From positions 156,732-220,731 of the forward strand of contig JADFZZ010000003.1 of assembly GCA_015232315.1 (NCBI GenBank): 64,000 bases of DNA, read 5' to 3'. Below the pieces are notes generated by a model that had not been told where the DNA came from, did not search any database, and worked only from the letters and a program-made list of their open reading frames with translations. How positions within the stretch are numbered: the first letter of the stretch is position 1; every line of letters begins with the position of its first letter. Below, one piece after another: positions 1-64,000 of the stretch. Origin of the DNA: SAR324 cluster bacterium (GTDB lineage Bacteria > SAR324 > NAC60-12). The translations under genes were made by a program, and so were the position numbers.

Positions 1-356
1 ATTCTGACTTGAATGAATAACACACTCACAATGTTGAGTGAAATCATTATAGGCAAGGTAATCAATCCCCCGAACCCCGTCGCAAAGCCTGAAAAACCGG
101 CTTTGGCATCTTCAGCAAGAATCAGGTCATTTATTTTTTGGTCTAAGCTTCCATTTCCTTGAAGATATTTTTGGGCTAAATCGTCAGCAGACTTTAATCC
201 GCTCACTCCAGGTTCTAACGCGAAGGCATAGGTCCATTCCAGAGAACGAATCATCAGGCCATCTTTGTTTTTATCCTTTCTAGTAAACAAATCCCCTATG
301 GATCTCACAGGAACTTGTTTACGCATATTGCCCTTATTTTTTTCAGTCTTTTCCAT
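1..356 (-). CDS. Partial CDS (5' part only, continues beyond window start), EcsC-like protein
   Basis: ATG at 356 (minus) lies 7 nt downstream of AGGAGG (rc of 364-369). The frame stays open to position 1, so it is absent from the ORF track. Translation MEKTEKNKGNMRKQ...DAKAGFSGFATGFGGLITLPIMISLNIVSVLFIQVR resembles the Gly-rich/hydrophobic core of EcsC-family proteins. Confidence 0.45.
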   Translation of the reverse strand, partial: MEKTEKNKGNMRKQVPVRSIGDLFTRKDKNKDGLMIRSLEWTYAFALEPGVSGLKSADDLAQKYLQGNGSLDQKINDLILAEDAKAGFSGFATGFGGLITLPIMISLNIVSVLFIQVR

Positions 357-580
357 AATAAACCTCCTGATAATCAATAGTTTACTGTCATATTCACTGA
401 TTTGGTCATAAACGGTTGCTAAATACAACCCACCTCAAATCGGGTAAAAAATATTGCTTTATTTATGAGGGCACACCCTAAGTCGTTTCAGAAAACGTAT
501 ACTTTGAACGGGTGAAAAATTCATTTTTTGTGTATTCTCGAAGAAGACAAAAATTACCCCACTTCTTCATCGAGAGTATT

Positions 581-1140
581 ATGATATCTATCGCATTCAG
601 CAAAAAAGACATTCAAGAACTTCAATATGAAAGGTACCATTATCCCCATCCCCGAGTTCAACAAAGGATAGAGGCCATCTATCTAAAAAGTAAAAATCTT
701 TCTCACCGTGAAATTTGTCGATTATGTCAAATTAGTGACAAAAAGTTTAAGTAAATGGTTGAATTTGTATCAAACGGGTGGATTATCAAGGCTTAAACAA
801 TTTGGAGGGCGTGGGCAACCCAGTAAACTCAATCATCATACCACTGATATAAAAACTTATTTTCAAAATAATCCTCCCCGTACCAGTGGAGAAGCCCAGG
901 AAAAAATCGAGGAACTCACAGGAATTAAACGGAGTCCCTCTCAAGTGAGAGAATTTCTCCATCGAGAAGGCTTTGATTATCGCAAAGCAGGTTGTTTTCC
1001 TGGTAAAAACCTCGATGAAACCAAATTCAATGTTTATATTCCAAATACTATGACCATTTTGATGATGTTTCTCATGCGATTAATGACTGTATTGAGCAGG
1101 CTCCTATAAACCATTCAAAAAAGATTAACTCATTGTTATC
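581..1140 (+). pseudogene. Decayed IS630/Tc1-mariner-family transposase (frameshifted, DDE core deleted)
   Basis: Track ORFs 512-754 and 708-1109 together read as the HTH N-terminus of an IS630-type transposase (REICRLCQIS / SLSKWLNLYQTGGLSRL ... SPSQVREFLHREGFDYRKA). The frame switches at the A-run 740-744. No DDE catalytic core follows. A third frame near 1060-1190 reads a transposase-like C-terminal tail (DHFDDVSHAINDCIEQAPINHSKKINSLL). Confidence 0.6.
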
Positions 1141-1148
1141 ATGGAATT

Positions 1149-2147
1149 TTAAAAATATGAGAAAAATGAACTTTTTACCCGTTTGAAGTATACTTCATTC
1201 AAGAGATTTTTTAGGGCGTTTTTTTCATTTTCGGGTGTGAACAATGCACTCCGGCGGGTGACATGTTCTCTCAAGTTTTGCAGGAAATCAGGTTGCCTGA
1301 ATATTTTTTCCATCAGAACGGCCAGAGCCTTCGTATCCTGTGCGGGGAAATATCCCTGATAATCCGATCCCAGCAAACCAATATTTCCATCAATGCGGGA
1401 TGCCAGCACAGGAGTGCCTAGAACACATGCTTCCGACACCACATTAGCGCCTCCCTCCATCAAGGAAGAGATCACCATTGCCTGACTTTTGGCTATCAAC
1501 CGACGGGTTTTCCATGATTGTAAATTGCCGAGCCATTGATAGCGGGGATTTTCTTGTGTTTCCTTAAACAATCGCTGTTCCATGTCCGCGGAAAGAGGTT
1601 CACCCGCATGAAGAATTCTCAAGGGAATATCCTGTGCCACCAGTCTTGAAGCGTCCGCTGTTCTGAAGGGATCTTTGACTGCCCTCATGTGCCCCACCAC
1701 ACAAATGTCAAACCACTCACGGTTTTTTACAGGCTGTTGCGTCAAGGGGATGCAAGACTGATAAATCAATCGTGTTTTGACCTGATTTTCAGGAGAGAGC
1801 GCCGGAATTCCCAATTCATGCAACACCACGATCCGTTCAGCCCATTCCATTGAGAGCCTGGCTTCAGCGGAATGGTGAATGTCATGATGCAGATCGGTTC
1901 CAGTCAAGACCAGAATAAGCGGACGACCTCCACGCAGGGTTTGAAATTTAAGGATGGATTCATGACTTTTTAAAGCGTGCAAGGCAATCAGCACATCACA
2001 CGATTGCCGTTCATAACGCTCTGAGATCGCAACCCGGCATCCCAGTTCCCGCAGGATTCTGCCCCAGCGGAGCGTTGTGATCCTGTTGCCTTTGCGGGAA
2101 CCCGCGGAAGCCGGTGTGACGATCAATACCTTCAGCGCTTTTTCCAT
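1149..2147 (-). CDS. GT-B glycosyltransferase, SenB-like (selenosugar/thiosugar synthase family candidate)
   Basis: 332 aa. The N-terminus VLIVTPASAGSRKGNRITTLRWGRILRELG ... LILVLTGTDLHHDI matches my recollection of the SenB-type family. The C-terminal half carries a GT4-like EGGANVVSEA region. It overlaps the upstream methyltransferase gene by 16 nt, indicating an operon. Confidence 0.6.
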   Translation of the reverse strand: MEKALKVLIVTPASAGSRKGNRITTLRWGRILRELGCRVAISERYERQSCDVLIALHALKSHESILKFQTLRGGRPLILVLTGTDLHHDIHHSAEARLSMEWAERIVVLHELGIPALSPENQVKTRLIYQSCIPLTQQPVKNREWFDICVVGHMRAVKDPFRTADASRLVAQDIPLRILHAGEPLSADMEQRLFKETQENPRYQWLGNLQSWKTRRLIAKSQAMVISSLMEGGANVVSEACVLGTPVLASRIDGNIGLLGSDYQGYFPAQDTKALAVLMEKIFRQPDFLQNLREHVTRRSALFTPENEKNALKNLLNEVYFKRVKSSFFSYF

Positions 2148-2890
2148 ACCGTCATCTCTGAAAAAGTATGTTGAAATTTTCGACTGGTTTCTCGTATGAC
2201 AAATTCCAGCGGCTCAGGTGGTGCCAGCAATTGAAAAGATGATTCAAAAATTCGGGACATCGCCTCGAACGTATTGAAAAATCGTCCATCCTCATGAAAA
2301 CCTCCAAGCCATTTGTCACGTGGAGTGAATTCTTCCAGCCAGGTGCAGGGGGTTGTTATGAATAAAATGCCTCCTGAAACCAGACGTTGTTGGATTTGTT
2401 GAAGAAACTTCGCTGGAGACGAAAGCCGGTCAATCAGGTTACAGGCAAGAACCAGATTATAATTTTTCGGTAAAAACTCCAGAAACTGTACATCTGCCTG
2501 AACGAAATCAATTTCCGCGCTATTTTGAAATAATCCAAGATTTTCAAGGTTGATCGAACGCTGTGACCGCAACAAACCTTCCTCCTGAACACTCCATGAA
2601 AACGTTCCTGTTTTTTGCAGGGTTTTGCAGGTGTTAATGAAGGAACACGAAAGATCAACACCCGTTACATGTTTAAAATCACGAGCCAACTCAAAGCAGG
2701 AACGTCCCACCGCACATCCCAGATCAAGCGCAAGTCCCTTATCCGCGTTAGCAACATATTTCCGTGCATAAGACACACATCGTTGAGGAAAATTATCTAC
2801 ATTCAAACAGGATGGTCCATAATGAAATTCGAGATACATGGAAAGCGTTTCTGAGGTTTCATAGACCTGATCAGAATCAGACATATTCAT
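2132..2890 (-). CDS. SAM-dependent methyltransferase, stand-alone OvoA C-terminal type (putative 4-mercaptohistidine N1-methyltransferase)
   Basis: 252 aa. SAM motif I is LDLGCAVGRSCFELA. The N-terminal YETSETLSMYLEFHYG is the hallmark I associate with this family. Its start overlaps the upstream gene's stop as ATGA. Confidence 0.6.
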   Translation of the reverse strand: MNMSDSDQVYETSETLSMYLEFHYGPSCLNVDNFPQRCVSYARKYVANADKGLALDLGCAVGRSCFELARDFKHVTGVDLSCSFINTCKTLQKTGTFSWSVQEEGLLRSQRSINLENLGLFQNSAEIDFVQADVQFLEFLPKNYNLVLACNLIDRLSSPAKFLQQIQQRLVSGGILFITTPCTWLEEFTPRDKWLGGFHEDGRFFNTFEAMSRIFESSFQLLAPPEPLEFVIRETSRKFQHTFSEMTVWKKR

Positions 2891-4272
2891 GACTCTCTGG
2901 CACAGGTTCGGAATCCCACAAAAACATCATTGCGGTGAGGAAGATAGGCTTGCCGATAAGTGCCCCGAATGAGCGATGAGGACGTCGCACAGGAGCCTCC
3001 ACGGGTCACTTTATGATAACCGAACTGTAACGTGGACATGAAGGGATACATATCCACACTGAAACCGTTATAGGGTAAGAATTGAGAGGAAGTCCATTCC
3101 CAGACAGTTCCAATCATCTGAATGCAACCAAATGGACTTGGGCTGGTATTCAGGGCATAAACAGGAAGTCTTGCCAACCGGGTTGCGTCCATATCCACGT
3201 TGGTTTCATCCATGATATTTCCCCAGGGATATCGGCGAAATGCAGGCGCCTCCCTGTTGTCCAGTGCGGCGGCTTCCCATTCAAATTCGGTGGGCAGTCG
3301 TCTACCGGCCCATTGGCACCAGGCTTCAGCCTCCCAATAACTGACATGTCTGACTGGATAATCAGGTTCCAGCGGAAGCCACTGGTCAAAATGTTTTTCC
3401 CACCAGCGCCCCTCCTGTTTTTTCCAGTAGACAGGATGAGGAACTTTTATATCCGCACCCTGCACCTGGAGTGGGGAATTCAGTCTGGTTTGAAGCCATT
3501 TTTTTCCACCCCAACTCCAGAGATCTTCACGTTCATAGCCTCTGTCTTCGACAAACTCCTGATATTGCTGATTGGAGACCAGTGTTTTTGAGATGCGGAA
3601 CGGTTCAAGATGATGAATGAAGCCCGGTTTTTCGTTATCAAAGGCAAAGTACTCCATGGCAAAATCCTTATGCTCGGCAGGCATACCAATGTGATAGGCG
3701 CCTCCGGGGATTTCGGTGTCTCCTGCTGATGTTTCAAAACGGAATTCAACAGCAGAATTTTGTGAAAAATCCGGTTTGGGATATCCCAATGTTTGACGAC
3801 ACCAGATCAAGGATTCGATATGCATGTTCTGATGAAAAATCGCGTATTTATAAAGATAGAGATCTTTCGGCGTCAAGGGTTTCTGGTCAATTCTGTTCCG
3901 AATGAGTTCATACACCGCGGCCATGTATGACATTGTGGTTTCACGAGAAGGAATCAATCCCGGGATCCATCGATCTTCATGATCAATGTCAAAAGAATCC
4001 CAGATATTATCAAACCCGGGCATCAATGGCGGGTTATGATCCAGTGCGCGTAAAATAAACACCTCATAAAAAAACGCGGAATGTCCCAATTCCCAGACAG
4101 GTGGATTGATTCCCTGATGATAGGGAACATTCCGTTGTTGTGCCGTCAGTGTGTCCAGCAATGAACGTGTTCTTTCTAAAGTTTGCTCAAAGGCATTCAG
4201 TAATATTTTTTTATCATCCATCAGATTTCCAGAATTAAAAGACAGGGTTGAACAGCAATTTGAGCAGGGCAA
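2887..4272 (-). CDS. Non-haem iron sulfoxide/selenoxide synthase, OvoA N-terminal / EgtB / SenA superfamily
   Basis: DinB-like N-half with an H-x3-H-x-E iron motif (HQNMHIE). FGE-sulfatase-type C-half (...WEWTSSQF...RGGSCATSS...). The start is either TTG 4272 or ATG 4221 (MDDKKILLNAFEQ). Confidence 0.75.
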   Translation of the reverse strand: MPCSNCCSTLSFNSGNLMDDKKILLNAFEQTLERTRSLLDTLTAQQRNVPYHQGINPPVWELGHSAFFYEVFILRALDHNPPLMPGFDNIWDSFDIDHEDRWIPGLIPSRETTMSYMAAVYELIRNRIDQKPLTPKDLYLYKYAIFHQNMHIESLIWCRQTLGYPKPDFSQNSAVEFRFETSAGDTEIPGGAYHIGMPAEHKDFAMEYFAFDNEKPGFIHHLEPFRISKTLVSNQQYQEFVEDRGYEREDLWSWGGKKWLQTRLNSPLQVQGADIKVPHPVYWKKQEGRWWEKHFDQWLPLEPDYPVRHVSYWEAEAWCQWAGRRLPTEFEWEAAALDNREAPAFRRYPWGNIMDETNVDMDATRLARLPVYALNTSPSPFGCIQMIGTVWEWTSSQFLPYNGFSVDMYPFMSTLQFGYHKVTRGGSCATSSSLIRGTYRQAYLPHRNDVFVGFRTCARES

Positions 4273-4320
4273 ACTGAAAACTAAAATTCAGTCTTATTGA
4301 AAGGTGCCCCTCCGACCAAA

Positions 4321-4513
4321 TTATTTTCACCTGTGCAGGTACTTTTTTGCCACGAAGTACACAAAGAACACAAAGTAAAAAAGGGAATATGCACCAGAAA
4401 ACTTGAAAATCAGGGTTTTACTGAGGTCTTCATTTATATAAAAACCTTTTTATTCGTGTTCTTAGCGTTCTTAGCGGCTCATTTTCAAACCACCTGCACA
4501 GGTGGAAAATAAT
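4321..4513 (+). repeat. MITE-like palindromic element, family 2 (~180 bp), copy 1
   Basis: Terminal inverted repeats are ttattttcacctgtgcagg / cctgcacaggtggaaaataa. The internal arms cacgaagtacacaaagaacacaaag and cgtgttcttagcgttcttagcgg are mutually complementary. Near-identical copies occur at 25139-25325 and 41188-41376. Confidence 0.85.
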
Positions 4514-4548
4514 TGCCAGAATCAATTTCAATGGTTGTAATGACGGCT

Positions 4549-6291
4549 CTAATCCCAACGTTTGACCACTCTGCCTGAATGCGTATTTTTGGAAAAACCG
4601 GCTGGTGTCACCGCGACTTTTCCATTGACGAGAACATACTCAATTCCTGACGGATATTGATTCGGAACTTCAGGGGTGCTGTTACTGCGGATGGTTGCAG
4701 GATCAAACACCACCAGATCGGCATAATATCCTTTTCTGACCAGGCCCCGTTTTTTGATGCCAAGTTGTCTGGCGGGCAAACTGGTCGATTTCCGGATCGC
4801 TTCAGGCAGAGTCAGTAATTTTTCATCCCTGACATATTTTGAAAGAATTTTGGGATAGGTGTCATAAAACAAATGGCTGGGTTTCCCGAAGCCCATCAGG
4901 ATGGTATCTGTGACAATGGACACGTTGGGATCCTGAATGGCCGCATAGACGCTCCGTTCTGTGAATTCATCGCCGGGAAAAGTCGGGGTTTCAAAGACCA
5001 GCACATTTCCGTCTTCTTCAACCAGAATGTCACAAATGGCATCAAACGGATGTTGTCCCCGTTCCTTGCCGATCTGTACAAAATGTTTGCCTTCATATTG
5101 TTTGTTCTGTGCACTCACCACACTCATTAAAAATATGGACTTAAATCCCATCACCTTGAAAAAATTCATGGACCATGTGTTTCCCTCACGATGAGGCCAT
5201 TCTGATTTTCCACTACGAATGGCACGGTAGATGATCCGGCGAATATCCTTGTCCGCAATGCGTTGTAGCACTTTTTGCTGATCTCCGGTGAGCACCCACG
5301 GAGGAAAAAACGCCAGGGCATGCGTGAATCCTGTTCCGGTCGGCATGGCGTCAATGCCAAGGGGAAGTCCCCGGGCAATTTCACGGGTGATGGTCTTCAA
5401 TTGTTTTTTGAGCGGCAGATCAAGTGGTAGCGGAACTTTAACTTTTTTATACAACTGCGCCATGGCCCGAGCGGCGGAATTGGTGACAGCATCAACCATT
5501 TGACTGACATGCGGCAACCAGAAAAAATGCGAAATCTGGACTTTGACATTGGTTTTCCGGCTGATCTCAAGCACTTCTTCAATGGCTTGGGGCAATGTGT
5601 TGGAATAGCTTCTCAAATGACTGGTGAAAACCGCGTCATTGCGTACCAGAATTTCAGCCAGGTTTTCCAACTCCTGTTCGTCGGAAGAGACCCCCGGGAA
5701 ATACATGAGTCCCGTGCTCATTCCCAGTGCTCCGGCTTCCAGTCCTTCTTCGAGGTCATAGCGCATGGTCTTCATGGCGTCAGGAGATGGCAGTTCATTT
5801 TTTAATCCCTGCGCGGCAATCCGCAACATTCCATGAGGAACCAGCAAACCGCAGTTCAGGGCAAGTCCACCATCCGCATCCAGGGCCTGAATAAACTCCC
5901 CGAATTTTTCCCAACGGATGAACGAATTGGCATCCTGACTGATCATCGCTTCCATGTAGGTGAAGGCGGCAGCAACATGATTTTTTGACAGAGGAGCCAT
6001 TCCCATTCCGCAATTGCCACCCACGAAGGTCGTGATTCCCTGACGCAAAAGCGGTTCAAGAATATCCGGATGATGCGGCATGTGAATTACCAGATCCGCA
6101 TGGCTGTGCACATCAATGAATCCGGGACACACGACATTTCCGCCGGTGTTGATGCGTTGTGCCGCTTCGGCATGCCGTAAATCGCCAATATCCACGATCC
6201 GGTCATCACGTATGCCAACATCAGCGACATAAGGTGCTTTCCCACTGCCGTCATGAATGAGTCCATTTTCCAGAATGATATCAAATTCCAT
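4549..6291 (-). CDS. D-aminoacylase / N-acyl-D-amino-acid deacylase family amidohydrolase
   Basis: GFIDVHSHAD metal-binding motif and amidohydrolase-3-like layout, with C-terminal ...YADLVVFDP.... ATG 6291 has GGTGGA upstream. The track ORF starts at GTG 6306. Confidence 0.75.
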   Translation of the reverse strand: MEFDIILENGLIHDGSGKAPYVADVGIRDDRIVDIGDLRHAEAAQRINTGGNVVCPGFIDVHSHADLVIHMPHHPDILEPLLRQGITTFVGGNCGMGMAPLSKNHVAAAFTYMEAMISQDANSFIRWEKFGEFIQALDADGGLALNCGLLVPHGMLRIAAQGLKNELPSPDAMKTMRYDLEEGLEAGALGMSTGLMYFPGVSSDEQELENLAEILVRNDAVFTSHLRSYSNTLPQAIEEVLEISRKTNVKVQISHFFWLPHVSQMVDAVTNSAARAMAQLYKKVKVPLPLDLPLKKQLKTITREIARGLPLGIDAMPTGTGFTHALAFFPPWVLTGDQQKVLQRIADKDIRRIIYRAIRSGKSEWPHREGNTWSMNFFKVMGFKSIFLMSVVSAQNKQYEGKHFVQIGKERGQHPFDAICDILVEEDGNVLVFETPTFPGDEFTERSVYAAIQDPNVSIVTDTILMGFGKPSHLFYDTYPKILSKYVRDEKLLTLPEAIRKSTSLPARQLGIKKRGLVRKGYYADLVVFDPATIRSNSTPEVPNQYPSGIEYVLVNGKVAVTPAGFSKNTHSGRVVKRWD

Positions 6292-6349
6292 AAAGGGTAT
6301 TTCCACCAGGGTTCAAGGAATAGTGCATGAAGATCGCTTCAAAGAATAC

Positions 6350-7261
6350 TCATTCTTCACGCAGTGATGAGGAGGATGTGGGGGTTGGCACTATTTTTCC
6401 CGCATTGAGAGAACGGAGTGTTCCGTTTACTGCTTCGGAAGAACGCTCTGTCGCAAGGGGAATGATCACCGGCAGGGCATGTCTCACAATGCTGACAGAT
6501 ACTTTTTGTGCTTTGGTATGAAAATCCAGAATGGAAAACTCCAACGGGTTGATCAGTGATTCAGCCATCACTTCTTCAGAGTTCCCCACTGTTTTCGGCC
6601 GCTTTTTGTATAAGGATTCCAACCAGGGTTTCCAGTTTTTTAATCCGTTTTTTGCAGGTTGCAGGCGTAATCTGCTGTCATTGTGGATTTCATTCAGTGT
6701 CATGCTCATGGAATTCAGTGACGTGGGATGCAAATACACTTTGTGGCAATAAGTCCGATCGGGTAGTGGTTGATGGTCCAGGCAAACTGAAAACCGGCGT
6801 TCCCCCTCTGGAATTGTGATCAGGGCATCTTTCCAGAAATAGATTGTTTCTCTGGAACGATATTCATAATCAGCACGAGCCAGATCAAAGGTAAAAGTAT
6901 GGCCTGCCTTGAAAACCTGCATGGCATGATTCAGGGATTGCGGACGGATCAAAGAGCCAAAAATTTCAAAATGACTCAAGGGCCAGAATCCCGGACTCAG
7001 GTTTTGCCGCAACTCATCAGGGCATTTCATCAATGCGTTCAGCGCATGGAACATGGTGAGAGAATTGCCCAGATAAATGATTTTTTTCCACCCGTCAGAG
7101 ATCATCTGGGACGTCAGGTCAGCAATCGACAGTTGAGGTGTTGTGCACACAAAGGTGAGAGGCACACAGTGTTCTTCAAACAGCGACTGGTGCTGTTTCC
7201 AAAACAGCGAAATCGGCTGATTGTCAAAACTGTCGATGATGAAGCACGTAGAAAGTTTCAT
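6350..7261 (-). CDS. Hypothetical protein (faint, degenerate diacylglycerol-kinase/YegS-like N-terminal fold)
   Basis: 303-aa ORF filling the gap between neighbouring genes. KKIIYLGNSLTMFHALNALM sits where lipid kinases carry GGDGT. No confident family assignment. Confidence 0.5.
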   Translation of the reverse strand: MKLSTCFIIDSFDNQPISLFWKQHQSLFEEHCVPLTFVCTTPQLSIADLTSQMISDGWKKIIYLGNSLTMFHALNALMKCPDELRQNLSPGFWPLSHFEIFGSLIRPQSLNHAMQVFKAGHTFTFDLARADYEYRSRETIYFWKDALITIPEGERRFSVCLDHQPLPDRTYCHKVYLHPTSLNSMSMTLNEIHNDSRLRLQPAKNGLKNWKPWLESLYKKRPKTVGNSEEVMAESLINPLEFSILDFHTKAQKVSVSIVRHALPVIIPLATERSSEAVNGTLRSLNAGKIVPTPTSSSSLREE

Positions 7262-7268
7262 GGCATTC

Positions 7269-7880
7269 TCAAGATTGCGTCAATGGCTGAAGCGCCTGTT
7301 CCACCTGATCATGAAGTTCTTCCAGTGAGCCATTGTTGGTAATCACACAATGAGCGTAAGCCTTCCGTTCTTCATGGGTTAGCTGAGCCTGCAAGCGGGC
7401 TCTTGCCTGATCTTCAGTATAATTCTTATAGTCAACCAGACGTCTAATGGCATGATTCTCATCCGTGGTCACCACCCACACTTCATGACAGGACTTATGC
7501 CATCCGGCTTCAATCAGTATCGCGGCTTCAAGAAAAACAATTTTCTGCCCGGAAAGTTGTTTTATTTCTTCAGCAAACATCCGGGCAATCTGCGGACGGG
7601 AAATAGCATTGAGCTGTTTCAGTTTTTCCGGATCGGCAAACACTACATTTCCAAGTGCCTTGCGGTTGATGGTCTGGTCTTCATTCAAGATATCCGGCCC
7701 AAATATTGCTACTATTTTTCTGTAGCCTTCGTGTTCGGGGTGCAATACCCGATGTCCCAACTGGTCCGCGTCAATGACAGGCAGATTTTTTTGTTTTAAA
7801 TATTGTGTAACCGCGCTCTTGCCTGAGGCGATACTTCCTGTGATGCCAATAATTTTAGGGCTTGAGGGATGAGGGAGCAT
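7269..7880 (-). CDS. coaE: Dephospho-CoA kinase
   Basis: 203 aa. P-loop IGITGSIASGKS followed by VIDADQLGHRVL, the typical CoaE layout. Confidence 0.9.
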   Translation of the reverse strand: MLPHPSSPKIIGITGSIASGKSAVTQYLKQKNLPVIDADQLGHRVLHPEHEGYRKIVAIFGPDILNEDQTINRKALGNVVFADPEKLKQLNAISRPQIARMFAEEIKQLSGQKIVFLEAAILIEAGWHKSCHEVWVVTTDENHAIRRLVDYKNYTEDQARARLQAQLTHEERKAYAHCVITNNGSLEELHDQVEQALQPLTQS

Positions 7881-7968
7881 ATTGTTTTTATCAGCCGACT
7901 TGAATTTTAATAAAGCAACAGCATAATGCGCTGAATTTTTTTATGATAAACCTGTTATGAGAGAGACC

Positions 7969-9363
7969 ATGAGTATCGTTGTTCAAAAATTTGGAGGAAC
8001 CAGTCTGGGAAACAGTGACCGATTGAAGAATGTCGCGGGAATTATCAAAAATACCATCACCTCCCGGGATCTGGTTGTGGTAGTTTCAGCGCTGAGCAGT
8101 TATACCAAAGCGGAAGGAACCACCAACCGGTTATTGCAGGCAGGACAACTTGCCATTCAGGGCGGAGATTTTTCCAAGGTGATTGATCTGATTGAAGACA
8201 CCCATTTGACGGCATTGACACAATCCATCAAAAATCCGATGATCCGCGAAGAAATCAAGGAATATATTCATCATGAACTTCGATCTCTCAAGTCTTTTCT
8301 CGAAGCGATCCATGTGATTCGGGAAATTTCACCCAGATCGCATGACGTGATTGTCGGAACCGGCGAACGGCTGTCTGCCAGGCTGATGTCAGGGGTGTTG
8401 AGAGATCAGAATGTGGATGCGGTGTATGTTGATCTTTCCGAGATTTTACCGGGAACCCGCAACGTGCTGGATAAAAGCTATTACAGAGATCTGCAGAAAC
8501 TGATTGTAGAACATCTTCCCGAAAATCGGAAAACTGTAGCCATTGTCACAGGTTTTTTTGGTTTTGTTTATGGTGGCATCGTTGCCAGTATCGGACGTGG
8601 CTATTCAGACCTGACAGCCGCACTGATCGCCGCGGAACTCAAGGCTGAGGAATTACAAATCTGGAAAGAAGTGGATGGAATCTTCACCGCGGATCCCAGA
8701 AAAGTACCCACCGCCACAGTTCTGGATTACATCACTCCGGCAGAGGCTGCTGAATTGACCTATTTCGGTTCGGAAGTGTTGCATCCCTTCACCATGGAAC
8801 GGGCTATTGAAGCGTCTGTGCCGATTCGAATCAAAAACACCTTCACGCCTGAAAAACCGGGAACCGTTATTTTACCGTCTTCTCAAACTGTTGCACAGAC
8901 GAACCAGAAACAAACCGCTGTCGCTGTGACCACAAAAAAAGACGTAGTGATTATCAACATTCACTCCAACCGGATGCTGCATGCGTCAGGATTCATGTCC
9001 AAAGTGTTCAGCACTTTTCAGAAATTCGGAGTGATCGTGGATCTGATCGCGACTTCCGAAGTCAATATCTCCTGCACTTTAGATGACGCGGACCATCTGG
9101 AAGAGGTGATCAGGGATCTGGAGGGACTGGCCGATGTTACGATTTCCAGGAACAAAGCTATTCTAAGTCTGGTGGGCGAACGCATGAAATATGTTCCCGG
9201 AACGGCTGGTAAAATGTTCACGGCGCTGGCGCAACATAACATCAATATTGAAATGATTTCCCAGGGCGCGTCTGAAATCAATATTTCCTGTGTCATCCGT
9301 CAGGAAGATGCTGAGAAAGCGTTGAATGTGATCCATAAGACATTTCTGGAAAATAACGGATGA
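7969..9363 (+). CDS. Aspartate kinase (monofunctional, with C-terminal ACT domains)
   Basis: MSIVVQKFGGTSLG N-terminus. ACT-like C-terminal repeats (ILSLVGERM..., NISCVI...). ATG 7969 follows GAGAGAG. The track ORF starts at 7957. Confidence 0.9.
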   Translation: MSIVVQKFGGTSLGNSDRLKNVAGIIKNTITSRDLVVVVSALSSYTKAEGTTNRLLQAGQLAIQGGDFSKVIDLIEDTHLTALTQSIKNPMIREEIKEYIHHELRSLKSFLEAIHVIREISPRSHDVIVGTGERLSARLMSGVLRDQNVDAVYVDLSEILPGTRNVLDKSYYRDLQKLIVEHLPENRKTVAIVTGFFGFVYGGIVASIGRGYSDLTAALIAAELKAEELQIWKEVDGIFTADPRKVPTATVLDYITPAEAAELTYFGSEVLHPFTMERAIEASVPIRIKNTFTPEKPGTVILPSSQTVAQTNQKQTAVAVTTKKDVVIINIHSNRMLHASGFMSKVFSTFQKFGVIVDLIATSEVNISCTLDDADHLEEVIRDLEGLADVTISRNKAILSLVGERMKYVPGTAGKMFTALAQHNINIEMISQGASEINISCVIRQEDAEKALNVIHKTFLENNG

Positions 9364-9986
9364 AACAACAACAGATTGACCAGCTATTCATAAAACTGAG
9401 CGAAGCCATTCCAGATCCGACCACGGAATTGGTTCATAACAATCATTTTGAATTGCTGGTCGCTGTCATGTTGAGTGCCCAGGCAACAGACAAGTCCGTC
9501 AATCAGGTCACGCCAGCGCTCTTTGCGAGTTTTCCAACACCGGCTTTGATGGCAGAGGCAGGCGAACACGCCCTTCTGGAAAAAATAAAAACCATTGGAT
9601 TGGCAAAAACCAAGGCCCGAAATATTATAAAAACCTGCCGGATTCTTGTAGAAAAACATCAGGGAGAAGTGCCGGCAGACCGTGACGCCTTGGAAGCCCT
9701 TCCCGGTGTGGGTCGAAAAACAGCCAACGTGATTCTGAACACAGCGTTTCATGTACCAGTGATCGCGGTGGACACCCATGTTTTCAGGGTCTCAAACCGA
9801 ACCGGACTGGCCCCCGGAAAAACGCCGCTGGAGGTAGAAGAAAACCTGATGAAGTTTGTTCCCGAACGCTGGAAACAAGATGCCCACCATTACCTGATCC
9901 TTCACGGACGTTATGTCTGCAAAGCCAGAAATCCCACATGTGACACCTGCGCTGTTTCGCTGGAATGTGAACATCATGAGATTTGA
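9360..9986 (+). CDS. nth: Endonuclease III
   Basis: HhH-GPD motif LPGVGRKTANVIL and a C-terminal 4Fe-4S cluster loop C-x6-C-x2-C-x5-C (CKARNPTCDTCAVSLEC). Start overlaps the aspartate kinase stop. Confidence 0.92.
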   Translation: MKQQQIDQLFIKLSEAIPDPTTELVHNNHFELLVAVMLSAQATDKSVNQVTPALFASFPTPALMAEAGEHALLEKIKTIGLAKTKARNIIKTCRILVEKHQGEVPADRDALEALPGVGRKTANVILNTAFHVPVIAVDTHVFRVSNRTGLAPGKTPLEVEENLMKFVPERWKQDAHHYLILHGRYVCKARNPTCDTCAVSLECEHHEI

Positions 9987-10432
9987 TCGAAGGGGATGAA
10001 CTGTATACTAAAATTGGAAAAAACACGCTCCCCGTGGAATCTCTGGGTTGGACGTTGGTCCTGAGGGAACGATCTTCGCACTTTTTGTGGGCCCTGGAAT
10101 GTGGCCGCAAAGATCGGAAACTATTCAAGAAAGCAAAGAAAAAACTCAAACAAATGATCCGAAAAACAGGAGATTTGTCCCTGTTAACGGACGGAGAGCG
10201 ACGTTGTGGCAATTTACTGTTTGAAATCTGTAACCAGAGCATCCTCAGACCCAACAGAACCTGGATTCCCAGCAAATTCATGCCAATCATGTCGAAGCGT
10301 TCAATGCTTCCCTCCGAAGACGCTGTGCCGGATATCGCGGAAAACTGTCTACTCATTCTTGATACAAGGATCATCAAAACAAGTGTAGACCTCAACAGTC
10401 AGATGGGACAAATTTTTCATGTGACTCAATAG
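9983..10432 (+). pseudogene. DDE transposase fragment (IS1-like), lacking N- and C-terminal parts
   Basis: GDELYTKIGKN...GWTLVLRERSSHFLWALECGRKDRKLFKKA...LLTDGERRCGNLL resembles the DE..(Y/W)..(I/V)GKK / ...TD... core of IS1-type InsB proteins. It begins directly at the nth stop, and its 3' end is overlapped by the convergent CDF gene. Confidence 0.4.
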
Positions 10433-11338
10433 TGATTTATAATACTCAGGCTGTTTGGGAAAATGGGTGACAAGCGAGATGATCGATCCGCAGTGTTCAG
10501 GCCCTACTTTCCATAAATGCAGATCAGAAATCCGGTTATCCGAGTCCGCCTCAATTGTCTTTTTTATTTCAATTTTTTGACCTTCTTCCATAGTGCTGTC
10601 CAACAGGATGGGGCTTGTTTCTTTCAACAATCCAACAGCCCAAACGGTGATAACGCCGGCACCGGCGATTCCGATGACGGGATCCAGCCAGTTCCAGCCA
10701 AGGTATTTTGCGAACAACAGAGCGATCATCGCCAGCAGGGAGGTCATCATATCCGCAAGCACATGGAGGTATGCGGCCTTGAGATTGTGGTCGTGGTGGT
10801 CATGGTCATCGTCATCGTCATGGTGGTGGGCATCATGATCGTGGTGGTGGTGGTGCCCGTGTTCATGATGGCCATGGTGTCCCCGCAACAGAAAGGCGCT
10901 GAAGAGATTGATCAACAGACCAAAAAAAGCGACTCCGATGGCTTCATTGAAATGGATCTCCTGAGGCGTGAATAGACGTTGCACCGATTCGATTGCCATG
11001 ATCAGGGCGACAACTGCCAGGGCGACAGCGCTGGCAAATCCGCCAAGGACGCTGACTTTTCCGCTTCCAAAAGTAAATTGGGGATTTTGAGCGTTCCTGG
11101 CCGCATATTGATAGGCGAAGATGGTGATCGAAAACGCGGCCGCATGGGTGCCCATATGCCACCCATCTGCCAACAGTGCCATGGAGCCAAAAGCGATACC
11201 GGCGGTGATTTCAAGAACCATGGTCGTGGCGGTCAGGAACAGAACCTGTTTCGTTCTTTTTTCTCCCTGTTCCTGGATGGATGCAAAATCATGGGAGTGC
11301 TGCCATTTTTCAAGCGTTTGAGTGTGCATTTTTCTCAT
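10349..11338 (-). CDS. Cation diffusion facilitator, CzcD/ZitB-like, with a long His/Asp-rich cytoplasmic loop
   Basis: 329 aa, six TM segments, HSHDF N-terminus, loop HHGHHEHGHHHHHDHDAHHHDDDDDHDHHDHN, and a C-terminal CDF domain. An alternative start exists at 11329. Confidence 0.88.
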   Translation of the reverse strand: MRKMHTQTLEKWQHSHDFASIQEQGEKRTKQVLFLTATTMVLEITAGIAFGSMALLADGWHMGTHAAAFSITIFAYQYAARNAQNPQFTFGSGKVSVLGGFASAVALAVVALIMAIESVQRLFTPQEIHFNEAIGVAFFGLLINLFSAFLLRGHHGHHEHGHHHHHDHDAHHHDDDDDHDHHDHNLKAAYLHVLADMMTSLLAMIALLFAKYLGWNWLDPVIGIAGAGVITVWAVGLLKETSPILLDSTMEEGQKIEIKKTIEADSDNRISDLHLWKVGPEHCGSIISLVTHFPKQPEYYKSLLSHMKNLSHLTVEVYTCFDDPCIKNE

Positions 11339-11366
11339 CCTTCAACAGGGGTTCATCAATGAAAAA

Positions 11367-12035
11367 TTATCCAATTTTCCAGACAAAGATATTTTTGACA
11401 ATTTCTTCGTCCAGCGCCAGTTCCATTTGTTCAAACTTGATACAGAAAGCGGGTTTTTTACGATGCATCGCGACCACCACACCCGGCATGAGTCCAAAAG
11501 ACATCAACTGGTGCCAATTCGAGTGACTTCCGGGTTTGATGTAGGTAATTTTCCCTTGCTCACCTGGCTCAAGTTCATTCAACGGTGTCACGGTTTTATT
11601 GACAGTCCGATGACCATTTTTACAGCAGGGGCCTTGGGGGATCGGCCTTCCATCAGGGCAAACTTCGGGATGTCCCAGCAGGGTACAAATGGATTCTTCG
11701 ACTTCAGGAAGCAGACTGTGTTCAACCTGGCATGCGATTCTTTCCATTTCCGTTTTTTTCAGTTTCAGGATGCTGGTAACCAGCACTTCCGCCAGCCGGT
11801 GCCGTCGGATAATGGCCTCCGCGTGTTCTTTTCCCTTGCTCGAAAAAACCACCTTGTCGGTCGTCTTCACAATCATGCCTTGTTGTTCTAAGGCTAACAG
11901 ATCCTCAGCAATGATGTCTGTGGAACATTTTTTTTGAATGTCGGTTAAAGAATATTTTTTATTTTCTCCCGCACACCAAATGGCTTCCAGGACTTCTTCC
12001 TGTCGCTCATTGATTCTCAATTGCATCTCAGTCAT
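11367..12035 (-). CDS. DtxR-family metal-dependent regulator fused to a FeoA domain
   Basis: N-terminal winged HTH and RRHRLAEVLV (DtxR hallmark). C-terminal FeoA/SH3-like LEPGEQGKITYIKPG...LMSFGLMPGVVVAM. ATG 12035 is preceded by AGGAG. The track ORF start at 12083 would overlap feoB. Confidence 0.8.
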   Translation of the reverse strand: MTEMQLRINERQEEVLEAIWCAGENKKYSLTDIQKKCSTDIIAEDLLALEQQGMIVKTTDKVVFSSKGKEHAEAIIRRHRLAEVLVTSILKLKKTEMERIACQVEHSLLPEVEESICTLLGHPEVCPDGRPIPQGPCCKNGHRTVNKTVTPLNELEPGEQGKITYIKPGSHSNWHQLMSFGLMPGVVVAMHRKKPAFCIKFEQMELALDEEIVKNIFVWKIG

Positions 12036-12052
12036 TAAGAAACTCCTTTTTT

Positions 12053-14053
12053 TTAGACAAACGTTACGCCCAGCCAACGGCAAACATGATTCACGATACT
12101 ACACAGGATAATGGCATACGCCACGACAGCAATCATAATCGTAGAGGCGGCGCGGTTACCTCTTTCCTTGAACAGAACAATGATCGCGTTGATGCAAGGA
12201 GCCAGAAAAATCATCAGTAACAGATTCACAACCAACTGAAGGTTGGTATAAAGTCCTCGCAGGTGTTCAAGCTCAGCGGCACCACTTTCTCTACGAATCA
12301 TTGTTTTGATAAAAACCTGGATACTTTGCTCAGGCAACCCCAAAGCACTGTCGATCATTGGCCCAAAGGCTGTCTCAACAAATCTCAATCCCCCAAATCG
12401 CTGAAACAGAAAAACAACAATCGCGGCAAATATGAAAACCGGGACGGCTTCTTTCATGAAAAAATAAGTTTTGATGGCTGACATCTTGACTACATCCATC
12501 AATTTGGGAACACGCATGGTTGGTATTTCAAACACCATGGAACTGCTGCCGCCAACCATGATTTTATTGGCCACCATCCCCGCGAAAATCAGTTGTGAAA
12601 AAATGAAGAAAAACACTGTAATTGTCGCTGAGACCGGCAGGCTGTCCAGAATAATAAACATCACCGCGATCAATGGGGCACAGGGCATACAGAGAAAAAG
12701 TAAAAAAGAAGCAATGTTCTTTTCTTTATCGGTATTCAGGACTCGGGTTGTCAGGATTGCCATGGTGACACAGGAAAAACCCATGGTTAATGGAATGACG
12801 CCCTTACCGTTGAGTCCCATTTTTCTGAAAATGCGATCCAGCAAAATGGCAATACGAGGTAAATATCCGGAATCTTCCAAAATCCCGAAGGCGATGTAAA
12901 AGCAGAATATGACGGGCAATACCAACCCTAACGCCAGAAAAACCCCTGTGGGCAACACGCCAAAATCCGGGTCAACCAGCATATCTCTGAAAAATTCACT
13001 GGGAAGGTAAGAAACAAGTTGTGTTGTCCAGGGGATCAGGAATCCATCAAACAGGGTGCCATTGATGGTATCCACCAGAAACGTCGCGCCAAACGCCCCC
13101 ACAAAATAATACATCAGGGTCACCACCCCAAACGCAATGGGAATACCAGTGCTGAGCTGGGTACACCAGTCACCAAAGCGTAAAACCAAGGGATTTTCTG
13201 AAGGGGGTTCTTTGGTTTGCACCTCTTCAGCAAGTTTTGTTGCTTCTTTGTTGTAAAGGTTACTGAGGGGAATTTCAAAGGTGGTTGGGGATTCTTGCCG
13301 GTATTCTTCAGCCAACTGTTGTAACTGTAGTAGCATTCCGGATCCGTATTTTCGTTCAACATAGGTTTCAATCCCGATGTCTCCTGACAGCAGAAGCAGG
13401 CCAATCGCACGGGATGACAGTTGTTGCGGCGATAGCAGTTTTTCTACCAACTCCAGGTACTGTTCAACCTTATCGGAATAGTGGAGTAAAGCCTTCGGTT
13501 TTCTGGCGTGTCCTAATCCTGCGACTAATTCCGGAACTCCGATGCCTTCCCGGGCAATGGTGGTGAAAACAGGTATCCCTAATTTTTCTGAAAGTTTGTG
13601 ATAATTGATCGAAATGCCTCTCGAGGGTGCTTCATCCACCATGTTCACTACAAACACCATCGGCAGACCATACTCCGCATACTGTAATGTGAGGGCCAGT
13701 GATTGTTTCAATTTTTTAGCGTCTGCTAACAATATGATGCAAGGCTGATGGTCTTCAATTCCAGGCATTAAGAACACATCTCGTGAGGCGCGTTCATCTT
13801 CATTTTGCGAAAAAAGAGAATAAATGCCCGGCGTGTCATAAATGGAACTGTCCAGACCTTTTATCTGCCCCCTCGACACTGAAACGGTTGTTCCGGGAAT
13901 GTTAACACTCAAATTCTGAGAACCAGACAGTCTGGAAAACAAGGTTGATTTACCAACATTCATGTTTCCAATGATGACCGCGTTAGACGCAGCCAGGGTC
14001 GACGTTTCGCAGGCATCGTGTTGATCAGAATGGCATTTTTTACATTTAGTCAT
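12053..14053 (-). CDS. feoB: Ferrous iron transporter FeoB
   Basis: 666 aa. G-domain GNMNVGKSTLFSRLSG followed by a polytopic membrane domain. It carries an unusual Cys/His-rich N-terminal extension, MTKCKKCHSDQHDAC. Confidence 0.92.
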   Translation of the reverse strand: MTKCKKCHSDQHDACETSTLAASNAVIIGNMNVGKSTLFSRLSGSQNLSVNIPGTTVSVSRGQIKGLDSSIYDTPGIYSLFSQNEDERASRDVFLMPGIEDHQPCIILLADAKKLKQSLALTLQYAEYGLPMVFVVNMVDEAPSRGISINYHKLSEKLGIPVFTTIAREGIGVPELVAGLGHARKPKALLHYSDKVEQYLELVEKLLSPQQLSSRAIGLLLLSGDIGIETYVERKYGSGMLLQLQQLAEEYRQESPTTFEIPLSNLYNKEATKLAEEVQTKEPPSENPLVLRFGDWCTQLSTGIPIAFGVVTLMYYFVGAFGATFLVDTINGTLFDGFLIPWTTQLVSYLPSEFFRDMLVDPDFGVLPTGVFLALGLVLPVIFCFYIAFGILEDSGYLPRIAILLDRIFRKMGLNGKGVIPLTMGFSCVTMAILTTRVLNTDKEKNIASFLLFLCMPCAPLIAVMFIILDSLPVSATITVFFFIFSQLIFAGMVANKIMVGGSSSMVFEIPTMRVPKLMDVVKMSAIKTYFFMKEAVPVFIFAAIVVFLFQRFGGLRFVETAFGPMIDSALGLPEQSIQVFIKTMIRRESGAAELEHLRGLYTNLQLVVNLLLMIFLAPCINAIIVLFKERGNRAASTIMIAVVAYAIILCSIVNHVCRWLGVTFV

Positions 14054-14322
14054 AAATCACAAACTCAGGGGTTCAACGGATTGACTGGCTTGCGGAAACG
14101 TGTGTTCGCCAGAACTTTACAGGTGATACGTTCAACGTTCCAAAGCACAAATTATCTTGCTATTGTGTAGGGGAAAACTAATGCTCACCAATAGCAAATT
14201 GGTCATTTCGTATATGGTTAATATTGTGCAAAGTCAATTGGTTAAATTGAGAAATTTGAGAATTGCCAGAGCTTTGGTAATTTGTTTTTTGGACAACATG
14301 ACACTTCAATAAAAGGAACATT

Positions 14323-14946
14323 ATGGGCGATTGTTGCAGTAACGCGGGATGCGAAATTGAAAAACTCAGAGAGCGGCAATATGGAACTTTAAAATGGGTA
14401 TTGATCATCAACGCAACCATGTTTCTGGTGGAAATGACCGCGGGAATCATGGCTCATTCGACAGCCCTCCTTGCCGATTCATTGGACATGTTGGGTGATG
14501 CCATTACCTATGGTTTCAGCTTGTATGTGGTCAACCGATCAATGCTGTGGAAAGCAAAAGCCTCGCTATTGAAAGGCGGGATCATGGCCAGCTTCGGAGT
14601 GTTTGTGTTGGGAGAAGCCGTCTACAAGATTTTGTATCCAACCGTTCCAACCTATGAAACCGTTGGTGCGATTGGTCTTCTAGCTCTGGTCGCAAATGCT
14701 TATTGTCTGTTCCTTTTGTGGCAACATAGATCTGAAGACATCAACATGCGTTCTGTTTGGCTTTGCTCCCGAAATGATATCATTGCCAATGTATCAGTTT
14801 TAGCTTCCGGGGTGGGTGTTTGGCTGACTCACGAACAGTGGCCCGATATTGTTGTGGGGCTTGGAATTGCGACCCTCTTTTTACAAACTTCGTTTCATGT
14901 CATTAAAGAAGCCCTGGCTGTAGTCCCCGAAAGCCAAAATGCATGA
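14323..14946 (+). CDS. Short cation diffusion facilitator (transmembrane domain only)
   Basis: 207 aa. TM2 motif LLADSLDMLGD. Six TM segments, and the protein ends right after TM6 with no cytoplasmic CTD. Cys-rich N-terminus MGDCCSNAGCE. Confidence 0.75.
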   Translation: MGDCCSNAGCEIEKLRERQYGTLKWVLIINATMFLVEMTAGIMAHSTALLADSLDMLGDAITYGFSLYVVNRSMLWKAKASLLKGGIMASFGVFVLGEAVYKILYPTVPTYETVGAIGLLALVANAYCLFLLWQHRSEDINMRSVWLCSRNDIIANVSVLASGVGVWLTHEQWPDIVVGLGIATLFLQTSFHVIKEALAVVPESQNA

Positions 14947-15281
14947 TGTTTTATTTGGACTATAAATATAAAAATTACCTCTTGAAAAGTAATTTAATTC
15001 GTATATAAGAAGATTATTCACTTCATAAGGTAATTTTTTATTAACAGGAGACGACACATCTCCAAATGAAACAACTTGAAAGGCAGGGGTTTATGATTTC
15101 GGAAATAATAATTGTTATTGCGACAATCTATTTTGGATACATTTTTTTCACAAAAGTGTCTCAGTTCTTCAGCAAGGTATTTCGGGTTGTGACATTGATT
15201 TATTTGGAAGATAAAATCCGGGCCATTAATGAAAGGGGCGCCTCTGCTTAAAAATCCAGAGGCCTGAGGCGATGATGGGTT

Positions 15282-15716
15282 TTATACGAAATGAACATGT
15301 CCTTTGGCCTCCAAATCCCTGAGGACCGTTTGGCAAAACCCTTGTTTTCCTCTGATAAGAAAGGTTTTACGCTCTCCTTTTTCATGTGTAAACAAGCCCC
15401 ACAACAGTTCAACTTTTTTATAATCGGGGCTGGTCCACTCAATTTTGAATTCTTCATCGACCTGAGTCATCTTTTTAAGGGAGAAACCTAAGGAAGAGAC
15501 TGGAATCTGCTTACGTTTCCGCTTAAAGGTTTCTTCTGTGATGACGATTGGTTTTGCTTGTTCAAGCTCATTTGTTTTATGCGTTTTTTGTGTAATGACA
15601 ATTGGCACAGTTTCAATTTTTTCCTGCCGCTGAGCGTTTTTCCCCACTGTAGAAACAGCAATCAGTTTTCTATTCATTTTTGAATTTTCCGGCAATTTTT
15701 TGAATTTTTTATGCAT
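15282..15716 (-). CDS. Hypothetical protein, translationally coupled to mamK copy 1
   Basis: ATG 15716 follows GGAGGAG with a 5-nt spacer and overlaps the mamK-1 stop (ATGCATAA). 144 aa with a Lys-rich N-half. The C-half reads FSLKKMTQVDEEFKIEWTSPDYKKVELLWGLF.... No family recognised. Confidence 0.6.
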   Translation of the reverse strand: MHKKFKKLPENSKMNRKLIAVSTVGKNAQRQEKIETVPIVITQKTHKTNELEQAKPIVITEETFKRKRKQIPVSSLGFSLKKMTQVDEEFKIEWTSPDYKKVELLWGLFTHEKGERKTFLIRGKQGFCQTVLRDLEAKGHVHFV

Positions 15717-17241
15717 TAACTCCTCCTTCAATGACTTCGCCTAATTCATTCCAGTTTTCAACTGGAACCTCCATCGCAATTTTCAAAGCTCCATGACATC
15801 CCGCAAAATCAGGATCTTCAACACCTGTCACATAGACCGACCCATAATCCCTCAGATGTTCCTGCAAAACTTTATCCAGCCCTTTTATCCTGGAACAACG
15901 TCCTGAAAGATAGATGTTATTCAAGGTATCATCCTGATCTTCCGGATCAATCCGTTGTAGCAGTGTTTCCATACAATCCAGGATCGGTTCGATCAAGGTT
16001 TCACAGGCTGTTCTGATTTCTCTGGTAAGGTCAAACTGTTGAGGTTTCCCCGCTACCCTTAACGTCACAATCACCGATTTTTCGGGTTTACCGACAAAGG
16101 CATGCTGCTCTTTGATCGATTGTACCTGTTTTTTTGAAATTTGAACTTCGGGAAAGTGTTCTGAAATCAATTTTTTTAATATGTGATCAATATAATCCCC
16201 TCCCTGGGCAATCGTTAATTGCTCCTCGTCTTCAGGAATTTTTCCTGTCAAAACACAGATATCCGTCGTGCCGGCACCAATATCGATCACAATCGCATGA
16301 TTCAATTTCCCTAATCCATAGGCCACCATGAATGGCTCAGAAACAACAAGTGTTGTCCCTGCCAAATCCCGGGCCAGTTTGAGGAGATCTTCCTTGTGGT
16401 TGAATGATGTTCTTGCGGGGACACCAATGACAAGGGAAATGTCGTCGTGTTCCCCGGGTTGTGCCAGCTTCACCGCATGCTCAAGAATTAATCTGGCAGA
16501 ATCCATTTCTGTTGCTTTGATCACACCAGCTTCCAGTGGATAATGGATATCAAGCGATGATTGTTTCGAAAGAGCCTCTTCGCCAATCGCTTTTGTTCCA
16601 TTCAACAACTGAGCTCCAATAAGATCCTTCGGATAACCCACGACTGAAGGAAACATGGCTTTTGCGCCTCTATTGGATTGAACCGCGGTTTTTGATGTAC
16701 CCAGTTCAATGCCGATTCTCAGTTGATTGCTTGAATCTTTATTCATCGCGGAACCCCCAGGTTGTTTTGAATCAGTGGTCATTATTTTTTTAGCGGCCTG
16801 GATGTTTTGTGCCAGTTCCTCAACTTTACGGAGCAAGCTCCCGTGTGAGGGTTTTTGCGGTGCGGCTGGTGATTCAACGGATGATTTCGTTGATTCTTTT
16901 TCATGAGTTGCTTCACGTTTCAGGGGCTCCTTTTTTGTTTTATTGTTGCCTGATTGAGCGTCTGCTTCTGTTGTGAGCGATTTTGGGCCTGTCTTGTCAT
17001 TCCTGGCCGTGGTTCCCAGTATGGCATTTTTCACCAGGGATACGGCAGAGGTTTTATCTTTTTTTTCAGGCTCATCCGCAGATGCGGATTCATCAATTTT
17101 TTCAGAGGCCTTAAACGTTTCCACAACATGTTCTTTGGCGGTTAGGGTTTCCTCAGTCTGATCATCAGCATCTGGTTGACCAGCAATCTTGTCAGGATTG
17201 CCTAATAACATCCCCATGATGTCTGGTGTGTTTTTACGCAT
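15709..17241 (-). CDS. mamK: Actin-like magnetosome filament protein MamK (copy 1) with a ~170-aa acidic/Lys-rich N-terminal extension
   Basis: The C-terminal ~337 aa are colinear with the copy at 31042-32067 and carry actin-fold motifs (LRIGIELGTSKT, VIDIGAGTTDI, IYLSGRCS). ATG 17241 overlaps the parA-like stop (ATGCGTAA). An internal alternative start lies at ATG 16746 (MNKDSSNQLRIG). Confidence 0.85.
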   Translation of the reverse strand: MRKNTPDIMGMLLGNPDKIAGQPDADDQTEETLTAKEHVVETFKASEKIDESASADEPEKKDKTSAVSLVKNAILGTTARNDKTGPKSLTTEADAQSGNNKTKKEPLKREATHEKESTKSSVESPAAPQKPSHGSLLRKVEELAQNIQAAKKIMTTDSKQPGGSAMNKDSSNQLRIGIELGTSKTAVQSNRGAKAMFPSVVGYPKDLIGAQLLNGTKAIGEEALSKQSSLDIHYPLEAGVIKATEMDSARLILEHAVKLAQPGEHDDISLVIGVPARTSFNHKEDLLKLARDLAGTTLVVSEPFMVAYGLGKLNHAIVIDIGAGTTDICVLTGKIPEDEEQLTIAQGGDYIDHILKKLISEHFPEVQISKKQVQSIKEQHAFVGKPEKSVIVTLRVAGKPQQFDLTREIRTACETLIEPILDCMETLLQRIDPEDQDDTLNNIYLSGRCSRIKGLDKVLQEHLRDYGSVYVTGVEDPDFAGCHGALKIAMEVPVENWNELGEVIEGGVNA

Positions 17242-17971
17242 AGACCCTCTCGGTAAGTTGTTCATAATCTATTGCGCCTTGAGATTGAGGAGCAAATTCA
17301 TAGATGGTTTGCGCATATCCCGGTGCTTCAGAGAGTCGAACATTGTAATGAATCGGATTACAAAGTCGATCAGGATAAAATTCTTCCAACTGTTTTAATA
17401 TTTCTACAGATTTTTTAACGCGTCCATCCAGAAAAGTAGGGACAATATAGCGTAATTTTAAGTTTTTATTGTATTTCTGAACAGCTTCCACACTCTTGAT
17501 AAAGCTTGAAAGGCCATGAATGGTCATGACTTCCAGTGAAATCGGGCACAGAATTTCTTCAGCATAAAACAGGACATTCAAGGTCACTGAATCCCACCCC
17601 GGTGAGGTATCGACCAATACAAAATCAAACTTTTTTTCAATGGATGTGAACGCTTCTGAAAGGGTGTATTCCCCCCCGAGGTCTGTTCTGTCAATCAAAC
17701 GTTTGATCCCGGCTATTTCACGTCCTCCCGCGATAATCCACAGATTTTCTCTGACTTGAATGGTTGCCTCATCCACGCCACAGTCCCCAGTGATCACATC
17801 TGACAGATTCACTTTAGGTTTCAAACCAAACATGAAAGACACCTGCCCCTGTGTATCAGTGTCCAACAGCAAGACCCTGGCCCCTTTTTTCGCAAGGCCG
17901 GCAGCGAGATTCACTGCCGTCGTGGTTTTTGCGACCCCCCCCTTACTCAATGATATGGCAATTTTTCTCAT
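17234..17971 (-). CDS. ParA/MinD-family P-loop ATPase
   Basis: Deviant Walker A SKGGVAKTT, then LLLDTDTQG and Walker B FVLVDTSPG. ATG 17971 follows GGAGA. The track ORF begins at TTG 18016. Confidence 0.85.
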   Translation of the reverse strand: MRKIAISLSKGGVAKTTTAVNLAAGLAKKGARVLLLDTDTQGQVSFMFGLKPKVNLSDVITGDCGVDEATIQVRENLWIIAGGREIAGIKRLIDRTDLGGEYTLSEAFTSIEKKFDFVLVDTSPGWDSVTLNVLFYAEEILCPISLEVMTIHGLSSFIKSVEAVQKYNKNLKLRYIVPTFLDGRVKKSVEILKQLEEFYPDRLCNPIHYNVRLSEAPGYAQTIYEFAPQSQGAIDYEQLTERVYA

Positions 17972-18204
17972 TCTTGATCTCCGAATAGGGTACTTCCTCC
18001 TTGATGTATCTACCAACTAGGTTCGTTTAACATGCTGCCACAAAGGATGCAAGCCCTCTGGAAAACAGGAATCAAAGGTGGAAACGGCCATCACATACTC
18101 ATAAGTTGGCTGAAGAATTTTAAACACAACCTTTATAGAACATTTCAGGGCAGTTAAAGACAAAAATCATGTCAATATACCCAATTTTTATTTTATTTTT
18201 TCCT

Positions 18205-18233
18205 TTGATATTCTCATTTAATCCGTGTAGTTT
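18205..18233 (+). promoter_or_regulatory. Candidate sigma70-type promoter for the mamI-1 operon
   Basis: TTGATA-17 nt-TAGTTT within the 270-bp AT-rich divergent intergenic region between the parA-like gene and mamI-1. Sequence pattern only. Confidence 0.25.
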
Positions 18234-18289
18234 GCCGCTGATCATCACTTTATCTCAGTGAAAACCTGTCTCCAGTCATCTTTTTTTGA

Positions 18290-18547
18290 GTGAGAAAAAT
18301 GAAAATTTTAAATTTTGAAACCAATGATATAAAAAATAAGCTGAAACTAGACAGTATGCCCAACGGGAATCTATTTGTCGGATTGGTGGTCTGCCTCCTT
18401 GGTTTTTGGGGACTCTATGTCTGGTGGTGGTCTGTTGCGGAAGTGTTACGGGGAGTTGTGCCCATTATCCTTATTTTATTCGGTTTGGTTGCAATTGGCG
18501 CAGGTATCTCTAAAAAACAAACCAATAACCAGGTCGATGAAAAATAA
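18290..18547 (+). CDS. mamI: MamI (copy 1)
   Basis: Two-TM hairpin with the hallmark GFWGLYVWWWSVAEVLRGVVPI, matching GLWSLFIWWWSVAEFLRGFTPI in copy 2. The start is uncertain (GTG 18290, ATG 18299 or ATG 18356). Confidence 0.8.
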   Translation: MRKMKILNFETNDIKNKLKLDSMPNGNLFVGLVVCLLGFWGLYVWWWSVAEVLRGVVPIILILFGLVAIGAGISKKQTNNQVDEK

Positions 18548-18558
18548 AAAAGGCTGTT

Positions 18559-20091
18559 ATGAGTTCTGATACTGGAAATTGTCCCAGAAGATTGCGCAAA
18601 TATTTTTACATGATTCCAATCGCTTCAGTCGCGCTTGTTTTTTTCCTGTACTGGAACGATATGTTCTTTGACAATCGTACTCACAAAGGGACGACCGCAG
18701 AGATGTTCAGTGTGGCCTTCAATGCGTTGACAGGAGGTGATAATCCGACGACTTCTGTACAGGCACGTCAAAATCCAATGCCTTATGCCCAAAATCCTGT
18801 TGCCGTGCCTGTGGCGCAAGCCCCTCAGAATACGATGATATATGGACAACAGCCCTTTGCGAATTCGCCTCAAAATGCCACGACTCTTGCCCAAACTCCC
18901 TTTGTCGTGCCTGTAGTCCAGGCCCCTCAGAATAAGATGAGTTTTGCGCAAACCCCCTATGCTGTTCAGGTTGTTGAATCGCCCTTCACTCGAGTTGCTG
19001 AGTTTGCTAAACAAACTGTAGTGAATATCAGTGCGTTGCGTTTTACCGGTGCGCAACAAAATATGCAACCGGATACTCAGCAACCTACGTTCACCGCACC
19101 ATTCAGTGGTCAGGCCGTTGAAAGTATCGGTTCGGGGGTGATTGTTACGCAAGATGGGTATATTGTTACAAATTTTCATGTTGTTGAAAATGCTGATGAA
19201 ATTTTTGCGACAGTTTTTTTAAATAATGGATCGACCCAGTATCATGCCGATGTCATTCAATTATCTGAACTGCTGGATCTCGCGCTCATCAAAATTGAGC
19301 CGGCGACGCCTTTACAACCGGCACCTTTGAGTGATGAGAATCGCGTCATCAGAGTGGGCGAAGAAGTGTTGGCCATCGGCAGTCCTTTTGGTCTTGATCA
19401 AACAGTGAGCAAAGGAATCATTTCAGGCTTAAAAAAATCAATCCGGATTGATAACATTACCCACAAAAACCTGATCCAGACTGATGCCGCGATTAATCGT
19501 GGAAACTCCGGAGGCCCGCTGGTTGATATGGCCGGTTATGTGATCGGAGTTAACACCGCGATTTTTACTCCAACCGCTTCTTTCGTGGGAATCAGTTTTG
19601 CCATCCCATCGACCGAGGTTATCGAATTTCTGGAAGGTCTCATCACACTCCCCACGGTGCAGCCAAACTTGAACACTCCTGCAACAGCAACTCGAGTCGC
19701 AGGGCAAAAACTACCCTCAGTTATTGGCGAAAATCGCTTTTCAATACCTCCGTATGTTCCTTCGCAGGGGATGAACGTTGCCTTTAATCCCAATGGAAAC
19801 ATTGTGGAGTGGATGGGCGCCGAACTGACCGACATCACAACGGCCATACAAAAGAATTTTAATCTGGATAGCGGTGCGTTTCTGACCAATGTGTATTCCG
19901 GATCGAATGCCGACAAGGCCGGATTGCAACCTGGCGATGTGATATTCAGGGTTGATGGCAGGCCCGTTGGAAATGTCAATGAGCTGATCAATTTTGCTGA
20001 TCAAAATGGCGGTACCGCTCGTGTGTCAGTCATCAGGAATGGTCAAAAACGCAACATTGATATTGATATTGACAACAATAAAGCCCCTTGA
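18559..20091 (+). CDS. mamE: MamE-like HtrA/trypsin-type serine protease with one PDZ domain and no magnetochrome (copy 1)
   Basis: 510 aa: TM, Gln/Pro-rich linker, intact triad contexts TNFHVV / LDLALIKI / GNSGGP, and a C-terminal PDZ (GLQPGDVIFRVDG). No CxxCH motif anywhere in the protein. Confidence 0.85.
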   Translation: MSSDTGNCPRRLRKYFYMIPIASVALVFFLYWNDMFFDNRTHKGTTAEMFSVAFNALTGGDNPTTSVQARQNPMPYAQNPVAVPVAQAPQNTMIYGQQPFANSPQNATTLAQTPFVVPVVQAPQNKMSFAQTPYAVQVVESPFTRVAEFAKQTVVNISALRFTGAQQNMQPDTQQPTFTAPFSGQAVESIGSGVIVTQDGYIVTNFHVVENADEIFATVFLNNGSTQYHADVIQLSELLDLALIKIEPATPLQPAPLSDENRVIRVGEEVLAIGSPFGLDQTVSKGIISGLKKSIRIDNITHKNLIQTDAAINRGNSGGPLVDMAGYVIGVNTAIFTPTASFVGISFAIPSTEVIEFLEGLITLPTVQPNLNTPATATRVAGQKLPSVIGENRFSIPPYVPSQGMNVAFNPNGNIVEWMGAELTDITTAIQKNFNLDSGAFLTNVYSGSNADKAGLQPGDVIFRVDGRPVGNVNELINFADQNGGTARVSVIRNGQKRNIDIDIDNNKAP

Positions 20092-20150
20092 TGAATACAG
20101 TTCCTCAAAAACCAATACAAAAATGACACAGACTCAACTCTAGATTCACA

Positions 20151-20325
20151 TAGATTAGCGTGAGTTCGGGATAATGATTATCATGGAATAGACATTCCCC
20201 TAACCCCTTTCCAAGGGGGAATTATGAAGCAATCCACCGAGATAATCCCCTTTGAGGGGGGCTTGGGGGGGCAATGCGGATTTAATTCGCTTTAATTTCT
20301 TAATCCCGAACTCACGTTAGATTAG
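20151..20325. repeat. MITE-like element related to family 1 (variant with its own termini)
   Basis: Terminal inverted repeats are agattagcgtgagttcggga / tcccgaactcacgttagatt. It contains the family hairpins cccctaacccctttccaaggggg and cccctttgagggggg, but in swapped order. Confidence 0.7.
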
Positions 20326-20362
20326 AAATATCCACCAAATTAGAAAACGTGGCAGGAAAGCA

Positions 20363-21118
20363 ATGAATGATTTAAGTAAATATTTTTTGCCAATGGCGTT
20401 GCTCATTTTTGCGGGTATTCTCCTAGTCAACCTGTTTGATTCACCCGATTATGAGAAGGTCAGGGAACCGGTCGAGTCTGAGCCTGTCACCGCCAAAGAG
20501 GTAGTAGGCATGCCGGTCGCCATGACGGCTCCCATGACCACAAATCCCACGGTGCCTTCCTATATTTCCCCCACGATACAATTGGCGGAAGGGCATTGGC
20601 AGGGCATGGAAACGATTCCCCTGTCCGTTGAAATTAAAAAAAAGCTGAATATTCCCCTGTCAATGGAAGGCGTTCTCATTGATGAAGTGACACTGAGTTC
20701 CTTCGAGTCAGGTGTGGTCGCTGGTGATATCCTGGTTGCGATTGCCCGGAATAAAGTTAGAACCATTGAAGATGTAGAGCGACTTTCAAAACAGGTAAGA
20801 GAATCAAGCAGTGTTTTATTAACGGTGGTCAGAAAGAACAGAACTTTAGAATTTGTACTTAAAAGCAAAGATATTTTGGGGTTTTCACAATCTGAAACCG
20901 CACCGATGATTCTCCCCAGTGATATCATGCCGCATCCCTATCGTGGGGAGTGTGTGAGTTGCCATCCTATCGGAACAATTGGGCATATCACACCTGACCC
21001 TGACGGGATTCCGTTACCTGTACCAACTATCAGGGTAGGGGCCGTCAGTCCGCATAGAGATCGAGGTCCCTGTGAGGCCTGCCATGTGATAATAGCCAAT
21101 AAACAGACATTGAGATAG
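20363..21118 (+). CDS. mamP: MamP-like (or MamE-Cter-like) PDZ protein with two magnetochrome domains
   Basis: 251 aa: N-terminal TM, a PDZ (GVVAGDILVAIARNKV), then PHPYRGECVSCHPIG and PHRDRGPCEACHVI (two CxxCH units in magnetochrome context). RBS GGCAGGAAAG. Confidence 0.75.
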   Translation: MNDLSKYFLPMALLIFAGILLVNLFDSPDYEKVREPVESEPVTAKEVVGMPVAMTAPMTTNPTVPSYISPTIQLAEGHWQGMETIPLSVEIKKKLNIPLSMEGVLIDEVTLSSFESGVVAGDILVAIARNKVRTIEDVERLSKQVRESSSVLLTVVRKNRTLEFVLKSKDILGFSQSETAPMILPSDIMPHPYRGECVSCHPIGTIGHITPDPDGIPLPVPTIRVGAVSPHRDRGPCEACHVIIANKQTLR

Positions 21119-21216
21119 TTTTGAGGTGTTGAGATAGTATTCTGTGATTTTCTCATGTTTGTGATGCGATGCGTCCTTAAATTTTTATTACTATTAACCC
21201 CCGGGATTTAAATTTT

Positions 21217-21987
21217 ATGGTGGAGGAATACCAATCTCCGTTAGAGGACAAAAAAGAACGTTTCCAGCGCATGAAGGAGATGGCGGAACGGTTGTTCCAT
21301 GAGATAAAGCCCAAGAAAAAACCACTTCAGATCAAGCGCCAGGGACCTGTCATTTGGGTTTCTATTTTAGCGGCCATCGTGTTGCTGGTGACGGTCCTTA
21401 TCGAGATCAATATTTTTATTCTTAATGAAGAGAAGGCGCTGGCGGCAACGGCTAATGTGCAAACATCGTTGCAACGCCGGGCGGATTTGTTTGTGAATAT
21501 TGTCAATGTGGCACTCAACCAGGCTGTGCTGGAATATGAATTAATCCAGTATGTCGCGGATTCACGATCTCAACTTACAAAAGTGAAGGATCTCGACACG
21601 GCAAAGCTAAAGCTGGAGGCTATCGAAAACCTGAAAAAAGGTTCCCCCTCCGAATTTTCTATGACCAAACTGACAGCGTTGGTGGAACAATACCCTCAAA
21701 TAAAATTTTCATCGACTTACGCCTTATTGATTAATCAGTTGATGGAAATGGAAAACCAGATTACCAGAAGGCGAGTGCTTCAAAATGAAGCTATACGGAT
21801 GTATAACACTGCAATCACTCAATTCCCCTGGAATTATCTTGCGCAGATGACTGGCTTTCATCATTATCAGTACTATGAAATGAAAGACAAAACGTCGCAC
21901 ACTGTTCCCGTTTTACAGTCGGATATGTTTAATGAATTATTGCCTGACGTAACACGTTCCACGAACCAACCACCGGTTAACGAATAA
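21217..21987 (+). CDS. mamQ: MamQ (LemA family), copy 1
   Basis: 256 aa: N-terminal TM and LemA core (LQRRADLFVNIVN...YPQIKFSSTY...RRRVLQNEAIRMYNTAITQFPWN). Paralogue of 36070-36813. Confidence 0.85.
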   Translation: MVEEYQSPLEDKKERFQRMKEMAERLFHEIKPKKKPLQIKRQGPVIWVSILAAIVLLVTVLIEINIFILNEEKALAATANVQTSLQRRADLFVNIVNVALNQAVLEYELIQYVADSRSQLTKVKDLDTAKLKLEAIENLKKGSPSEFSMTKLTALVEQYPQIKFSSTYALLINQLMEMENQITRRRVLQNEAIRMYNTAITQFPWNYLAQMTGFHHYQYYEMKDKTSHTVPVLQSDMFNELLPDVTRSTNQPPVNE

Positions 21988-22004
21988 ATCAAGGTTGTAT
22001 AAAA

Positions 22005-22472
22005 ATGGCCAAAGACAAGAAAAAAGGAAGGAATCAAATCATCCTTATACTGGTGTTGATCGCCTTGGTAATTTCCGGTGGAACAGGTGTTATTTTAAGG
22101 CATGAACTGACTCATCGTGAGGCCGGTTTGATTTTTGGACATTTCCCGAAACCCACAGAACCTCGTTTGATGCAACCCATCGTCAATCGGGTACTGGGCA
22201 CAGAACCTAAAAAAGTTCTCATTAGACGCATTCCTAAAATCAGTAGCAATATGCGCATGCCTCATGCCTACTGGGGGGAATGCAGTAGATGTCATTTGTA
22301 CAGTGATAAAACGGTCAATTATAGCGCGACACCAGTAGGAAAGTTACTGGGAGAAGTTTCATCCATTAAAAAAGTAGGTCCACGCATCAGGCCTGATTCA
22401 TTCATGCCCCATCCTGCCGCAGGGCGATGTATCATGTGTCATGATATTGTCATAGACAGTAGTAAATCTTAA
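22005..22472 (+). CDS. mamT: MamT-like double-magnetochrome protein
   Basis: 155 aa: TM, then MPHAYWGECSRCHLY and MPHPAAGRCIMCHDIV (two CxxCH units preceded by P-H). Confidence 0.6.
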   Translation: MAKDKKKGRNQIILILVLIALVISGGTGVILRHELTHREAGLIFGHFPKPTEPRLMQPIVNRVLGTEPKKVLIRRIPKISSNMRMPHAYWGECSRCHLYSDKTVNYSATPVGKLLGEVSSIKKVGPRIRPDSFMPHPAAGRCIMCHDIVIDSSKS

Positions 22473-22543
22473 TTCATCTCAATGGTGTCACCTCTCCAAA
22501 ATCATCTGGTCGTCAACTGTTGCACTTATAAAAGAGATCAATC

Positions 22544-23869
22544 ATGTCAATGATCGCAAGCTGGCTCTGGAATCCTCTGCTCAGCTTTATATATATTGAA
22601 CTGGGTGTGCTGATACTCGTCCTCACTGGATTTGCCGCCTGGCGTAACGTGATTCCAGCTCTAAGGAACAGTTGGACGCAAAGAAACCTCCATAAAAAAC
22701 AAGAGGATGACCATGCTCGTTATATCTCACCTGTTCATGGATTTTTTGCCGCACTGGCCGCAAGCGTTGGCGTTGGTAATTTAGCGGGTGTCGGTACTGC
22801 CATTCATCTGGGAGGCCCGGGGGCCTTGTTCTGGATGTGGGTTTCAGCACTGGTTGGGATGAGTTTTCGTTTGTGTTCTGTCTGGTTGGCAATGCGTTAT
22901 CAAAGCGAGGATCACACAGATCTGGCTTATGCAACGCCCATGTCCTACTTGCAACGATTACAACCGGGTTGGGCCTGGATTCCTGTGGCGTTGGCCACCC
23001 TGTTGATGGTTAAGGGCTTTATCACCTCCAATCTGATTCAATCCAACTCCGTTGCTCATGCGTTGCAGGACGAATTGGGAATTTCCAGTTTTCTGGTTGC
23101 AATCTGCATGTCTGCTCTGGTGGCGTTTGTGATTCTTGGCGGGATGCAGAGAATCGTAGATTTCAGTGTGACAGTGGCGCCCTGGATGGTGCTGGTTTAT
23201 TTCATTGGTGGAATGGTCATTTTATTATCAAACCTGTCAGCCACTGTTCAGGTTATTGGTCTGGTTTTTAAGCATGCTTTCACACCTTATTCCGCCACTG
23301 GTGGACTGATTGGTTATGGCGTTCTGCAAAGCATCCAGTTTGGAACATCCAGAGGCATTTTTTCGCATGCCTCTGGAATCGGAGTTGCCCCGTTTCTTCA
23401 TGCAACGAATAATGCCAGTAAAAAGGATAATGCCTATCTTGCCGCATTTGTTCCCGTTGTAGATACCTTGATTGTCTGTTCGGTGACAGGCCTGGTCATC
23501 CTGACTGTTGGAAACTGGACCCGGTTCAATGGTGCCTATTTAACCTCTTCCTCTTTTCAGTCGTTTTATGGAAACTGGGGCGTTGTGATGCTCATGACTT
23601 GTTTGGTCGTCTTTGCGTTCACCACCATGATCAGTTGGGCCTATTATTCTGAACGATGTTATCAATACCTTGGCGGAACAAGAATCCGGGCATTCCGTTG
23701 GTTCTTTGTGTTCATCACGTTTTGCGGTCCTTTTCTTCCAGTTCGCCTGATTTGGTCAGTTGCGGATATCATGATTGGATTGGTCATTATTATCCATCTC
23801 TTCCCTCTGGTTTATCTGGTTCTACAGCATCGAGATGATTTACTGAGAGAATTGGTTGGCGATCACTGA
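22544..23869 (+). CDS. Alanine/glycine:cation symporter (AGCS) family transporter
   Basis: 441 aa. Signature ALAASVGVGNLAGVGTAIHLGGPGALFWMW. Polytopic membrane protein. Confidence 0.8.
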   Translation: MSMIASWLWNPLLSFIYIELGVLILVLTGFAAWRNVIPALRNSWTQRNLHKKQEDDHARYISPVHGFFAALAASVGVGNLAGVGTAIHLGGPGALFWMWVSALVGMSFRLCSVWLAMRYQSEDHTDLAYATPMSYLQRLQPGWAWIPVALATLLMVKGFITSNLIQSNSVAHALQDELGISSFLVAICMSALVAFVILGGMQRIVDFSVTVAPWMVLVYFIGGMVILLSNLSATVQVIGLVFKHAFTPYSATGGLIGYGVLQSIQFGTSRGIFSHASGIGVAPFLHATNNASKKDNAYLAAFVPVVDTLIVCSVTGLVILTVGNWTRFNGAYLTSSSFQSFYGNWGVVMLMTCLVVFAFTTMISWAYYSERCYQYLGGTRIRAFRWFFVFITFCGPFLPVRLIWSVADIMIGLVIIIHLFPLVYLVLQHRDDLLRELVGDH

Positions 23870-24285
23870 GAAAAACCTCTGTTGATAAATCCGGTTAAAA
23901 TCATTCAGCATCGGTGTAATGGCATGAAATCATTCATGTAATCTGTTTTTTTTTGGGGGGGGTAGTAAAAAGATTTGTCCATAAAAATGTTTTTTATCAT
24001 GAATAAAAATATATTAAATATATAGTTTATTGTTGAAATTGTTGCATCAATTGGCTATCTACCCAGTGGGTACAGATTGCACTGTTTTTTATTCCTTTGA
24101 TCTCATCAGGGGGTGGCTTGGAAGTTGCTCATGCTGATTTTGTTTGTGCAATCAGAAAACAGGAGTTCCGTAAAACTCCCGTTTGCTCATTTGCATGAAG
24201 TAGTAACAGTAACTGTTCTCGTCGAAAAATCAGATGAGAAAATTGGTACTTACGTACCGTAATCGTTGAATAATAAGGAGACGAT

Positions 24286-24528
24286 ATGATTGATAAATTG
24301 GGTGATCTTGTTGAGTATGGTATAGAAGGGATCGAATATATTGGCACGGGTTGCAAAACAGTTGCCGGATGTGACTCTTATAGTTTTTATACTGGCACAA
24401 AAGCCGCGGCGTTTTTTGGTATCGGGGGAATCGGTTTTTCAGTGCTTGGACCGGCAATCTTGCTTTTGCTGGCTGTAGGTGGAGTGTATTGGTGGTATCT
24501 GAGCAATCAACCCGGTGAGGTTGAATAG
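24286..24528 (+). CDS. Small membrane protein, unknown function
   Basis: Strong RBS AAGGAGA 6 nt upstream. 80 aa with a Gly-rich C-terminal TM, AAFFGIGGIGFSVLGPAILLLLAVGGVYWWYL. Confidence 0.5.
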   Translation: MIDKLGDLVEYGIEGIEYIGTGCKTVAGCDSYSFYTGTKAAAFFGIGGIGFSVLGPAILLLLAVGGVYWWYLSNQPGEVE

Positions 24529-24680
24529 GAACAAACTACAGGTTTCTTTATGGTGGAAACCTTTGTAAAACCCGCGTTTGCGGGAACGAGGCCCAGCTTC
24601 GTAAGTAGGAACCGTGCCCTATGTCACAGGGCATGTTCAAAAATCCTTGATGTGATTAAAACTAAATTTAGAGGAATGAT

Positions 24681-25007
24681 ATGCCTGAATCAAAGGTTTT
24701 GGAAAGTGAGTTTACGATGAAATCGTATGTATTAGCGTTCATGAGTTATCTTGGCATTTTATGTTTGGTGCCAATCCTGTTGAATAAGGATGATGAATAT
24801 GTTTATTTCCATGCCCGGCAAGGATTAGTATTGTGGATATGGAGCGTCATTGCGATTTTCGCACTCTATATTCCTGTCATTGGACAATTCTTCTTCGGCT
24901 TATCTGCTTTTATCATCTTAATATATTCATTTGTCGGGATAACTTCCGTATTGCTGGCCAAAGCCTGGAAACTTCCGTTTGTTGGTGATTGGTCAGAAAA
25001 ATTATAA
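24681..25007 (+). CDS. Small multi-TM protein, DUF4870-like
   Basis: RBS AGAGGAA. 108 aa. ...LNKDDEYVYFHARQGLVLWIW... resembles the F-H-A-x-Q motif of DUF4870-type membrane proteins. Confidence 0.55.
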   Translation: MPESKVLESEFTMKSYVLAFMSYLGILCLVPILLNKDDEYVYFHARQGLVLWIWSVIAIFALYIPVIGQFFFGLSAFIILIYSFVGITSVLLAKAWKLPFVGDWSEKL

Positions 25008-25138
25008 AAAAAGAGATGAGATCGGAGTTCAACTCACAAAATGCTCCCTTGAAGTCAGTTGGTTTTTAGTCGAAAAAACTATGGATCAACTGATTTTCGT
25101 CCATATCCAATAATGTATTCTCATGATAATCAATTTTT

Positions 25139-25325
25139 AGAGCTGTGCAGGTACTTTTTTAGCCACGAAGTACACGAAGAACACAAAGTAAAAAAGGGAA
25201 TATGCACCAGAAAACTTGAAAATCAGGGTTTCACGGAGGACTTCATTTATATAAAAAACCTTTTTTTTCGTGTTCTTAGCGTTCTTAGCGGCTCATTTTC
25301 AAACCCACCTGCACAGCTCGAATAA
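25139..25325 (+). repeat. MITE-like palindromic element, family 2, copy 2
   Basis: Near-identical to 4321-4513. Termini are gagctgtgcaggt / acctgcacagctc. Track ORF 25059-25325 merely reads through it. Confidence 0.85.
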
Positions 25326-25749
25326 TTTGAGGATGAAATCCTGTGACCGGTCACCACGGTAGTTCACTTCTTCTGATACAGCAGGAGTTTTCTACATAAA
25401 AAACATGAGAGCATGGTTCTGAGAATACATGCGTCATAGCTGAAAATTTGTTAGAGGTGTTTTTATTCAGACATTAACAATCAATATCCCCTTAACAGCG
25501 TAATAAATGTGTAGTCTGAGCAGGAAAAAATTCTTTTTTGAAAGTTAAACCAATCCCAGACAGAAAACGTTAGTTTTGGCGCCCCTGGAAGCCGGATCAA
25601 GTCCGGCATGACAATCACTCCACAGTGTCATTCCGGGCGAAGACCCGGAATCCAGAAAATTCCACAAAACTACACATTTCTGCTTAGGTTTGGTTTATTT
25701 CAGAATTGTGTCATGTTTCGGTGCTAAGTATAAAAAATGGAGTTGTGAT

Positions 25750-25944
25750 ATGCCAAGTATAGTTGTAGGAACATTGTCTTTTGCTTTAGGATTGTGGAGT
25801 TTGTTCATTTGGTGGTGGTCTGTGGCTGAATTTTTACGGGGATTCACACCTATCGCTCTCATATTGTTCGGACTGATTGCCATAGGCGCATCAATGTCCA
25901 CAAAGGAAAACAGGACAAAGGACAAAAAGGATAATGACTTATGA
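25750..25944 (+). CDS. mamI: MamI (copy 2)
   Basis: ATG 25750 lies 7 nt after GGAG. 64 aa: MPSIVVGTLSFALGLWSLFIWWWSVAEFLRGFTPIALILFGLIAIG. The stop overlaps the mamE-2 start (ATGA). Confidence 0.85.
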   Translation: MPSIVVGTLSFALGLWSLFIWWWSVAEFLRGFTPIALILFGLIAIGASMSTKENRTKDKKDNDL

Positions 25945-28679
25945 GTATTAAAGATACCTGTCCTCAACGAGAAACTTGCTTGAACAGTGATGATTGTGGC
26001 GATAAAAAGATTTGTCCGCAAAGATATAAAAAATATATCGTCATCACTGCAATCATTTCTTTAATTTTTGTATTTGCGGTCGTCCGATACGAATTGTATG
26101 ACGAATACTATGGCTCACAGAAAAATACCAGCCATCATGCGATCTTCCCGACACCGGATGCAAATCAATATCAGCCTCGGAACCCTGTGCCTGGTCCATC
26201 GCTGTCTCAACAAAATACTCAGCCTGGCAATGGTAATGGCGGTCCATATCGTTCACCAAACCCCAATGGAGGTCACCGTTCCCCCCCCAATAACGGCCCA
26301 CTCCGATCACAGAATCCTAATGGAGGAGGTCCATACCGTTCACAAAATCCTGTGAATGCTGTTGCTGTGGCGCAAACTCAAACTCCGATGGCAACCATGC
26401 CTGTCCAGCAAAGCCCCCTGGTACAGATAATCGAGTTTGCCAAACAAACGGTGGTGAACATCAGTACAATTCGCCCTATATCTACCCAAAAACAGAATCA
26501 AAATCCGAATCAGCAAGCTGGATTCACTTCACCTAATAGTGGTGAAGGAATGGAAAGTATCGGATCAGGCGTAATTGTCACCCAGGATGGGTATATTGTC
26601 ACCAATTATCATGTTGTGCAAAAATCACCGGATCTTTACGTCATCGTTTTCACAGACAATGGAACATCCCAGTACCCTGCTGAGATCATTGCCATGTCAG
26701 AACGACTTGATCTGGCGTTGATAAAGATTGAACCGAATATGATGCTTCAACCAGCTCCCTTGAGTAATGATCGCAGACTCAGCCTGGGCGAAGAAGTCGT
26801 CGCGATTGGCAGTCCTTTTGGTCTGGACCAGACTGTGAGTAAAGGGATCATTTCCGGCTTAAAAAAATCAATCAGAATTGACAACATCACCCATAAGAAT
26901 CTGATCCAGACAGATGCCGCCATCAATCGGGGGAATTCTGGAGGACCATTGATTGATATGACCGGTTATGTCATTGGGATAAACACAGCCATTTATGTCC
27001 CATCCGCGTCTTTTGCAGGGATCAGCTTTGCGGTTTCTTCCAAGGATGCGATCGAATTTTTAGAGGACTTGATTCGGTTACCACGCATTCAGCCAAATCT
27101 GAATGCCCATGCAAAAGCAATTAGGGTCGCGGCGGTAAACGCACCGGCAATTGTGGCCGGAACGCCCAATCCGCATGGTGATAGAGGTCCCTGTGAACTA
27201 TGTCATCAGATTATCGGAAATCAATCCACCGGACAGTTCAACAATGCCATGCCTGTCGCGGCGGTCATTGCGCCACCCATCATGGCAGGTGCCGCCATGC
27301 CGCATGGCGACAGGGGACCTTGCGAACAATGTCATCAAATCATCAATCCAACTCAGTCTAATGCGGCCATGCCTGTCGCCGCGATCATTGCGCCACCCAT
27401 CATGGCAGGTGCCGCCATGCCACATGGTGACAGGGGACCTTGCGAACAATGTCATCAAATCATTGGCAATCAATCACCTGGACAGCAATTCGCTGCTTCC
27501 CCCAATGTTGTCGCGCAACAGAATCAATTCGCCATGCCACCCGGACGTTATCAGGGGAATCAGGTTCCAGGCCAACCACAGGGAGCAAATGTGGCGTTCA
27601 CTGTGCCAAACATGGATTTGGAGTGGATGGGGGCCTTCCTGAAACAAATGACTCAAGATGTCGGTGGCGGTGTGTTTTTAAGTGCGATTACACCGAATTC
27701 CAAGGCACAGAAAGCTGGTTTGCAAGCAGGTGATATCATCTTTCGGGTGGAGGGGAAAAAAATACTGGATCCAAAAGATCTGATTGAGTTTACAAAGAAT
27801 ATCAATGATACCGCACGCGTGTCAGTGATCAGGAATGGGAATAAGCAGGATATCTTTGTGGACCTGCAGAACAAACCCGCGCCTGTTGACAATGTCGGTC
27901 CACCGGAAGTAACTCCACCAGATCAACCTGCGGCAGTAGGAAATGGTATTCAACAACCGATTGCTGGAAATGGTGCTGAACCACCGTTTGCTGGAAATGG
28001 TGCTGAACCACCGTTTGCGGGAAATGGTATTCAGCGTCCTCCCAGACGCAGACCAGCTCTGACTGAACTTGAATTATTAGGAATGGAGCTTACCCCGAAT
28101 ATGAACGGACAAGCTCAAGTCACTGATATTGGACGTAATTCAGTGGCATTCCGGTCTGGCATTCGAATGAATGATCTGATTCTTTCAATTGATCAGGTTC
28201 CCATTGAGTCACTTGCCACCGTCAATGAGTTGATCAATATCAACCAACCGGACAATGCTATTGAAATTGTACGGGGTAACCGTCAATTTTTTATCAGACT
28301 CACCGACAACCCCATGCCACAGAATCAACAGGCAATGGCTGGAAATGTCGCTTTGCAGAACCGTATGTCGGCAAATCAAGGGGGTGGGGCAGTGAATGGA
28401 GCTATGCAGAATCCTGCACCAGGACCAGCAGTCACAGAACTGGAAATATTAGGAATGGAAATTAAACCCACTCCAGAGGGCGGGGCGCTTGTAAGAAATG
28501 TTGATATCAATACCCTGGCATACAATGCGGGAATTCGAAAAAATGATATCATCGTCTCAATTGATCAGGTTCCAATAAAAGATCTTGCTACGATGCAGGA
28601 AATGATCAACGTCAAACAACCCGATAATCTGGTTGAAATTGCGAGAAATAATCGTAAGCAATTTTTAACTCTTAAATAA
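25941..28679 (+). CDS. mamE: MamE (copy 2): protease core + three magnetochromes + three PDZ domains
   Basis: 912 aa: Cys-rich N-terminus, TM, Pro/Asn/Gly-rich linker, intact triad contexts TNYHVV / LDLALIKI / GNSGGP. Three magnetochrome units each read PHGDRGPC-E-x-CHQII. Three PDZ-like segments follow. Confidence 0.9.
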   Translation: MSIKDTCPQRETCLNSDDCGDKKICPQRYKKYIVITAIISLIFVFAVVRYELYDEYYGSQKNTSHHAIFPTPDANQYQPRNPVPGPSLSQQNTQPGNGNGGPYRSPNPNGGHRSPPNNGPLRSQNPNGGGPYRSQNPVNAVAVAQTQTPMATMPVQQSPLVQIIEFAKQTVVNISTIRPISTQKQNQNPNQQAGFTSPNSGEGMESIGSGVIVTQDGYIVTNYHVVQKSPDLYVIVFTDNGTSQYPAEIIAMSERLDLALIKIEPNMMLQPAPLSNDRRLSLGEEVVAIGSPFGLDQTVSKGIISGLKKSIRIDNITHKNLIQTDAAINRGNSGGPLIDMTGYVIGINTAIYVPSASFAGISFAVSSKDAIEFLEDLIRLPRIQPNLNAHAKAIRVAAVNAPAIVAGTPNPHGDRGPCELCHQIIGNQSTGQFNNAMPVAAVIAPPIMAGAAMPHGDRGPCEQCHQIINPTQSNAAMPVAAIIAPPIMAGAAMPHGDRGPCEQCHQIIGNQSPGQQFAASPNVVAQQNQFAMPPGRYQGNQVPGQPQGANVAFTVPNMDLEWMGAFLKQMTQDVGGGVFLSAITPNSKAQKAGLQAGDIIFRVEGKKILDPKDLIEFTKNINDTARVSVIRNGNKQDIFVDLQNKPAPVDNVGPPEVTPPDQPAAVGNGIQQPIAGNGAEPPFAGNGAEPPFAGNGIQRPPRRRPALTELELLGMELTPNMNGQAQVTDIGRNSVAFRSGIRMNDLILSIDQVPIESLATVNELININQPDNAIEIVRGNRQFFIRLTDNPMPQNQQAMAGNVALQNRMSANQGGGAVNGAMQNPAPGPAVTELEILGMEIKPTPEGGALVRNVDINTLAYNAGIRKNDIIVSIDQVPIKDLATMQEMINVKQPDNLVEIARNNRKQFLTLK
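27244..27470 (+). repeat. Tandem 120-bp duplication inside mamE-2 (duplicated magnetochrome unit)
   Basis: 27244-27343 and 27364-27463 are nearly identical and encode AMPVAA(V/I)IAPPIMAGAAMPHGDRGPCEQCHQII twice. Confidence 0.9.
27939..28046 (+). repeat. Four tandem 27-bp units inside mamE-2
   Basis: They encode GNGIQQPIA-GNGAEPPFA-GNGAEPPFA-GNGIQRPP. The two central units are identical at the DNA level except the last codon. Confidence 0.85.
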
Positions 28680-28695
28680 ATAGGGGGGATCCAGT

Positions 28696-30816
28696 ATGGC
28701 TAGTGGAGAAAGTAATCAAATAAGAAGACAGTCTACAAGACAAGCAGATGCATCAGAGACTGTTCTGCAATTGAACAGGCTTGAGACAAACCCCTGGAGA
28801 AATACCGGGGAGAGTTCACGAATTTCTTCGTCAATTATCACAAGAACCTTGCCTCGATCAAATAATGAAGATTCTGACCAGCCAAGGAACTTTGTCAAAT
28901 TTTCAGAAAACGAAAATCCATGGAAAAAAGCTGAAACCCAACAACCCGAAAAGGTCGGACCCCTGAACATTACTAAAAGGACCCATGTATACCATGCAAC
29001 GAATAATCCATGGGATCGAGCCGCTGAGCGAGAGCGTATAGCCGCGGAACAACGCCTTGCGGCGCAAAAGGCTGAAGAGGAAGCAAAAGCGGCAATTGCC
29101 GAGCAGGAACGACAATTGAGAGAAGCCGAACTGGAACGCATCACAGTTCAACGGGCTTTGGATGAAAGAAAAGCGGCAATTGCCGGGCAGGAACGACAAT
29201 TGAGAGAAGCCGAGTTGAAACGTTTGACTGAGCAGAAAAAAGAAGAGACTCGAAGAGCGGCTTTGGCTGAACAGGAGCTTCAGGCAAAAGAAGCTGAACT
29301 GAAGCGTTTGGCCGCACAAAAAGAAACTGAGGCCCGAAGAGCGGCGTTGGCTGAGCAGGAGCTTCAGGCAAAAGAAGCTGAACTGAAGCGCTTAACTGAA
29401 CAAAAAGCGGCAGAGGCGGGAAGATTGGCCTTGGTAGAACAGGAACTTCTGGCAAAACAACGGGAACTTGAACAGCAATCCTCGAAGGAAAAAGAAAAAG
29501 AGTACCTTGCCGAACAGGAAATTCAGACAACTGAAGAAGATTCGGAAACGCAGGATTCCGAACATGAGCAGGAACTTCAGGCAAAAGAAGCTGAACTGAA
29601 AATTTTAGCTTCGGAGAAGGCCGAAGAAGAAAGAAAAATTGCTTTGCTTGAGCAGGAGCGTCAGGCAAAAGAAACCGAATTGAAGCGTTTGGCCGCGGAG
29701 AAAACCGAAGACGAGAAAAGAGCCGCGATGGCAGAGCAGGAGCGTCAGGCAAAAGAAACCGAATTGAAGCGTTTGGCTGCGGAGAAAGCCGAAGACGAGA
29801 AAAGAGCCGCGATGGCAGAGCAGGAGCGTCAGGCAAAAGAAGCCGCATTAGAACTTCAAGTTGCTCAGAAAGCAGCAGAAACAAGAAAAGCGGCTCTTGC
29901 AGAGCAAGAACGTCAGTTAAAGGAAGTAGAGCAGGAACTTCACGCAGCACAGAAGGCCGAAGAAGAAAGAAGATTTGCCCTGTATGAACAAGAACGTCTG
30001 GCAAAGGAAGCTGAGGAGGACCGTTTGGAAAAGGAAGCAGAATTAGAAAAACAAGCCTTTGAAATTCCCGGTGAAAATACAAGCCGACGGGGTTTTAATA
30101 TTCCTAAAATCATGCTGGAACGCCAATCTGTTCAGGAACGTCAGGCAAAAGAAAAGGCAGAGGCTGAACTGAAAGCTTCTCAAGTAGCCCGGGAAGACCG
30201 GGCAAAAGAAAAAGCAGAGGCTGAAAGAACCGCATCCCTTGCGACCAGCGAAAGTCAGGCCCGTGAAGTGGAATCTGAACCACGGGTATCCCCGGAGAAA
30301 ACCACAAAGGTAGAAAATGAAACAGCACTGGTTGTTGTTAATACAAAGCAAAAGAAAAAAAGGTCTATAGCGGTTTCAGGTGTTGGAAGCAAACGTGTGT
30401 CTCTCCCAAAAGTGCGTGAGACTTCTGATAAAACAGACACTGTCAGGAAAAAAGTTGGTTTCGGATTTTTTAGAGCTAAAGCAAAAGGAGAAACCGAAAC
30501 CAAAAATGAAAATTCAGTCATCAAACCGGCTTTGCAAAGCCGACTTGGTTTTCGTAAAAAGGTAGAAACTGAAAATTCTGAAGCCAGGTCACAAACACCT
30601 AAAAAAATAAATTTCGGGAAATCCTTCAAATTACCGGATTTTTCAATAGCGTCATCCAAACCAAAACAGAAAATCAGTATTGAGGTTTCAGGAACTAAAG
30701 AAGCATCAACTTCCGAAACTGAAACGTCTTTAATCAAAGCCAGGTCAGGGAATACACTGGACTCTGGAAAAAAACTTTTTACTTCCTATGAAGTAAAAAG
30801 AAAGAAAAAAGCATAA
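28696..30816 (+). CDS. Highly charged repeat / coiled-coil protein at the mamJ position
   Basis: 706 aa. A G-rich RBS lies upstream. About eleven tandem 28-aa E/K/A/Q-rich repeats (e.g. AEQERQAKETELKRLAAEKAEDEKRAAM) are followed by a Ser/Lys-rich tail. No family recognised. Confidence 0.8.
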   Translation: MASGESNQIRRQSTRQADASETVLQLNRLETNPWRNTGESSRISSSIITRTLPRSNNEDSDQPRNFVKFSENENPWKKAETQQPEKVGPLNITKRTHVYHATNNPWDRAAERERIAAEQRLAAQKAEEEAKAAIAEQERQLREAELERITVQRALDERKAAIAGQERQLREAELKRLTEQKKEETRRAALAEQELQAKEAELKRLAAQKETEARRAALAEQELQAKEAELKRLTEQKAAEAGRLALVEQELLAKQRELEQQSSKEKEKEYLAEQEIQTTEEDSETQDSEHEQELQAKEAELKILASEKAEEERKIALLEQERQAKETELKRLAAEKTEDEKRAAMAEQERQAKETELKRLAAEKAEDEKRAAMAEQERQAKEAALELQVAQKAAETRKAALAEQERQLKEVEQELHAAQKAEEERRFALYEQERLAKEAEEDRLEKEAELEKQAFEIPGENTSRRGFNIPKIMLERQSVQERQAKEKAEAELKASQVAREDRAKEKAEAERTASLATSESQAREVESEPRVSPEKTTKVENETALVVVNTKQKKKRSIAVSGVGSKRVSLPKVRETSDKTDTVRKKVGFGFFRAKAKGETETKNENSVIKPALQSRLGFRKKVETENSEARSQTPKKINFGKSFKLPDFSIASSKPKQKISIEVSGTKEASTSETETSLIKARSGNTLDSGKKLFTSYEVKRKKKA
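29030..30050 (+). repeat. Array of 84-bp (28-codon) tandem repeats within the 706-aa gene
   Basis: Units 29651-29734 and 29735-29818 are almost identical. Earlier units (about 29270-29440) form a second near-identical pair, and the outer units are more diverged. Confidence 0.85.
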
Positions 30817-31041
30817 TCATTTTCTAAAATTTGTAATCGTAAAAAATTTCCTGCTGTCAATAATTTGGTGAAGAAATCCTGTGGTTTCCCACGATGTCAT
30901 CCCCGTGAAAACGGGGAACCAGGAGTGCGCCGATGGATTCCGTGTCAAGCACGGAATGACGCCGGGCAAAGGTTTGAACCGGATGCCATCGTCAGAAAAT
31001 TTACAGCGGGAAAAATTATTAGTCCAATCATGAGGGGGTAT

Positions 31042-32067
31042 ATGAAAAAAACACAATTGAGAATAGGTATTGATCTTGGCACATCAAGAACAGCAGTTCG
31101 TTCAGACCGTGGCGCAAAAGCCGTTTTTCCATCGGTGGTCGGGTATCCACGAGACATTATTGGAACCAAGCTGTTGAATGGAACAAAAGCCGTGGGTGAT
31201 GATGCCATTGAAAAAAGGTCATACTTGACGCTGATCAATCCTCTGGATTTGGGCGTGATCAAGGAAACAAGTGAAATCGATATGGAAGCGGCAAAAGATA
31301 TTTTGGAACATGCCATAGCGATTACGCAACCGGAAGAACATGATGAGATTTGTGCTGTGATTGGTGTTCCTGCCAGAGCCTCCTTTTCCAACAAGGAAAC
31401 TCTGCTTCGCTTGGCAAAAGAACTGACTGAAGTGACACTGGTCGTTTCTGAACCATTCATGGTGGCCTATGGGATGGGCAAACTGAACAAGGCTATCATG
31501 ATTGATATTGGTGCCGGAACAACGGATATTTGCGCGTTGAAAGGGGTTGTGCCCAATTCAGAGGATCAGGTTACAATCTCAAAAGGCGGAGATCATATTG
31601 ACCATCTGTTGAAGGCGATGATACAGGAACATTACCCTGATATTCAGATCACCAAACGCGTTGTTCAGAATATTAAAGAAAAATACTCCTTCGTTGGAGA
31701 CATCAAAGAACCGGTGATCGTTCAGTTCAGAGCCAATGGAAAACCCAAGGAATATGATGTGTCTAAAGAAATAAAAGCCGCCTGTGAATCTTTGATAGCG
31801 CCGATTGTCGAGCAGGTTGAATATTTACTGGTCCGGTTTGATCCTGAAGATCAGGAAGAAGCATTACTGAATATTTATCTTGCTGGAAACGGATCTCTGA
31901 TCAGGGGCCTGGACAAAGCAATCGCGGAAAAACTGAAGGAATGTGGTGAGGTCAAGGTGTCCTGTGTGGCTGATCCTGATTTTGCAGGATGCAATGGGGC
32001 CTTGAAGCTCGCGGTGGATCTGCCGATTGAGCACTGGCATCAAATCGGAGACGTCATAGGATCTTAA
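31042..32067 (+). CDS. mamK: Actin-like magnetosome filament protein MamK (copy 2)
   Basis: ATG 31042 follows GAGGGGG. 341 aa with LRIGIDLGTSRT, MIDIGAGTTDI and IYLAGNGS. The track ORF start at 30865 runs through REP-like hairpins and is unlikely to be real. Confidence 0.9.
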   Translation: MKKTQLRIGIDLGTSRTAVRSDRGAKAVFPSVVGYPRDIIGTKLLNGTKAVGDDAIEKRSYLTLINPLDLGVIKETSEIDMEAAKDILEHAIAITQPEEHDEICAVIGVPARASFSNKETLLRLAKELTEVTLVVSEPFMVAYGMGKLNKAIMIDIGAGTTDICALKGVVPNSEDQVTISKGGDHIDHLLKAMIQEHYPDIQITKRVVQNIKEKYSFVGDIKEPVIVQFRANGKPKEYDVSKEIKAACESLIAPIVEQVEYLLVRFDPEDQEEALLNIYLAGNGSLIRGLDKAIAEKLKECGEVKVSCVADPDFAGCNGALKLAVDLPIEHWHQIGDVIGS

Positions 32068-32071
32068 ACTC

Positions 32072-32299
32072 ATGGTAATGGCAAAACGCATTTTTTCATT
32101 CATTCTATGGGCATTGGTCCTGGTTTTTACCCTGGAAAATTTTGATATTGTCCAGGTGCGATTTATTGCAGGGCCTCTTGTGAAAATGCCCCTTGCGTTT
32201 GTTTTGGTGATCGGCTTTGTTGCCGGTTATCTACTTGCCGCAATCAGCACAAGAATAAAAATATACAAGCGTGACAGAGAACTGGAAGATAATGATTAA
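32072..32299 (+). CDS. mamL: MamL-like small two-TM protein (LapA-domain-like)
   Basis: 75 aa. FSFILWALVLVFTLENFDIVQVRFIAGPLVKMPLAFVLVIGFVAGYLL followed by a basic/acidic tail. It sits between mamK and mamM, as mamL does in mamAB operons. Confidence 0.45.
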   Translation: MVMAKRIFSFILWALVLVFTLENFDIVQVRFIAGPLVKMPLAFVLVIGFVAGYLLAAISTRIKIYKRDRELEDND

Positions 32300-32319
32300 A
32301 GCGGAACGATCGGTCAAAA

Positions 32320-33222
32320 ATGCAATTTTCTAAATGTACTGTTTGTTATAAAACAATTGGCTGGACGGGGCTTGTCTCCAATATTTTTCTGTCAGGCTTG
32401 AAGTTGTTTGTCGGGATCGTCGCAGGCTCGCAGGCGCTGATTGCGGACGCGATGTATTCATTTAAAGATCTCATTTCGTCGGTTCTGATCATCATCGGAT
32501 TGAAAATTTCCTTAAAACCGGTTGATCTTGAGCACCCTTACGGGCATGGCAAGGTTGAATTTATCCTTACCTTGGTGGTCAGTGTGGTCTTTATCGGTTT
32601 GACGGGATTAATACTCCTGTTGACCATGGACCATTTTTTTCAGGGCTACCACAAACCACCTCACCTTATCGCGTTAGCTGTCGCTGTATTTTCCGTCGTC
32701 GCGAATCTGTTCCTGTTCAAATATACCAGATGTGTTTCGACTCAAATCAACAGTCCAATGGTCAAAACCTTATCCAAGCATCATGGTGCTGACGCCTTGT
32801 CATCCGTCGCTGTTTCGGCGGGTATCATCGGCGCGCATTACATGGGCCTGATCTGGATGGATTCGCTGGTAGCCGTCTTTGAAACGATCCATCTGTTATA
32901 TCTCGGTGTTGAGATATTCTGGGAATCGTTTAAAGGTTTGATGGATTATTCCGCTCCAGCCGATGTTTTGAGAAAAATTCAACAGACAGTATTGGACTTT
33001 GACGAGGTAAAGACGGTAGAAACCCTCAAAACAAGGCAAGTTGGACAAGGTATATGGATTGATATTGTGATTGGAGTGAATCCTGATTTGAGAGTGGATG
33101 AAGCCTATGATGTCGGGTGTCAGGTTGAAGCTGTGCTGTTTGAAACGATCGAGCATGTGGCCGCTGTGAATGTACGTTTTGGAGCTCATGATTCCAGAAA
33201 ACTCCTTACTCAAGGATTGTAA
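32320..33222 (+). CDS. mamM: MamM (CDF family)
   Basis: 300 aa. The N-terminus MQFSKCTVCYKTIGW, the TM2 site LIADAMYSFKD (Tyr/Asp) and TM5 HHGADALSS match what I recall of MamM. A C-terminal CDF domain is present. Confidence 0.85.
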   Translation: MQFSKCTVCYKTIGWTGLVSNIFLSGLKLFVGIVAGSQALIADAMYSFKDLISSVLIIIGLKISLKPVDLEHPYGHGKVEFILTLVVSVVFIGLTGLILLLTMDHFFQGYHKPPHLIALAVAVFSVVANLFLFKYTRCVSTQINSPMVKTLSKHHGADALSSVAVSAGIIGAHYMGLIWMDSLVAVFETIHLLYLGVEIFWESFKGLMDYSAPADVLRKIQQTVLDFDEVKTVETLKTRQVGQGIWIDIVIGVNPDLRVDEAYDVGCQVEAVLFETIEHVAAVNVRFGAHDSRKLLTQGL

Positions 33223-33224
33223 TC

Positions 33225-35072
33225 ATGAAAAAAGAACAATTTTTTTGTGAAAGCCAGTGGAAAATAGGAGCGGCATTTCTGACAATTATCGCTGTTTCCT
33301 TATTTTTCTGGGGTGTCCATATTCTTACGGAGCACCACGAATACAACATCTCCTATGTTCCAGAGACATCGACTCCGGATTCTGCCAAGGCAGTTTCAGT
33401 CAAAGCTGAAGTTGCTCAAAAACCTGTATTTCCAGCCGATTTTGAAAAGACGATTGTCTCGATTGGAATTGACAGTGGCCAGGATACTCCACTTGCGATA
33501 TTAGGTTCGGGGGTCCTTGTCAGCGATGATGGGCATATTGTGACGGCTGACCATTTGGTTGCCGGTTTATCCGGTTTACATGTTCTGCAAAACAATGTTC
33601 GTTATGAATCACATCTCATCAAAAGAGTTGCCAAGTCCAACATAGCCCTCTTGAAAATTGAATCACTCAAAGCCTTTCCCTTTACCTCCATTGATTGTTC
33701 GATGATTGAAATTGGTACGCCTGTTTACGCGTTTGGAAGGGATCAAGGGATCATAGCAAAAGAAGGCATTGCCCGGAATACAGGTGTGTCTCTGGCCATC
33801 AATGACATGATCTATCCTGACCTGATCACAACTGACGCGATCTATACCTGGGCTCAAAGCGGTGGACCCTTGATGAATGTTTTCGGCAATATGGTAGGAC
33901 TGAACATCGCGATCAGTGGCCCACAGAATTCGATTCAGGGTTTTGCTGTACCGGCACCAACTATTTGCTCAAAATTCCGAGAGATTGTTCACGTTGATTC
34001 GATCACAAATATTAAGGTTTATGCCGGGGGCCTCACCAGTCAGTTCTGGAAAAACACCAGAGAAACAGCGAGTGAATACGCTACTCAAATTCGAAATACG
34101 ATTGAATCCAGTTCATCATCTGACTTGATGGTCTACATCGAAGGGAATAAGGGGGATCTCTGGAAACAAGCCAGATTTGTCGCGGATCGAATGGCTGAAA
34201 TCTACAATAAGGCTGATGGGATCAACTACTTGAACAATGCGGTGAGTGATCCTGAACTCAATTTTTTCGGCTACCATATCAGTGGGGTTATCGGACTCCT
34301 GCTCCTCGGGTTTGTCTCCGGTATCAGTGCCGGTATGGTGACAATGGGCGGTGGGATCATTAAAGTCAGTGGCTTGATGATTATTTTTGGCTATGGTCTG
34401 ATCATCATCCGGCCTGTGGCCTATATCACTAATATATTTGTCTACAGTGCCGCGGCCCTGCGTTACAAAAAAGACAATCTGATTTCCTGGCACAACGTAA
34501 AACCGCTCATTCCATTTGCGCTTTTTGGTTTCGTTTTTGGCTATTTTACAGGGATTTATTTAAACAATTCAACAATCAGAATGATGCTTGGGATATATGC
34601 GTTATTGATTGGAATAAAAGTGGTCACAGAAATTATAAGAAGCGCCATGGGATATCCTGAATTTGAAGGGATTTCTCAAAACCAGACAGGTCATCGCTTC
34701 AAAAATAGCTGGCTGGGATTGCCGATGGGAGTTATGAGTGGTATTTTGGGAATCAGCGGGGGTGTCATTGAGGTTCCATTACAGCGTTATGTTGCCAAAG
34801 TTCCTTTGAAAGAGGCCATTGCCAACAGCTCCGTGTTAGTTTTCTGGACATCTTCACTGGGTGCTGTAATCTCCATGGTGCATGGTGCGGGGATTGGCGC
34901 GTTTGAGATCGATACCCCTCTGATCCTGGCATTGATTGTAATACCCGGTGCGTATTTCGGTGGAATGGTGGGAGCATGGCTTACCAAAATAATGCCGATA
35001 AACCTCCTCAAGAGTATCTACTGTGTCTTGATGTTCTTAATTGCGGCACGAATGATGTTATTCACTTTTTAA
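33225..35072 (+). CDS. mamO: MamO: trypsin-like domain fused to a TauE/SafE-type transporter
   Basis: 615 aa. N-terminal protease-like domain (GSGVLVSDDGHIVTADHLV; SNIALLKIE; AQSGGPLMN). The C-terminal ~250 aa have two TauE-type half-repeats (MGGGIIKVSG..., ISGGVIEVPLQ...). Confidence 0.88.
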   Translation: MKKEQFFCESQWKIGAAFLTIIAVSLFFWGVHILTEHHEYNISYVPETSTPDSAKAVSVKAEVAQKPVFPADFEKTIVSIGIDSGQDTPLAILGSGVLVSDDGHIVTADHLVAGLSGLHVLQNNVRYESHLIKRVAKSNIALLKIESLKAFPFTSIDCSMIEIGTPVYAFGRDQGIIAKEGIARNTGVSLAINDMIYPDLITTDAIYTWAQSGGPLMNVFGNMVGLNIAISGPQNSIQGFAVPAPTICSKFREIVHVDSITNIKVYAGGLTSQFWKNTRETASEYATQIRNTIESSSSSDLMVYIEGNKGDLWKQARFVADRMAEIYNKADGINYLNNAVSDPELNFFGYHISGVIGLLLLGFVSGISAGMVTMGGGIIKVSGLMIIFGYGLIIIRPVAYITNIFVYSAAALRYKKDNLISWHNVKPLIPFALFGFVFGYFTGIYLNNSTIRMMLGIYALLIGIKVVTEIIRSAMGYPEFEGISQNQTGHRFKNSWLGLPMGVMSGILGISGGVIEVPLQRYVAKVPLKEAIANSSVLVFWTSSLGAVISMVHGAGIGAFEIDTPLILALIVIPGAYFGGMVGAWLTKIMPINLLKSIYCVLMFLIAARMMLFTF

Positions 35073-35133
35073 TCCGGGATAATTTCGGGAGCAACCCTGA
35101 CTTGATTATCAAGTAATTACCGGGGCTCTCATA

Positions 35134-35281
35134 CAATGTCATCAACTCTGAATGGTGCTGAGCATTAATTCCCCCTTGGTTTAAGGGGGATAGGGGGATG
35201 TAATTCTGAGTGTTAAATCCCCCATACCCCCTTTGTAAAGGGGGATTATCCAGCGAAGAATTTTTTAAGTTGACGACATTG
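35134..35281 (-). repeat. MITE-like element, family 1 (~150 bp), with flanking direct repeat
   Basis: Termini are caatgtcatcaac / gttgacgacattg. The core carries hairpins cccccttggtttaaggggg and ccccctttgtaaaggggg. GGGCTCTCATA occurs at 35123-35133 and again at 35281-35291. Confidence 0.85.
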
Positions 35282-35400
35282 GGCTCTCATAGCCCGATGT
35301 GTTCGGAGGAACTCCGTATAAAAATAACAAAGACCGAATCAGAACGCATGCCATTGAGTGTCTGGTTCGTACAAAAAACAATCGTTAATGTGGAGAAACC

Positions 35401-36063
35401 ATGGCAAATAAAAAGAAAATAGAGGTTGATGTTGATTTTTCAGATACCCTCAGTTTTTACCTGCATTCCGGATTGAAGACAGCGCAGAAAATTTCTGATG
35501 CGTCGATTGAGTGGTATCGGAACATTTTTTCTCTCGAAAATGAGGAAAAAACTGATTATTTTTATGCCAAAGGAATTGATCACGCAAAGAAAGGAAAATA
35601 CGCAAAGGCGATTCCCTTACTAAGCGCAGTCCATCAGGGCATGCCCCAGGATGCTGAGGTATTACACTATCTTGGACTATCCTATCTGAAAACAGGTGAA
35701 GAAGAGAAGGGACTCGCCTGTTTGGAAAAAGTGACAAAAATTGAAGGAACCCATACAAAAACAATGATCCTGCTTGGTTTGCTCTATAGCAAAAAGAAGG
35801 ACTATGAAAAAGCGGTCGCGGTTCTTGAAAATGCGGTTGCCTATGAAAAAAAGGATCCCGCGCTGTATTATCGCCTGGGGTTTGCGTATGATAATCTGAA
35901 AAAACATGACAAGGCCATTCAATGTTTTGAAAAAGCACTTGATCTGGATCCCGACAATGTCAATGTTTGCCAGGCTCTTGGACTTGCGCATGAGTCTCAG
36001 GGAAATCGGGACGAGGCCGTTGCGTATTTCAAGAAAGCCCTGGAAATGGAAGAGAAAGTGTGA
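35401..36063 (+). CDS. mamA: MamA (TPR protein)
   Basis: 220 aa. Consecutive TPR units (AEVLHYLGLSYLKTGEEEKGLACLEKV..., ALYYRLGFAYDNLKKHDKAIQCFEKAL..., NVCQALGLAHESQGNRDEAVAYFKKAL). It follows mamO, as in mamAB operons. Confidence 0.8.
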   Translation: MANKKKIEVDVDFSDTLSFYLHSGLKTAQKISDASIEWYRNIFSLENEEKTDYFYAKGIDHAKKGKYAKAIPLLSAVHQGMPQDAEVLHYLGLSYLKTGEEEKGLACLEKVTKIEGTHTKTMILLGLLYSKKKDYEKAVAVLENAVAYEKKDPALYYRLGFAYDNLKKHDKAIQCFEKALDLDPDNVNVCQALGLAHESQGNRDEAVAYFKKALEMEEKV

Positions 36064-36069
36064 GGCCCT

Positions 36070-36813
36070 ATGGGGGATGAAACCACAATTGACAGGGAAC
36101 AAGAGGAACGAATACGCCGCACAAGAGAACTGGCGGAGCGTTTGTTTCAGGATGAAATCAACCCCAAAAAAGCATCCCGCAAGAAAAAACAAGGTCCTAT
36201 CGTTTTAATTTATTTCATAGGATTTATTGTTTTTGCGATTTCAGTCTTATACCGTGTCAATATGTTCATTAGTTTGGAAGAAGAAGTTTTTGCCTCGGTG
36301 GGACAGATTGATGTCGCGTTGCAAAGACGAATGAATTTATTTGAGAATATTGTGAACACAACACTCAATCAAGGGATTCTGGAATATAAAATTGTTAAAA
36401 ATGTCGCGGATTCCCGTGCGGGTTTTGCTCAAAATTCTGAACTCAGTGGTGTGGTTGACAACCTGGAAAATCTGGAGGCTCTTAAATCCTCACTCGAGGG
36501 GGCTTCTTTTTCCAAACTGATTGCGCTGATGGAACAATATCCGGAAATAAAATTTTCAGACAACTATTCCCGGTTGATCAACAACCTGGTTGATCTGGAA
36601 GATCTCCTGCTTAGAAAACGAGATGCCCGAATTGAACAAATCCGCATTTACAATACCGCGATTACCACGTTTCCTTCAACGTTTCTCGCAAAAATAACAG
36701 GGTTTAAGCGCTATGAATATTTCGAAATGGAGCTACAGTCCCTCCATAACGTGCCAATGTTGAAACCAACTATGTTTAAGCGACTTTTACCTGAATCCAG
36801 GAAGAGCCCATGA
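36070..36813 (+). CDS. mamQ: MamQ (LemA family), copy 2
   Basis: 247 aa. LemA core (LQRRMNLFENIVN...YPEIKFSDNY...RIEQIRIYNTAITTFPSTF). Colinear with copy 1. Confidence 0.88.
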   Translation: MGDETTIDREQEERIRRTRELAERLFQDEINPKKASRKKKQGPIVLIYFIGFIVFAISVLYRVNMFISLEEEVFASVGQIDVALQRRMNLFENIVNTTLNQGILEYKIVKNVADSRAGFAQNSELSGVVDNLENLEALKSSLEGASFSKLIALMEQYPEIKFSDNYSRLINNLVDLEDLLLRKRDARIEQIRIYNTAITTFPSTFLAKITGFKRYEYFEMELQSLHNVPMLKPTMFKRLLPESRKSP

Positions 36814-37676
36814 GATTTGAAGCCTGTAAACAATGCCGAACTGAACAGGGGATCCACTCCTTTTTAGTCAATCTGTTCATGGCCCTTTTTAAAGGGGTGC
36901 TGGGTGTTTTAACCGGAAGCGCGGCGCTGGTCGCTGACGGGTTGCATTCTTCAGCCGATGTGATCGCCACCAGTGTGACCATGGTCAGCGTTTGGATATC
37001 CGGAAAACCGGCAAGTAAATCCTATGCGTATGGCTATGGAAATATTCAGTTTATTTCCGCGGCAATTGTTGGAATGATCCTGTTGTTAGGTGCGCTTTAC
37101 TTATTTGTAAACGCCACCATCAACATCGTCAGTGGTCTCATCGAAAGCCCCAATATGCTGGCCGTGATTGGCGCCATCGTTTCTATCACCATGAATCAGT
37201 TATTGTTCCATTATCAAAAGTGTGTCGGGCAGGAAAACAACAGTCCGGCAATCATGTCCAATGCCTGGGACAATCGTTCGGATGCGCTTTCCTCAGCGGC
37301 GGTGTTGTTTGGAATCATTGTGGCTGTTTTAGGTTTTCCGATCGCGGATCCCTTGGCGGCTATCGCTGTTTCACTCGTAATCGTCAAGATCGCTGTTGAA
37401 CTTCTTATCGATGCGGTCAATGGATTGATGGATCATTCACCAGATATCACTGAATTGCATGAAGTTTATCGTGTTGCTGAAAGCATTGAAGGGGTTCGTG
37501 GTATTTCATCCCTTAAAATGAGACGTCATGGTGAAATAACACTGGTTGATATTGGAATCAAAGTTCCCCCGGATATGAGAGTTTATGAAGGCGATTTAAT
37601 TGCTCTGGCGGTGAAGGTAAAAGTTTCCAAATCCATGGAGCATGAAACGGACGTTCAAGTTTTTGTAGGAGTTTGA
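36810..37676 (+). CDS. mamB: MamB (CDF family)
   Basis: 288 aa. The N-terminus MRFEACKQCRTEQ, TM2 LVADGLHSSAD (His/Asp) and TM5 WDNRSDALSS (Asp/Asp) match my recollection of MamB. ATGA overlap with the mamQ-2 stop. Confidence 0.88.
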   Translation: MRFEACKQCRTEQGIHSFLVNLFMALFKGVLGVLTGSAALVADGLHSSADVIATSVTMVSVWISGKPASKSYAYGYGNIQFISAAIVGMILLLGALYLFVNATINIVSGLIESPNMLAVIGAIVSITMNQLLFHYQKCVGQENNSPAIMSNAWDNRSDALSSAAVLFGIIVAVLGFPIADPLAAIAVSLVIVKIAVELLIDAVNGLMDHSPDITELHEVYRVAESIEGVRGISSLKMRRHGEITLVDIGIKVPPDMRVYEGDLIALAVKVKVSKSMEHETDVQVFVGV

Positions 37677-37677
37677 A

Positions 37678-38256
37678 ATGAGGCCAAAAGAGTTTTCAGT
37701 TCCCATGGGAATTGTTGTGCTGATTGTTATATCGATTCTCGCGATTGGTTATAATAATAAATTAACCAAAGAAAATTCATTGCCGCCAACCGACCCGAAT
37801 CAGCAGGATCTGACTCAATCGACACTACATCCAGCAGTTCAAGGGGTTCCGCAAACACCTGATATCCCAGTGCAGATGGCTCCACAAACTCAGTCAACGA
37901 TTCCTACTCAAGTTCCCTTGAAAGCAGCTCCAACAAGGTTCAGAGATCCCCTCATAGTGACGTTCAGCGGGACTATTACGGCTGCGCATGAAATTGTTGA
38001 TCAAGGTGGGATGACGCATATGTTTATTCAAAATGACATGGGTCTGGAACAGGAAATATCTGTGGCACCAGCATGGTATCTTGTATTCATTGGTTGCCCT
38101 TTAGCCACTGGAACGTATGTCGATGGGAAAGGTTTTGTTTTCGATAGAATGGATGGTGACGCGTCGATTTACGCGAAAAAAATTCGCCTGGCAACAGGAG
38201 TTTGTCGATTCCGCAATGATGAAGGATTTGCGCTTTGGTCTGATCGGTTGAGATAG
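37678..38256 (+). CDS. Single-pass membrane protein at the mamS position (possible MamS-like)
   Basis: 192 aa: N-terminal TM, Pro/Gln-rich linker, and a C-terminal globular part ...VAPAWYLVFIGCPLATGTYVDGKGFVFDR...CRFRNDEGFALWSD. Tightly coupled to mamB (1-nt spacer). Homology to MamS could not be verified here. Confidence 0.6.
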   Translation: MRPKEFSVPMGIVVLIVISILAIGYNNKLTKENSLPPTDPNQQDLTQSTLHPAVQGVPQTPDIPVQMAPQTQSTIPTQVPLKAAPTRFRDPLIVTFSGTITAAHEIVDQGGMTHMFIQNDMGLEQEISVAPAWYLVFIGCPLATGTYVDGKGFVFDRMDGDASIYAKKIRLATGVCRFRNDEGFALWSDRLR

Positions 38257-38280
38257 CAGGGCTGTTCCGTTCTCTGGTAG

Positions 38281-38300
38281 GACGGGACTACGTGCCCGTC
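38281..38300 (+). terminator. Weak hairpin downstream of mam module 2
   Basis: gacggg-actacgtg-cccgtc (6-bp stem), with a T-run 12 nt later. It could equally be a REP-like repeat. Confidence 0.25.
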
Positions 38301-38336
38301 AAACATACGATTTTTGGTGTTGGCGGGGCCTGTAAT

Positions 38337-38494
38337 CCAATGTCGTCAACTTAAGAAATTTTTCGCTGGGAAATCCCCCTTTACAAAGGGGGCCAGGGGG
38401 ATTTAACGCTCAGAATGACATCCCCCTAACCCCCTTGAACCAAGGGGGAATGGAGACACAGGACCATTCAAAATGCTTAAGTTGACGACATTGG
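38337..38494 (+). repeat. MITE-like element, family 1, with a perfect 19-bp TIR
   Basis: ccaatgtcgtcaacttaag ... cttaagttgacgacattgg. The core carries ccccctttacaaaggggg and cccccttgaaccaaggggg. Imperfect flanking duplication GCCTGTAATCC / GCATGTAATCC. Confidence 0.9.
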
Positions 38495-38679
38495 CATGTA
38501 ATCCCCGCCTACCATCCGGTTGACGCTCAAAATAAGGAGAAATGAACAGCCCTGACTGGATACCTGCCTTCGCAGGTAGGACATTGAAGGGCAAACTGTA
38601 AACTAAAATGCAGTCTTTTTGAGAAGAAAAATTAAAACAGATTGGGGAAAAAGCGTTCTCTGTTTTGGGGCATTTTTAG

Positions 38680-39531
38680 CTAAATGAAATGCGTTGACAG
38701 ACTCTCGATCGCATCAGAATCTTTCATGATATATTCAATCAACGATAACAGATAAACAATCTCCCTGCTCATCTCTTTCATCTCAGAATAATACCATTCC
38801 GCCTGCTGATCCTCGTTTTTCCTGAGAGCCTCCACCGTATTTTGGGCCACTTCATGAAAAAACACATGCAACTCATCCAGTTTTTTAATCTCTTGGATTG
38901 AATTGTAATGTTGTGCTTGGAGATTTTTAGTCCAAAACCCGAGATCGCACTCAGTTGCTGTTGCCAGCGATGTGTGTCGTCCTCGATTTTTGAAGGCGGA
39001 AGGCATATTTTCTGTCCATTGCACATGCTTCAATCGCACATGACTGACCTGAAGTGGACTACCAAGGTTCTGTTCCGGATCACGCTGAGTCTTGGTGTTC
39101 ATGAGATAATCCAGCAAAGAACTCAAGGGATGCGACATCTTTTCCTGGCGCTCCTGCATTTGCGTTGAGGCAAGTTCCAATTCTGTCAAAAGATAGATAA
39201 TCTCCCGACTTACTTCAGTCAGACTTTCCAGCTTCAGATTGATTTCCTCCGTGGTTTTATCCGTCCGGTTTGACATAAGTTCGGAAACTTTGTCATGAAA
39301 CTGAGTATGAACAGAATCCAGCCGTTGAACCGCGTCAAACTGATGAAACTTTTTCAATCCTGAAGCCTTCAACCATAAACCCAAATCGCATTCCATATGG
39401 TTATCGACAGGAGAAAGTGTCTCCTCATTTGTCAGTGCCTGTTTCAAATCAAACATCCATTTCAAATGCAGGATTCTGGCAATATTCACATCGAGAGTTT
39501 CACTATTTTTTCGCATAGACCGATTCTCCAT
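38680..39531 (-). CDS. Stand-alone protein with two tandem CZB (chemoreceptor zinc-binding) domains
   Basis: Two complete CZB signatures: HLKW...CDLGLW...HTQFH and HVQW...CDLGFW...HVFFH. Each is followed by a helical segment containing REI(I/V)YLL. Confidence 0.8.
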   Translation of the reverse strand: MENRSMRKNSETLDVNIARILHLKWMFDLKQALTNEETLSPVDNHMECDLGLWLKASGLKKFHQFDAVQRLDSVHTQFHDKVSELMSNRTDKTTEEINLKLESLTEVSREIIYLLTELELASTQMQERQEKMSHPLSSLLDYLMNTKTQRDPEQNLGSPLQVSHVRLKHVQWTENMPSAFKNRGRHTSLATATECDLGFWTKNLQAQHYNSIQEIKKLDELHVFFHEVAQNTVEALRKNEDQQAEWYYSEMKEMSREIVYLLSLIEYIMKDSDAIESLSTHFI

Positions 39532-39739
39532 TCAACTTCACAAAAGTAATTTCAAAATTTCCCTGAGATTCTCACAACCGGGCTATGGCCCACAACTGCT
39601 TTCCCATACACTCATAAATTTTCATAATCAAGAGTAGTTTTTATCTCAGTTCAATTGACTTATTCCTGATGATCTTATATGTGAAGCTGGTGATCTGATT
39701 GTTAACAATTTTGCATTAATTTATGAACGTGAACCAAAC

Positions 39740-41161
39740 ATGGGACTCTTGATGGAAAAACAACCGGTTCTATTAATCATAGATGATGAGCCAGACCTTT
39801 GGGAGACGATCAAAAACGCTCTCAAGCGGGAAGCCTATGAACTGGTATTTGCTCAAAATGGAAAGCAGGGTCTTGAGCTTTTTCATGAAAGAACTCCCAG
39901 CCTCATTCTATTGGATTTACGCATGCCGGGCATGAACGGCCTGGAGTTTCTGCAAACCATCAAACCAGAACCCTCTGATCCATATTTTGTTTATGTTTTG
40001 ACAGGACATGGAAACAATGAAGATGTTAAAGCTTGTTATGCGGCAGGAGCTCACGGGTTTTTACGTAAACCTTTCAACATCCATGAGCTTCGTGGAGTCT
40101 TGAAACGAAGCATTCAGCTCATTAAAAACAGGGAATTAAGTTCTAACAACAAAGATGCTTACGTCGATTTTATTGTAAACAGCTCCAACTGTCGTACACC
40201 GGAACAATTAACTGAAACCTTCTTCGAAGCTGTCAAACGCCTTTATTTTGAAAACTGGGGTTCACTCAACGTTTCAATCCTTACCAGGAATGAGGGGAGC
40301 GTTTTTGGACTTTCAGACCAAACCTCAGTTGTGAAAGATGGTGCCGCACTTGAGCGGACAGACTTAAATTCTGTCACGAACCTGAGTGCCTTGGAACAGA
40401 AAATATTAAAAAAAACATTGAATGAATATACGGTTGAAACCAAAGAAGGTCAGGCAAAGGATGCACCCACAGTCCATGCCGCCTGGGCAATTTTCTGGGA
40501 ACTGGAGGGGGATCCTGCTGATTCAAGTGGGCTGGCGGTCCTCATACGCAATTATCCATCGCTTGAATGTTCTGATGAAACTCAGTTGGCAACGAGGAAA
40601 AATATCAGGGAAGACATTGAGAATGCTGTGGCCAAGATGCTTGAACGGGTTTCTGAAGTTATGGAAAAACTCAACACCCAAAGAAAGCTGAAAGAAACCA
40701 ATGCTTTGCTGGAAAAACAAAAAACCGAACTTGAACATGAACGGGAAACAACTAAAAAGATTGTGCTTTTCTCTGTGCAGGAATTTCAGGTCATCTTTGA
40801 GGACAGCAATGACAATCAGGAAAAACAGATGGAACTTTGGGAAAACGCGCTCGCCTCTGTTAAAGAATCCTTCAATAAAGCCCTTGAGGCCACTGAAAAT
40901 ACGGTTAGAAGTCGAAATCAACAAATTTCAATGTGGAGGGATTCTGTGGATCAAGTGACCCGGTCCTTCACACAGGCAATGTCCTGTTTCACCGAATTGC
41001 AACCCGGCCAGCAGACCTTTCTGACGAATCTGAATAAACTGAAATCCCTTTACAGTGACACGGATTTGAATGAAAAACTAACACCCGGACAAATGAGTCA
41101 TACCGACGTGTCGGGCCAACAGGAAAACGTTGATGACCTGCTGGCCTCCTTAGGCTTGTGA
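39740..41161 (+). CDS. Response-regulator receiver protein with unknown central domain, coiled coil and CheZ-type C-terminal peptide
   Basis: 473 aa. REC with IIDDE, LLDLRMP, LTGHG, FLRKP. The C-terminus ...SGQQENVDDLLASLGL resembles the CheZ C-terminal CheY-binding peptide (...QDQVDDLLDSLGF). Confidence 0.8.
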   Translation: MGLLMEKQPVLLIIDDEPDLWETIKNALKREAYELVFAQNGKQGLELFHERTPSLILLDLRMPGMNGLEFLQTIKPEPSDPYFVYVLTGHGNNEDVKACYAAGAHGFLRKPFNIHELRGVLKRSIQLIKNRELSSNNKDAYVDFIVNSSNCRTPEQLTETFFEAVKRLYFENWGSLNVSILTRNEGSVFGLSDQTSVVKDGAALERTDLNSVTNLSALEQKILKKTLNEYTVETKEGQAKDAPTVHAAWAIFWELEGDPADSSGLAVLIRNYPSLECSDETQLATRKNIREDIENAVAKMLERVSEVMEKLNTQRKLKETNALLEKQKTELEHERETTKKIVLFSVQEFQVIFEDSNDNQEKQMELWENALASVKESFNKALEATENTVRSRNQQISMWRDSVDQVTRSFTQAMSCFTELQPGQQTFLTNLNKLKSLYSDTDLNEKLTPGQMSHTDVSGQQENVDDLLASLGL

Positions 41162-41187
41162 AACTCAGCGTCCGGAAACCCGATCAA

Positions 41188-41376
41188 AAGTTTCCACCTG
41201 TGCAGGTGGTTTGAAAATGAGCCACCAAGAACGCTAAGAACACGAAAAAAAGGTTTTTTATATAAATGAAGTCCTCCGTGAAACCCTGATTTTCAAGTTT
41301 TCCGGTGTATATTCCCTTTTTTACTTTGTGTTCTTCGTGTACTTCGTGGCTGAAAAAGTACCTGCACAGCTCGATG
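41188..41376 (-). repeat. MITE-like palindromic element, family 2, copy 3 (inverted)
   Basis: Its reverse complement is near-identical to 25139-25325. Track ORF 41184-41441 merely reads through it. Confidence 0.85.
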
Positions 41377-41425
41377 TTATTTATTGAACGTTTCTTAGCC
41401 GGATAATACATCTTCAGAAAATAAA

Positions 41426-43693
41426 ATGAAAAAACTGCCACTCATTTTGATCATTGACGATGAAACCGATATTTGGGATGTGATTTCGCACGCCCTCAAA
41501 CGGGAGTCTGTTGAGTTGATCTTCGCGAAAAACGGGAAGGAAGGCCTGGAACTTTTTTATGAACGGAAGCCCCTTGTGGTGCTTCTTGATCTGCGCATGC
41601 CTGTCATGAACGGAATGCGCTTTCTGGAAACGCTCCAACCCAAACATTCAGACCCTTATTCTGTGCTGGTTTTAACCGGTCATGGGGACGATGAAGAAGT
41701 AAAAATCTGTTACCAATCGGGCGTTCATGGATTTCTGCGTAAACCAATCAATGTGTTTGAACTTCGTGGACTGCTCCTGCAGACGATTGAACTGAAACAG
41801 GCACAGGTTGATTTAAAAAATCAGTTTGAACAACTCCGGCAACTCCAGCTTGAGAAAGATCAGGAATCGCATCGGTTAGCCGATGAACAAGACATTTCCG
41901 GTTTTTTCAGCTCTGTGTTTTATCTGTTTGTTCTGGCCAACCTGGAAGAACGGTCGGTGGATGAAATTCTCGAATCCGCTGAAGACTTTTTAAAAAATGA
42001 GATGAAGCTCGATGTCGTATTGATGCTGGACTCCGAAAAATCTAACAGTGTTTTTCAGGAAGGAGAACAGGAGCTTTTGCTAAGGGCTGTCATTTCCGGA
42101 GAATCCATCACTCGTCTGGAACAGGCCTTCATCTGCTATGTCCCGCCGTTGGCTGTTCTGGTGAGAGATCAAGTCAATATTGATCAGGATAAAATTCAGA
42201 CTTTCGTTTCAGCGGCCGCGTCACGACTGCTCTTCGCCATTGCGGAAGAAAACAAACGTATCATGAACAGAATCCTGGAAGAGGCCATTTTCATGGTCAA
42301 TTCCAGGGGGAAAATCGAGCCGGGTTTCAGTGATGTGTGTTTATCCATGTTTCAAATCAAAGATCGGGAGCAGTTTATTGAAATGCTTCCCGGTGAATTG
42401 TTGTTCGGGAAAAACGCTAAAGCGGAACAATTCTTTGAATGGCTTCAGTTATGTTATAACAGTTTTCTGGATTTTGATGATTTGGTGGCTGTTCAACCCT
42501 CTGAACTTCTTACTGAAGAGGGCAGATGCTTAAGTTTGAAAATGAGTCCGGTCTATAATAATGATCGACAACTGCATTTCATTTTGTTCAAATTGACTGA
42601 CATCACTGAACAAAAACTTCAACGTGCCAAAGTCACGGAAGAGGAAGAACACAATGCGATGATCATCAAAGTCGCCTCCGATCAGGAAGGCTTTCTCCAG
42701 TTACTGGATGAGGTGGAGATGTTATTTCTGGAAATTTACGGGGAATTGAGCCTGCCTGAGGAGGAACTCAATATCCAGAAACTGTTTCGCTATTTTCACA
42801 CTCTCAAAGGCGGAACAGCCAGTTACGGCATGAAACGTGTCGCCGCCGCGTTCCATGAACTTGAAAATCAACTGACCCTCTTTCAGGATTCCTTTCAGTC
42901 TATTGATCTAATATTCATTTCCCAAATGCTCAACAACACCAACGAAGTTCAGGCGCTTTACAACCAGACCCTGGAATACCTCAACGCCTTTATCCCTCAG
43001 GCTCCCGGCAAATCCCGCGAAAAAAACTATAAGGTTTCTGAATTAAAAGTTAAAAAGGTTGAAGAGGCCGCCGCCAGAATTCTGCCGATTCCCCTGTTAC
43101 AACCGATACTGATCGAAGTGGATCGTTTGCGGATGGAACCGATTGGCTCACGCTTCAAAAGACTGGTCTTCATGGTGGAAGAACTTTCCACCCGTTTCAA
43201 TAAACTGGTGGAAGTCAAACTTGTCGGGACAGACCTCGAAGTTCATATAGAGCCCCTGAGATACTTTTTGGGAACCCTGGTCCATTTGATCCGGAATTGT
43301 GTGGATCATGGGATTGAAGAACCGGAAACGAGAATCCGCAACGGTAAACCCGAAACCGGCACAATCACCATTAAAACCTTTAAAGAAGGAAATCTCTTAA
43401 AAATTTCGATTGCGGATGATGGAAAAGGGATTGATGTCAGAACCCTTGCGAGAATCGCTCTGGAAAAAAAGTTGATGAACGAAGAAGCCCTCGAAGCCGC
43501 CACAGAACAGGACTTGCTACAACTCATTTTCGCAGCTGGTTTTTCTACAAAAGAGGAAATTTCGGATATTTCCGGACGTGGTGTGGGAATGGGCGCCATC
43601 AAGAGCGCTGTGGAGGCTCTGCGAGGGTCCATCAGCATCATCAGCACGTTGGGCGAAGGAACAACCTTCGAAATTGCTATCCCCCATTTTTAA
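41426..43693 (+). CDS. REC - GAF/PAS-like - HPt - CheA-type ATPase kinase lacking a CheW-like domain
   Basis: 755 aa. REC (IIDDE, LLDLRMP, LTGHG, FLRKP). HPt motif FHTLKGGTASYG. CheA P4-type boxes HLIRNCVDHGIE, DDGKGID, GRGVGM, GEGTTFEIAIP. The protein ends 3 aa later. Confidence 0.85.
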   Translation: MKKLPLILIIDDETDIWDVISHALKRESVELIFAKNGKEGLELFYERKPLVVLLDLRMPVMNGMRFLETLQPKHSDPYSVLVLTGHGDDEEVKICYQSGVHGFLRKPINVFELRGLLLQTIELKQAQVDLKNQFEQLRQLQLEKDQESHRLADEQDISGFFSSVFYLFVLANLEERSVDEILESAEDFLKNEMKLDVVLMLDSEKSNSVFQEGEQELLLRAVISGESITRLEQAFICYVPPLAVLVRDQVNIDQDKIQTFVSAAASRLLFAIAEENKRIMNRILEEAIFMVNSRGKIEPGFSDVCLSMFQIKDREQFIEMLPGELLFGKNAKAEQFFEWLQLCYNSFLDFDDLVAVQPSELLTEEGRCLSLKMSPVYNNDRQLHFILFKLTDITEQKLQRAKVTEEEEHNAMIIKVASDQEGFLQLLDEVEMLFLEIYGELSLPEEELNIQKLFRYFHTLKGGTASYGMKRVAAAFHELENQLTLFQDSFQSIDLIFISQMLNNTNEVQALYNQTLEYLNAFIPQAPGKSREKNYKVSELKVKKVEEAAARILPIPLLQPILIEVDRLRMEPIGSRFKRLVFMVEELSTRFNKLVEVKLVGTDLEVHIEPLRYFLGTLVHLIRNCVDHGIEEPETRIRNGKPETGTITIKTFKEGNLLKISIADDGKGIDVRTLARIALEKKLMNEEALEAATEQDLLQLIFAAGFSTKEEISDISGRGVGMGAIKSAVEALRGSISIISTLGEGTTFEIAIPHF

Positions 43694-43703
43694 TCAGGAA
43701 AAG

Positions 43704-46031
43704 ATGGAACATCTGGAAAAACTGAAAATTCTGGTACTCGATGATGAAACCGATCTCTGGGAAACCATTCAGGATGCTTTGAAACGGGAACCTTATGAAT
43801 TACACTTTGCCAAAAATGGCAGGGAAGGGTTAGAGCGTTTTTATGAAGTGAAACCCATCGCTGTCCTGCTTGACTTACGCATGCCCGTCATGGACGGTTT
43901 CGCCTTTCTGGACAAGCTTCGTCCAAACCGGGAAGATCCGTATTTTGTTCTTGTCCTCTCGGGTCATGGGGATGATGACGATGTGAAAGCCGCTTATCAG
44001 TTGGGCGCGCAGGGATTCCTTCGCAAGCCGTTCAATGTGTTTGAACTCCGGGGAATCCTCAAACAAAATATTGACTTAAAACAAACGCAAAACCATTCAA
44101 AACAGGAATTACAGCGTCTCTATCAGGAACAATTACAGGAAGCCGCCCGCCTGAAAGCCGAGCAGGAAATATCGGCCTTTTTCAGTTCGGTGTTCTATTT
44201 TGTGCTGGAAAATCTCGAGGAGAGGTCCCCTGAAGAAATATTGGCCTCCATTGAAAGTTTCCTGCGGGATGAAATGCGTCTGGATGTCGCGGTAATTCTG
44301 GATTCCCGACAACAACTGAACAGCTTCAATACCGTGGAAAAAGAACTACTGCTCAATGCGGAAGCGGAAGGAGAACTGATTTTTCGGGAAGGCGGTTATC
44401 TCATCTGCCTGATACGCCCCCTGTATGTCCTGATCAGAAATCCGCCGGATGATTTCGACCAGGACAAACTCCACACCTTTGTTTCTACCGCGGCGTCACG
44501 CCTGGGTTTCGCGATTGCCCAGGACAGCAAACGGATCATGCATGAGGTGTTTGAAGAAGCCGTACTCTTGATCAACAGTCTCGGAGAGATTGAACCCGGC
44601 TTCACTGATATTTGTTTGAAGTTGTTCCATATTGCCGATAAGGCCACGTTTCTGCAAACAACACCGGGAACCCTGATGTATGGAAACACCCCTGACGCGG
44701 AACACTTTCAGGAATGGATTCGCTTATGTTTTGAGGGGGCGCTGGATTTTTCGGACATGCGTGCGTTGCAACCGACAGAAATGAAATCCCCGGACCACAA
44801 AATTCTGGAGATAGAGATGATCCCTATCCGTGATAAGGATCAGAGTTTGAAATTTATATTGATAAAATTTAAAGACGTCACCGCCTTGCGTGAACAGCAG
44901 GTTGAACTTGAACACCAGCAACATGTGCAGTTAGCAACCCTGAAAGTCATCAAAAATCGATCAGCATTCCTGAATTATTATCGCCTGGTGATGGATAGTT
45001 TTTCCAGTCAGGACGCAATCTTATCGGTTCCGCATACTGATCTGATTCGTTCGTTACATACCGCAAAAGGGATGTCAGGTGTCTTTTACCTGAAAGGCAT
45101 CCAGCAAAAATGTCATGATGCCGAAACCCTGTTAAAACTTGAACCGACACTTTCACCGGGAAGTTCTGTGATCGAATTGATCCAATCCATTGCTGACTGG
45201 CTTCAGGATTTCATCAACAAAGAGGTTTTACACTGGGTTCTGGGGGAAGATGACCGGTCCTTCACCGTTGACAAAAACTGGTTTTTACATATCCAGCGTC
45301 AGTTTCAGGTTCAAACGGATTTCACGCAGAACAGGGTTCAGCATCTTCTGCGGCAAATCACCTTCATCCCGTTGATATCTCTGTTCAAGCATTTTGAAAC
45401 GGTTCTGCAGGATTTGGCAGTGGCTCGGGGTAAAAGTCTGTACCCTCTCATGATCAATGACGATTCCGGCATTTTTGTACCACCGAAGGTATTGGATAAC
45501 TTAATAAACTCCATGAGTCATCTCTTTCGCAATGCGGTCGATCATGGCATAGAAACCACTGAGACCAGGACCATGCTGGATAAAAATGAAATGGGTCGTA
45601 TTGATCTTCATTTAGAAAGTGATGCGACTCACCTGATCATCCGGGTTTCAGATGATGGACAAGGCATTGATCAAAACAAACTGTTGAAGCATGCCGTCTC
45701 AAAAAACCTGATTTCGGCTGAAAAAGCCACAACGCTGAACAACGATGAAATCCGGCATCTGGTTTTTTGGGATGGCCTATCCACAAAAGAAGAAGTTGAT
45801 CTGGTGAGCGGTCGAGGTGTCGGGATGAGTGATGTGAGAGCCTCATGCAGGGAACTTGGCGGCACCATTGATTATCAAACCGGGATTGGTAAAGGAACCA
45901 TCTGGACCATCGCTCTGCCCCTGGAACGTATTTATGGCGAACTGGTTCCGCCTGAATACTATGCGTTGAACATTGTTGAATCTGTCCCTGAAAAGTCGGG
46001 GGTTGGTCCTGTTTTCTGTCACAAATTGTAG
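43704..46031 (+). CDS. REC - GAF/PAS-like - HPt - CheA-type ATPase kinase (paralogue of 41426-43693)
   Basis: ATG 43704 follows AGGAAAAG. 775 aa. Same REC signatures, HPt LHTAKGMSGVF, ATPase boxes HLFRNAVDHGIE, DDGQGID, GRGVGM, GKGTIWTIALP. No P5-like domain. Confidence 0.85.
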   Translation: MEHLEKLKILVLDDETDLWETIQDALKREPYELHFAKNGREGLERFYEVKPIAVLLDLRMPVMDGFAFLDKLRPNREDPYFVLVLSGHGDDDDVKAAYQLGAQGFLRKPFNVFELRGILKQNIDLKQTQNHSKQELQRLYQEQLQEAARLKAEQEISAFFSSVFYFVLENLEERSPEEILASIESFLRDEMRLDVAVILDSRQQLNSFNTVEKELLLNAEAEGELIFREGGYLICLIRPLYVLIRNPPDDFDQDKLHTFVSTAASRLGFAIAQDSKRIMHEVFEEAVLLINSLGEIEPGFTDICLKLFHIADKATFLQTTPGTLMYGNTPDAEHFQEWIRLCFEGALDFSDMRALQPTEMKSPDHKILEIEMIPIRDKDQSLKFILIKFKDVTALREQQVELEHQQHVQLATLKVIKNRSAFLNYYRLVMDSFSSQDAILSVPHTDLIRSLHTAKGMSGVFYLKGIQQKCHDAETLLKLEPTLSPGSSVIELIQSIADWLQDFINKEVLHWVLGEDDRSFTVDKNWFLHIQRQFQVQTDFTQNRVQHLLRQITFIPLISLFKHFETVLQDLAVARGKSLYPLMINDDSGIFVPPKVLDNLINSMSHLFRNAVDHGIETTETRTMLDKNEMGRIDLHLESDATHLIIRVSDDGQGIDQNKLLKHAVSKNLISAEKATTLNNDEIRHLVFWDGLSTKEEVDLVSGRGVGMSDVRASCRELGGTIDYQTGIGKGTIWTIALPLERIYGELVPPEYYALNIVESVPEKSGVGPVFCHKL

Positions 46032-46058
46032 GGGCGAACCTGTGTGTTCGAACTGATA

Positions 46059-46346
46059 CCAATGTCGTCAACTTAAGGCGTTCTTCGCCGTGGAATCCCC
46101 TTTTCAAAGGGGTCATGGGGGATTTAAAGCTCAGAATAACATCCCACTAACCCCCTTGAACCAAGGGGAATTGGTGCCAGCGCCTTCACAATGTCGTCAA
46201 CTTAAGGCGTTCTTCGCCGTGGAATCCCCCTTTTCAAAGGGGTCATGGGGGATTTAAAGCTCAGAATAACATCCCCCGCCCCAGCACCCTTAAACCAAGG
46301 GGGAATTGGTGCCAGCACCTTCACAGGGCTTAACTTAACAGACGTG
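46059..46346 (+). repeat. Two head-to-tail family-1 MITE copies (46059-46188 truncated, 46189-46346 complete)
   Basis: Both begin caatgtcgtcaacttaaggcgttcttcgccgtggaatcccc. Only the second has a right end, and it is of the other subtype (cttaacttaacagacgtg). Confidence 0.85.
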
Positions 46347-46628
46347 GACGAGACGTCAGGAACCAGAGTAGTGTTAAAAAACTTTTGATCGGGTACTTAC
46401 CATCCGGTTGACGCTAAGGAACATTCGAAAAATAAAACAGATAAATTCTCCGAACAATATTTCCTGTCGGGCACACGTAGAGACGCGCTATAGCACGTCT
46501 CTACAGACCAGAACAGGAGAGACTGGATTGGAAAATGTTTACAACTTATTCTTTTGCCGTTCCTAAAATCATAAGAACAACCCCGGGTGTACTGTCGGCG
46601 CAATCCGTTTCATTAAAAGGTTTCAAAC

Positions 46629-49508
46629 ATGCTGCATATAGGCATTATCGGTGGATCTCAAAAACAGATTGATACCTTACTGGCCATCCATAACACCAAT
46701 AAAGTCCCCTTTTTTTCCAGATCAAATGCTGTCATTTCCGTGATTGAAGCGGAGGAATCCGCAGAGGAATTGCTGATTGATGCATTGTTTTATGTGTCGC
46801 CAGTCAGTCATCTGGAACATGATTCAAAGCAGGCGAGAGCGTCCATGAAATGGATCCGGGGACTCCGGAACTACTCCTCTTATGGCGTCCGGAAAACGAT
46901 ACGAGGTTGTCACCATCTGTTGATCGGAGACATTCCACAGTATTTGAACCAGATCAAAAAAATGGATATAGATCTGTTTGTTCATTTTCAGGAGAACCCT
47001 GAATGGCAAATCGTCGACAGCATAGAACTCTTGTTCCATAAGAGGGACTTGATTGAAATGCCCGAGATCCATTCTGTGACAGATTCCTCCAAAAACACGC
47101 GTCAAGCCTCAACGAATGTCCGTATCCCTGTCAGTGAAATCGATACAGTCCGGTTTCAGGAAAACGGGGATAATGAGAAGGCGTCCTTGAACGAATCATC
47201 GCCCCGGTTTCATTCGGTGCGCCTGAAAGATCAGGAAGGAGCCCAAACGATTGCGGAACTGAAGGGTGTGGATATTCCGTTTCAAAATATCACCTCCCTG
47301 ACTTTCAAGCAAAAAGGCCAGGGCAGGATGTCCCTGCCCGTTGATTCAATCCAGGCCTTGAAATCCGGGAAACACAACGTTTGGGCGCTGGAATTATTCG
47401 AATTGTGGAAAATCCGGGAAAAAGTATGTGCTTCGGGGACATTTCAGTTACGTCTGGACGCGACAGCCTTCAAAGACCTGGTCATTGATGAGGCTTCCTA
47501 TCTGCCGATCAGATTGAATCATGCTCTTTCGCGGGTCAACCGCCGGTGTGAAGCGCAACAATGGGACAAGTACATGGAATTCCGGACCTTCAGTCTTCAG
47601 GAACGTCCTGTTTTGATCGCGCTTGACGCGGATTTGGCGGCCATCCTGGTGAAACAGATCGGGAACATCGGGTTCAAGGATGTACGGATCATTACCAATG
47701 ATGATGAACTCGGGCAGACACTGAATGAATGCCATCTCTTCAATGAAAATCAGGAGTTTTCAACCACAGTCAAGTTTCCTACCTTAATCACGACCCAGGC
47801 TCGACAAGCGCAGATTAAACAACAATATCCGGCAATCCAATGTTATGGAATTCCCGGGTTTGACCTCATTGATCCCAAAAATATCGGGCAAAACGCGGAA
47901 CGGGAACTTTTAAAAAATGAAGTCGAAAACAAGATTCAGAGTCTCCTGCAAGAGGCTGAAAACAACCCCTTGCAGACGTTTTACCTCAAAATCGTTCATC
48001 TGTTCATGATGTACCAGCTTGAGGAAAATACCACTGATATCATCGCCAAACTGCAGAAACAGACGGAACATTTTATTGGAAATTTATCCAGACTGTTTCA
48101 GGCGGAAGCCCGGAAAATTCAGGAACAGAAGAATCTAAAACTGAAAATAGAGGCTAAAATCAAAGAATTGAACGCGGAGATTACCAAATTAAACCTTGCG
48201 ATCACTGAGGCGGAACAAAAAATCAAAAAACTGGATGGAGCTTTGCAGCAAAAAAAGGCCCTGACGGATCAAATGGCTGAACAGGAACATACCGTGAATG
48301 ATCTCAAAGACCAAATCAGCGCGACAATCCTGGAACAGGAAAAACTGAAACTGGAAGTCGAGGCCGACCGTGCGGATCGTGAGCAAACTACTCTGCAACT
48401 GGAAGAACTTAAAAAAAAGTATGATGATTTGTTGTTCCAGCACGAAAAAAATAAAGTGATTTTCGGTACGCCGGAGCAGGTCGCAAGAATCAAAAAACAG
48501 ATTCAAAAATTCCCTGCACGGAAACAGTCGCTGGAGGACCAGATTGCGGCAACTCAAAATATGCTCGACACACTGTCTGTTGCGGTGAAGCAACTCAACG
48601 GAACACAAAATAAATGTGCTCAACTCGAAACGCGTCTGAAAAATGAGAAGCATACCCTGGAACAGTTATCCGAAAAAGTGGAAGTCACCATGGGAAAACA
48701 TGAACGGGCCTTGAAGGCGTTTCTGTTGCATCATGAGAAGGTTACAAGCCGTTTGAATCTGGTTCAGGAAGCCTTGAATAAACTGAACCTCCGCTATCAA
48801 AAACTCAGCACCGATCTGATGGGGCGTGAATCGGCCTACCAACAGGAAAAGAGCCATGCTGAGTCGTTTGGTCAAAAAATTCTGAACTGGATCAGAAATA
48901 TCGGGGACATCAGTGAACTGGGCGAAGGGCTTTCCACTCTGGGAAACGAGGCCGATGTGGGCTTGCGGGAAATTAAAGAACTGATTGAGATGATCAATAA
49001 ATTGATGACTCTGCGGAAAATTCAGGATGCCGACCAGTCCCTGGTAACAGATGTCATGGCGACCCTGGAGAAAAATTTCACTTTTTATCATTTGCCGCAA
49101 CTGGAACAACTGGAGGCTCCGCTCGTTTTTATCGGGGACAAGATGAATTATCCTGTTTTCACCAACAAGTTACTGTCCATGGTTCAGGCCAATGAACAAA
49201 AGGGCGTCACGTTGAACTGGGATCGGTTTGAACATACCAATGTCTCATTTTCCAAACAGATCATCCTGCTCGACCTTTCAGATCGGGCCGACGATGAAGA
49301 ACTTCATGCGAAAGTCGGTGAGTTTTGCATGCAACTGGCGTTGCAAAACTTTATGATCATCCTGTTACCTGATGAAGTTCTCTTTGACCCTAAATGGCAG
49401 GTCTTCAGAAGCATGTCACTCTGCCTTCCCGCAAAACATCTGGACACCTTTCTGGCACCGCCCTTGTTCCAATGGATGCAAAACATCCAAAAATGGAATG
49501 CGCTGTAG
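46629..49508 (+). CDS. Large coiled-coil protein, unknown function
   Basis: 959 aa. The central ~330 aa are heptad-rich (KIKELNAEITKLNLAITEAEQKIKKLDGALQQKK...). The globular N- and C-terminal parts have no recognisable catalytic motifs. Confidence 0.75.
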   Translation: MLHIGIIGGSQKQIDTLLAIHNTNKVPFFSRSNAVISVIEAEESAEELLIDALFYVSPVSHLEHDSKQARASMKWIRGLRNYSSYGVRKTIRGCHHLLIGDIPQYLNQIKKMDIDLFVHFQENPEWQIVDSIELLFHKRDLIEMPEIHSVTDSSKNTRQASTNVRIPVSEIDTVRFQENGDNEKASLNESSPRFHSVRLKDQEGAQTIAELKGVDIPFQNITSLTFKQKGQGRMSLPVDSIQALKSGKHNVWALELFELWKIREKVCASGTFQLRLDATAFKDLVIDEASYLPIRLNHALSRVNRRCEAQQWDKYMEFRTFSLQERPVLIALDADLAAILVKQIGNIGFKDVRIITNDDELGQTLNECHLFNENQEFSTTVKFPTLITTQARQAQIKQQYPAIQCYGIPGFDLIDPKNIGQNAERELLKNEVENKIQSLLQEAENNPLQTFYLKIVHLFMMYQLEENTTDIIAKLQKQTEHFIGNLSRLFQAEARKIQEQKNLKLKIEAKIKELNAEITKLNLAITEAEQKIKKLDGALQQKKALTDQMAEQEHTVNDLKDQISATILEQEKLKLEVEADRADREQTTLQLEELKKKYDDLLFQHEKNKVIFGTPEQVARIKKQIQKFPARKQSLEDQIAATQNMLDTLSVAVKQLNGTQNKCAQLETRLKNEKHTLEQLSEKVEVTMGKHERALKAFLLHHEKVTSRLNLVQEALNKLNLRYQKLSTDLMGRESAYQQEKSHAESFGQKILNWIRNIGDISELGEGLSTLGNEADVGLREIKELIEMINKLMTLRKIQDADQSLVTDVMATLEKNFTFYHLPQLEQLEAPLVFIGDKMNYPVFTNKLLSMVQANEQKGVTLNWDRFEHTNVSFSKQIILLDLSDRADDEELHAKVGEFCMQLALQNFMIILLPDEVLFDPKWQVFRSMSLCLPAKHLDTFLAPPLFQWMQNIQKWNAL

Positions 49509-49819
49509 ACCCCTCATTTTCCTCCATTGTAATTAATTTTTTTCCTCCCGGCTAAAATAGATTTTTTGGCATGGTCTTTGTTATATTCTGTCCTGAAGGT
49601 CAGATGTTGTCCTGAATCTCATATCCTGTATTGCTTTTATGCAATAAAACAGGTTATAGCTAACATGATGTGTTCCGGGTTTCTGATTCCCGATGTTTTG
49701 TAAAAACCTCATCGAACCAGTCCTGATCACATCACAAACGCAGGAGACAGACTCCACGTATTGAGCATTCTTCAACTGGAATGCGGAAATATTGAATAAC
49801 CTTTTGCAATAAAAACGAT

Positions 49820-50185
49820 ATGTCCAAGAAAGCTTTGGTAATGGATGATTCACCGATTATCCGGAAAATGTTGACACATGGCCTGACCCGTTCGTTTGGC
49901 TTTGAGGTCATTGAAGCCGAAAATGGTCAGGATGGATTGACAAAGACCTCCCAACACGAGTTTGATTTGATTTTTTCCGATATCAATATGCCGGTCATGA
50001 CGGGGGTAGAATTTCTTGAAAAGTTCCGTAGCACCAACACCACAACCCCGGTGTTCATGCTTACCTCGGAAAAAGAAGATGTTTACAAACAAAAATGTCT
50101 GGATTTAGGAGCAACCGATTTTTTCAAAAAGCCGTTCAAACCAAATACCATCGAAGCCGCGTTGAAACAACTTCTGGAGGGGTGA
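49820..50185 (+). CDS. cheY: Single-domain response regulator, CheY-like
   Basis: 121 aa. VMDDS, FSDINMP (acceptor Asp), MLTSE (Thr), FFKKP (Lys). Confidence 0.85.
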   Translation: MSKKALVMDDSPIIRKMLTHGLTRSFGFEVIEAENGQDGLTKTSQHEFDLIFSDINMPVMTGVEFLEKFRSTNTTTPVFMLTSEKEDVYKQKCLDLGATDFFKKPFKPNTIEAALKQLLEG

Positions 50186-50233
50186 TCAGGCTGATTCATC
50201 AATTGCCAGACTTCTGGTTCCCATGCTCTGCGT

Positions 50234-50388
50234 CAAGGCTGTTAAGTTAAGAAATTACCTGCGAGAAAATCCCCCTTTTCAAAGGGGGCATGGGGGATTT
50301 AACGCTCAGAGTTACATCCCCCTAACCCCCCTTAAACCAAGGGGGAATTGGTGCCAGTGACTTCACAGGGCTTAACTTAACAGACGTG
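50234..50388 (+). repeat. MITE-like element, family 1, flanked by an 11-bp direct repeat
   Basis: Termini are caaggctgttaagttaag / cttaacttaacagacgtg. ATGCTCTGCGT occurs at 50223-50233 and 50389-50399. Confidence 0.9.
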
Positions 50389-50414
50389 ATGCTCTGCGTG
50401 GGAACCTCCGGGGG

Positions 50415-50566
50415 CAATGTCGTCAACTTAAGGCGTTCTGCGCCGGGGAAGCCCTCTTTTCAAAGGGGGCTTGGAGGATTTAACGCTCAGAATTACATCC
50501 CCCTAACCCCCTTGAAACAAGGGGGAATTGAAACACAGCACCATTCAGAATGCTTAACTTCTAACA
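50415..50566 (+). repeat. MITE-like element, family 1, with a degenerate right end
   Basis: It starts caatgtcgtcaacttaaggcg, has a conserved core, and its right terminus is decayed (cttaacttctaacacc). It lies 26 bp after the previous copy. Confidence 0.8.
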
Positions 50567-50577
50567 CCTGAAAACAA

Positions 50578-53500
50578 ATGGGTATAGTCATTGAACTGAG
50601 AGACTACAAAGACAATAGTGACAGTGGCGACTTGCCGTTAGGCAAAGACAGCTTTCAGGAAGTGACAACGGCCAGACAGTTGGTCGCGTTTGTCAAAAAG
50701 ACTGAAGGCAGTTGCGCTCTGACGATCAATTTGCCCAAAGTTGAATTGGCTAAAGCCATTCCCCAATTGGTTGAGTTACTGCACAAAAGCAATCCGGCAA
50801 TCCAGAAGCATGTGCTGGAAATCCTTGGCAATATGGGAATGCCGGAAGTCGTTCCCCACATCATTCCTTATTGTTTTCAACCAGACCCCTATCTCAAAGC
50901 CCAGGCAGTCAAGTCGCTCGAACTGTTGGGGCAACCGTCGGCGATCCTGCCCTTGAAAGATTTGCTCAATGATAAAAATCAACGCATTCAGAAAATTGTC
51001 AGGAATGCCTTGAGTAAACTCATCAGCAATGAATTTTTGTTGACGATGGTCAGCAACGAAGAAGAAAAATCAGGAATTTCTACAGAAGAAACATTCTTTG
51101 AGCTGATTTCTATCTTCAATGAAGAAGAATTCCATAATTTGTCTCCCGGCACAATGAAGTCAATTATTGAATTCTTCCGTAAAAATCATGAGAAAGCCCG
51201 ACGAACCGAAGAAAAACTCCTGCAAAAGCAATGGGAAGCCGATGCGGTAACGCAAAAATTATTTGAACTGCAACAGCAGTTGAAACAGAAATACTCTGAA
51301 TCCAGACTGGAACTCGATCTTTTCAGGAAAAGTATTTTGTCCCACACCGAAGAGCGGCATCTCTTACCGGGGGTGATCGACACTCAAAGTCATGAGTTGG
51401 AGCAGTTACATACACGTTTTGATGATCTTACCCGTGAAAACGCTGACGCCAAACTTGAGATTTCAAAGTTGCTGGCCACGCTTGAAGAGCAAAGGTCACA
51501 ACACAGGGCATCCCTGGCAACCCGGGAAACAGAAGCCGAGGCGGATGAAATCGGGTTGGAGCAAGCCTTAACCGCATCTCTCGAAGAAAATGAAACAGAA
51601 AATGAGGATGACGAACTAGAGCTGGAAGAGTCTTTAGGCGCTCTTGATTCAGCCTCCGACAACGAATTGACAGCGGAACATTTTGATCCGGGCATTGTAA
51701 TCTTTAATGAAGAAATCCTGGACGATCTGCTACTCAATGATCAAGCCCTTGAGTCCAGTGCACCGGCCAAACGGATGTTGTCTGAAAAAATTGTGATGGT
51801 CGAGCAAAATCATGATGCGTCAGACTACCTCAAAAGTTTGTTGAGATATGCCGGCTTTTCCAACATTGTGGTGTTTCATGATGGCCGACTTGCTTATGAA
51901 ACAATCCGTCAATCCCATGATACCATCAGCCTGATTCTGACGGCACGGTCTATTCCGCAAATGAACGGTCTGGAACTGTTAACCAAAGTGCGATCGTTTG
52001 AACAGGAAGACGGCTTGAAACCCTGTCCGGTGTTGATGATCACTGAAGATCTCAACACCTACAAAGTCAATGAACTCCACAAAGCCGGAGCAGCCGAAGT
52101 ATTTCCAAGGTTATTTATTCCTGAAAACTTCGTTGACAGGGTTATTCACCATTCTGGCGCCGAAAAGGCCTTGAGTGCTTCGAATCTGACCCTGGAGGCG
52201 GCCAAAGAAGAACTGCTCAATCTTGCTAAAACCTGTCAAGTCCAGTTTTGTAAAACCACTAAAAAACGCATCACCCTGTCTGTCAAATTCCCTCAGGATC
52301 TTCGTGCCGCGCCAACACGCATTCCCGGATTTCAGGAGATTTTTAAAACACTCATCGAATTCAGCATCGTTTCCGCGGTAAACCGCTCAACAGTCACTCT
52401 GCATTTCAAATCAACGGACTCATCCCGCGATTCAGTATTCCAGTTGAACGCCAGTTTTATTCCAGACAAAGGGAACACTTTTCTTTCTCTGGAAAATCAA
52501 TTCAATGATTTAGAGGACGTTGCCTCTGGAGAATTGAAAGAAGTTCAGAACACGGATACCCTGGGACAAAAATTCATCCAGATCACACTGGCGTTCTCAC
52601 AGCAGGGAATGATTCAATCCACTAAAGATGGACGTCACTCCAGTGAAGACTTCGATGATGAAGAAGTCTTTGATTTACTGGACGATCTGGAAGAAGACGG
52701 AAGCGATATCCAGAAAATTGTCTCCTCCCTGCATAAACTTTGTGAGGAAGAACCGTTCCGGTTGTTTTCAGTATTGGACTATCTCCATGATGGCCATTTC
52801 GAACAGGCTCACCGGGAAATTTTAGAAATGTTGCAGAAGTTGGACAGGGTCGATATCATCCCCTATTTAATCCGGCGTTTTCCTCAACTGCACAAGGAAT
52901 ACAAGCTGTGGACACTGTCCTTCATTGCTGAAAAAGATCTCAAAGCAGGACTGTACTTTATCATCAGTGTTCTCCGGGACGAGGATGAAGAAGTTCGGCA
53001 TCGGGTTCTGTCGGTTCTGCTCAAGCATTTTGACGCGTCTTTTCTGCACCTGTTGATGCATTCTTTTGTCCGTACCTTCCACCTGCCACGGACGATCAAA
53101 CAGACCGATATCCTCAGACGCCTTCCGCCAAAGGAACGCTCGGCGTTTTTTCAGGTTCTGTTGTACAATGAATCCTTTGAACTATCGGTTCCGTTCCTGT
53201 TCGGCTATCTGGACGCGGCGGCGCCCTATGAACAAGAATCGATTTACACTGCGTTGGCGGCCCAGGAATCGCTGGCGTATCTGGCTGAAGAACAGACAGA
53301 AATTCTCAAAAACCATTTTGAACAACAGCACGTTCTGCGACGTTTGCCTCGAATCACCTTGAGTTTGTTGCTGTCCACCAAGGCCGATCTGCTGAAATGG
53401 TTGATGAAACAGATCAAGCCCGCTCATTGGGTCGAAGTCTTCAAAGCAAGATTTGTGAAAGACATCAAATCAGGCTGGGAAGCCATGGGCATGTTTGTTC

Positions 53501-54426
53501 AGGAGGGAATGCAGGAAATACTCGATCATATCGTCCAGGCCGATGAATTGCTGGAAGCTGAGACTCTGGCAGAAGATCAGGAAAAAGAGATTTATCGAAT
53601 GCTTCACATGAGTAAAGGCATTGCCTTGAGTCTGGACCTGGAAATATTGGTCGCACTCTATCATTATGTGGAAGATCTGTGGTCCCATACCTTGAACAGG
53701 GACGACATGGATTTGGCAGAGTTGGACACTTTTAAAAAGCACTATAAATGCTTGCTCGATGTGACAAAAGCCGCTTCACGGATCTTGCGTCTGGCTGAAC
53801 ATGACGACTCCTTCCTGCGTGAAAAAATCGCGCTCAACAGTGTTTTCCCGAGAATGCAGCACCTCTTCAATAAATTGACAACGATGCTGAGAAAAAAAGC
53901 AACGTTGACCCTGCTCGAAGAAAAAGAGTTTTACCTGAACCCGAATTTGCTGAATTCCTTGAATGAGATGCTTATTCAATTATTAAAAAACAGTGTGGAC
54001 CATGGTGTGGAACTGAGTGAAGCCCGTCTTCGGGCCGGGAAATCTGAGGTTGGTGAAATTCAGTTGAGAATTGGTGAAAACAACGGGAACCTTCAGATCA
54101 TTGTTTCTGATGATGGCCAGGGACTTCAAATTGAGAGAATCGCAAAAAAATGTATTGAGAAAAATTTGTTGACTGAAGCTCAGGCAACGGCTCTTCTGAC
54201 AGACCCTGCCAGACACCATGAACTGTATGAGTTTATTTTTGCGTCTCAATTCAGCACAGCTCAAACCACCTCTGAGGTTTCCGGACGAGGCGTTGGTATG
54301 GATATCATCAAATCAGAATTGAATGACATGGGTGGAACGATCGCTATCGAATCAAAAGCCGGAATCGGCAGTTCCTTCATTCTTCAAATCCCCTTGCAGG
54401 AAAATCAAATCGTAACTGAAGCCTGA
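50578..54426 (+). CDS. HEAT-repeat / pseudo-receiver / HPt / CheA-type ATPase giant kinase
   Basis: 1282 aa: N-terminal HEAT/PBS-lyase-type repeats, a coiled coil, an acidic tract, and a REC-like fold without an acceptor Asp (LILTARSIPQMNG). More HEAT-like repeats follow, then HPt LHMSKGIALS and ATPase boxes LLKNSVDHGVE, DDGQGLQ, GRGVGM, GIGSSFILQIP. No P5 domain. Confidence 0.8.
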   Translation: MGIVIELRDYKDNSDSGDLPLGKDSFQEVTTARQLVAFVKKTEGSCALTINLPKVELAKAIPQLVELLHKSNPAIQKHVLEILGNMGMPEVVPHIIPYCFQPDPYLKAQAVKSLELLGQPSAILPLKDLLNDKNQRIQKIVRNALSKLISNEFLLTMVSNEEEKSGISTEETFFELISIFNEEEFHNLSPGTMKSIIEFFRKNHEKARRTEEKLLQKQWEADAVTQKLFELQQQLKQKYSESRLELDLFRKSILSHTEERHLLPGVIDTQSHELEQLHTRFDDLTRENADAKLEISKLLATLEEQRSQHRASLATRETEAEADEIGLEQALTASLEENETENEDDELELEESLGALDSASDNELTAEHFDPGIVIFNEEILDDLLLNDQALESSAPAKRMLSEKIVMVEQNHDASDYLKSLLRYAGFSNIVVFHDGRLAYETIRQSHDTISLILTARSIPQMNGLELLTKVRSFEQEDGLKPCPVLMITEDLNTYKVNELHKAGAAEVFPRLFIPENFVDRVIHHSGAEKALSASNLTLEAAKEELLNLAKTCQVQFCKTTKKRITLSVKFPQDLRAAPTRIPGFQEIFKTLIEFSIVSAVNRSTVTLHFKSTDSSRDSVFQLNASFIPDKGNTFLSLENQFNDLEDVASGELKEVQNTDTLGQKFIQITLAFSQQGMIQSTKDGRHSSEDFDDEEVFDLLDDLEEDGSDIQKIVSSLHKLCEEEPFRLFSVLDYLHDGHFEQAHREILEMLQKLDRVDIIPYLIRRFPQLHKEYKLWTLSFIAEKDLKAGLYFIISVLRDEDEEVRHRVLSVLLKHFDASFLHLLMHSFVRTFHLPRTIKQTDILRRLPPKERSAFFQVLLYNESFELSVPFLFGYLDAAAPYEQESIYTALAAQESLAYLAEEQTEILKNHFEQQHVLRRLPRITLSLLLSTKADLLKWLMKQIKPAHWVEVFKARFVKDIKSGWEAMGMFVQEGMQEILDHIVQADELLEAETLAEDQEKEIYRMLHMSKGIALSLDLEILVALYHYVEDLWSHTLNRDDMDLAELDTFKKHYKCLLDVTKAASRILRLAEHDDSFLREKIALNSVFPRMQHLFNKLTTMLRKKATLTLLEEKEFYLNPNLLNSLNEMLIQLLKNSVDHGVELSEARLRAGKSEVGEIQLRIGENNGNLQIIVSDDGQGLQIERIAKKCIEKNLLTEAQATALLTDPARHHELYEFIFASQFSTAQTTSEVSGRGVGMDIIKSELNDMGGTIAIESKAGIGSSFILQIPLQENQIVTEA

Positions 54427-54591
54427 ACAATAGTAAGCGTTCAGCCGTCAGTTATCAGTACGATATTTTTTGCTATTGAGTTATAATGCTTCTGAAGCGT
54501 ATAAACACTGAAAGCTGAATAATGAAAGCTGAACGCTTACGAACAATATTCTGTTCAGGTGTCAGTTTGACACCAAATCAATAGGAGAAAT

Positions 54592-54891
54592 ATGCTACCC
54601 ACTACTGAAAAAAAAAATGACCGTATTACAGCACGAGTGCCTACAGATATACGCGAACGTCTGATAGAAGCCGCAGCGTTTTCTGGAGCGACCCTGAACC
54701 AGTTTTTAATCCAGGCCGCAATTGAAAAGGCCAACACAATCCTTGAAAAAGAACGGATCATCCATCTCTCTTATCATGATGCGGAAGTATTTTTTAAGGC
54801 ACTGGAAAATCCCCCCAAGCCCAATCAACGTTTACGGAAAGCCATAACAAAATATAAAGATTCAGGCCTCTATGAACCCGTTCAAGATTGA
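54592..54891 (+). CDS. Type II antitoxin, DUF1778 / TacA-like (RHH)
   Basis: 99 aa. RITARVPTDIRERLIEAAAFSGATLNQFLIQAAIEKA. Overlaps the downstream GNAT gene by 20 nt. Confidence 0.85.
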   Translation: MLPTTEKKNDRITARVPTDIRERLIEAAAFSGATLNQFLIQAAIEKANTILEKERIIHLSYHDAEVFFKALENPPKPNQRLRKAITKYKDSGLYEPVQD

Positions 54892-55375
54892 GCTACTGAC
54901 AACAAAACATCACAAACAGAAATTTGATTGTGGTGTGAAAGAACTTAATCATTACCTTCAATCAATGGCATCTCAACATGCCACTAAAGGAATTTCCAGA
55001 ACTTTTGTTCTCGTACATCCTCAGGAACCAGAGAATATCCTGGGGTTTATCACTCTGTCCATCTGTGAGATTAACGCTCAAATACTTCCAACGCAGTTCG
55101 CCAAGAAGTTTCCCTCTAAAGTTCCTGGCGCAAAGATTGGTCGATTAGCCATCTCCCGAAAACATCAACGACAAGGATTAGGAGAACTCTTGATGCTTCA
55201 TGCAATGAATCAAACGCTTCTGGTTCATCATGTCTTTGGCCTTACCGGAGTATTAGTTGATGCTAAACATGAACAGGCACAACAGTATTACATCCGCTAT
55301 GGATTTATCCCATTACCCCAAATACCACTGACGTTATTTCTTCCGATAAAAACTCTCTTGGAAGCATTTAAATGA
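54872..55375 (+). CDS. GNAT-family acetyltransferase toxin (TacT/AtaT-like)
   Basis: 167 aa. FDCGVKELNHYLQ..., RLAISRKHQRQGLGELLMLHA (acetyl-CoA site), ...YYIRYGFIPL. The pairing with a DUF1778 gene is typical. Confidence 0.85.
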   Translation: MNPFKIELLTTKHHKQKFDCGVKELNHYLQSMASQHATKGISRTFVLVHPQEPENILGFITLSICEINAQILPTQFAKKFPSKVPGAKIGRLAISRKHQRQGLGELLMLHAMNQTLLVHHVFGLTGVLVDAKHEQAQQYYIRYGFIPLPQIPLTLFLPIKTLLEAFK

Positions 55376-55415
55376 ACAATCGCAATTGTTCGAGAAAGCC
55401 AACAGGGAAAACGCA

Positions 55416-56642
55416 ATGACTAATAAAGTTATCGATCTGTACCACTACAGAGATCCATCCTCCACCATGGAGACTGTCCTGACGCTTTTGTCGAAATGGT
55501 CACAAAAATCCCGGGAGCAGGCAAACCTTGATCATTTGAGATTAAGGAGCCTCCTGCCAGCCCTGTTTCTGGAATTCAACCATTATGAAATGGAGCTCAG
55601 AATCAAAGTGATCGATCTGCTGGCACAGGCTCAGATTTCAGAAGCTGTGCCCTTTCTGGTTGCCTATCTGAGTGATTCTGACCCGGAAATGAAAGCAAGT
55701 GTAATTCAGGCCCTGGGCGTGCTGAAGAATCACTTTGCGGTTCTGCCTTTGAAAAACGCCTATGATCATGAATCCCCGGAACTCAGGCAGGAGATTCTCA
55801 AAGCACTGAGCCTGCTGGTGGACGATGTGTTCTTTTCTCATTTTTTGGGGAGTGATCCAAATCTGAACAGAATTACGATTGCCATGGAACTTCTGGACAT
55901 GCTCTCGTCCGAAAATCAGCAATTACTATCTCCCCGGGGATTCAGAATGTTCCTGGATCAACTGCTTCCACATTTTTTAAAAATCCGACGTGCGGATTTT
56001 GATGTAAAAACATTAAAACAGACCATAAACACACTCGAAAATGAATTACATACGCATCATGATCAACATGAGCGTGCCCTTGAAACAATGAAATTCCAAA
56101 TGAAAATCCAGCATTTGCAGTTACAGGGTTTTCTGGAAGTTCCTTCTGCCCGGGATGTTTTGGAAAGTGACGCGCCTGTTGAGGAAAAACCGTACCCTGT
56201 GCAACCTCAAAAGTTTTTGAGTTTGAAGGAGGTGATTATTCAGGCAAACAAAAGTGTCCTTGAAGAAGACACCCGTAACAATGTGAGGAAAAAGGTAACC
56301 TTTACCAAAACGCTACAGCTCGAACCTTCGATGGCTGAGAACTTACTGTTGCTTCTGAAACACCTCATGAGCCTGGCAAATTCAATTGCGAGACCAGACC
56401 GGAAGGTTCAGATCCGGATCAATGACATACACGCGGATCAACCTAGCACTTCCACTATTATCACGATGAAAGGAACCGCCGTTGATCCAACCTCACTTGA
56501 ACGTTTGATCTCAACCCATCCCGTGTATCAGGAACTGAAAAGAACGGTTTCTTTTCTTGGCTGGACAGTAGACAGAACCATGGATCGTGGTGATTTCTGT
56601 ATCACGATTCAGGTAAAATCTCCCTCTTCAACTTTACCTTGA
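55416..56642 (+). CDS. HEAT-repeat protein, paralogue of the N-terminal part of the 1282-aa kinase
   Basis: About 408 aa from ATG 55416 (the track ORF begins at TTG 55386). VIDLYHYRD... and the HEAT units (AVPFLVAYLSDSDPEMKASVIQALGVL...) parallel VIELRDYKD... and PHIIPYCFQPDPYLKAQAVKSLELL in the larger protein. No HPt or ATPase boxes. Confidence 0.7.
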   Translation: MTNKVIDLYHYRDPSSTMETVLTLLSKWSQKSREQANLDHLRLRSLLPALFLEFNHYEMELRIKVIDLLAQAQISEAVPFLVAYLSDSDPEMKASVIQALGVLKNHFAVLPLKNAYDHESPELRQEILKALSLLVDDVFFSHFLGSDPNLNRITIAMELLDMLSSENQQLLSPRGFRMFLDQLLPHFLKIRRADFDVKTLKQTINTLENELHTHHDQHERALETMKFQMKIQHLQLQGFLEVPSARDVLESDAPVEEKPYPVQPQKFLSLKEVIIQANKSVLEEDTRNNVRKKVTFTKTLQLEPSMAENLLLLLKHLMSLANSIARPDRKVQIRINDIHADQPSTSTIITMKGTAVDPTSLERLISTHPVYQELKRTVSFLGWTVDRTMDRGDFCITIQVKSPSSTLP

Positions 56643-56702
56643 AAACAATAAGGAATTGTAAAAGAATCAATTGTAAAAGTTTGCTCGTGCCCTACGTCCC
56701 GT

Positions 56703-56856
56703 TCAGGGCTGTTAAGTTAAGAAATTACCTGCGAGAAAATCCCCCTTTTCAAAGGGGGCAGGGGGATTTAAAGCTCAGAATAACATCCCCCTAACCCCCT
56801 TAAACCAAGGGGGAATTGGTGCCAGTGCCTTCACAGTGCTTAACTTAACAGACGTG
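56703..56856 (+). repeat. MITE-like element, family 1, flanked by a 10-bp direct repeat
   Basis: Termini are tcagggctgttaagttaag / cttaacttaacagacgtg. TACGTCCCGT occurs at 56693-56702 and 56857-56866. Confidence 0.9.
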
Positions 56857-56925
56857 TACGTCCCGTGGTTCCTAACCAGAAAGTTTTCCCTGTTATTTTT
56901 TGAACGTTCCTAACAGTTGTTTCCT

Positions 56926-58050
56926 ATGATTGAGCACAAAATTATCATTGTTGATGATGAAATGATCATCCGGCATATGATAGAAAAAAAATTATCAGAT
57001 CAGGGTATTGAGGTGCTTCAGGCAACCGATGGACTCAGTGGACTCCAATTGATTCTTGAACATCCTGAGGTCAAACTTATTGTGACTGATTATAAAATGC
57101 CCCGGATGGATGGTTTTACCATGCTGAAAAAAGCCAGAGAGATCCGCTCGGACTTTCGTTTTATTCTGATGTCCGGTCATGCTCAAGGAGGCGATATTAT
57201 TGATGCCTTGAGGTTGTCTGCCAGTGATTTTTTTATTAAACCGTTCAATTTGGGGACTTTTTCGACATCCATCAAACGCAATTTGATTGAAATCGAGCAG
57301 GAAGCCACACAAAAGCACCTACAGGAACAATTGCTCCAGTCTGCCAAATTGGCTTCCATCGGGGAGTTAGCCACTGGAATTGCTCATGAAATAAATCAAC
57401 CACTGTCCTATATCAGCGGCCATGTTCAAACACTTCTGGAAGATATTGAACTGGAAGATGTCACCTTGAAGGAGGTTTATGCTTTAATGAAAGAGTTCGA
57501 AAAACGCATCGGGCGAATCAACTCCATAATATCCCATCTCCGCTTCTTTGGTCGTGAGCACGGATCAACATTCAGTGAGACAAATCTGGTCGATGTTTTC
57601 GAAAGCTGTCTGCTACTCCTCAACGAAAAAATTCGCCTCAGAAGCATTGAACTGAAATTTGAACACAGTGAAAATCTGCCTTTGATCAAAGGAAATTCTC
57701 ATCAGTTGGAGCAGGTGTTGATCAACTTGTTCCAAAATGCCATTGACGCTCTGGAACATCGAAACGATGGGCGCATCACCGTTCAAATCAACCATCATCC
57801 TGAAAAGGAGGTCATTGAGATACGCTTTACAGACAATGGAAGCGGCATTTCACCCAAGGATTTAGGTCACATTTTTGATCCGTTCTTCACGAAAAAACCG
57901 GTAGGAAAGGGGACGGGTCTCGGGCTATCCATCTCGTTTGGCATCATCCAGGCCCATCGGGGAACCATTGTCTGTGAGTCGGAACTCAATAAGGGAACCT
58001 GTTTCATCATCACCTTACCGACACCAACGGATCGAGAACAGACAGACTAA
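56926..58050 (+). CDS. Hybrid REC - HisKA - HATPase_c sensor histidine kinase
   Basis: REC (IVDDE, IVTDYKMP, LMSGH, FFIKP). H-box GIAHEINQPLSYI, N-box NLFQNAIDAL, G1 DNGSGI, G2 GTGLGLSIS. The track ORF begins at TTG 56917. Confidence 0.88.
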   Translation: MIEHKIIIVDDEMIIRHMIEKKLSDQGIEVLQATDGLSGLQLILEHPEVKLIVTDYKMPRMDGFTMLKKAREIRSDFRFILMSGHAQGGDIIDALRLSASDFFIKPFNLGTFSTSIKRNLIEIEQEATQKHLQEQLLQSAKLASIGELATGIAHEINQPLSYISGHVQTLLEDIELEDVTLKEVYALMKEFEKRIGRINSIISHLRFFGREHGSTFSETNLVDVFESCLLLLNEKIRLRSIELKFEHSENLPLIKGNSHQLEQVLINLFQNAIDALEHRNDGRITVQINHHPEKEVIEIRFTDNGSGISPKDLGHIFDPFFTKKPVGKGTGLGLSISFGIIQAHRGTIVCESELNKGTCFIITLPTPTDREQTD

Positions 58051-58063
58051 GGGGCCGCCAAAC

Positions 58064-58092
58064 GTAGAGACGGGTTTGAAACCCGTCTCTAC
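58064..58092 (+). terminator. Stem-loop 14 nt after the kinase stop (possible intrinsic terminator or REP-like hairpin)
   Basis: gtagagacgggt-ttgaa-acccgtctctac (12-bp perfect stem) followed by cggttatttcttt. A related hairpin, gtagagacg...cgtctctac, occurs at 46477-46504. Confidence 0.5.
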
Positions 58093-58214
58093 CGGTTATT
58101 TCTTTATGCCCCCTAAACCTGAAGGCAATGATTGATTTTATGACAGAATTTTAATCTTGTGAATGTGCCGTCAATCATTATTCTGACGCCCTTGATTATT
58201 TCCGGGGTAACGTT

Positions 58215-58367
58215 CACGTTTGTTACGTTAAGCACTGTGAAGGCACTGGCACCAATTCCCCCTTGGTTTAAGGGGGTTAGGGGGATGTTATTCTGAGCTT
58301 TAAATCCCCCATGCCCCCTTTGAAAAGGGGGATTTTCTCGCAGGTAATTTCTAACTTAATAGCCTTG
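58215..58367 (-). repeat. MITE-like element, family 1 (inverted orientation)
   Basis: Reverse complement of the 56703-type copy. Imperfect flanking duplication (G)GGGTAACG(TT) / (A)GGGTAACG(CG). Confidence 0.85.
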
Positions 58368-58485
58368 AGGGTAACGCGTGTGTCTCCTGATTCATCTTTC
58401 GTCAGTTTTTTTACATCAATCTGGTTCGGGAATTGTTCCAGCCAAGAATTATGATCTATTTTTTCAATGATTGTCTGATAATAAA

Positions 58486-59640
58486 ATGAAAACACAGACC
58501 GCCTCAGATCCCTATTCCTTTGACCGTATTTCTCCTGCTCCTGTTTCCGCTGACCAATGCACAGATTGCCGTAGCTATTTAATCTCTCTTTCTTTTTTCG
58601 CGAACGTAATTTTTGTGGTGATAGAAGGGTTTGTTGGAATCATGGCCGGTAGTCATGCCCTGGTCGCGGGCGCACTGCATTCACTGTCAGACACCACCAC
58701 TTTTGGCCTGAATTATTTTGAGGATCGGCGGCATTTAGCCAACGTACAAAAGGTGAATCCGGGCATCAATGTTTTCATGGGTGTCACCATGTTCATCGCG
58801 GGGGCCTGGATATGTGCCCGCAGTGTGTCGGCTCTTGTGATCAATGACCCCTATCGTCCCGGACTCATGGGGCTTTCGGTCGCGGCGATTTCAGTCGGCC
58901 TCAACTGGTATCTGTGGAATTTATCAAAATGTGTCTATGAAAATCACAAAGACCAGCGCGTCAACATCTGCAAGATTCAAAACACCCTCAATTTTTTTTC
59001 AGCGGTATTGACACTGACTGGCGTTTTGCTGGCTGATCTTGGTTTTGTATTTTTTGACCCCCTGTTTGCCGTTTTTATTGCTCTCACCATGATTTTCGCT
59101 TCCTCGTCCATCCTGCGAGAGACCTTTGGGGCCGATGATAATTTTACGCCGAAATCCAGGATGGTGATTTATCTGGTCATAGCCTTCCATGCCGCAATCA
59201 TTATATTCTTTGTGACGGCTACAACCATCAAAGTCCTTGATAGCCGCAATGTGATTCTTATTCCTTCAGAAGGCACAACGCTCGATAGCAAAATAGATTC
59301 CAGGCTGGGAAGATCCAACTATTTTATCATTTACGATATTCGCACTGACAGTGCTGTCACTGTGATCAATACAGACCGGAATGTCGAAGGGGACGTGAGC
59401 CACAACTTAATTGGTGTGATCGATGAGTACAACGTCGGTGTTGTGATCGCGCCGCATGTTGGCAAAGAAGTGTTTGATAAACTGGTATCAAAAAAGACAG
59501 CGATGTATTATGACGGTCACAATGTCACTGTCAACCAGGCCTTGCAGGATCAACAATCCGGACTTCTGGAGCAGGCTACAATCAACAACGTGGATCGTGG
59601 CTATGGCCGTAATGTTGTCAAATGGCTCAGTGTCTGGTAA
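58486..59640 (+). CDS. CDF-like membrane domain fused to a NifX/NifB-C-terminal-like (Nitro_FeMo-Co type) domain
   Basis: About 384 aa from ATG 58486. TM2 SHALVAGALHSLSD is CDF-like with Gly in place of the first Asp. After an extra TM, the C-terminal ~110 aa (SRLGRSNYFIIYD...VGVVIAPHVGKEVFDKL...MYYDGHNVTVNQAL) match the NifX-type cofactor-binding fold pattern. Confidence 0.65.
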   Translation: MKTQTASDPYSFDRISPAPVSADQCTDCRSYLISLSFFANVIFVVIEGFVGIMAGSHALVAGALHSLSDTTTFGLNYFEDRRHLANVQKVNPGINVFMGVTMFIAGAWICARSVSALVINDPYRPGLMGLSVAAISVGLNWYLWNLSKCVYENHKDQRVNICKIQNTLNFFSAVLTLTGVLLADLGFVFFDPLFAVFIALTMIFASSSILRETFGADDNFTPKSRMVIYLVIAFHAAIIIFFVTATTIKVLDSRNVILIPSEGTTLDSKIDSRLGRSNYFIIYDIRTDSAVTVINTDRNVEGDVSHNLIGVIDEYNVGVVIAPHVGKEVFDKLVSKKTAMYYDGHNVTVNQALQDQQSGLLEQATINNVDRGYGRNVVKWLSVW

Positions 59641-59757
59641 GTACTCGACCATAAATCTTTAACCATTTTTTCTGGTTCCCTACCTCTGGTGGGGAACCCT
59701 CCTTATCCCCCTCCGGTGGCTTGCCAACGAGCCGTGGAAGGGCACCAGAGGTGCGTT

Positions 59758-59952
59758 ATGGAACGGTTCCCGACGAGATGTCTTGAAGCACAAAAAACAG
59801 GTAATGAACGATTAAGTCGAATGGAAACACGTCTGGCTCATGTAGAGCATGAGCTTCATTCAGGGTTCCATGAACTCAGTTCAAAAATGGATCAAACTCG
59901 CCAGGAAACAGTTGATTTATTACGTCAACTCGTCACAAACACCCGAAAATAA
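59758..59952 (+). CDS. Small hypothetical helical protein
   Basis: ATG 59758 follows GAGGTG. 64 aa: MERFPTRCLEAQKTGNERLSRMETRLAHVEHELHSGFHELSSKMDQTRQE.... No family recognised. The longer track ORF (from 59689) reads through a hairpin repeat. Confidence 0.3.
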   Translation: MERFPTRCLEAQKTGNERLSRMETRLAHVEHELHSGFHELSSKMDQTRQETVDLLRQLVTNTRK

Positions 59953-60041
59953 AAACTAAATGCCCCCAAAAAAGCCAAAATCATTATTCGCCCCTACCGA
60001 TTGCATTCCGTTCCACTTCGTTTTCCCCAAAAGAGATCTAC

Positions 60042-61193
60042 ATGTCTGACAACCTGAGTCAGCTTCTCAGTGAAACTGATTTGTTCCGAATTAATCGAAA
60101 AGGCCGGTTTTTAATGTGTGAGTTATTGACCGCGCATCAAACCCTGACCACGAGTTATGTGAATGGGGGCTTCAGGGAAAACCAGAAATGGCTGATCAAT
60201 CACCAAAGCTGTGAAGCGTCGGCTCATGAGGAGGTACATTCCAGAATCGCGGAACTTGGACAGGCCCGATACCACACAACCATTTGCGATTCCTTCGGGT
60301 TTTCTGAGGAGCAGGTTTCTCTGATGAGCACCGCGGCCAACATGCACTATGCCGCTGTCAAACAGGAAACATTTCGTGACATGACTGTAACAGCTTGTGT
60401 GACCGCAGGCGTTCAGGGCAATGCTTCTCGCAGTGGCGACCCCGCCAAATATGATGAATCCTTCAAGGGCTGGAATGAAGTCCCACCAGAGGGAACCATC
60501 AATACATTGCTGTTGATCAATGTGCCCTTAACTCCTGCCGCCGTGACCAGATCTGTTGTGACAATGACTGAAGCCAAAAGCGCGGCGTTGGAAGAACTGT
60601 CTGTGGGAAGCCGATATTCTCAAGGCTTGGCCACAGGAACCGGGACAGACCAGTTTTGTATTGCCTCACCGATTGCCCCTGAACAATACTCAAAAACATG
60701 GACTGGCGCTCATACAAAAATTGGTGAGTTGATCGGCAAAGCTGTCACTTTATCAACCAGAGAAGCCTTGCGCTGGCAAAATGGTCTGGAAATGTCTTAT
60801 ACCCGAAGTGTGTTTCACATCCTGCAACGGTATGGATTGACTGAAGCAGTCTGGAACCAAATGCTTGCCCGTTTTTCAACAGAGCAGGAACTTCGATTGT
60901 TCAAAGCAAATCAAAAGGCTTTTATCTACGATCCTCAAATTTCCTGCGGTGCCTTCACCCTTGCGGTTTTGCTTGATAAACAACGTTATGGCGTCATCCC
61001 TGAAGCGGTTGTTGCTGAACAGATTGTTCATGAGCTTGCCTTGCTGATGTGTGTTTTAGGGCAGAATCACCAACAATTTGCCGCAAATCTGCATACCTTG
61101 AAACAGAATTCACTCCCGCCACTTGAACTGTTTGTGTATGCCATTGTGGAAGGAACCAGACTGAAATGGTCTGAGAAGGAGAATAGCGCATGA
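60042..61193 (+). CDS. cbiZ: Adenosylcobinamide amidohydrolase CbiZ
   Basis: 383 aa. VTACVTAGVQGNASRSGDP ... GTINTLLLINVPLTPAA...TEAKSAALEEL...ATGTGTDQFCIA matches the CbiZ pattern. Confidence 0.8.
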   Translation: MSDNLSQLLSETDLFRINRKGRFLMCELLTAHQTLTTSYVNGGFRENQKWLINHQSCEASAHEEVHSRIAELGQARYHTTICDSFGFSEEQVSLMSTAANMHYAAVKQETFRDMTVTACVTAGVQGNASRSGDPAKYDESFKGWNEVPPEGTINTLLLINVPLTPAAVTRSVVTMTEAKSAALEELSVGSRYSQGLATGTGTDQFCIASPIAPEQYSKTWTGAHTKIGELIGKAVTLSTREALRWQNGLEMSYTRSVFHILQRYGLTEAVWNQMLARFSTEQELRLFKANQKAFIYDPQISCGAFTLAVLLDKQRYGVIPEAVVAEQIVHELALLMCVLGQNHQQFAANLHTLKQNSLPPLELFVYAIVEGTRLKWSEKENSA

Positions 61194-62149
61194 TTTCCTG
61201 CCTTACTGTTCTGATCGGAATGTTGTTGCTGGACGCCTTGCTTGGAGATCCCCGTGTTGCCTGGCATCCTGTTTGTCTGATAGGCCGATCCTTGAGTTTT
61301 TTTGAGGAAAAACTGCGTCAAATCGGCTGGAATGGTTATATCGGCGGAATACTCCTGTTTTTTTGTCTGGCTGTGACATGGGTGCTGCCTGTGACAGGGA
61401 TCATGATCTGGCTTGCCAGAGAAATGCCGATCGCTGGCTGGCTGTTTCAGATTATAACCGGATTTTTCCTGCTGGCGATACACTCCCTGTTGGCACATTC
61501 CTGGAACATACTGAAAGCCGCTGATTCAGGCAATCTGGATCTGGCCCATCAGGAAACAGCGAAACTGGTAGGACGGGATACCGCACCCATGAGTCTGGAT
61601 GATTGCAGACGATCGGCGGTTGAGAGCATGGGCGAAAGCTTGACGGATGGAATCATCGCACCCCTGTTTTATTATTTTCTGCTGGGAATTCCCGGAATGC
61701 TGATGTTTAAAATCATCAGTACGATGGACTCCATGGTGGGATATAAAACGGAAAAGTACCTGAAATTCGGCTGGTTTGGCGCACGGGCTGATGATGTCCT
61801 CAATTATATCCCTGCCCGACTCAGTTTTATTCTAATCACCTTGCTTGCCTCGGTGTTACCCGGTTATTCAGGACGGTATGCTTTCAAAATCGGCTGGTCT
61901 CAGCATCATCTGATCCCCGGTCCCAATGCCGGCTGGAGTGAAGCCGCAATGGCCGGAGCACTGCGTATCAGAATTGCGGGGCCTATCTGGAAAAAAGGTG
62001 TGAAGGTCACAGATCTCTGGATTGGAGACTCTCAAGATCCTGAGGCCTGCTCTCATGGTGAGGTGTTTAAAACCATGGCTATGGTCGTCTTGAGTTCCCT
62101 GGTGTTCTGTATGATTTCAATAGTTACGATTTTCTGGATTGTCGGATAA
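61190..62149 (+). CDS. cobD: Adenosylcobinamide-phosphate synthase CobD/CbiB
   Basis: 319 aa. LLDALLGDPRVAWHPVCLIGR N-terminal hallmark. Membrane protein. Start overlaps the cbiZ stop (ATGA). Confidence 0.88.
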   Translation: MISCLTVLIGMLLLDALLGDPRVAWHPVCLIGRSLSFFEEKLRQIGWNGYIGGILLFFCLAVTWVLPVTGIMIWLAREMPIAGWLFQIITGFFLLAIHSLLAHSWNILKAADSGNLDLAHQETAKLVGRDTAPMSLDDCRRSAVESMGESLTDGIIAPLFYYFLLGIPGMLMFKIISTMDSMVGYKTEKYLKFGWFGARADDVLNYIPARLSFILITLLASVLPGYSGRYAFKIGWSQHHLIPGPNAGWSEAAMAGALRIRIAGPIWKKGVKVTDLWIGDSQDPEACSHGEVFKTMAMVVLSSLVFCMISIVTIFWIVG

Positions 62150-62157
62150 GACAGACC

Positions 62158-62892
62158 ATGCGAGATGAATTATTCAAACATCCGGAATCATCCAAAAAAT
62201 TTGAATTCAACGAAGCGGTCGCCAATGTTTTTGAGGACATGCTGTCGCGCTCAATTCCATTTTATCAGGAAGTGCTTCGACTCACCGGGGAATTAACCCT
62301 GAAATTCTGTCATCCCGGCAGCGTGATTTATGATCTGGGATGTTCCACTGGAACCCTGATTCATTATCTGGCGGATCTCATCGCCCCCTTCCGGATTCCG
62401 GTAACCATCAAGGGAATTGACTCCTCACAGGCGATGCTGGACAAGGCCAGAAGCCAAAGTAACTCAAGCCATGAACCGTTAGCCATCGAATGGATTTGTG
62501 GTGATATCCAGACAACACCAATACTCAAGCCGACCGTAATCATCCTGAATTACACCCTGCAGTTCGTTTCTCCAGAGACCCGTCAAGCTTTTGTTACAAA
62601 ACTCCATGCTGAACTGGAACCGGGCGGCCTGTTGATCATGAGTGAAAAATTACGGTCTGATCAGCTTGTGGTCCGTGAACTGGAAACCGAATGTTATGAA
62701 AGTTTGAAACGACGTCATGGATATTCAGAAATAGAAATTTCCAGAAAACGACAGGCTCTGGAAAATGTTCTGGTTAGTTTCTCTCTGGAGGATAACCTGT
62801 CTCTGTTGCGGAACGCCGGTTTTGAATCTTCGGGTATCGCCTTCAAATGGCATAATTTCGCGACCTTCTGGGCTGTAAAAGATCCTATGTGA
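62158..62892 (+). CDS. cmoA: Carboxy-S-adenosyl-L-methionine synthase
   Basis: 244 aa. FEFNEAVANVFEDMLSRSIPFYQEV, YDLGCSTG, LNYTLQFV, GYSEIEISRKRQALENVL are colinear with E. coli CmoA. Confidence 0.88.
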   Translation: MRDELFKHPESSKKFEFNEAVANVFEDMLSRSIPFYQEVLRLTGELTLKFCHPGSVIYDLGCSTGTLIHYLADLIAPFRIPVTIKGIDSSQAMLDKARSQSNSSHEPLAIEWICGDIQTTPILKPTVIILNYTLQFVSPETRQAFVTKLHAELEPGGLLIMSEKLRSDQLVVRELETECYESLKRRHGYSEIEISRKRQALENVLVSFSLEDNLSLLRNAGFESSGIAFKWHNFATFWAVKDPM

Positions 62893-62920
62893 TCGGTCCT
62901 TGAACCTTCTCAGGCATTCT

Positions 62921-64000
62921 ATGAAAACCCCTCCAAAATCGGGCACTCCGTTGTCTTACTGGAATTTTATCATTCCAATGTTCAGTTTGAATTTTTGTGT
63001 GTTTGTGGATCATCTGATGATGATTCCGCTCAGTGGGCAAATTGCCGGGGATATTGGCATGTCCATCGAAAACAGCGCGATGCTGGTCTCGGCGTATCCG
63101 TTTGCCGCAGCCGTTTCTCTGGTGTTACTGGCCCCCTTCTCGGACAGGATCGGCCGTAAACGCATGTTGTTGTTCCTGACCCTTGGATTTGCCTTTGCCA
63201 CCCTGGGGATCACGTTTTCGAAAAACATCATCCTGGTCTTTTTATTCAGAATTCTGGCCGGAGTATTTGGCGGACCGATTGTGCCAAACGCCCTGGCCTT
63301 TGCGGGAGATTCGTTTGAAGGTCCGCTGAGGACCCGGGCACTGACCAATCTCATGCTGGCGTTTTCTGTTTCATCCATTCTGGGTGTCCCTTTTGGTGCG
63401 GCACTTGGGGATATGTTTGGCTGGGAAGCCGCCTTCTATGCGGTTTCAACCGGTTCATTCCTGTGTTGTCTGATTTTATTGAAATTGCAGGCGGTGCCGA
63501 CCGGTGCTGAACGCGGCAGAATATCCCGGCAATATGTCGAATTGATATCCTTATGGAAAGAACCTTATATCCGGCGGGTATTTTATCTTCAGATTTTCAT
63601 GATGATCGGATTGTTTGGCATGGTTCCCAATCTCAGCGCCTGGCTTGGCACCAACTGGCAGATGACGTCCACTCAAATCGGACTGCTTTATACCCAGGGC
63701 GGTGTCGCGGCGGTGATCTCCAATATTCTGGCCGGAAGATTGATGCGGGCAGGCTATAAACTGGAACTCATCACCGCGGGATCCCTGATTATGGGAGTTA
63801 CAATGATGATGTTCACCCTGGAGTTTTTCACCATGGCCACCGCAGGATTGGTCTTTGCCGGCATCATGTTTGGCGGAACCATCCGTATGCCGGCCTTTCA
63901 GATCATCCTGTCCGAGATTGTAGATATTTCACGACGGGGCCGATTGATGTCCATGAGCATGATTGTGGCCAACATGATCATGGGACTGGGGGGAATCTGG
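62921..64000 (+). CDS. MFS transporter (partial, 3' end beyond window)
   Basis: ATG 62921. The frame is open to 64000 (360 codons), so it is absent from the track. FSDRIGRKRMLL (MFS motif A-like) and multiple TM segments. Confidence 0.8.
   Translation, partial: MKTPPKSGTPLSYWNFIIPMFSLNFCVFVDHLMMIPLSGQIAGDIGMSIENSAMLVSAYPFAAAVSLVLLAPFSDRIGRKRMLLFLTLGFAFATLGITFSKNIILVFLFRILAGVFGGPIVPNALAFAGDSFEGPLRTRALTNLMLAFSVSSILGVPFGAALGDMFGWEAAFYAVSTGSFLCCLILLKLQAVPTGAERGRISRQYVELISLWKEPYIRRVFYLQIFMMIGLFGMVPNLSAWLGTNWQMTSTQIGLLYTQGGVAAVISNILAGRLMRAGYKLELITAGSLIMGVTMMMFTLEFFTMATAGLVFAGIMFGGTIRMPAFQIILSEIVDISRRGRLMSMSMIVANMIMGLGGIW

Follow-up and report, generated by a model that had tools for sequence, protein, structure and literature searches.

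The question raised by this locus is which product would be made by three closely packed minus-strand genes found in a 64-kb stretch of DNA from a SAR324 bacterium (hereafter the window, 64,000 nucleotides in full), and whether their proposed assignment to the pathway of ovoselenol, a strongly reducing selenol antioxidant, holds. The gene logic given for this pathway in the initial annotation agrees with that described by Kayrouz et al. (10.1101/2024.04.10.588772), each of the checks suggested there that was carried out gave a favourable result, and the locus is very probably an ovoselenol (ovs) biosynthetic operon, ovsA-ovsM-senB, of a magnetotactic SAR324 bacterium, in which a magnetosome island lies about 6 kb from the operon. 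As such it is an already-described pathway in a new phylum and with a new gene order, and not a new kind of system. Three minus-strand open reading frames are indeed present where they had been reported (2887..4272, 461 aa; 2132..2890, 252 aa; 1149..2147, 332 aa), and the genes are assigned as follows:

2887..4221, minus strand: ovsA, 444 aa with the start at the ATG at 4221 (461 aa for the mechanical ORF, 2887..4272 on the minus strand, with a TTG start at 4272)
2132..2890, minus strand: ovsM-like methyltransferase gene, 252 aa (250 aa if the start is at 2884)
1149..2147, minus strand: senB, 332 aa, of which residues 1-319 are ancestral and the last 13 (YFKRVKSSFFSYF) derive from the terminal repeat of an IS element

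All the motifs quoted earlier occur in the translations (HQNMHIE, YETSETLSMYLEFHYG, LDLGCAVG, GNRITTLRWGRILRELG and LTGTDLHHDI), and the domain content is likewise as first described, with DinB_2 plus FGE-sulfatase in the first protein, a SAM methyltransferase in the second and Glycos_transf_1 in the third. The tight coupling that had been proposed is visible in the sequence, ovsA and ovsM sharing an ATGA stop/start overlap at 2887-2890 and ovsM and senB overlapping by 16 nt at 2132-2147. Two starts are possible for ovsM, one at 2890 within the ATGA overlap and one at the ATG that follows it, 2884; the 250-aa form is the one taken by gene callers, and the genes abut either way. For ovsA the ATG at 4221 is the most likely start, because part of the TTG extension falls beyond the block shared with the sister genome (a second SAR324 MAG, GCA_015231535.1), because that genome has a different, spurious upstream start and its gene is called at 444 aa, and because the native OvsA of Halomonas utahensis starts at the aligned Met.

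Both domains of gene 1 score above cutoff, PF12867 DinB_2 at residues 27-138 and PF03781 FGE-sulfatase/C-lectin at residues 187-456, and among PDB structures the protein matches OvsA (8U41) with 588 bits, SenA with 178, EgtB with 173 and OvoA (8KHQ) with 87. The earlier description of an "OvoA-N/EgtB-type" iron enzyme needs correction, as the protein belongs to the SenA/EgtB branch and is not of the OvoA-N type: with the ovoA_Nterm model TIGR04344, whose cutoff is 400 bits, it scores 129.5. That OvsA belongs to the SenA/EgtB branch and not to the OvoA branch is the "convergent evolution" point made by Kayrouz et al. (10.1101/2024.04.10.588772), who also defined the OvsA composite motif ...HYMQAYR and reported that M401, Q430 and A431, together with Q405 and the catalytic Y398, switch the selectivity between histidine/C5 and hercynine/C2. 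In the window protein, as in 131 of 131 family members, Y398, M401, Q405, Q430, A431 and the three iron-binding His are of the OvsA type, and a column check returned Y/Y/W/N/F for SenA at the first five of these positions. The histidine-binding M401, Q405, Q430 and A431 are contained in the segments DMYPFMSTLQF and TYRQAY, and the equivalents of the hercynine-binding Tyr366, Asn395 and Phe396 of SenA are absent, M, Q and A being found there. Since the NCBIfam SenA model NF041186 gives this protein 423 bits, just above its cutoff of 420, it does not separate OvsA from SenA. These results identify gene 1 as OvsA, a non-haem-iron selenoxide synthase predicted to form 5-selenohistidine. It is 98% identical to the protein of the sister MAG (P0001) and no more than 63% identical to any other outside the SAR324 pair, and so represents a deep, isolated lineage; the best match in a scan of species-representative genomes, a collection without the sister MAG, is 61% identical. 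A NJ tree, with very short basal branches, puts it on a long branch that may lie close to the base of the OvsA family.

Gene 2 had been called a stand-alone OvoA-C-type methyltransferase, and a profile search with the ovoA_Cterm model TIGR04345 bears this out (265.3 bits, cutoff 170, model positions 1-242 of 242). Over its whole length the protein can be aligned to OvoM, OvsM and OvoA-C, the FVIRETSRKFQHT motif at the C-terminus being among the matched parts, and it scores 218 bits against OvoM (9BXL), 207 against OvsM (9BXH) and 200 against the OvoA C-domain (8KHQ). Its assignment as a putative ovsM-like, SAM-dependent 5-seleno/thiohistidine N-pi-methyltransferase of the OvoA-Cterm family is supported by these matches. 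We infer its OvsM role, and its preference for selenium or sulfur, from operon context only, because it lies outside the gamma-proteobacterial OvsM clade in a NJ tree and is equidistant from OvsM, OvoM and OvoA-C (42-46% identity to each). Its best relatives outside SAR324 among 5.8 billion proteins, OvoA-fused domains included, are at most 49% identical, so that it too forms a deep and isolated lineage.

The glycosyltransferase had been proposed to be of the SenB type, in agreement with a match of 374.9 bits to the SenB model TIGR04348 (cutoff 300, model positions 1-309 of 310) and of 207 bits to the PDB SenB structures 8JJQ/8FBX. In SenB, Lys158 is catalytic, N20, H58, R61, T83, T85 and R155 belong to the pocket and N20/T23/E231 form a triad (PMC10891094). 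Compared with 8JJQ, the catalytic Lys158, the selenophosphate pocket and the sugar-donor triad are all kept with the exception of R61K, the conserved equivalents being N20, T23, H58, T83, T85, D86, Q131, R155, V157, K158, E231 and E239. The EGGAHV of SenB reads EGGANV at the locus, a variant shared with the SenB of the Halomonas ovs cluster. Gene 3 is identified as SenB, a selenosugar synthase (Se-glycosyltransferase) by predicted activity.

In line with the characterised pathway, we propose that selenophosphate would be made by a SelD/SenC encoded elsewhere in the genome, none being present in the window, and that SenB would transfer it onto UDP-GlcNAc and hydrolyse the Se-P bond via the conserved Lys (K158 equivalent) to yield SeGlcNAc. 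With its 3-His iron centre, its catalytic Tyr and O2, OvsA would then link C5 of free histidine to the selenosugar by a C-Se bond, loss of the sugar from the selenoxide would leave 5-selenohistidine, and the methyltransferase would use SAM to methylate this compound at N-pi, giving ovoselenol.

The supply of selenophosphate bears on a first alternative, in which the operon makes a sulfur (ovothiol-like) product, or uses another chalcogen donor, in a genome devoid of selenophosphate synthetase. As the initial annotation had stated, no SelD/SenC-like sequence is found in any frame of the 64-kb window (tblastn, best E = 0.25), nor in the 17 kb covered from the sister MAG, and the methyltransferase is marginally closer to the thio-specific OvoM than to OvsM. 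Nevertheless, among 80 further OvsA loci no more than 9 have SelD within 10 kb, and because the remaining 71 are likewise without it, a missing neighbourhood senC is not a mark against the ovoselenol reading; in fact, ovs genes can be chromosomally separated (10.1101/2024.04.10.588772). The 11-bit gap between OvoM and OvsM is within noise for proteins about 45% identical, the selenophosphate pocket and the Se-P-cleaving Lys of SenB are conserved, and OvsA is of the selenosugar-using branch and not of the cysteine-using OvoA branch, all of which makes a sulfur product or another donor very improbable.

A second alternative is that the operon is a decaying remnant, silenced by an IS insertion in senB and by the loss of senC. 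The features that surround the three genes are the following:

1191..4260, minus strand: conserved cassette block, 3,070 bp, 98.4% identical to GCA_015231535.1 (L081 1377-4446) by blastn and break-point alignments
500..1190, plus strand: non-autonomous IS630/Tc1-type relic, 691 bp, with frameshifted HTH-only transposase remnants (ORFs 512-754 and 708-1109)
500..528, no strand: left terminal inverted repeat of the relic, preceded by TA at 498-499
1162..1190, no strand: right terminal inverted repeat, with TA after it at 1191-1192 (target-site duplication); senB now takes its 3' end and stop codon from this repeat
4331..4508, no strand: MITE-like hairpin repeat of about 175 nt in the intergenic region upstream of ovsA (blastn, inverted repeat I3), with copies at 25143-25316 and 41191-41369
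4266..4300, no strand: 35-nt sequence at the upstream break point, recurring at 38588-38622

On both sides of the 3,070-bp block the flanks are unrelated between the window and GCA_015231535.1, although the two SAR324 genomes are about 97-98% identical. The relic, a single copy within the window, contains an inverted repeat (I2) of 32 nt that is 88% complementary; no DDE domain is found in it, and its matches to HTH_23, HTH_32 and HTH_33 are weak and below the Pfam cutoffs. It had been noticed beyond the glycosyltransferase gene and confined to coordinates below 1149; its presence is confirmed, but it spans 500-1190 and reaches into senB. The insertion site is a TA that lay 9 nt ahead of the original senB stop; the last two codons of SenB were replaced, and the element now supplies the last 14 codons of the frame (13 residues and the stop). 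The MITE hairpin is also the sole weak Rfam match; searches of Rfam (the whole window, with a sensitive search of 900-4700) and for tRNAs returned nothing relevant and no tRNA-Sec. Reshuffling of the surroundings of the 3.07-kb block by repeat elements, IS630-type downstream and MITE-like upstream, is the best explanation for these observations. A simple IS insertion was rejected as the full cause of the downstream break, given that the sequence past the element does not resume that of the sister genome. A functional tie to the upstream amidohydrolase gene (4549-6306) was also discarded, as the cassette of the sister genome is not accompanied by this gene. Likewise, recent horizontal transfer from gamma-proteobacteria is contradicted by a GC content matching that of the host (46.4% in the cassette, 44.9% in the window), by the limited identity of OvsA to all other homologues and by a cassette identity to the sister MAG (98.4%) similar to that of the adjoining housekeeping DNA (97.2%).

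The element inside the senB reading frame and the rearranged, repeat-rich flanks would suit a decaying operon, as would the outcome of promoter and terminator scans of 900-4700, which stayed at chance level (7 hits with 6.3 expected, and 4 with 3.7 expected) and recognised no minus-strand promoter upstream of ovsA. Sequencing runs were likewise searched for reads of the cassette, as a measure of its expression or coverage, and none was listed. However, all three ORFs are intact in both SAR324 genomes and under purifying selection, with pN/pS values of 0.14-0.19. Moreover, the insertion point falls after the last residue aligned to the SenB structures and after model position 309 of 310, so that only the non-conserved SenB tail was altered, and all OvsA and SenB catalytic residues are retained. 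We consider decay very unlikely.

Another alternative concerns the last step of the route. The separate lineage of the methyltransferase, outside the OvsM clade and distant from anything else, could point to a variant product, such as unmethylated 5-selenohistidine or a differently methylated selenohistidine. This is most unlikely, since the protein scores well above the cutoff of an equivalog-domain model for 4-mercaptohistidine N1-methyltransferase and aligns over its full length, FVIRETSRKFQHT motif included, with OvoM, OvsM and OvoA-C; to our knowledge, all known members of the TIGR04345 family perform the same N-pi methylation. The least credible alternative, a selenoneine (sen) cluster with gene 1 as a SenA acting on hercynine at C2, could draw on the score just past the NF041186 cutoff, on the names "selenoneine synthase SenA" or "EgtB" given by NCBI to many OvsA homologues and on SenB being common to both pathways, but gene 1 matches the crystallised OvsA 410 bits better than SenA, the hercynine-binding Y/N/F triad that decides substrate and regiochemistry is M/Q/A at the locus, an ovothiol-type N-pi-methyltransferase, which sen clusters do not have (10.1101/2024.04.10.588772), is translationally coupled to it, and no EgtD-like gene was recognised among window ORFs of at least 180 aa, inspected by eye and not by profile search.

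Ovoselenol was described in 2024 from 228 OvsA sequences, almost all of them gamma-proteobacterial (10.1101/2024.04.10.588772), and the ovs operon reported here leaves the known chemistry unchanged while adding the SAR324 phylum, and a magnetotactic bacterium, to the range of the pathway. The cluster has a minimal form here, three translationally coupled genes, that would suit heterologous production. The locus also exposes a systematic annotation error, public records naming OvsA proteins SenA or EgtB because the NCBIfam SenA model cannot tell OvsA from SenA. We further raise, tentatively and as a rather unlikely extension, the idea of an independently assembled, self-contained ovoselenol module, combining a near-basal OvsA, a methyltransferase from a non-OvsM lineage and a compact unit moved by repeat elements. 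If true, ovoselenol biosynthesis would go further back in time and span more taxa than the "recently evolved, almost exclusively gamma-proteobacterial" branch of 2024, and bacteria that biomineralise iron (magnetotactic bacteria) would possess a selenol antioxidant, which might protect them against oxidative stress driven by iron.

Among known systems, the downstream element resembles IS630/Tc1-mariner elements and their MITE derivatives in its TA target-site duplication, terminal inverted repeats of about 30 nt and N-terminal HTH-type transposase remnants, and differs from them in its lost DDE catalytic domain, split frame and single copy in the window. With the ovothiol pathway, composed of OvoA (fused sulfoxide synthase and methyltransferase, 8KHQ), OvoB and the stand-alone OvoM (9BXL), the locus shares a TIGR04345 methyltransferase and a predicted product scaffold, 5-chalcogen, N-pi-methyl-histidine; in contrast, its iron enzyme is not of the OvoA type (ovoA_Nterm 130 bits vs 400; 87 bits to 8KHQ), and the donor would be a SenB-made selenosugar and not cysteine, with no need for an OvoB-type lyase. 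The SenA/SenB/SenC cluster of Variovorax paradoxus (PDB 8K5I, 8JJQ) has an orthologous SenB (207 bits, catalytic residues conserved), and SenA forms the sister subfamily of OvsA, the two having their fold and selenosugar donor in common; unlike that cluster, the SAR324 locus has M/Q/A in place of the Y/N/F of SenA and an imidazole-acting methyltransferase, and histidine is its predicted substrate, with selenium going to C5 instead of C2. The closest counterparts are the ovs clusters of Halomonas (Vreelandella) utahensis and Marinobacter vinifirmus, with OvsA, OvsM, SenB and SenC (PDB 8U41/8U42; 10.1101/2024.04.10.588772). Those clusters belong to gamma-proteobacteria, have the order senB-ovsA-ovsM and lie close to senC and a PhnD-type ABC transporter, whereas the SAR324 locus has overlapping frames in the order ovsA-ovsM-senB, seen only here and in the sister SAR324 MAG, no senC within 64 kb and a methyltransferase outside the OvsM clade. 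Nevertheless, both share the same three enzyme families, an OvsA at 55-61% identity in which the active-site composite motif is the same, the EGGANV variant of SenB and a stand-alone OvoA-Cterm-type methyltransferase gene after ovsA.

The initial annotation placed three consecutive minus-strand reading frames here, and the ORF listing agrees exactly with its coordinates. The peptide motifs it quoted are all found in the translations and Pfam matches agree with the domain content it claimed:

2887..4272, minus strand: gene 1 (ovsA), 461 aa, DinB_2 and FGE-sulfatase
2132..2890, minus strand: gene 2 (methyltransferase), 252 aa, SAM-methyltransferase domains
1149..2147, minus strand: gene 3 (senB), 332 aa, Glycos_transf_1

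Both overlaps described before are also visible on the reverse strand: an ATGA stop/start overlap joins gene 1 to gene 2, and 16 nt are common to genes 2 and 3. The in-frame start codons upstream in ovsA differ between the window and a sister MAG (SAR324 GCA_015231535.1), which supports the ATG at 4221 as the real start.

Gene 1 had been regarded as an OvoA-like iron enzyme, and this part of the earlier interpretation has to be replaced by an OvsA of the SenA/EgtB branch, since the ovoA_Nterm model of NCBIfam gives only 130 bits (cutoff 400). EgtB is likewise below its cutoff (270 against 360), and SenA is barely passed (423 against 420); NCBIfam apparently holds no OvsA-specific model. Solved structures settle this borderline case: the crystallised OvsA (8U41/8U42) is matched with 588 bits, SenA with 178, EgtB with 173 and OvoA with 87. 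A composite active-site motif, ...HYMQAYR, defines OvsA, and the triple change M401Y/Q430N/A431F turns the enzyme SenA-like (10.1101/2024.04.10.588772). When 131 OvsA-family sequences are aligned with SenA, the native numbering agrees with that paper; gene 1 and all family members have Y398, M401, Q405, Q430 and A431 as well as the three histidines that bind iron, whereas SenA has Y/Y/W/N/F at the same five columns. Based on structure scores and active-site residues, gene 1 is therefore predicted to be OvsA, neither OvoA-type nor SenA. OvsA proteins score just over the SenA cutoff, as here, and in public records they are named "selenoneine synthase SenA", "ergothioneine biosynthesis protein EgtB", "hercynine oxygenase" or "SUMF1/EgtB/PvdO family", a systematic misannotation of an ovoselenol enzyme.

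The glycosyltransferase had been likened to SenB, and gene 3 indeed passes TIGR04348 (375 bits, cutoff 300) and aligns over its full length with SenB structures (207 bits). In the numbering of V. paradoxus SenB (PMC10891094), it keeps the equivalents of K158, which cleaves the Se-P bond, of the selenophosphate-pocket residues N20/H58/T83/T85/R155, and of D86, Q131, V157, E231 and E239. K takes the place of R61, and the motif is EGGANV instead of EGGAHV, as in SenB from the characterised ovs cluster of Halomonas. By its sequence gene 3 is a predicted SenB. Gene 2 passes ovoA_Cterm, as anticipated (265 bits, cutoff 170), and its family membership is firm at the sequence level. Its end-to-end alignments with OvoM, OvsM and the OvoA C-domain reach 218, 207 and 200 bits, and a tree places it apart from the OvsM clade of gamma-proteobacteria, with 42-46% identity to the OvsM, OvoM and OvoA-C groups alike. 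Among 5.8 billion proteins it is at most 49% identical to everything beyond its 90%-identity cluster, to which the 99%-identical copy of the sister MAG belongs, and OvoA-fused domains are among its best matches. Gene 2 is not clearly an OvsM, this name being given from operon context only. Taken together, the OvsA, ovoA_Cterm-family methyltransferase and SenB identities support the ovoselenol interpretation first proposed.

The remark that the window holds no SelD/SenC was confirmed by tblastn with the SenC fusion of the H. utahensis locus (Pyr_redox-SelD, 757 aa) and the plain SelD of a Cocleimonas locus (best E = 0.25 in the whole window), nor was SelD found in 17 kb of the sister MAG. This absence is uninformative, because among 80 OvsA loci taken from GTDB species representatives only 9 have a SelD within 10 kb, and the four ovs genes can be chromosomally separated (10.1101/2024.04.10.588772).

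The closest OvsA (P0001) and the closest aspartate kinase (P0121), the latter to a gene 3.7 kb from the cassette, are both 98% identical and from GCA_015231535.1, of which L082 is 97.2% identical to window 5268-9806; the window thus belongs to SAR324 and to the same species. Other aspartate kinase matches are mostly from SAR324. Every other OvsA is at most 63% identical, and in a SenA-rooted NJ tree a long branch close to the family base carries the two SAR324 sequences, in a part of the tree whose internodes are too short to fix the branching order.

Window 4260..1191 and the sister contig (L081) have exactly 3,070 bp in common (98.4% identity) between unrelated flanks. Upstream, identity begins 39 nt 5' of the ATG at 4221, and the 35 nt adjoining this break point recur at 38588-38622. 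Downstream it ends at a TA abutting a 29-32-nt terminal inverted repeat, matched by another 633-662 nt away, likewise followed by TA. The repeats of this region are:

500-1190: IS630/Tc1-type element, 691 bp, terminal inverted repeats and TA target-site duplication
4331-4508, 25143-25316, 41191-41369: MITE-like hairpin of ~175 nt, copies 93-95% identical

The element, whose transposase is reduced to split HTH remnants, was inserted 9 nt ahead of the ancestral senB stop and altered only the SenB tail past the last conserved, structure-aligned residue (...LLNEVIQ in the sister MAG, ...LLNEVYFKRVKSSFFSYF in the window, each followed by the stop). Since the DNA past it is not a continuation of the sister sequence, further rearrangement occurred downstream, plausibly by recombination between element copies. 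The cassette context is reshuffled by repeats. One hairpin copy lies upstream of ovsA and another just upstream of the MamE-like gene starting at 25941. Short intergenic repeats (28-168 nt, 86-100% identical) are common to window 30840-31007, 46459-46509 and 56675-56911 and L081 4531-4805 and 6219-6386, and in the sister contig they include the stretch directly 3' of senB.

The three frames are intact in both SAR324 genomes, pN/pS is 0.16, 0.14 and 0.19 for ovsA, ovsM and senB (from only 19, 6 and 24 differences), and the cassette GC of 46.4% matches the 44.9% of the window. Taken together, and few as the differences are, these features indicate genes that are long resident and under selection, and they speak against both a decaying relic and a recent import. 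Between the two genomes pS is 0.02-0.07 in the cassette (1191-4260) against 0.15 in aspartate kinase (7969-9363), small counts that hint at a more recent common ancestry than that of the surroundings, for which recent exchange between strains could be responsible. Promoter and terminator scans and Rfam assigned no promoter, terminator or riboswitch at the ovs locus, and a search of sequencing runs gave no evidence of its expression.

A magnetosome gene island occupies 10349-38256, and magnetotactic SAR324 MAGs are described (Lin et al. 2020, PMC7602337). The cassette has another context in the sister MAG, so that its position near the island is not conserved. Large genes with an N-terminal response-regulator receiver and a CheA/histidine-kinase-like ATPase C-terminus, in a run (39740-58050) directly downstream of the island, may form a signalling system linked to magnetotaxis. 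The genes of the island and of this run are:

12053-14053: FeoB, beside magnetosome genes, as are further CDF transporters
15709-17265, 30865-32067: MamK, above curated NCBIfam cutoff
32320-33222: MamM, above cutoff
35401-36063: MamA, above cutoff
36810-37676: MamB, above cutoff
18559-20091, 25941-28679: MamE-like magnetochrome proteases, best NCBIfam matches, below cutoff
20363-21118: MamP, best match, below cutoff
33225-35072: MamO, best match, below cutoff
36070-36813: MamQ, best match, below cutoff
39740-41161, 41426-43693, 43578-46031, 50578-54426, 56917-58050: receiver/CheA-like genes

The second MamK frame probably starts further downstream, because repeat 30840-31007 overlaps its N-terminal extension and the MamK model matches from residue 65.

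The 80 genome loci are overwhelmingly from Marinobacter and other gamma-proteobacteria, with a few Burkholderiales/Limnobacter, one Verrucomicrobiota and no SAR324, a group not mentioned in the ovoselenol paper (10.1101/2024.04.10.588772). A PhnD-type ABC transporter, possibly a pathway-linked uptake system, occurs in 8 of the 80 and in both metagenomic relatives, the nearest non-SAR324 loci L083 and L084, and not in the window; its binding protein, ATPase and permease genes lie between senB and ovsA in L083 (4054-7070), L084 (4385-7414) and a further OvsA locus, L038 (5828-8809). H. utahensis has senB-ovsA-ovsM, with senC past ovsM and the transporter adjoining senB, and L083 and L084 have senC-senB-ABC transporter-ovsA(-ovsM), whereas in the window and its sister MAG the genes are packed as ovsA-ovsM-senB with frames that overlap, an arrangement seen at no other locus examined. 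The pathway itself has been known since 2024; what is new is the phylum and the compact order of the genes.

Follow-up and report, generated by a model that had tools for sequence, protein, structure and literature searches.

A partial second set of mam genes beside the main magnetosome operon of a SAR324 bacterium

Two non-identical sets of mam genes lying side by side raise the question of what the second set contributes: another mineral, an accessory function, or components of the same organelle. The window, meaning the whole stretch of 64,000 nucleotides that was analyzed, carries two such modules in tandem (15.3-38.3 kb), with diverged copies of mamI, mamE, mamK and mamQ. Its source is a SAR324 magnetotactic bacterium, the best matches of its MamK being SAR324 MAGs. 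The region is quite probably one composite magnetite-type magnetosome gene cluster, and the best explanation for the partial mam copy beside the main operon is that it is old, specific to SAR324 and retained.

Gene content of the two modules

Pfam matches identified an iron-handling flank of the cluster (10349..14946): a CDF transporter (10349-11338), a DtxR-type repressor with a FeoA domain (11367-12083) and FeoB (12053-14053), all on the minus strand, followed by a short CDF protein on the plus strand (14323-14946). The feoB gene is usually located within magnetosome gene clusters (Lin et al. 2020).

The first three genes of module 1 are on the minus strand. An ORF of 149 amino acids downstream of mamK-1 (15282..15731) had no Pfam or NCBIfam match; its C-terminal 81 residues are 60% identical to an ORF at one end of the cluster in the relative TL4. 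The actin-like paralogue MamK-1 (15709-17265) scored 427 bits with the NCBIfam MamK model, for which the cut-off is 400. The core of this protein corresponds to approximately 15709-16746, and the gene is called with 345 amino acids in the protein collection (P0011); the 173 N-terminal residues are an open frame that hinges on the choice of start codon and shows no conservation with the TL4 extension. Upstream of mamK-1, and overlapping it, lies a gene for a ParA/MinD-type P-loop ATPase (17234-18016; Pfam AAA_31/CbiA). ParA-like genes between mamE and mamK were also found in the SAR324 genome JADGAV and in the Nitrospinota locus L044.

The remaining genes of module 1 are on the plus strand. MamI-1 (18290-18547) is followed by MamE-1 (18559-20091), an HtrA-type protease with a trypsin domain, the His, Asp and Ser motifs and one PDZ domain; it contains no CXXCH motif and is thus magnetochrome-free. 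The only MamP of the window (20363-21118; NCBIfam MamP, 253 bits; Pfam MCR) combines a PDZ domain with two magnetochromes. MamQ-1, of the LemA family (21217-21987; Pfam), precedes the only MamT (22005-22472; two magnetochromes; NCBIfam MamT, 133 bits) and a transporter of the Na/Ala-symporter family, AGCS (22544-23869; Pfam Na_Ala_symp, 6.7e-94), homologues of which adjoin the magnetosome clusters of TL4 and of two Magnetococcales loci.

Two small plus-strand genes separate the modules. The first (24286-24528) codes for a Gly-rich membrane protein, designated mms6-like from its composition and position only; the second (24681-25007) was assigned to mmsF from a weak DUF4870 match and from its orthologue in the SAR324 MAG L005, annotated as PF09685 MamF_MmsF. 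The mmsF product is 43-76% identical to ORFs in the mmsF position of other clusters, and mms6 and/or mmsF have been reported from SAR324 clusters (Lin et al. 2020).

All genes of module 2 are on the plus strand. MamI-2 (25690-25944) probably starts at 25750, its orthologue in L005 having 66 amino acids. MamE-2 (25941-28679) consists of a trypsin protease domain, three magnetochromes and three PDZ domains. A coiled-coil repeat protein of 706 amino acids (28696-30816), built on 84-nt tandem repeats and matching no family, occupies the slot of mamJ in Magnetospirillum; only its termini are conserved in TL4. The spacer before MamK-2 contains a palindromic repeat that artificially lengthens the ORF (30865-32067); the true start of the gene is likely 31042. 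There follow MamL-like (32072-32299; Pfam), MamM (32320-33222; NCBIfam 388 bits, cut-off 350), MamO (33225-35072; NCBIfam 553 bits), MamA (35401-36063; Pfam), MamQ-2 (36070-36813; Pfam), MamB (36810-37676; NCBIfam 376 bits, cut-off 350) and, at the module end, MamS (37678-38256; NCBIfam 129 bits).

Taken over both modules the core set mamA, B, E, I, K, M, O, P and Q is present (9/9). NCBIfam cut-offs were passed by MamK, MamM and MamB, and the remaining core proteins matched the right model below the equivalog cut-offs. No further mam copies came up when each mam protein was compared by BLAST with the full set of window ORFs. Of the seven CXXCH motifs of magnetochromes, two are in MamP, two in MamT and three in MamE-2.

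The ORFs and domains thus bear out the preliminary description in its account of two non-identical mam sets, and in its assignment of mamL, M, O, A and B to module 2 only (to which mamS can be added) and of mamP, mamT, the ParA-like gene and the transporter to module 1 only. Different domain architectures had been reported for both MamE and MamK; this was correct for MamE (one PDZ domain versus three magnetochromes and three PDZ domains) and is doubtful for MamK, where it relied on the start-dependent, unconserved extension of 173 residues.

Conservation of the layout and gene trees

A near-identical cluster is already public: the SAR324 MAG L005 (GCA_015231535.1) carries P-Q1-T-symporter-mms6-mmsF-I2-E2-J-K2 in the same order, with 97-100% amino acid identity. 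The single contig of TL4 (GCA_051382335.1) reads K1 ... I1-E1-P-Q1-T ... mmsF-I2-E2-J-K2-L-M-O-A-Q2-B-S, which is the two-module layout at approximately 50-70% identity to the window. In a third SAR324 genome, JADGAV, only K'-P precedes the main operon before the contig ends, and a full second module is therefore not shown to be universal in SAR324. GCA_015231825.1 was likewise found among the related SAR324 assemblies.

The dN/dS values against L005 were 0.10 for MamQ-1 and 0.09 for MamT, indicating purifying selection, and all ORFs of module 1 are intact. Ratios of about 0.1 for these two genes, together with the intact ORFs, argue that module 1 is functional.

Module 1 could be an acquired accessory islet, a redundant set obtained horizontally from another magnetotactic lineage, as in Magnetospirillum magneticum AMB-1, the islet of which is similar in content (mamK-like, 54.5%; mamE-like, 51.9%; mamQ-like, 37.5%; a ParA ORF). 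Several observations make such an acquisition very unlikely. The modules do not differ in GC content (0.43-0.48 over both; compared as 0.44-0.45 versus 0.43-0.48), and no ORF of the region matched a transposase, integrase or phage family in Pfam. Module 1 adjoins the main operon, in a layout that has persisted in a relative despite a module 2 protein identity of only about 50-70%. Its proteins, MamP and MamT included, fall with orthologues from SAR324 rather than with those of another lineage, and it is not redundant for mamP and mamT. The accessory set offered as an alternative in the preliminary description therefore came closer to the evidence than a second mineral. It is still an incomplete account: mamP and mamT are found in module 1 alone, so that the modules complement each other instead of forming a main set and a spare.

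The paralogues are 52% (MamI), 50% (MamE, over about 400 amino acids), 60% (MamK) and 45% (MamQ) identical, and match each other with E-values of 1e-23 to 1e-148, much better than chance would allow. Between them, synonymous sites have reached saturation (pS approximately 0.73), and the duplication is therefore old.

Trees were built by neighbour-joining only, with 100-200 bootstraps. The SAR324 copies of MamK were monophyletic at 100% (99% with 121 sequences), those of MamE formed one clade at 100%, and a SAR324-only clade including both MamQ-1 and MamQ-2 was recovered at 100% (98.5% with Desulfobacterota-type and LemA outgroups). The SAR324 sequences of MamP were monophyletic at 94% and those of MamT at 100%; the unique genes of module 1 therefore share the lineage history of module 2. 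In the MamK, MamE, MamQ, MamP and MamT trees the neighbours of the SAR324 clade were Nitrospinota, Magnetococcales and the Alpha- and Gammaproteobacteria, in which mms genes form part of the magnetosome clusters according to the literature. Within the SAR324 clade the branching order was weak. Orthology of K1/K2 and E1/E2 between the window and TL4 was not recovered, that of MamQ-1 with TL4 Q1 reached 95% in one tree and only 46% in a wider one, and the MamI alignment provided 74 usable columns only. The timing and number of duplications are uncertain.

These trees bear directly on the suggestion, made in the preliminary description, that the window could represent a dual magnetite and greigite system like those of Desulfamplus magnetovallimortis BW-1 and multicellular magnetotactic prokaryotes. 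Module 2 would then direct the formation of magnetite, and module 1 that of greigite or of a different second mineral. The modules are separate gene blocks and their divergence of 45-60% is in the range of the magnetite/greigite paralogues of XL-1 (46-84%); the trees, moreover, comprised no greigite reference to exclude such a system directly. Their greigite side consisted of Desulfobacterota-type stand-ins, sequences of BW-1, multicellular magnetotactic prokaryotes and Latescibacteria being absent, and the placement relative to the Fe3S4 clade relies on the literature and these stand-ins. MamQ-1 and MamQ-2 lay across an 88-96% split from Desulfobacterota-type MamQ, in a tree without a named Fe3S4 reference.

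A dual-mineral system nevertheless appears most improbable. The preliminary description had proposed phylogenies of each copy and had named joint clustering as recent in-paralogues within a single mineral-type clade as evidence against a second mineral; both copies of MamK, MamE and MamQ were found in one SAR324-only clade. Module 1 has no mamA, mamB, mamM or mamO, which each XL-1 set possesses, and an mms6-like gene and mmsF are present. BLAST of the ORFs of six Desulfobacterota-type cluster loci, which cover few mad genes, against the window returned mam counterparts only and no match to a non-mam ORF. SAR324 genomes are absent from the list of Fe3S4-type and dual-type genomes of Lin et al. 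(2020), where Fe3S4-type MamA, MamB, MamM and MamQ form a clade of their own.

Profile and alignment data point in the same direction. NCBIfam scores of copies 1 and 2 were 70.8 and 71.8 bits for MamI, 172 and 164 for MamQ, and 427 and 473 for MamK. A C-terminal MF..LLP tail was present in both MamQ copies, as in the aligned MamQ of Magnetococcales, Nitrospinota and Alphaproteobacteria, and missing from those of Desulfobacterota and Omnitrophota. A profile search of 1.84 billion proteins gave as top MamQ matches SAR324, Magnetococcales, Alpha- and Gammaproteobacteria and Nitrospinota; the one named Desulfobacterota MamQ found, from Ca. Desulfarcum, scored at generic LemA level (1.2e-20). From the model scores and the MamQ tail, both copies look equally magnetite-type, and magnetite is the presumed mineral of the 15.3-38.3 kb cluster.

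Proposed origin and roles of the modules

Loci of Magnetococcales and of Gamma- and Alphaproteobacteria show the canonical gene order I-E-K-(mamF)-L-M-O-P-A-Q-B-S-T. Module 1 keeps five members of the series I-E-K-L-M-O-P-A-Q-B-S-T in collinear order (I-E-P-Q-T), and the members missing from module 2 are exactly P and T. This pattern suggests duplication of a whole operon followed by reciprocal loss. An ancestral mamAB-type operon, (mmsF)-I-E-K-L-M-O-P-A-Q-B-S-T, as in Magnetococcales, Gammaproteobacteria and Nitrospinota, would have been duplicated in tandem within the SAR324 lineage, and complementary genes would then have been lost from the two copies. The downstream copy, module 2, would have retained the genes for membrane formation, iron transport and scaffolding (I, E, K, L, M, O, A, Q, B and S), and the upstream copy, module 1, the genes I, E, P, Q and T, with the second mamK and the ParA-like ATPase alongside. 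One point against this model is mamK-1: it is inverted in the window and in TL4 it precedes I1, so its placement breaks the collinearity expected of a straightforward operon copy.

Neither module alone provides the full set, since mamP and mamT are confined to module 1 and mamB, M, O, A, L and S to module 2. Most likely, a single magnetosome type would be built by the two jointly, module 1 contributing the stand-alone magnetochrome redox proteins MamP and MamT, MamE-1 as a protease free of magnetochromes, and additional MamI, MamQ and MamK paralogues.

The paralogues may instead serve two programmes with the same mineral, I, E, Q and K together with the ParA-type ATPase building or positioning a second magnetosome sub-population that differs in crystal habit or chain or is a condition-specific set. 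All four paralogue pairs were retained intact, with purifying selection on MamQ-1 (and on the single-copy MamT); the two MamE proteins differ in their domains (0 versus 3 magnetochromes, 1 versus 3 PDZ); a ParA-type ATPase accompanies the second MamK; and published work has put forward duplicated genes as one origin of the varied shapes and arrangements of magnetosomes. We nevertheless consider such a division of labour unlikely: module 1, having neither an iron transporter of its own (MamB/M) nor MamO, would still depend on module 2. Unlikely as well is a combined history in which the whole organelle operon was duplicated and split by reciprocal loss, and the retained MamE-1, MamI-1, MamQ-1 and MamK-1, with the ATPase, acquired a role of their own, for example in forming a second sub-population or in a ParA-assisted mode of positioning new to magnetosomes; in a remoter variant, a second mineral would have evolved independently of the Fe3S4-type clade.

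The locus removes a tempting false lead: two adjacent diverged mam sets alone are no sign of magnetite plus greigite, and gene content and paralogue phylogeny decide. The complementary split, with mamP and mamT in the partial copy only and mamB, M, O and A in the main copy only, is of moderate specialist interest. It provides a natural experiment on duplication-tolerant genes (I, E, K, Q) versus genes that stay single-copy. The recurrent ParA-like gene by mamK in SAR324 and Nitrospinota clusters points to a possible additional positioning factor.

Comparison with known magnetosome clusters

The window belongs to the same lineage as the SAR324 ("Ca. Lambdaproteobacteria") MAGs PCRbin3, nKLK_bin6 and nPCR_bin7 (Lin et al. 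2018, 2020), and represents a longer, contiguous version of their clusters. In the parts of the SAR324 cluster papers available to us, including Lin et al. (2018, 2020), the text holds no discussion of a paralogous module or of a complementary mamP/mamT split.

In AMB-1, the mamK-like and mamE-like genes of the magnetotaxis islet (MIS) are transcribed, and magnetite is the only mineral that the strain is known to form (Rioux et al. 2010, PMC2818848). The MIS and the window share a partial, diverged second set of mamK, mamE and mamQ and a ParA ORF. The MIS, however, is far from the magnetosome island, lower in GC, littered with transposases, judged laterally acquired and fully redundant (PMC2818848), whereas module 1 lies next to the main operon and is equal in GC, without mobile elements, born within the lineage and the only source of mamP and mamT.

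A second mamK inside a magnetite-type cluster is likewise described for Magnetovibrio blakemorei MV-1 and gammaproteobacterium SS-5, in the portion of Lin et al. (2018) consulted; there mamK alone is duplicated, whereas the window also has second copies of mamI, mamE and mamQ.

The dual clusters of BW-1, Ca. Magnetomorum HK-1 and MMP XL-1 (PMC9145555) resemble the window in having two diverged mam sets per genome with a similar range of paralogue identity. Every set there comes with a separate complement of mamA, B, E, I, K, M/MB-like, O and Q and of mad genes, and the two sets fall, according to the literature, in separate magnetite-type and greigite-type clades. In contrast, module 1 of the window is without A, B, M and O, and its paralogues are sisters of those of module 2 within one lineage.

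Gene content and layout of the two modules

ORF listing, translation and domain scans of the window bore out the magnetosome gene content as first described, with its two mam gene sets side by side. Module 1 (15.3-23.9 kb) is built of a divergent minus-strand pair and a plus-strand run: on the minus strand a ParA-like ATPase gene (17234-18016) is followed by mamK-1 (15709-17265) and by a 149-aa ORF, and the plus strand carries mamI-1 (18290-18547), mamE-1 (18559-20091), mamP (20363-21118), mamQ-1 (21217-21987), mamT (22005-22472) and a Na/Ala-symporter-family (AGCS) gene. The spacer between the modules encodes a small Gly-rich membrane protein and MmsF (24286-25007). Module 2 (25690-38256) encodes MamI-2, MamE-2, a 706-aa repeat protein, MamK-2, a MamL-like protein, MamM, MamO, MamA, MamQ-2, MamB and MamS. 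CDF, DtxR/FeoA and FeoB genes form the upstream flank of the cluster.

Scanning for promoters and terminators gave the same counts as in shuffled sequence and so defined no operon boundaries. Short GC-rich palindromic (REP-like) elements were found in the intergenic spacers at 25585-25655, 30885-30970 and 35165-35250. Because of these elements, the mechanically called ORFs of mamK-2 and mamI-2 are too long; the true starts are likely at 31042 and 25750, respectively.

Analysis of available genomes showed that the closest MamK relatives all belong to SAR324 cluster bacteria. In the public MAG GCA_015231535.1, a near-identical strain, the genes P-Q1-T-symporter-mms6-mmsF-I2-E2-repeat protein-K2 occur in the same order, with 97-100% amino acid identity. 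"Deltaproteobacteria bacterium TL4" (GCA_051382335.1), whose module 2 proteins are about 50-70% identical to those of the window, carries K1 ... I1-E1-P-Q1-T ... mmsF-I2-E2-J-K2-L-M-O-A-Q2-B-S on a single 30.7-kb contig. A third SAR324 MAG (GCA_015231825.1) has K'-P, then mmsF-I-E-ParA-..-K-L-M-O-A-Q-B, and its contig ends just upstream of K'. Since the layout is kept in these relatives, it is a conserved trait in at least part of the magnetotactic SAR324 lineage, which excludes an assembly accident. A near-identical copy of the window's cluster is thus already present in a public MAG.

Several neighbouring genes recur as well. The AGCS gene lies in or beside magnetosome clusters of three SAR324 genomes (73-99% identity) and two Magnetococcales loci (52-54%), at 22544-23869 in the window, at 18798-20120 in fetched locus L001, and in loci L078 and L079; it is a recurrent cluster neighbour with no assigned magnetosome role. 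ParA/MinD-type ATPase genes were repeatedly found beside mamK (fetched loci L002, 7843-8592, and L044, in addition to the window): with mamK-1 in the window, and between mamE and mamK in GCA_015231825.1 and in a Nitrospinota MAG. Their product may be an undescribed positioning factor. The 706-aa protein (28696-30816) carries a Glu/Lys/Ala-rich unit of 84 nt (28 aa) in at least nine tandem copies and takes the position of mamJ in Magnetospirillum; it is 655 aa long in the near-identical strain and 422 aa in TL4, and only its N-terminal NPW motifs and C-terminal SGKKL..SYE motif are conserved. Directly 3' of the cluster, at 38680-54426, are genes for two response-regulator proteins, for a protein carrying a pair of CZB (chemoreceptor zinc-binding) domains, and for two HATPase proteins, one an Hpt/HATPase hybrid kinase of 817 aa and the other a HEAT-repeat/receiver/HATPase protein of 1282 aa. 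These may be signalling genes tied to magnetotaxis.

Divergence of the paralogous proteins

Amino acid identity between the paralogues is 52% for MamI, 50% for MamE (first 400 residues), 60% for MamK and 45% for MamQ, and synonymous change has reached saturation (pS about 0.73). NCBIfam magnetosome models score the module 1 and module 2 copies alike (70.8 vs 71.8 bits for MamI, 172 vs 164 for MamQ, 427 vs 473 for MamK). Comparison of the window with the near-identical strain gave a dN/dS of about 0.1 for MamQ-1 and MamT, as for MamE-2, the counts for MamQ-1 being small (7.5 non-synonymous vs 19.5 synonymous changes).

The preliminary description had assigned different domain architectures to the copies of both MamE and MamK. 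This holds for MamE: in MamE-1 the protease His, Asp and Ser motifs are accompanied by a single PDZ domain and no CXXCH, and MamE-2 combines three PDZ domains with three magnetochromes; the other four of the seven magnetochrome motifs in the window are divided equally between MamP and MamT. For MamK the difference is not as firm: MamK-1 has an N-terminal extension of 173 residues that hinges on start-codon choice and bears no resemblance to that of its TL4 orthologue, and the protein-collection call of MamK-1 (P0011) is 345 aa long.

Magnetochrome units 2 and 3 of MamE-2 (27246-27343 and 27366-27463) are 96% identical in DNA over 98 nt, which indicates a recent internal tandem duplication. MamE-1 and MamE-2 share a stretch of some 50 residues that is nearly identical. 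Recent gene conversion as its cause was rejected, the DNA there being only 77% identical with saturated synonymous sites; the stretch reflects constraint on the catalytic core. An alignment of 15 sequences showed that MamK-1 has GIELGTS at residues about 185-190 (window 16700-16720) where other MamKs have GIDLGTS; Glu here replaces a nearly invariant Asp of the presumed phosphate-1 nucleotide-binding motif. The identification of MamK-1 as Mad28 was also discarded: MamK-1 shares 60% of its residues with MamK-2 and satisfies the MamK model, and identity between Mad28 and MamK is only 15-17%.

Phylogeny and the dual-mineral proposal

The duplicate sets had been proposed to represent a dual magnetite/greigite system, a reading to be abandoned if both copies of each gene clustered together as recent in-paralogues in one mineral-type clade. 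Trimmed neighbour-joining trees (100-200 bootstraps) were built from Mam homologues of 83 fetched loci and database matches; these distance-based trees contain no named greigite references (BW-1, multicellular magnetotactic prokaryotes). All SAR324 copies, both window paralogues among them, formed a single clade for MamK (100%; 99% in a 121-sequence set), for MamE (100%) and for MamQ (100%; 98.5% with Desulfobacterota-type MamQ and generic LemA outgroups). The MamI tree, with 74 columns, was too short to resolve. Branching order within the SAR324 clades is unsettled in these trees. Both copies of MamK, MamE and MamQ thus fall within one clade, the outcome named beforehand as grounds for abandoning the dual reading, although as the products of an ancient duplication and not of the recent one that the preliminary description had worded.

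The neighbours of the SAR324 clades were Nitrospinota, Magnetococcales, Gamma- and Alphaproteobacteria. Desulfobacterota-type MamQ, a group comprising Ca. Desulfarcum epimagneticum (magnetite type) and metagenome loci of I-A-I-Q-B-P-E order, was separated from the SAR324 side by a split with 88-96% support. A profile of both window MamQs, searched against 1.84 billion representative proteins, placed SAR324, Magnetococcales, Alpha-, Gamma- and Nitrospinota MamQ on top, and Desulfarcum MamQ reached only 1.2e-20, the level of ordinary LemA proteins. Both window MamQs also have a C-terminal MF..LLP tail in common with the aligned Magnetococcales, Nitrospinota and Alphaproteobacteria sequences, which is absent in those of Desulfobacterota and Omnitrophota.

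Searches for greigite references returned other sequences. Scanning genome contigs with a MamK alignment matched Desulfobulbaceae, Magnetococcales and Alphaproteobacteria loci, with BW-1 and multicellular magnetotactic prokaryotes not among the matches. Homologues of a Thermodesulfobacteriota MamQ-like protein (P0158) were generic LemA proteins only; those of a Desulfobacterota MamK (locus L052) were from Desulfobulbaceae or unnamed. Named members in protein-cluster look-ups were only Nitrospinota, Ca. Desulfarcum epimagneticum, Omnitrophota and Desulfobulbaceae. The Desulfobacterota-type loci recovered by metagenome scanning have the I-A-I-Q-B-P-E order, which is the magnetite-type order of the dual-mineral organism XL-1. 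One deep-branching cluster fragment of unassigned type (L088, metagenome contig SDBV01039415.1) has the order mamM-B-A-Q-O, and its MamQ is sister to the Desulfobacterota type (92% bootstrap). Many genomes of Desulfobulbaceae and Desulfurivibrio, among them those of cultured Desulfurivibrio strains, have tandem pairs of MamK-family actin genes (L006-L029); no other mam genes lie within 10 kb of these pairs, and the two members of each fall in two separate clades.

Gene content was compared with that of known dual systems. Both sets of XL-1 come with a separate complement of mamA, B, E, I, K, M or MB-like, O and Q, and of mad genes (PMC9145555); module 1 lacks mamA, B, M, O and L. According to published surveys, Fe3S4-type MamA/B/M/Q form a separate clade, mms genes occur in Pseudomonadota, Nitrospinota and SAR324 only, and mad genes belong to other phyla; SAR324 is absent from the Fe3S4 and dual-type genomes listed by Lin et al. 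(2020). As a limited check for mad genes, all ORFs of six Desulfobacterota-type cluster loci were compared with the window by BLAST, and the only matches were mam counterparts. The single SAR324 clades of MamK, MamE and MamQ and the gene content of module 1 do not support a dual magnetite/greigite system, and the cluster is, as judged from sequence, most likely magnetite-type.

Origin of module 1 and comparison with other magnetotactic bacteria

The fetched Magnetococcales, Gamma- and Alphaproteobacteria loci have the operon order (mmsF)-I-E-K-(mamF)-L-M-O-P-A-Q-B-S-T, and the partial Nitrospinota loci agree with it. The I-E-P-Q-T run of module 1 is a subset of this series with the order kept, and P and T are precisely the genes that module 2 lacks; mamK-1 is not collinear, being inverted in the window and upstream of I1 in TL4. 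GC content is uniform across both modules, and no ORF of the region matched transposase families. Module 1 is judged to be native to SAR324 and not imported, because SAR324 MamP (94%) and MamT (100%) are monophyletic and border on the same lineages as the remaining Mam proteins.

The simplest account is that the mam operon was duplicated in tandem inside SAR324 and that complementary gene loss from the two copies followed, which would have left a single composite magnetite-type system needing both modules; we infer both this history and the joint function. The alternative description of module 1 as an accessory set is partly right, but the only mamP and mamT are located there, so the module is non-redundant for these two genes.

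The nearest parallel comes from Magnetospirillum magneticum AMB-1, whose only known mineral is magnetite. Its magnetotaxis islet encodes mamK-like (54.5%), mamE-like (51.9%) and mamQ-like (37.5%) genes and a terminal ParA ORF, and the strain also has a partial mamAB duplication (PMC2818848). Lin et al. (2018) give two mamK genes each for MV-1 and SS-5. Diverged second mam copies are therefore already known in magnetite producers, and the islet resembles SAR324 module 1 in combining second, diverged mamK, mamE and mamQ copies with a ParA gene. The SAR324 module differs from the AMB-1, MV-1 and SS-5 cases in that it adjoins the main operon, is apparently of within-lineage origin, is conserved across genomes and carries mamP and mamT genes that are not redundant.

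Follow-up and report, generated by a model that had tools for sequence, protein, structure and literature searches.

A parA-mamK operon in a magnetosome gene cluster of uncultured SAR324 bacteria encodes a MamK reading frame with a putative N-terminal ParA-partner tag

Positioning of the magnetosome chain is the textbook case of actin-driven organelle segregation. In model magnetotactic bacteria, the chain is centred by the treadmilling of MamK, a process that has been called entirely dissimilar from the ParA-type systems against which it is explicitly set (PMC5059902). The partners of ParA/MinD ATPases contact the ATPase through a charged, disordered N-terminus, and the remainder of the partner binds the cargo (PMC10241942, PMC11407121). 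In type Ib partition cassettes, such as ParF/ParG of TP228 and delta/omega of pSM19035, a small ParA with no DNA-binding domain at its N-terminus is followed directly by the overlapping gene of a partner whose flexible N-terminal tail engages the ATPase. Partners of ParA-type ATPases can also bind cargo other than DNA, as in McdA/McdB of carboxysomes and in ParC/ParP and PpfA/TlpT of chemoreceptor arrays; in a 2024 review of how ParA/MinD ATPases position cargo, magnetosomes and MamK go unmentioned. In the magnetosome clusters of Nitrospirota and Desulfobacterota, mad28 and mad29 have been reported together (PMC9376291), and Mad29 has been reported with an ATPase domain (PMC9840458).

Examination of a 64-kb stretch of SAR324 DNA, referred to here as the window, revealed an operon of three genes encoding a ParA-type ATPase, a MamK (MamK-1) and a third protein (gene 3), all on the minus strand. 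The features discussed below are as follows.

17971-17234, minus strand: parA, with ATG at 17971 and stop codon TAA at 17236-17234, encoding a 245-aa ParA-type ATPase
17241-15709, minus strand: the long mamK-1 open reading frame of 510 codons (510 aa), with ATG at 17241-17239 and stop codon TAA at 15711-15709
5-10 nt upstream of ATGCGTAA, minus strand: AGAGGG, lying within the parA codons for ...TERV
17241-17234, minus strand: ATGCGTAA, the 8-nt overlap of the parA stop and the long mamK-1 start
17197..17238, minus strand: the tag, MamK-1 residues 2-15, RKNTPDIMGMLLGN, matching the N-terminal motif of ParA-partner proteins
16723..17196, minus strand: the linker (residues 16-173), a charged stretch of low complexity that is probably disordered
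16744..16746, minus strand: the internal ATG of a 345-aa MamK, 488 nt past the parA stop, with GGGGG 8-12 nt upstream
15709..16722, minus strand: the MamK actin-like domain (NCBIfam NF040964), residues 174-510 and the stop codon
15726-15720, minus strand: GGAGGAG, preceding ATGCATAA (the whole element spanning 15709..15726)
15716-15709, minus strand: ATGCATAA, the overlap of the mamK-1 stop and the gene-3 start
15716-15282, minus strand: gene 3, with ATG at 15716-15714, encoding 144 aa
15288-15455, minus strand: the conserved C-terminal domain of gene 3, residues 88-143
31042-32067: mamK-2, a canonical second MamK

The adjoining genes mamI, mamE, mamP (magnetochrome) and mamQ (LemA) are divergently transcribed from the parA operon, and feoB and a cation-efflux gene flank its other side. 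A second magnetosome cluster in the window carries mamK-2, mamO, mamA, and mamB/M-type genes. A preliminary description of this DNA had reported three overlapping minus-strand genes as one translationally coupled magnetosome operon, with GGAGGAG upstream of the third; every coordinate and string proved to be as stated when re-read from the sequence, and the genes lie contiguous and co-oriented within a magnetosome gene cluster. Both overlaps hinge on the choice of start codon and disappear with the publicly called starts. Short start/stop overlaps are frequent in operons and carry little meaning by themselves. Promoter-like and terminator-like matches between 14900 and 18600 were at chance level, and a hairpin 3' of gene 3 had the stability expected of shuffled sequence (z = 0.0), so the operon boundaries are drawn from gene layout only. 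Neither a tRNA gene that could mark an island border near the operon nor an integrase among the flanking open reading frames scanned was found, the flank consisting of housekeeping genes.

The product of the first gene matched AAA_31 (3e-38; 131.9 bits against a cut-off of 27) and CbiA (7e-22; 78.2 bits against a cut-off of 25.4) in Pfam, and its closest solved structures are ParA/Soj proteins. With the NCBIfam ParA_partition model NF041546, it scored 79.3 bits, below the cut-off of 180, and it is a member of the ParA superfamily rather than an equivalog of that model. The deviant Walker A motif KGGVAKT, within SKGGVAKTT at residues 9-17, has the signature lysine. The Ala in place of Gly14 in this motif was considered as an oddity and set aside, the same Ala being present in the best solved relative, the ParA-like protein 4pfs of M. 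smegmatis. K10, K15, D39 and D121 are kept, columns invariant across the ParA alignment being kept by definition since the alignment includes the window protein. The protein has no N-terminal extension and no evident C-terminal membrane helix, and it ends at or before the common C-terminus of its family. Arg184 ('LDGR') and Arg212 ('NVRLSEAP') fall opposite the arginines of 'DGR' and 'NVRLxEAP' in an alignment with T. thermophilus Soj, and we take them to be R189 and R218 of B. subtilis Soj. The nearly invariant Arg208 of the family is His in the window protein; the idea that a Soj DNA-binding arginine had thereby been lost was dropped, the residues aligned with Soj being R184 and R212, both of which are kept. 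Compared with L001, a SAR324 genome (GCA_015231535.1) 97% identical to the window, parA has a dN/dS of 0.047, indicative of strong purifying selection. The protein shares 58-63% identity with a large ParA family of the plasmid-partition type. The parA gene is intact and maintained by selection, and it belongs to a family whose downstream partners are modular.

In that family, a motif-bearing partner is encoded at 53 of 82 parA loci. The partners share a conserved N-terminal motif with the consensus RK-x-TPD-[ILV]-L-x-x-LLG, exemplified by the N-termini MTSRKKTPDILGAVLG and MADTKRKETPDILGSLLG downstream of ParA relatives, followed by a linker rich in charge and, at the C-terminus, a module that varies: RHH-like (a fold assigned from sequence pattern only, without a Pfam hit), DUF4177 or CheW. 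These modules are interchangeable, with matches to CheW at 1.2e-35 and to DUF4177 at 3.4e-6; the CheW domain is found in the partner at one relative, L094. Tagged partners occur on complete plasmids as well, among them those of Rhabdochlamydia, where ParA relatives at 53% identity have tagged RHH-like partners. An 8-nt overlap of parA and partner, the same as that in the window, is the commonest geometry, present at 22 of the 53 motif-bearing loci.

The long MamK-1 reading frame opens with MRKNTPDIMGMLLGN (its first 15 residues), and TPDIMGMLLGNPDK is a peptide from the same N-terminal region. The N-termini of 33 distinct partners were used to build a motif HMM; run against 1.48 million six-frame residues, it gave the MamK-1 tag as the top match, with an E value of 0.017 compared to 1.2 for the runner-up. 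The full profile of the RHH-like partners matched MamK-1 with an E value of 9e-4 over profile positions 3-62 of 127, that is, over tag and linker only. The RHH-like part of the profile, positions 63-127, was unmatched, and in MamK-1 the MamK domain takes that place. We regard the tag as a putative ParA-docking and ATPase-activating element. A functional link between ParA and MamK, proposed in the preliminary description from layout, is therefore better supported than layout alone would allow, since MamK-1 itself begins with the partner motif of the family. The same description read the tight coupling as a sign of stoichiometric co-production of the two proteins; because the identical 8-nt overlap is found at the family loci, the coupling did not arise for MamK and is better read as inherited from an ancestral parA-partner cassette. 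It had also named a partition ATPase with a cognate parB/parS nearby as the finding that would speak against its reading. The ATPase does belong to a family of the plasmid-partition type, but it is not accompanied by a DNA-binding partner: all frames of the window were searched without finding an RHH-like or DUF4177 partner module, and a search for iterated centromere-like repeats between 14900 and 18600 returned only short two-copy repeats and no arrays, a search that degenerate sites could escape.

The MamK domain of MamK-1 is complete: residues 174-504 matched positions 1-334 of the 335-position MamK model NF040964 with a score of 426.8 bits, where 400 is the cut-off. The AlphaFold2 model agrees with this division of the protein, with pLDDT means of 10-residue blocks of 30-64 over residues 1-170 and of 87-98 over residues 171-500. 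Of 91 highly conserved MamK columns, 83 are kept. The eight deviations include D179E in the phosphate-1 motif, where all 24 other MamKs compared have D, and G449C in the GGG motif, where 23 of the 24 have G. Given these two substitutions and a core dN/dS of 0.40, MamK-1 may be a relaxed paralogue.

Only two genomes, both from uncultured SAR324 bacteria and closely related to each other, were found to have parA and mamK-1 in this arrangement. None of 80 other MamK or MamK-like loci from species-representative genomes has a close ParA, the tag or a gene-3 homologue, and the arrangement is also missing from other magnetotactic SAR324 genomes, one of which has mamI-mamE-mamK-mamP-mamQ without parA. 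N-terminal extensions, basic or otherwise, are present on further long MamKs (387-467 aa), none with the TPD motif. The 173-residue extension of MamK-1, used alone as a query, had no match among 5.8 billion proteins.

Among the described systems, the locus resembles type Ib partition, sharing with it a small ParA that lacks a DNA-binding N-terminal domain, a directly downstream and overlapping partner gene and, in the tag and linker of MamK-1, a putative counterpart of the flexible tail; the likeness to ParF/ParG and delta/omega is meant as one of layout. On complete plasmids, the window's ParA family has exactly the type Ib layout. The window differs in that a MamK domain stands in place of the partner's C-terminal DNA-binding module, that no centromere-like repeats were found, and that the locus is chromosomal and lies inside a magnetosome cluster. 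With McdA/McdB, ParC/ParP, and PpfA/TlpT, it would have in common a ParA-type ATPase and a partner binding a non-DNA cargo, but the cargo-binding part would here be a polymerising actin-like protein rather than a passive adaptor. The likeness to McdA/McdB is meant as a functional one; no McdA or McdB family was among the NCBIfam hits listed. As in Magnetospirillum, a bona fide MamK domain is encoded in a magnetosome gene cluster; unlike the Magnetospirillum protein, MamK-1 is extended at its N-terminus by 173 residues that include a ParA-partner tag, and its gene follows parA.

The Mad28/Mad29 clusters resemble the window in having a gene for an actin-like protein near that for a MinD/ParA-superfamily ATPase. 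In one Nitrospirae magnetosome cluster (L080), we found a Volactin-type actin, a 298-aa ATPase that is probably Mad29, and MamK. This ATPase, of greater length and from another subfamily, is 31% identical to the window ParA over 163 residues; its gene is neither fused to nor overlapping an actin gene, and the locus gave no match to the tag motif. We considered the window ParA as a Mad29 orthologue and rejected this, the 31% identity to the L080 ATPase comparing with approximately 60% to ParAs at loci without MamK or gene 3. A mad28-type actin gene beside parA was not found in the window. The preliminary description had held that ParA-type and actin-type principles are normally used separately. 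This is so for the studied models (PMC5059902), but a MinD/ParA-superfamily ATPase, probably Mad29, near actin-like genes in the Nitrospirae cluster gives the juxtaposition of the two a loose precedent.

We lean, if only slightly, towards the explanation that a plasmid-type parA-partner cassette had its cargo module replaced by MamK, such that a tagged filament would be the cargo of ParA. The 510-codon mamK-1 frame would be translated from the start typical of the family, and the tag would dock on ATP-bound ParA dimers and stimulate their ATPase in the manner of the partner tails of other ParA/MinD systems. The dimers would reside on the nucleoid, in keeping with the retained Soj-aligned arginines and the apparent lack of a membrane-targeting helix. 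A filament of MamK-1, alone or co-polymerised with MamK-2, would display many tags and so form a multivalent ParA cargo, and positioning or partitioning of this filament, with the magnetosome chain attached to it, along the nucleoid would be the work of the ParA gradient, as is the case for carboxysomes or plasmids. The interaction of ParA with MamK-1, the nucleoid as the surface for ParA and the role in positioning are what we infer from these features. More tentatively, and rating it somewhat short of an even call, we propose that MamK-1 is a natural chimera of tag, disordered tether and actin-like polymer that allows a ParA gradient, acting directly on the filament, to centre or partition the chain on the nucleoid, making the system a hybrid of type I (ParA) and type II (actin) cytomotive systems.

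The cargo explanation requires that the long reading frame be translated, and the foremost alternative is that the locus is an evolutionary relic. A parA-partner cassette from a plasmid or an island would have landed upstream of a duplicated mamK and the DNA-binding domain of the partner would have been deleted, the in-frame junction being an accident. Only the 345-aa MamK would then be made, the 5' part would be a leader or a rarely translated remnant, and ParA would be idle or have another cargo. The public gene calls are in keeping with this, as both on the window's own contig (P0121) and in L001 they take the internal ATG, preceded by a run rich in G, as the start of MamK, and the extension is missing from the called proteins of both; the L001 calls also give gene 3 as 131 aa. 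Because both calls pick this ATG, tagged MamK-1 may be rare or absent, and a short untagged isoform started there is possible. The linker is also unusually long, approximately threefold longer than the partner linkers (30-64 aa), the arrangement is confined to one lineage, and the ParA family is plasmid-borne elsewhere. The dN/dS of the extension between the window and L001, 0.32, is imprecise because only 17 substitutions separate the two strains in it.

Against a relic stands, besides the purifying selection on parA, the state of the extension itself. Its 519 nt are free of stop codons in both the window and L001, without an indel, whereas the other five frames have 4-22 stops. The codon-frame score per codon is +0.186 for the extension and +0.187 for parA, compared to negative scores in all frames of two intergenic controls, and the first 32 residues of long MamK-1, tag included, are identical in L001. 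The start keeps both the 8-nt overlap of the family and a ribosome-binding site, and no other partner for ParA was found in the window. The motif at ATGCGTAA, the overlap typical of the family, the open frame, the codon usage and the conservation in L001 together support the long starts beyond chance, and we consider a relic unlikely.

Some members of the ParA/MinD group, such as MipZ and MinD, control the assembly of a polymer instead of moving a cargo. By analogy with MipZ and MinCD acting on FtsZ, ParA could bind the tag to set where and when MamK-1 polymerises, as a spatial inhibitor or nucleator, and would then regulate the filament rather than position it. This uses the same link of tag and ParA as the cargo explanation, and the substitutions in the nucleotide-binding motifs of MamK-1 could alter its dynamics. 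In the closest relatives whose partner module can be recognised, however, that module is RHH-like (on plasmids too), DUF4177 or CheW, more in line with a cargo system than with a regulator, and we hold a regulatory role to be distinctly unlikely. The sequence features by themselves fit a regulatory and a cargo mode alike.

Gene 3 had been suggested in the preliminary description as a possible adaptor. Its ATG at 15716 and the GGAGGAG are also kept in L001, and it would be co-translated with mamK-1 from this strong ribosome-binding site. Residues 91-144 were modelled by AlphaFold2 with pLDDT block means of 93-97, in the order four strands, helix, strand, and the N-terminal half is of low confidence, with a duplicated PIVITxxT motif. 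Gene 3 belongs to a family of small, uncharacterised proteins: a search of 1.84 billion representative proteins returned 39 homologues, most of the matches listed being approximately 90-110 aa. Gene 3 was assigned to no family of Pfam or NCBIfam, and comparison of its model with solved structures gave nothing significant (best E 0.14). A string shared with the 706-aa protein upstream of mamK-2, 'IAVS.VG', was not significant (E 0.8-11) and was discarded.

Since the tag is part of MamK-1, gene 3 is not needed as an adaptor, and its product is, on present comparisons, probably an accessory factor rather than a bridge between ParA and MamK. The version in which ParA and MamK are separate and merely co-produced, with the gene-3 product joining them, can draw on the translational coupling of gene 3 through a GGAGGAG conserved in both strains and on an N-terminal half modelled with the low confidence seen in many adaptors, but we judge it highly improbable: the partner motif is on MamK-1 and not on gene 3, the gene-3 family was not found at more than 80 other ParA loci or at the 80 MamK loci, one homologue sits among dynamin-like genes without magnetosome genes, and no structural or family match of gene 3 points to binding of ParA or actin.

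What is new here is a MamK with an N-terminal ParA-partner tag, encoded downstream of parA in a magnetosome cluster. It also exposes a systematic annotation problem, in that automatic gene calls shorten MamK-1 and conceal the fusion. If the tagged protein is made and engages ParA, a cytoskeletal filament can serve as a ParA cargo, the operon gives an uncultured magnetotactic lineage a concrete means of placing its chain, and the N-terminal tag would be a portable module that evolution has moved among DNA-binding, CheW and actin-like domains; moving such tags between proteins has been proposed by synthetic biologists (PMC10241942). Should the chimera exist as proposed, the magnetosome would be the first membrane-bounded bacterial organelle to be a ParA cargo.

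The operon lies in a magnetosome setting, as the preliminary description had proposed. Domain scanning identified, divergent from parA, mamI, mamE (trypsin-PDZ), mamP (PDZ-magnetochrome), mamQ (LemA), and a magnetochrome protein gene, and on the opposite side of the operon a cation-efflux gene, feoB, and a feoA/DtxR-type gene. Farther along is a second mam set encoding a 912-aa MamE-like protein, a canonical MamK (MamK-2), CDF transporters, a MamO-like trypsin-TauE protein, a TPR protein, and a second LemA protein. By this gene content, the window is a magnetosome gene cluster. Its left flank carries housekeeping genes (CoaE, aspartate kinase, endonuclease III), and no integrase was found among the left-flank ORFs scanned. 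The corresponding locus of a second SAR324 genome (GCA_015231535.1; L001) has the same gene order, with a ParA 99% identical to that of the window and DNA approximately 97% identical across the region.

ATG 17971 to TAA 17236-17234, minus strand: parA, 245 aa
ATG 17241 to TAA 15711-15709, minus strand: long mamK ORF (MamK-1)
ATG 15716 to TAA 15284-15282, minus strand: gene 3
31042-32067, plus strand: MamK-2, approximately 341 aa from the ATG giving MKKTQLRIGIDLG, in the second mam gene set

The mechanically called MamK-2 ORF begins at a TTG 59 codons upstream, probably not where translation starts. Immediately before mamK-2 is the gene for a 706-aa protein (28696-30816, plus strand) with tandem Glu/Lys/Ala-rich repeats (AEQERQAKEAELKRLAAEK and variants) and no Pfam match, which could be a candidate MamJ-like or Mad-like chain organizer. 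The 912-aa MamE-like protein (25941-28679, plus strand), with a trypsin domain, three magnetochrome domains, and three PDZ domains, is a much bigger paralogue of the 510-aa MamE (18559-20091), in which the domain scan showed no magnetochrome domain. Downstream of the mam genes, a dense block of signaling genes (38680-54426) encodes a protein with two chemoreceptor zinc-binding domains, a 959-aa coiled-coil protein, a 1282-aa multi-domain protein, and a confirmed receiver-Hpt-HATPase (CheA-like) hybrid (41426-43693) with similar-looking neighbors at 39740 and 43578; this block may link the magnetosome genes to taxis signaling.

The parA and mamK genes overlap at ATGCGTAA (17241-17234), and mamK and gene 3 at ATGCATAA (15716-15709), with GGAGGAG just before the latter (15726-15720). 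Both overlaps and the GGAGGAG had been described earlier, and the coordinates and junction strings proved exact when re-read in the sequence. The public gene calls hide the N-terminal extension of MamK and both overlaps. On the 340-kb contig of the window, MamK (P0121) is called as 345 aa from an internal ATG at 16746 (16744-16746, minus strand); in L001, MamK is likewise 345 aa, beginning 488 nt past the parA stop (L001 3509), and gene 3 is 131 aa from a downstream ATG (L001 4578; window 15677-15679, minus strand). The translational coupling previously claimed depends on which start codons are real: it stands insofar as the overlaps exist with the long starts, and fails with the publicly called starts, which give no overlap. 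An AGAGGG is found 5-10 nt upstream of ATG 17241; no such sequence precedes an alternative ATG at 17265. The gene 3 ATG at 15716 and its GGAGGAG are kept in L001, and the 131-aa start reads without a comparable ribosome-binding site in both the window and L001. Promoter-like and terminator-like matches around the operon were no better than the chance level.

The parA gene is intact and encodes a ParA/MinD-type ATPase (AAA_31, 3e-38; CbiA, 7e-22) whose deviant Walker A motif reads KGGVAKT. It belongs to a large family (6,337 hits in the database search), and its identity to the highest-scoring members is 58-63%. Four residues that do not vary in the family alignment are retained: the signature lysine, the Walker A lysine, Asp39, and Asp121. 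The arginines in LDGR and NVRLSEAP align with Thermus thermophilus Soj, and probably correspond to the DNA-binding R189 and R218 of Bacillus subtilis Soj. The protein ends at or before the common C-terminus of the family, which leaves no room for a MinD-type membrane helix. Departures from the family are Gly14Ala, present too in the solved 4pfs protein, and Arg208His. Between the window and L001, parA differs by 18 synonymous and three non-synonymous changes (dN/dS 0.047), a ratio by which the gene is under strong constraint.

The first 173 residues of the long mamK ORF had no family match in Pfam or NCBIfam. One alternative is a decaying cassette in which the fusion arose by accident and is not translated. 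No stop codon or indel interrupts the 519-nt extension in either strain, while the other five frames carry 4-22 stops, and the agreement of two independent assemblies rules out an assembly chimera. The extension has eight synonymous and nine non-synonymous changes (dN/dS 0.32), and residues 1-32 are identical in the window and L001. The in-frame codon-usage score per codon was +0.186 for the extension, +0.187 for parA, and +0.211 for the MamK core, and was negative in all frames of two intergenic controls. We regard the decay and accidental fusion of this cassette as unlikely. AlphaFold2 gave 10-residue block means of pLDDT of 87-98 for MamK-1 residues 171-500 and of 30-64, with two low-confidence helices, for residues 1-170; the low values of the predicted N-terminal region fit a flexible tether.

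Examination of the ParA relatives revealed a counterpart to the start of this extension. In the first two checked, the next gene overlaps the parA stop and starts MTSRKKTPDILGAVLG or MADTKRKETPDILGSLLG; the long mamK ORF starts MRKNTPDIMGMLLGN. The downstream ORFs of 80 further family loci from metagenomes were then extracted, giving 82 loci in all, and in 53 of these the downstream partner opens with the motif RK-x-TPD-[ILV]-L-x-x-LLG (the tag). Of the 53 tagged partners, 22 begin within the end of parA with an overlap of 8 nt, the length seen in the window; the overlap measures 11 nt in 17 others and 14 nt in eight. Family loci without a tagged partner mostly have a longer ParA form with an upstream in-frame extension, probably of the zinc-ribbon type; no tagged partner was found downstream at metagenome loci with the extended frame (L089-L092, L097, L098, L106, L113, L116, L131, L132, L155, and others). 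A ParA form of approximately 300-325 aa with an N-terminal zinc ribbon (PF13717; P0027, P0101) is widespread, its named sources being Desulfobulbaceae, Desulfurivibrio, and Thiovibrio.

Two profiles were run on all six reading frames of the window, L001, and 80 MamK loci, a total of 1.48 million residues. For a 17-position tag profile, built from 33 distinct partner N-termini, the top two matches fell where the long mamK ORF begins, one in the window and one in L001 (E 0.017-0.018; next E 1.2). A full-length profile of RHH-type partners matched the long mamK ORF only (E 9e-4), aligning at positions 3-62 (tag and linker) and leaving positions 63-127, the C-terminal module, unaligned.

The partners are modular, with the tag and a charged linker of 30-64 residues followed by a C-terminal part of several classes. 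Approximately 31 loci have an RHH-like pattern (a K-A-T-[FY]-Y-L strand, then helices), assigned from sequence pattern and without a Pfam match; 12 have DUF4177 by sequence pattern, the single representative scanned giving 3.4e-6 in Pfam; four have an approximately 200-aa module of unknown type; and one (L094 3737-4660) has a CheW domain (1.2e-35) and a helix-hairpin-helix, which suggests that the ParA family also positions chemoreceptor arrays. Complete Rhabdochlamydia plasmids carry a ParA 53% identical to that of the window and a partner that starts MVDRLETPDIMSSLMSE and has an RHH-like end, and a complete Pseudodesulfovibrio profundus plasmid carries a ParA 43% identical. The modular partners, and the presence of the same cassette on complete plasmids, indicate that the family is a plasmid-type partition system in which the tag is joined to various cargo modules. 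In the window, as read from the ORF, the cargo module after the tag is MamK.

This MamK domain is intact. The curated model NF040964 matched MamK-1 with 426.8 bits (cut-off 400), covering residues 174-504 only, and 83 of 91 highly conserved MamK columns are kept, within the range of other MamKs. Two substitutions in nucleotide-binding motifs are present in both strains: D179E in the phosphate-1 motif (GIELGT; 16705-16707, minus strand), unique in 25 sequences, and G449C in the GGG motif (SGRCS; 15895-15897, minus strand), nearly unique in the same set. The ATPase activity or dynamics of MamK-1 may differ from those of canonical MamK. The core has a dN/dS of 0.40 between the window and L001. 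Among the relatives compared, it is closest to MamK-2 of the window (60% identity; next best in the database, 58%), which suggests that MamK-1 arose by a lineage-specific duplication preceding the fusion.

Other MamKs (P0124, P0135, P0138, P0149, P0151, P0147; L170 1942-3165), from named sources including SAR324, Thermodesulfobacteriota, and Magnetococcales, have very basic Lys/Thr/Pro-rich N-terminal tails of 40-120 residues, e.g., MKKKSPKKKATRQKKKAVKKR. The TPD tag is absent from these proteins, whose tails might attach MamK to DNA or to a membrane and so reach the same end another way.

Partner proteins of ParA/MinD ATPases contact and stimulate the ATPase with a charged, disordered N-terminus, while the remainder binds cargo (PMC10241942, PMC11407121). 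Our evidence comes from a pair of metagenome-assembled genomes, closely related and from an uncultured lineage, and for these we modestly favor a functional link between ParA and MamK-1 mediated by the tag. MamK-1 would show the tag on a tether of approximately 150 residues, and the tag, by analogy with the established partners, would contact and stimulate ParA. ParA-ATP dimers would bind a surface, presumably the nucleoid, and the MamK-1 filament, possibly co-polymerized with MamK-2 or an untagged short isoform, would be a multivalent cargo. By locally stimulating ParA release, the filament would create a gradient that moves or centers it, and the magnetosome chain would be carried along. This full nucleoid-positioning model, in which ParA moves MamK-1 and the chain, we advance only tentatively, as falling somewhat short of probable. 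That ParA regulates MamK-1 polymerization and is not a mover appears to us quite improbable.

Gene 3 had no match in Pfam or NCBIfam. Searched in full with HMMER, a set of 1.84 billion representative proteins gave 39 relatives, which share a C-terminal domain of approximately 60 residues; most of the matches listed are approximately 90-110 aa. In a predicted model, residues 91-144 have block means of pLDDT of 93-97 and the order four strands, helix, strand; the domain model had no significant match among solved structures. A 97-aa homologue (L167 5234-5527) lies beside two zinc-ribbon (DZR) protein genes, one also with a TM2 domain. Three genes for dynamin-like GTPases are also close by, one of them fused to a protein kinase, and the genes called in this neighborhood include no magnetosome genes; these surroundings hint that the family may act at membranes. 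The earlier suggestion that gene 3 is the adaptor is very improbable, since the ParA-MamK link does not need it: the tag sits on MamK-1, and the gene 3 family profile found no member in other MamK or ParA loci.

For Magnetospirillum, segregation of the chain through MamK treadmilling has been termed "entirely dissimilar" from ParA-type systems (PMC5059902), and magnetosomes and MamK are both absent from a 2024 review of ParA/MinD positioning. A loose precedent exists in Mad29, reported with an ATPase domain (PMC9840458); in Nitrospirota, mad28 is reported along with mad29 (PMC9376291). A Nitrospirae magnetosome cluster (L080) has, within 6 kb, genes for a Volactin-type actin and a 298-aa MinD/ParA-like ATPase, probably mad28 and mad29, and mamK, the order at 211-6062 being Volactin-type actin, 157-aa ORF, ATPase, coiled-coil protein, 157-aa ORF, mamK. 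Side-by-side genes for an actin and a P-loop ATPase may recur in deep-branching magnetosome clusters. However, the L080 ATPase is only 31% identical to the window ParA, over 163 residues, and, unlike with MamK-1, the six-frame tag-profile search did not find the motif there, which argues that the window system is an independent recruitment. The window locus would thus be a ParA-partner positioning module whose partner, an actin-like filament protein, is unprecedented.
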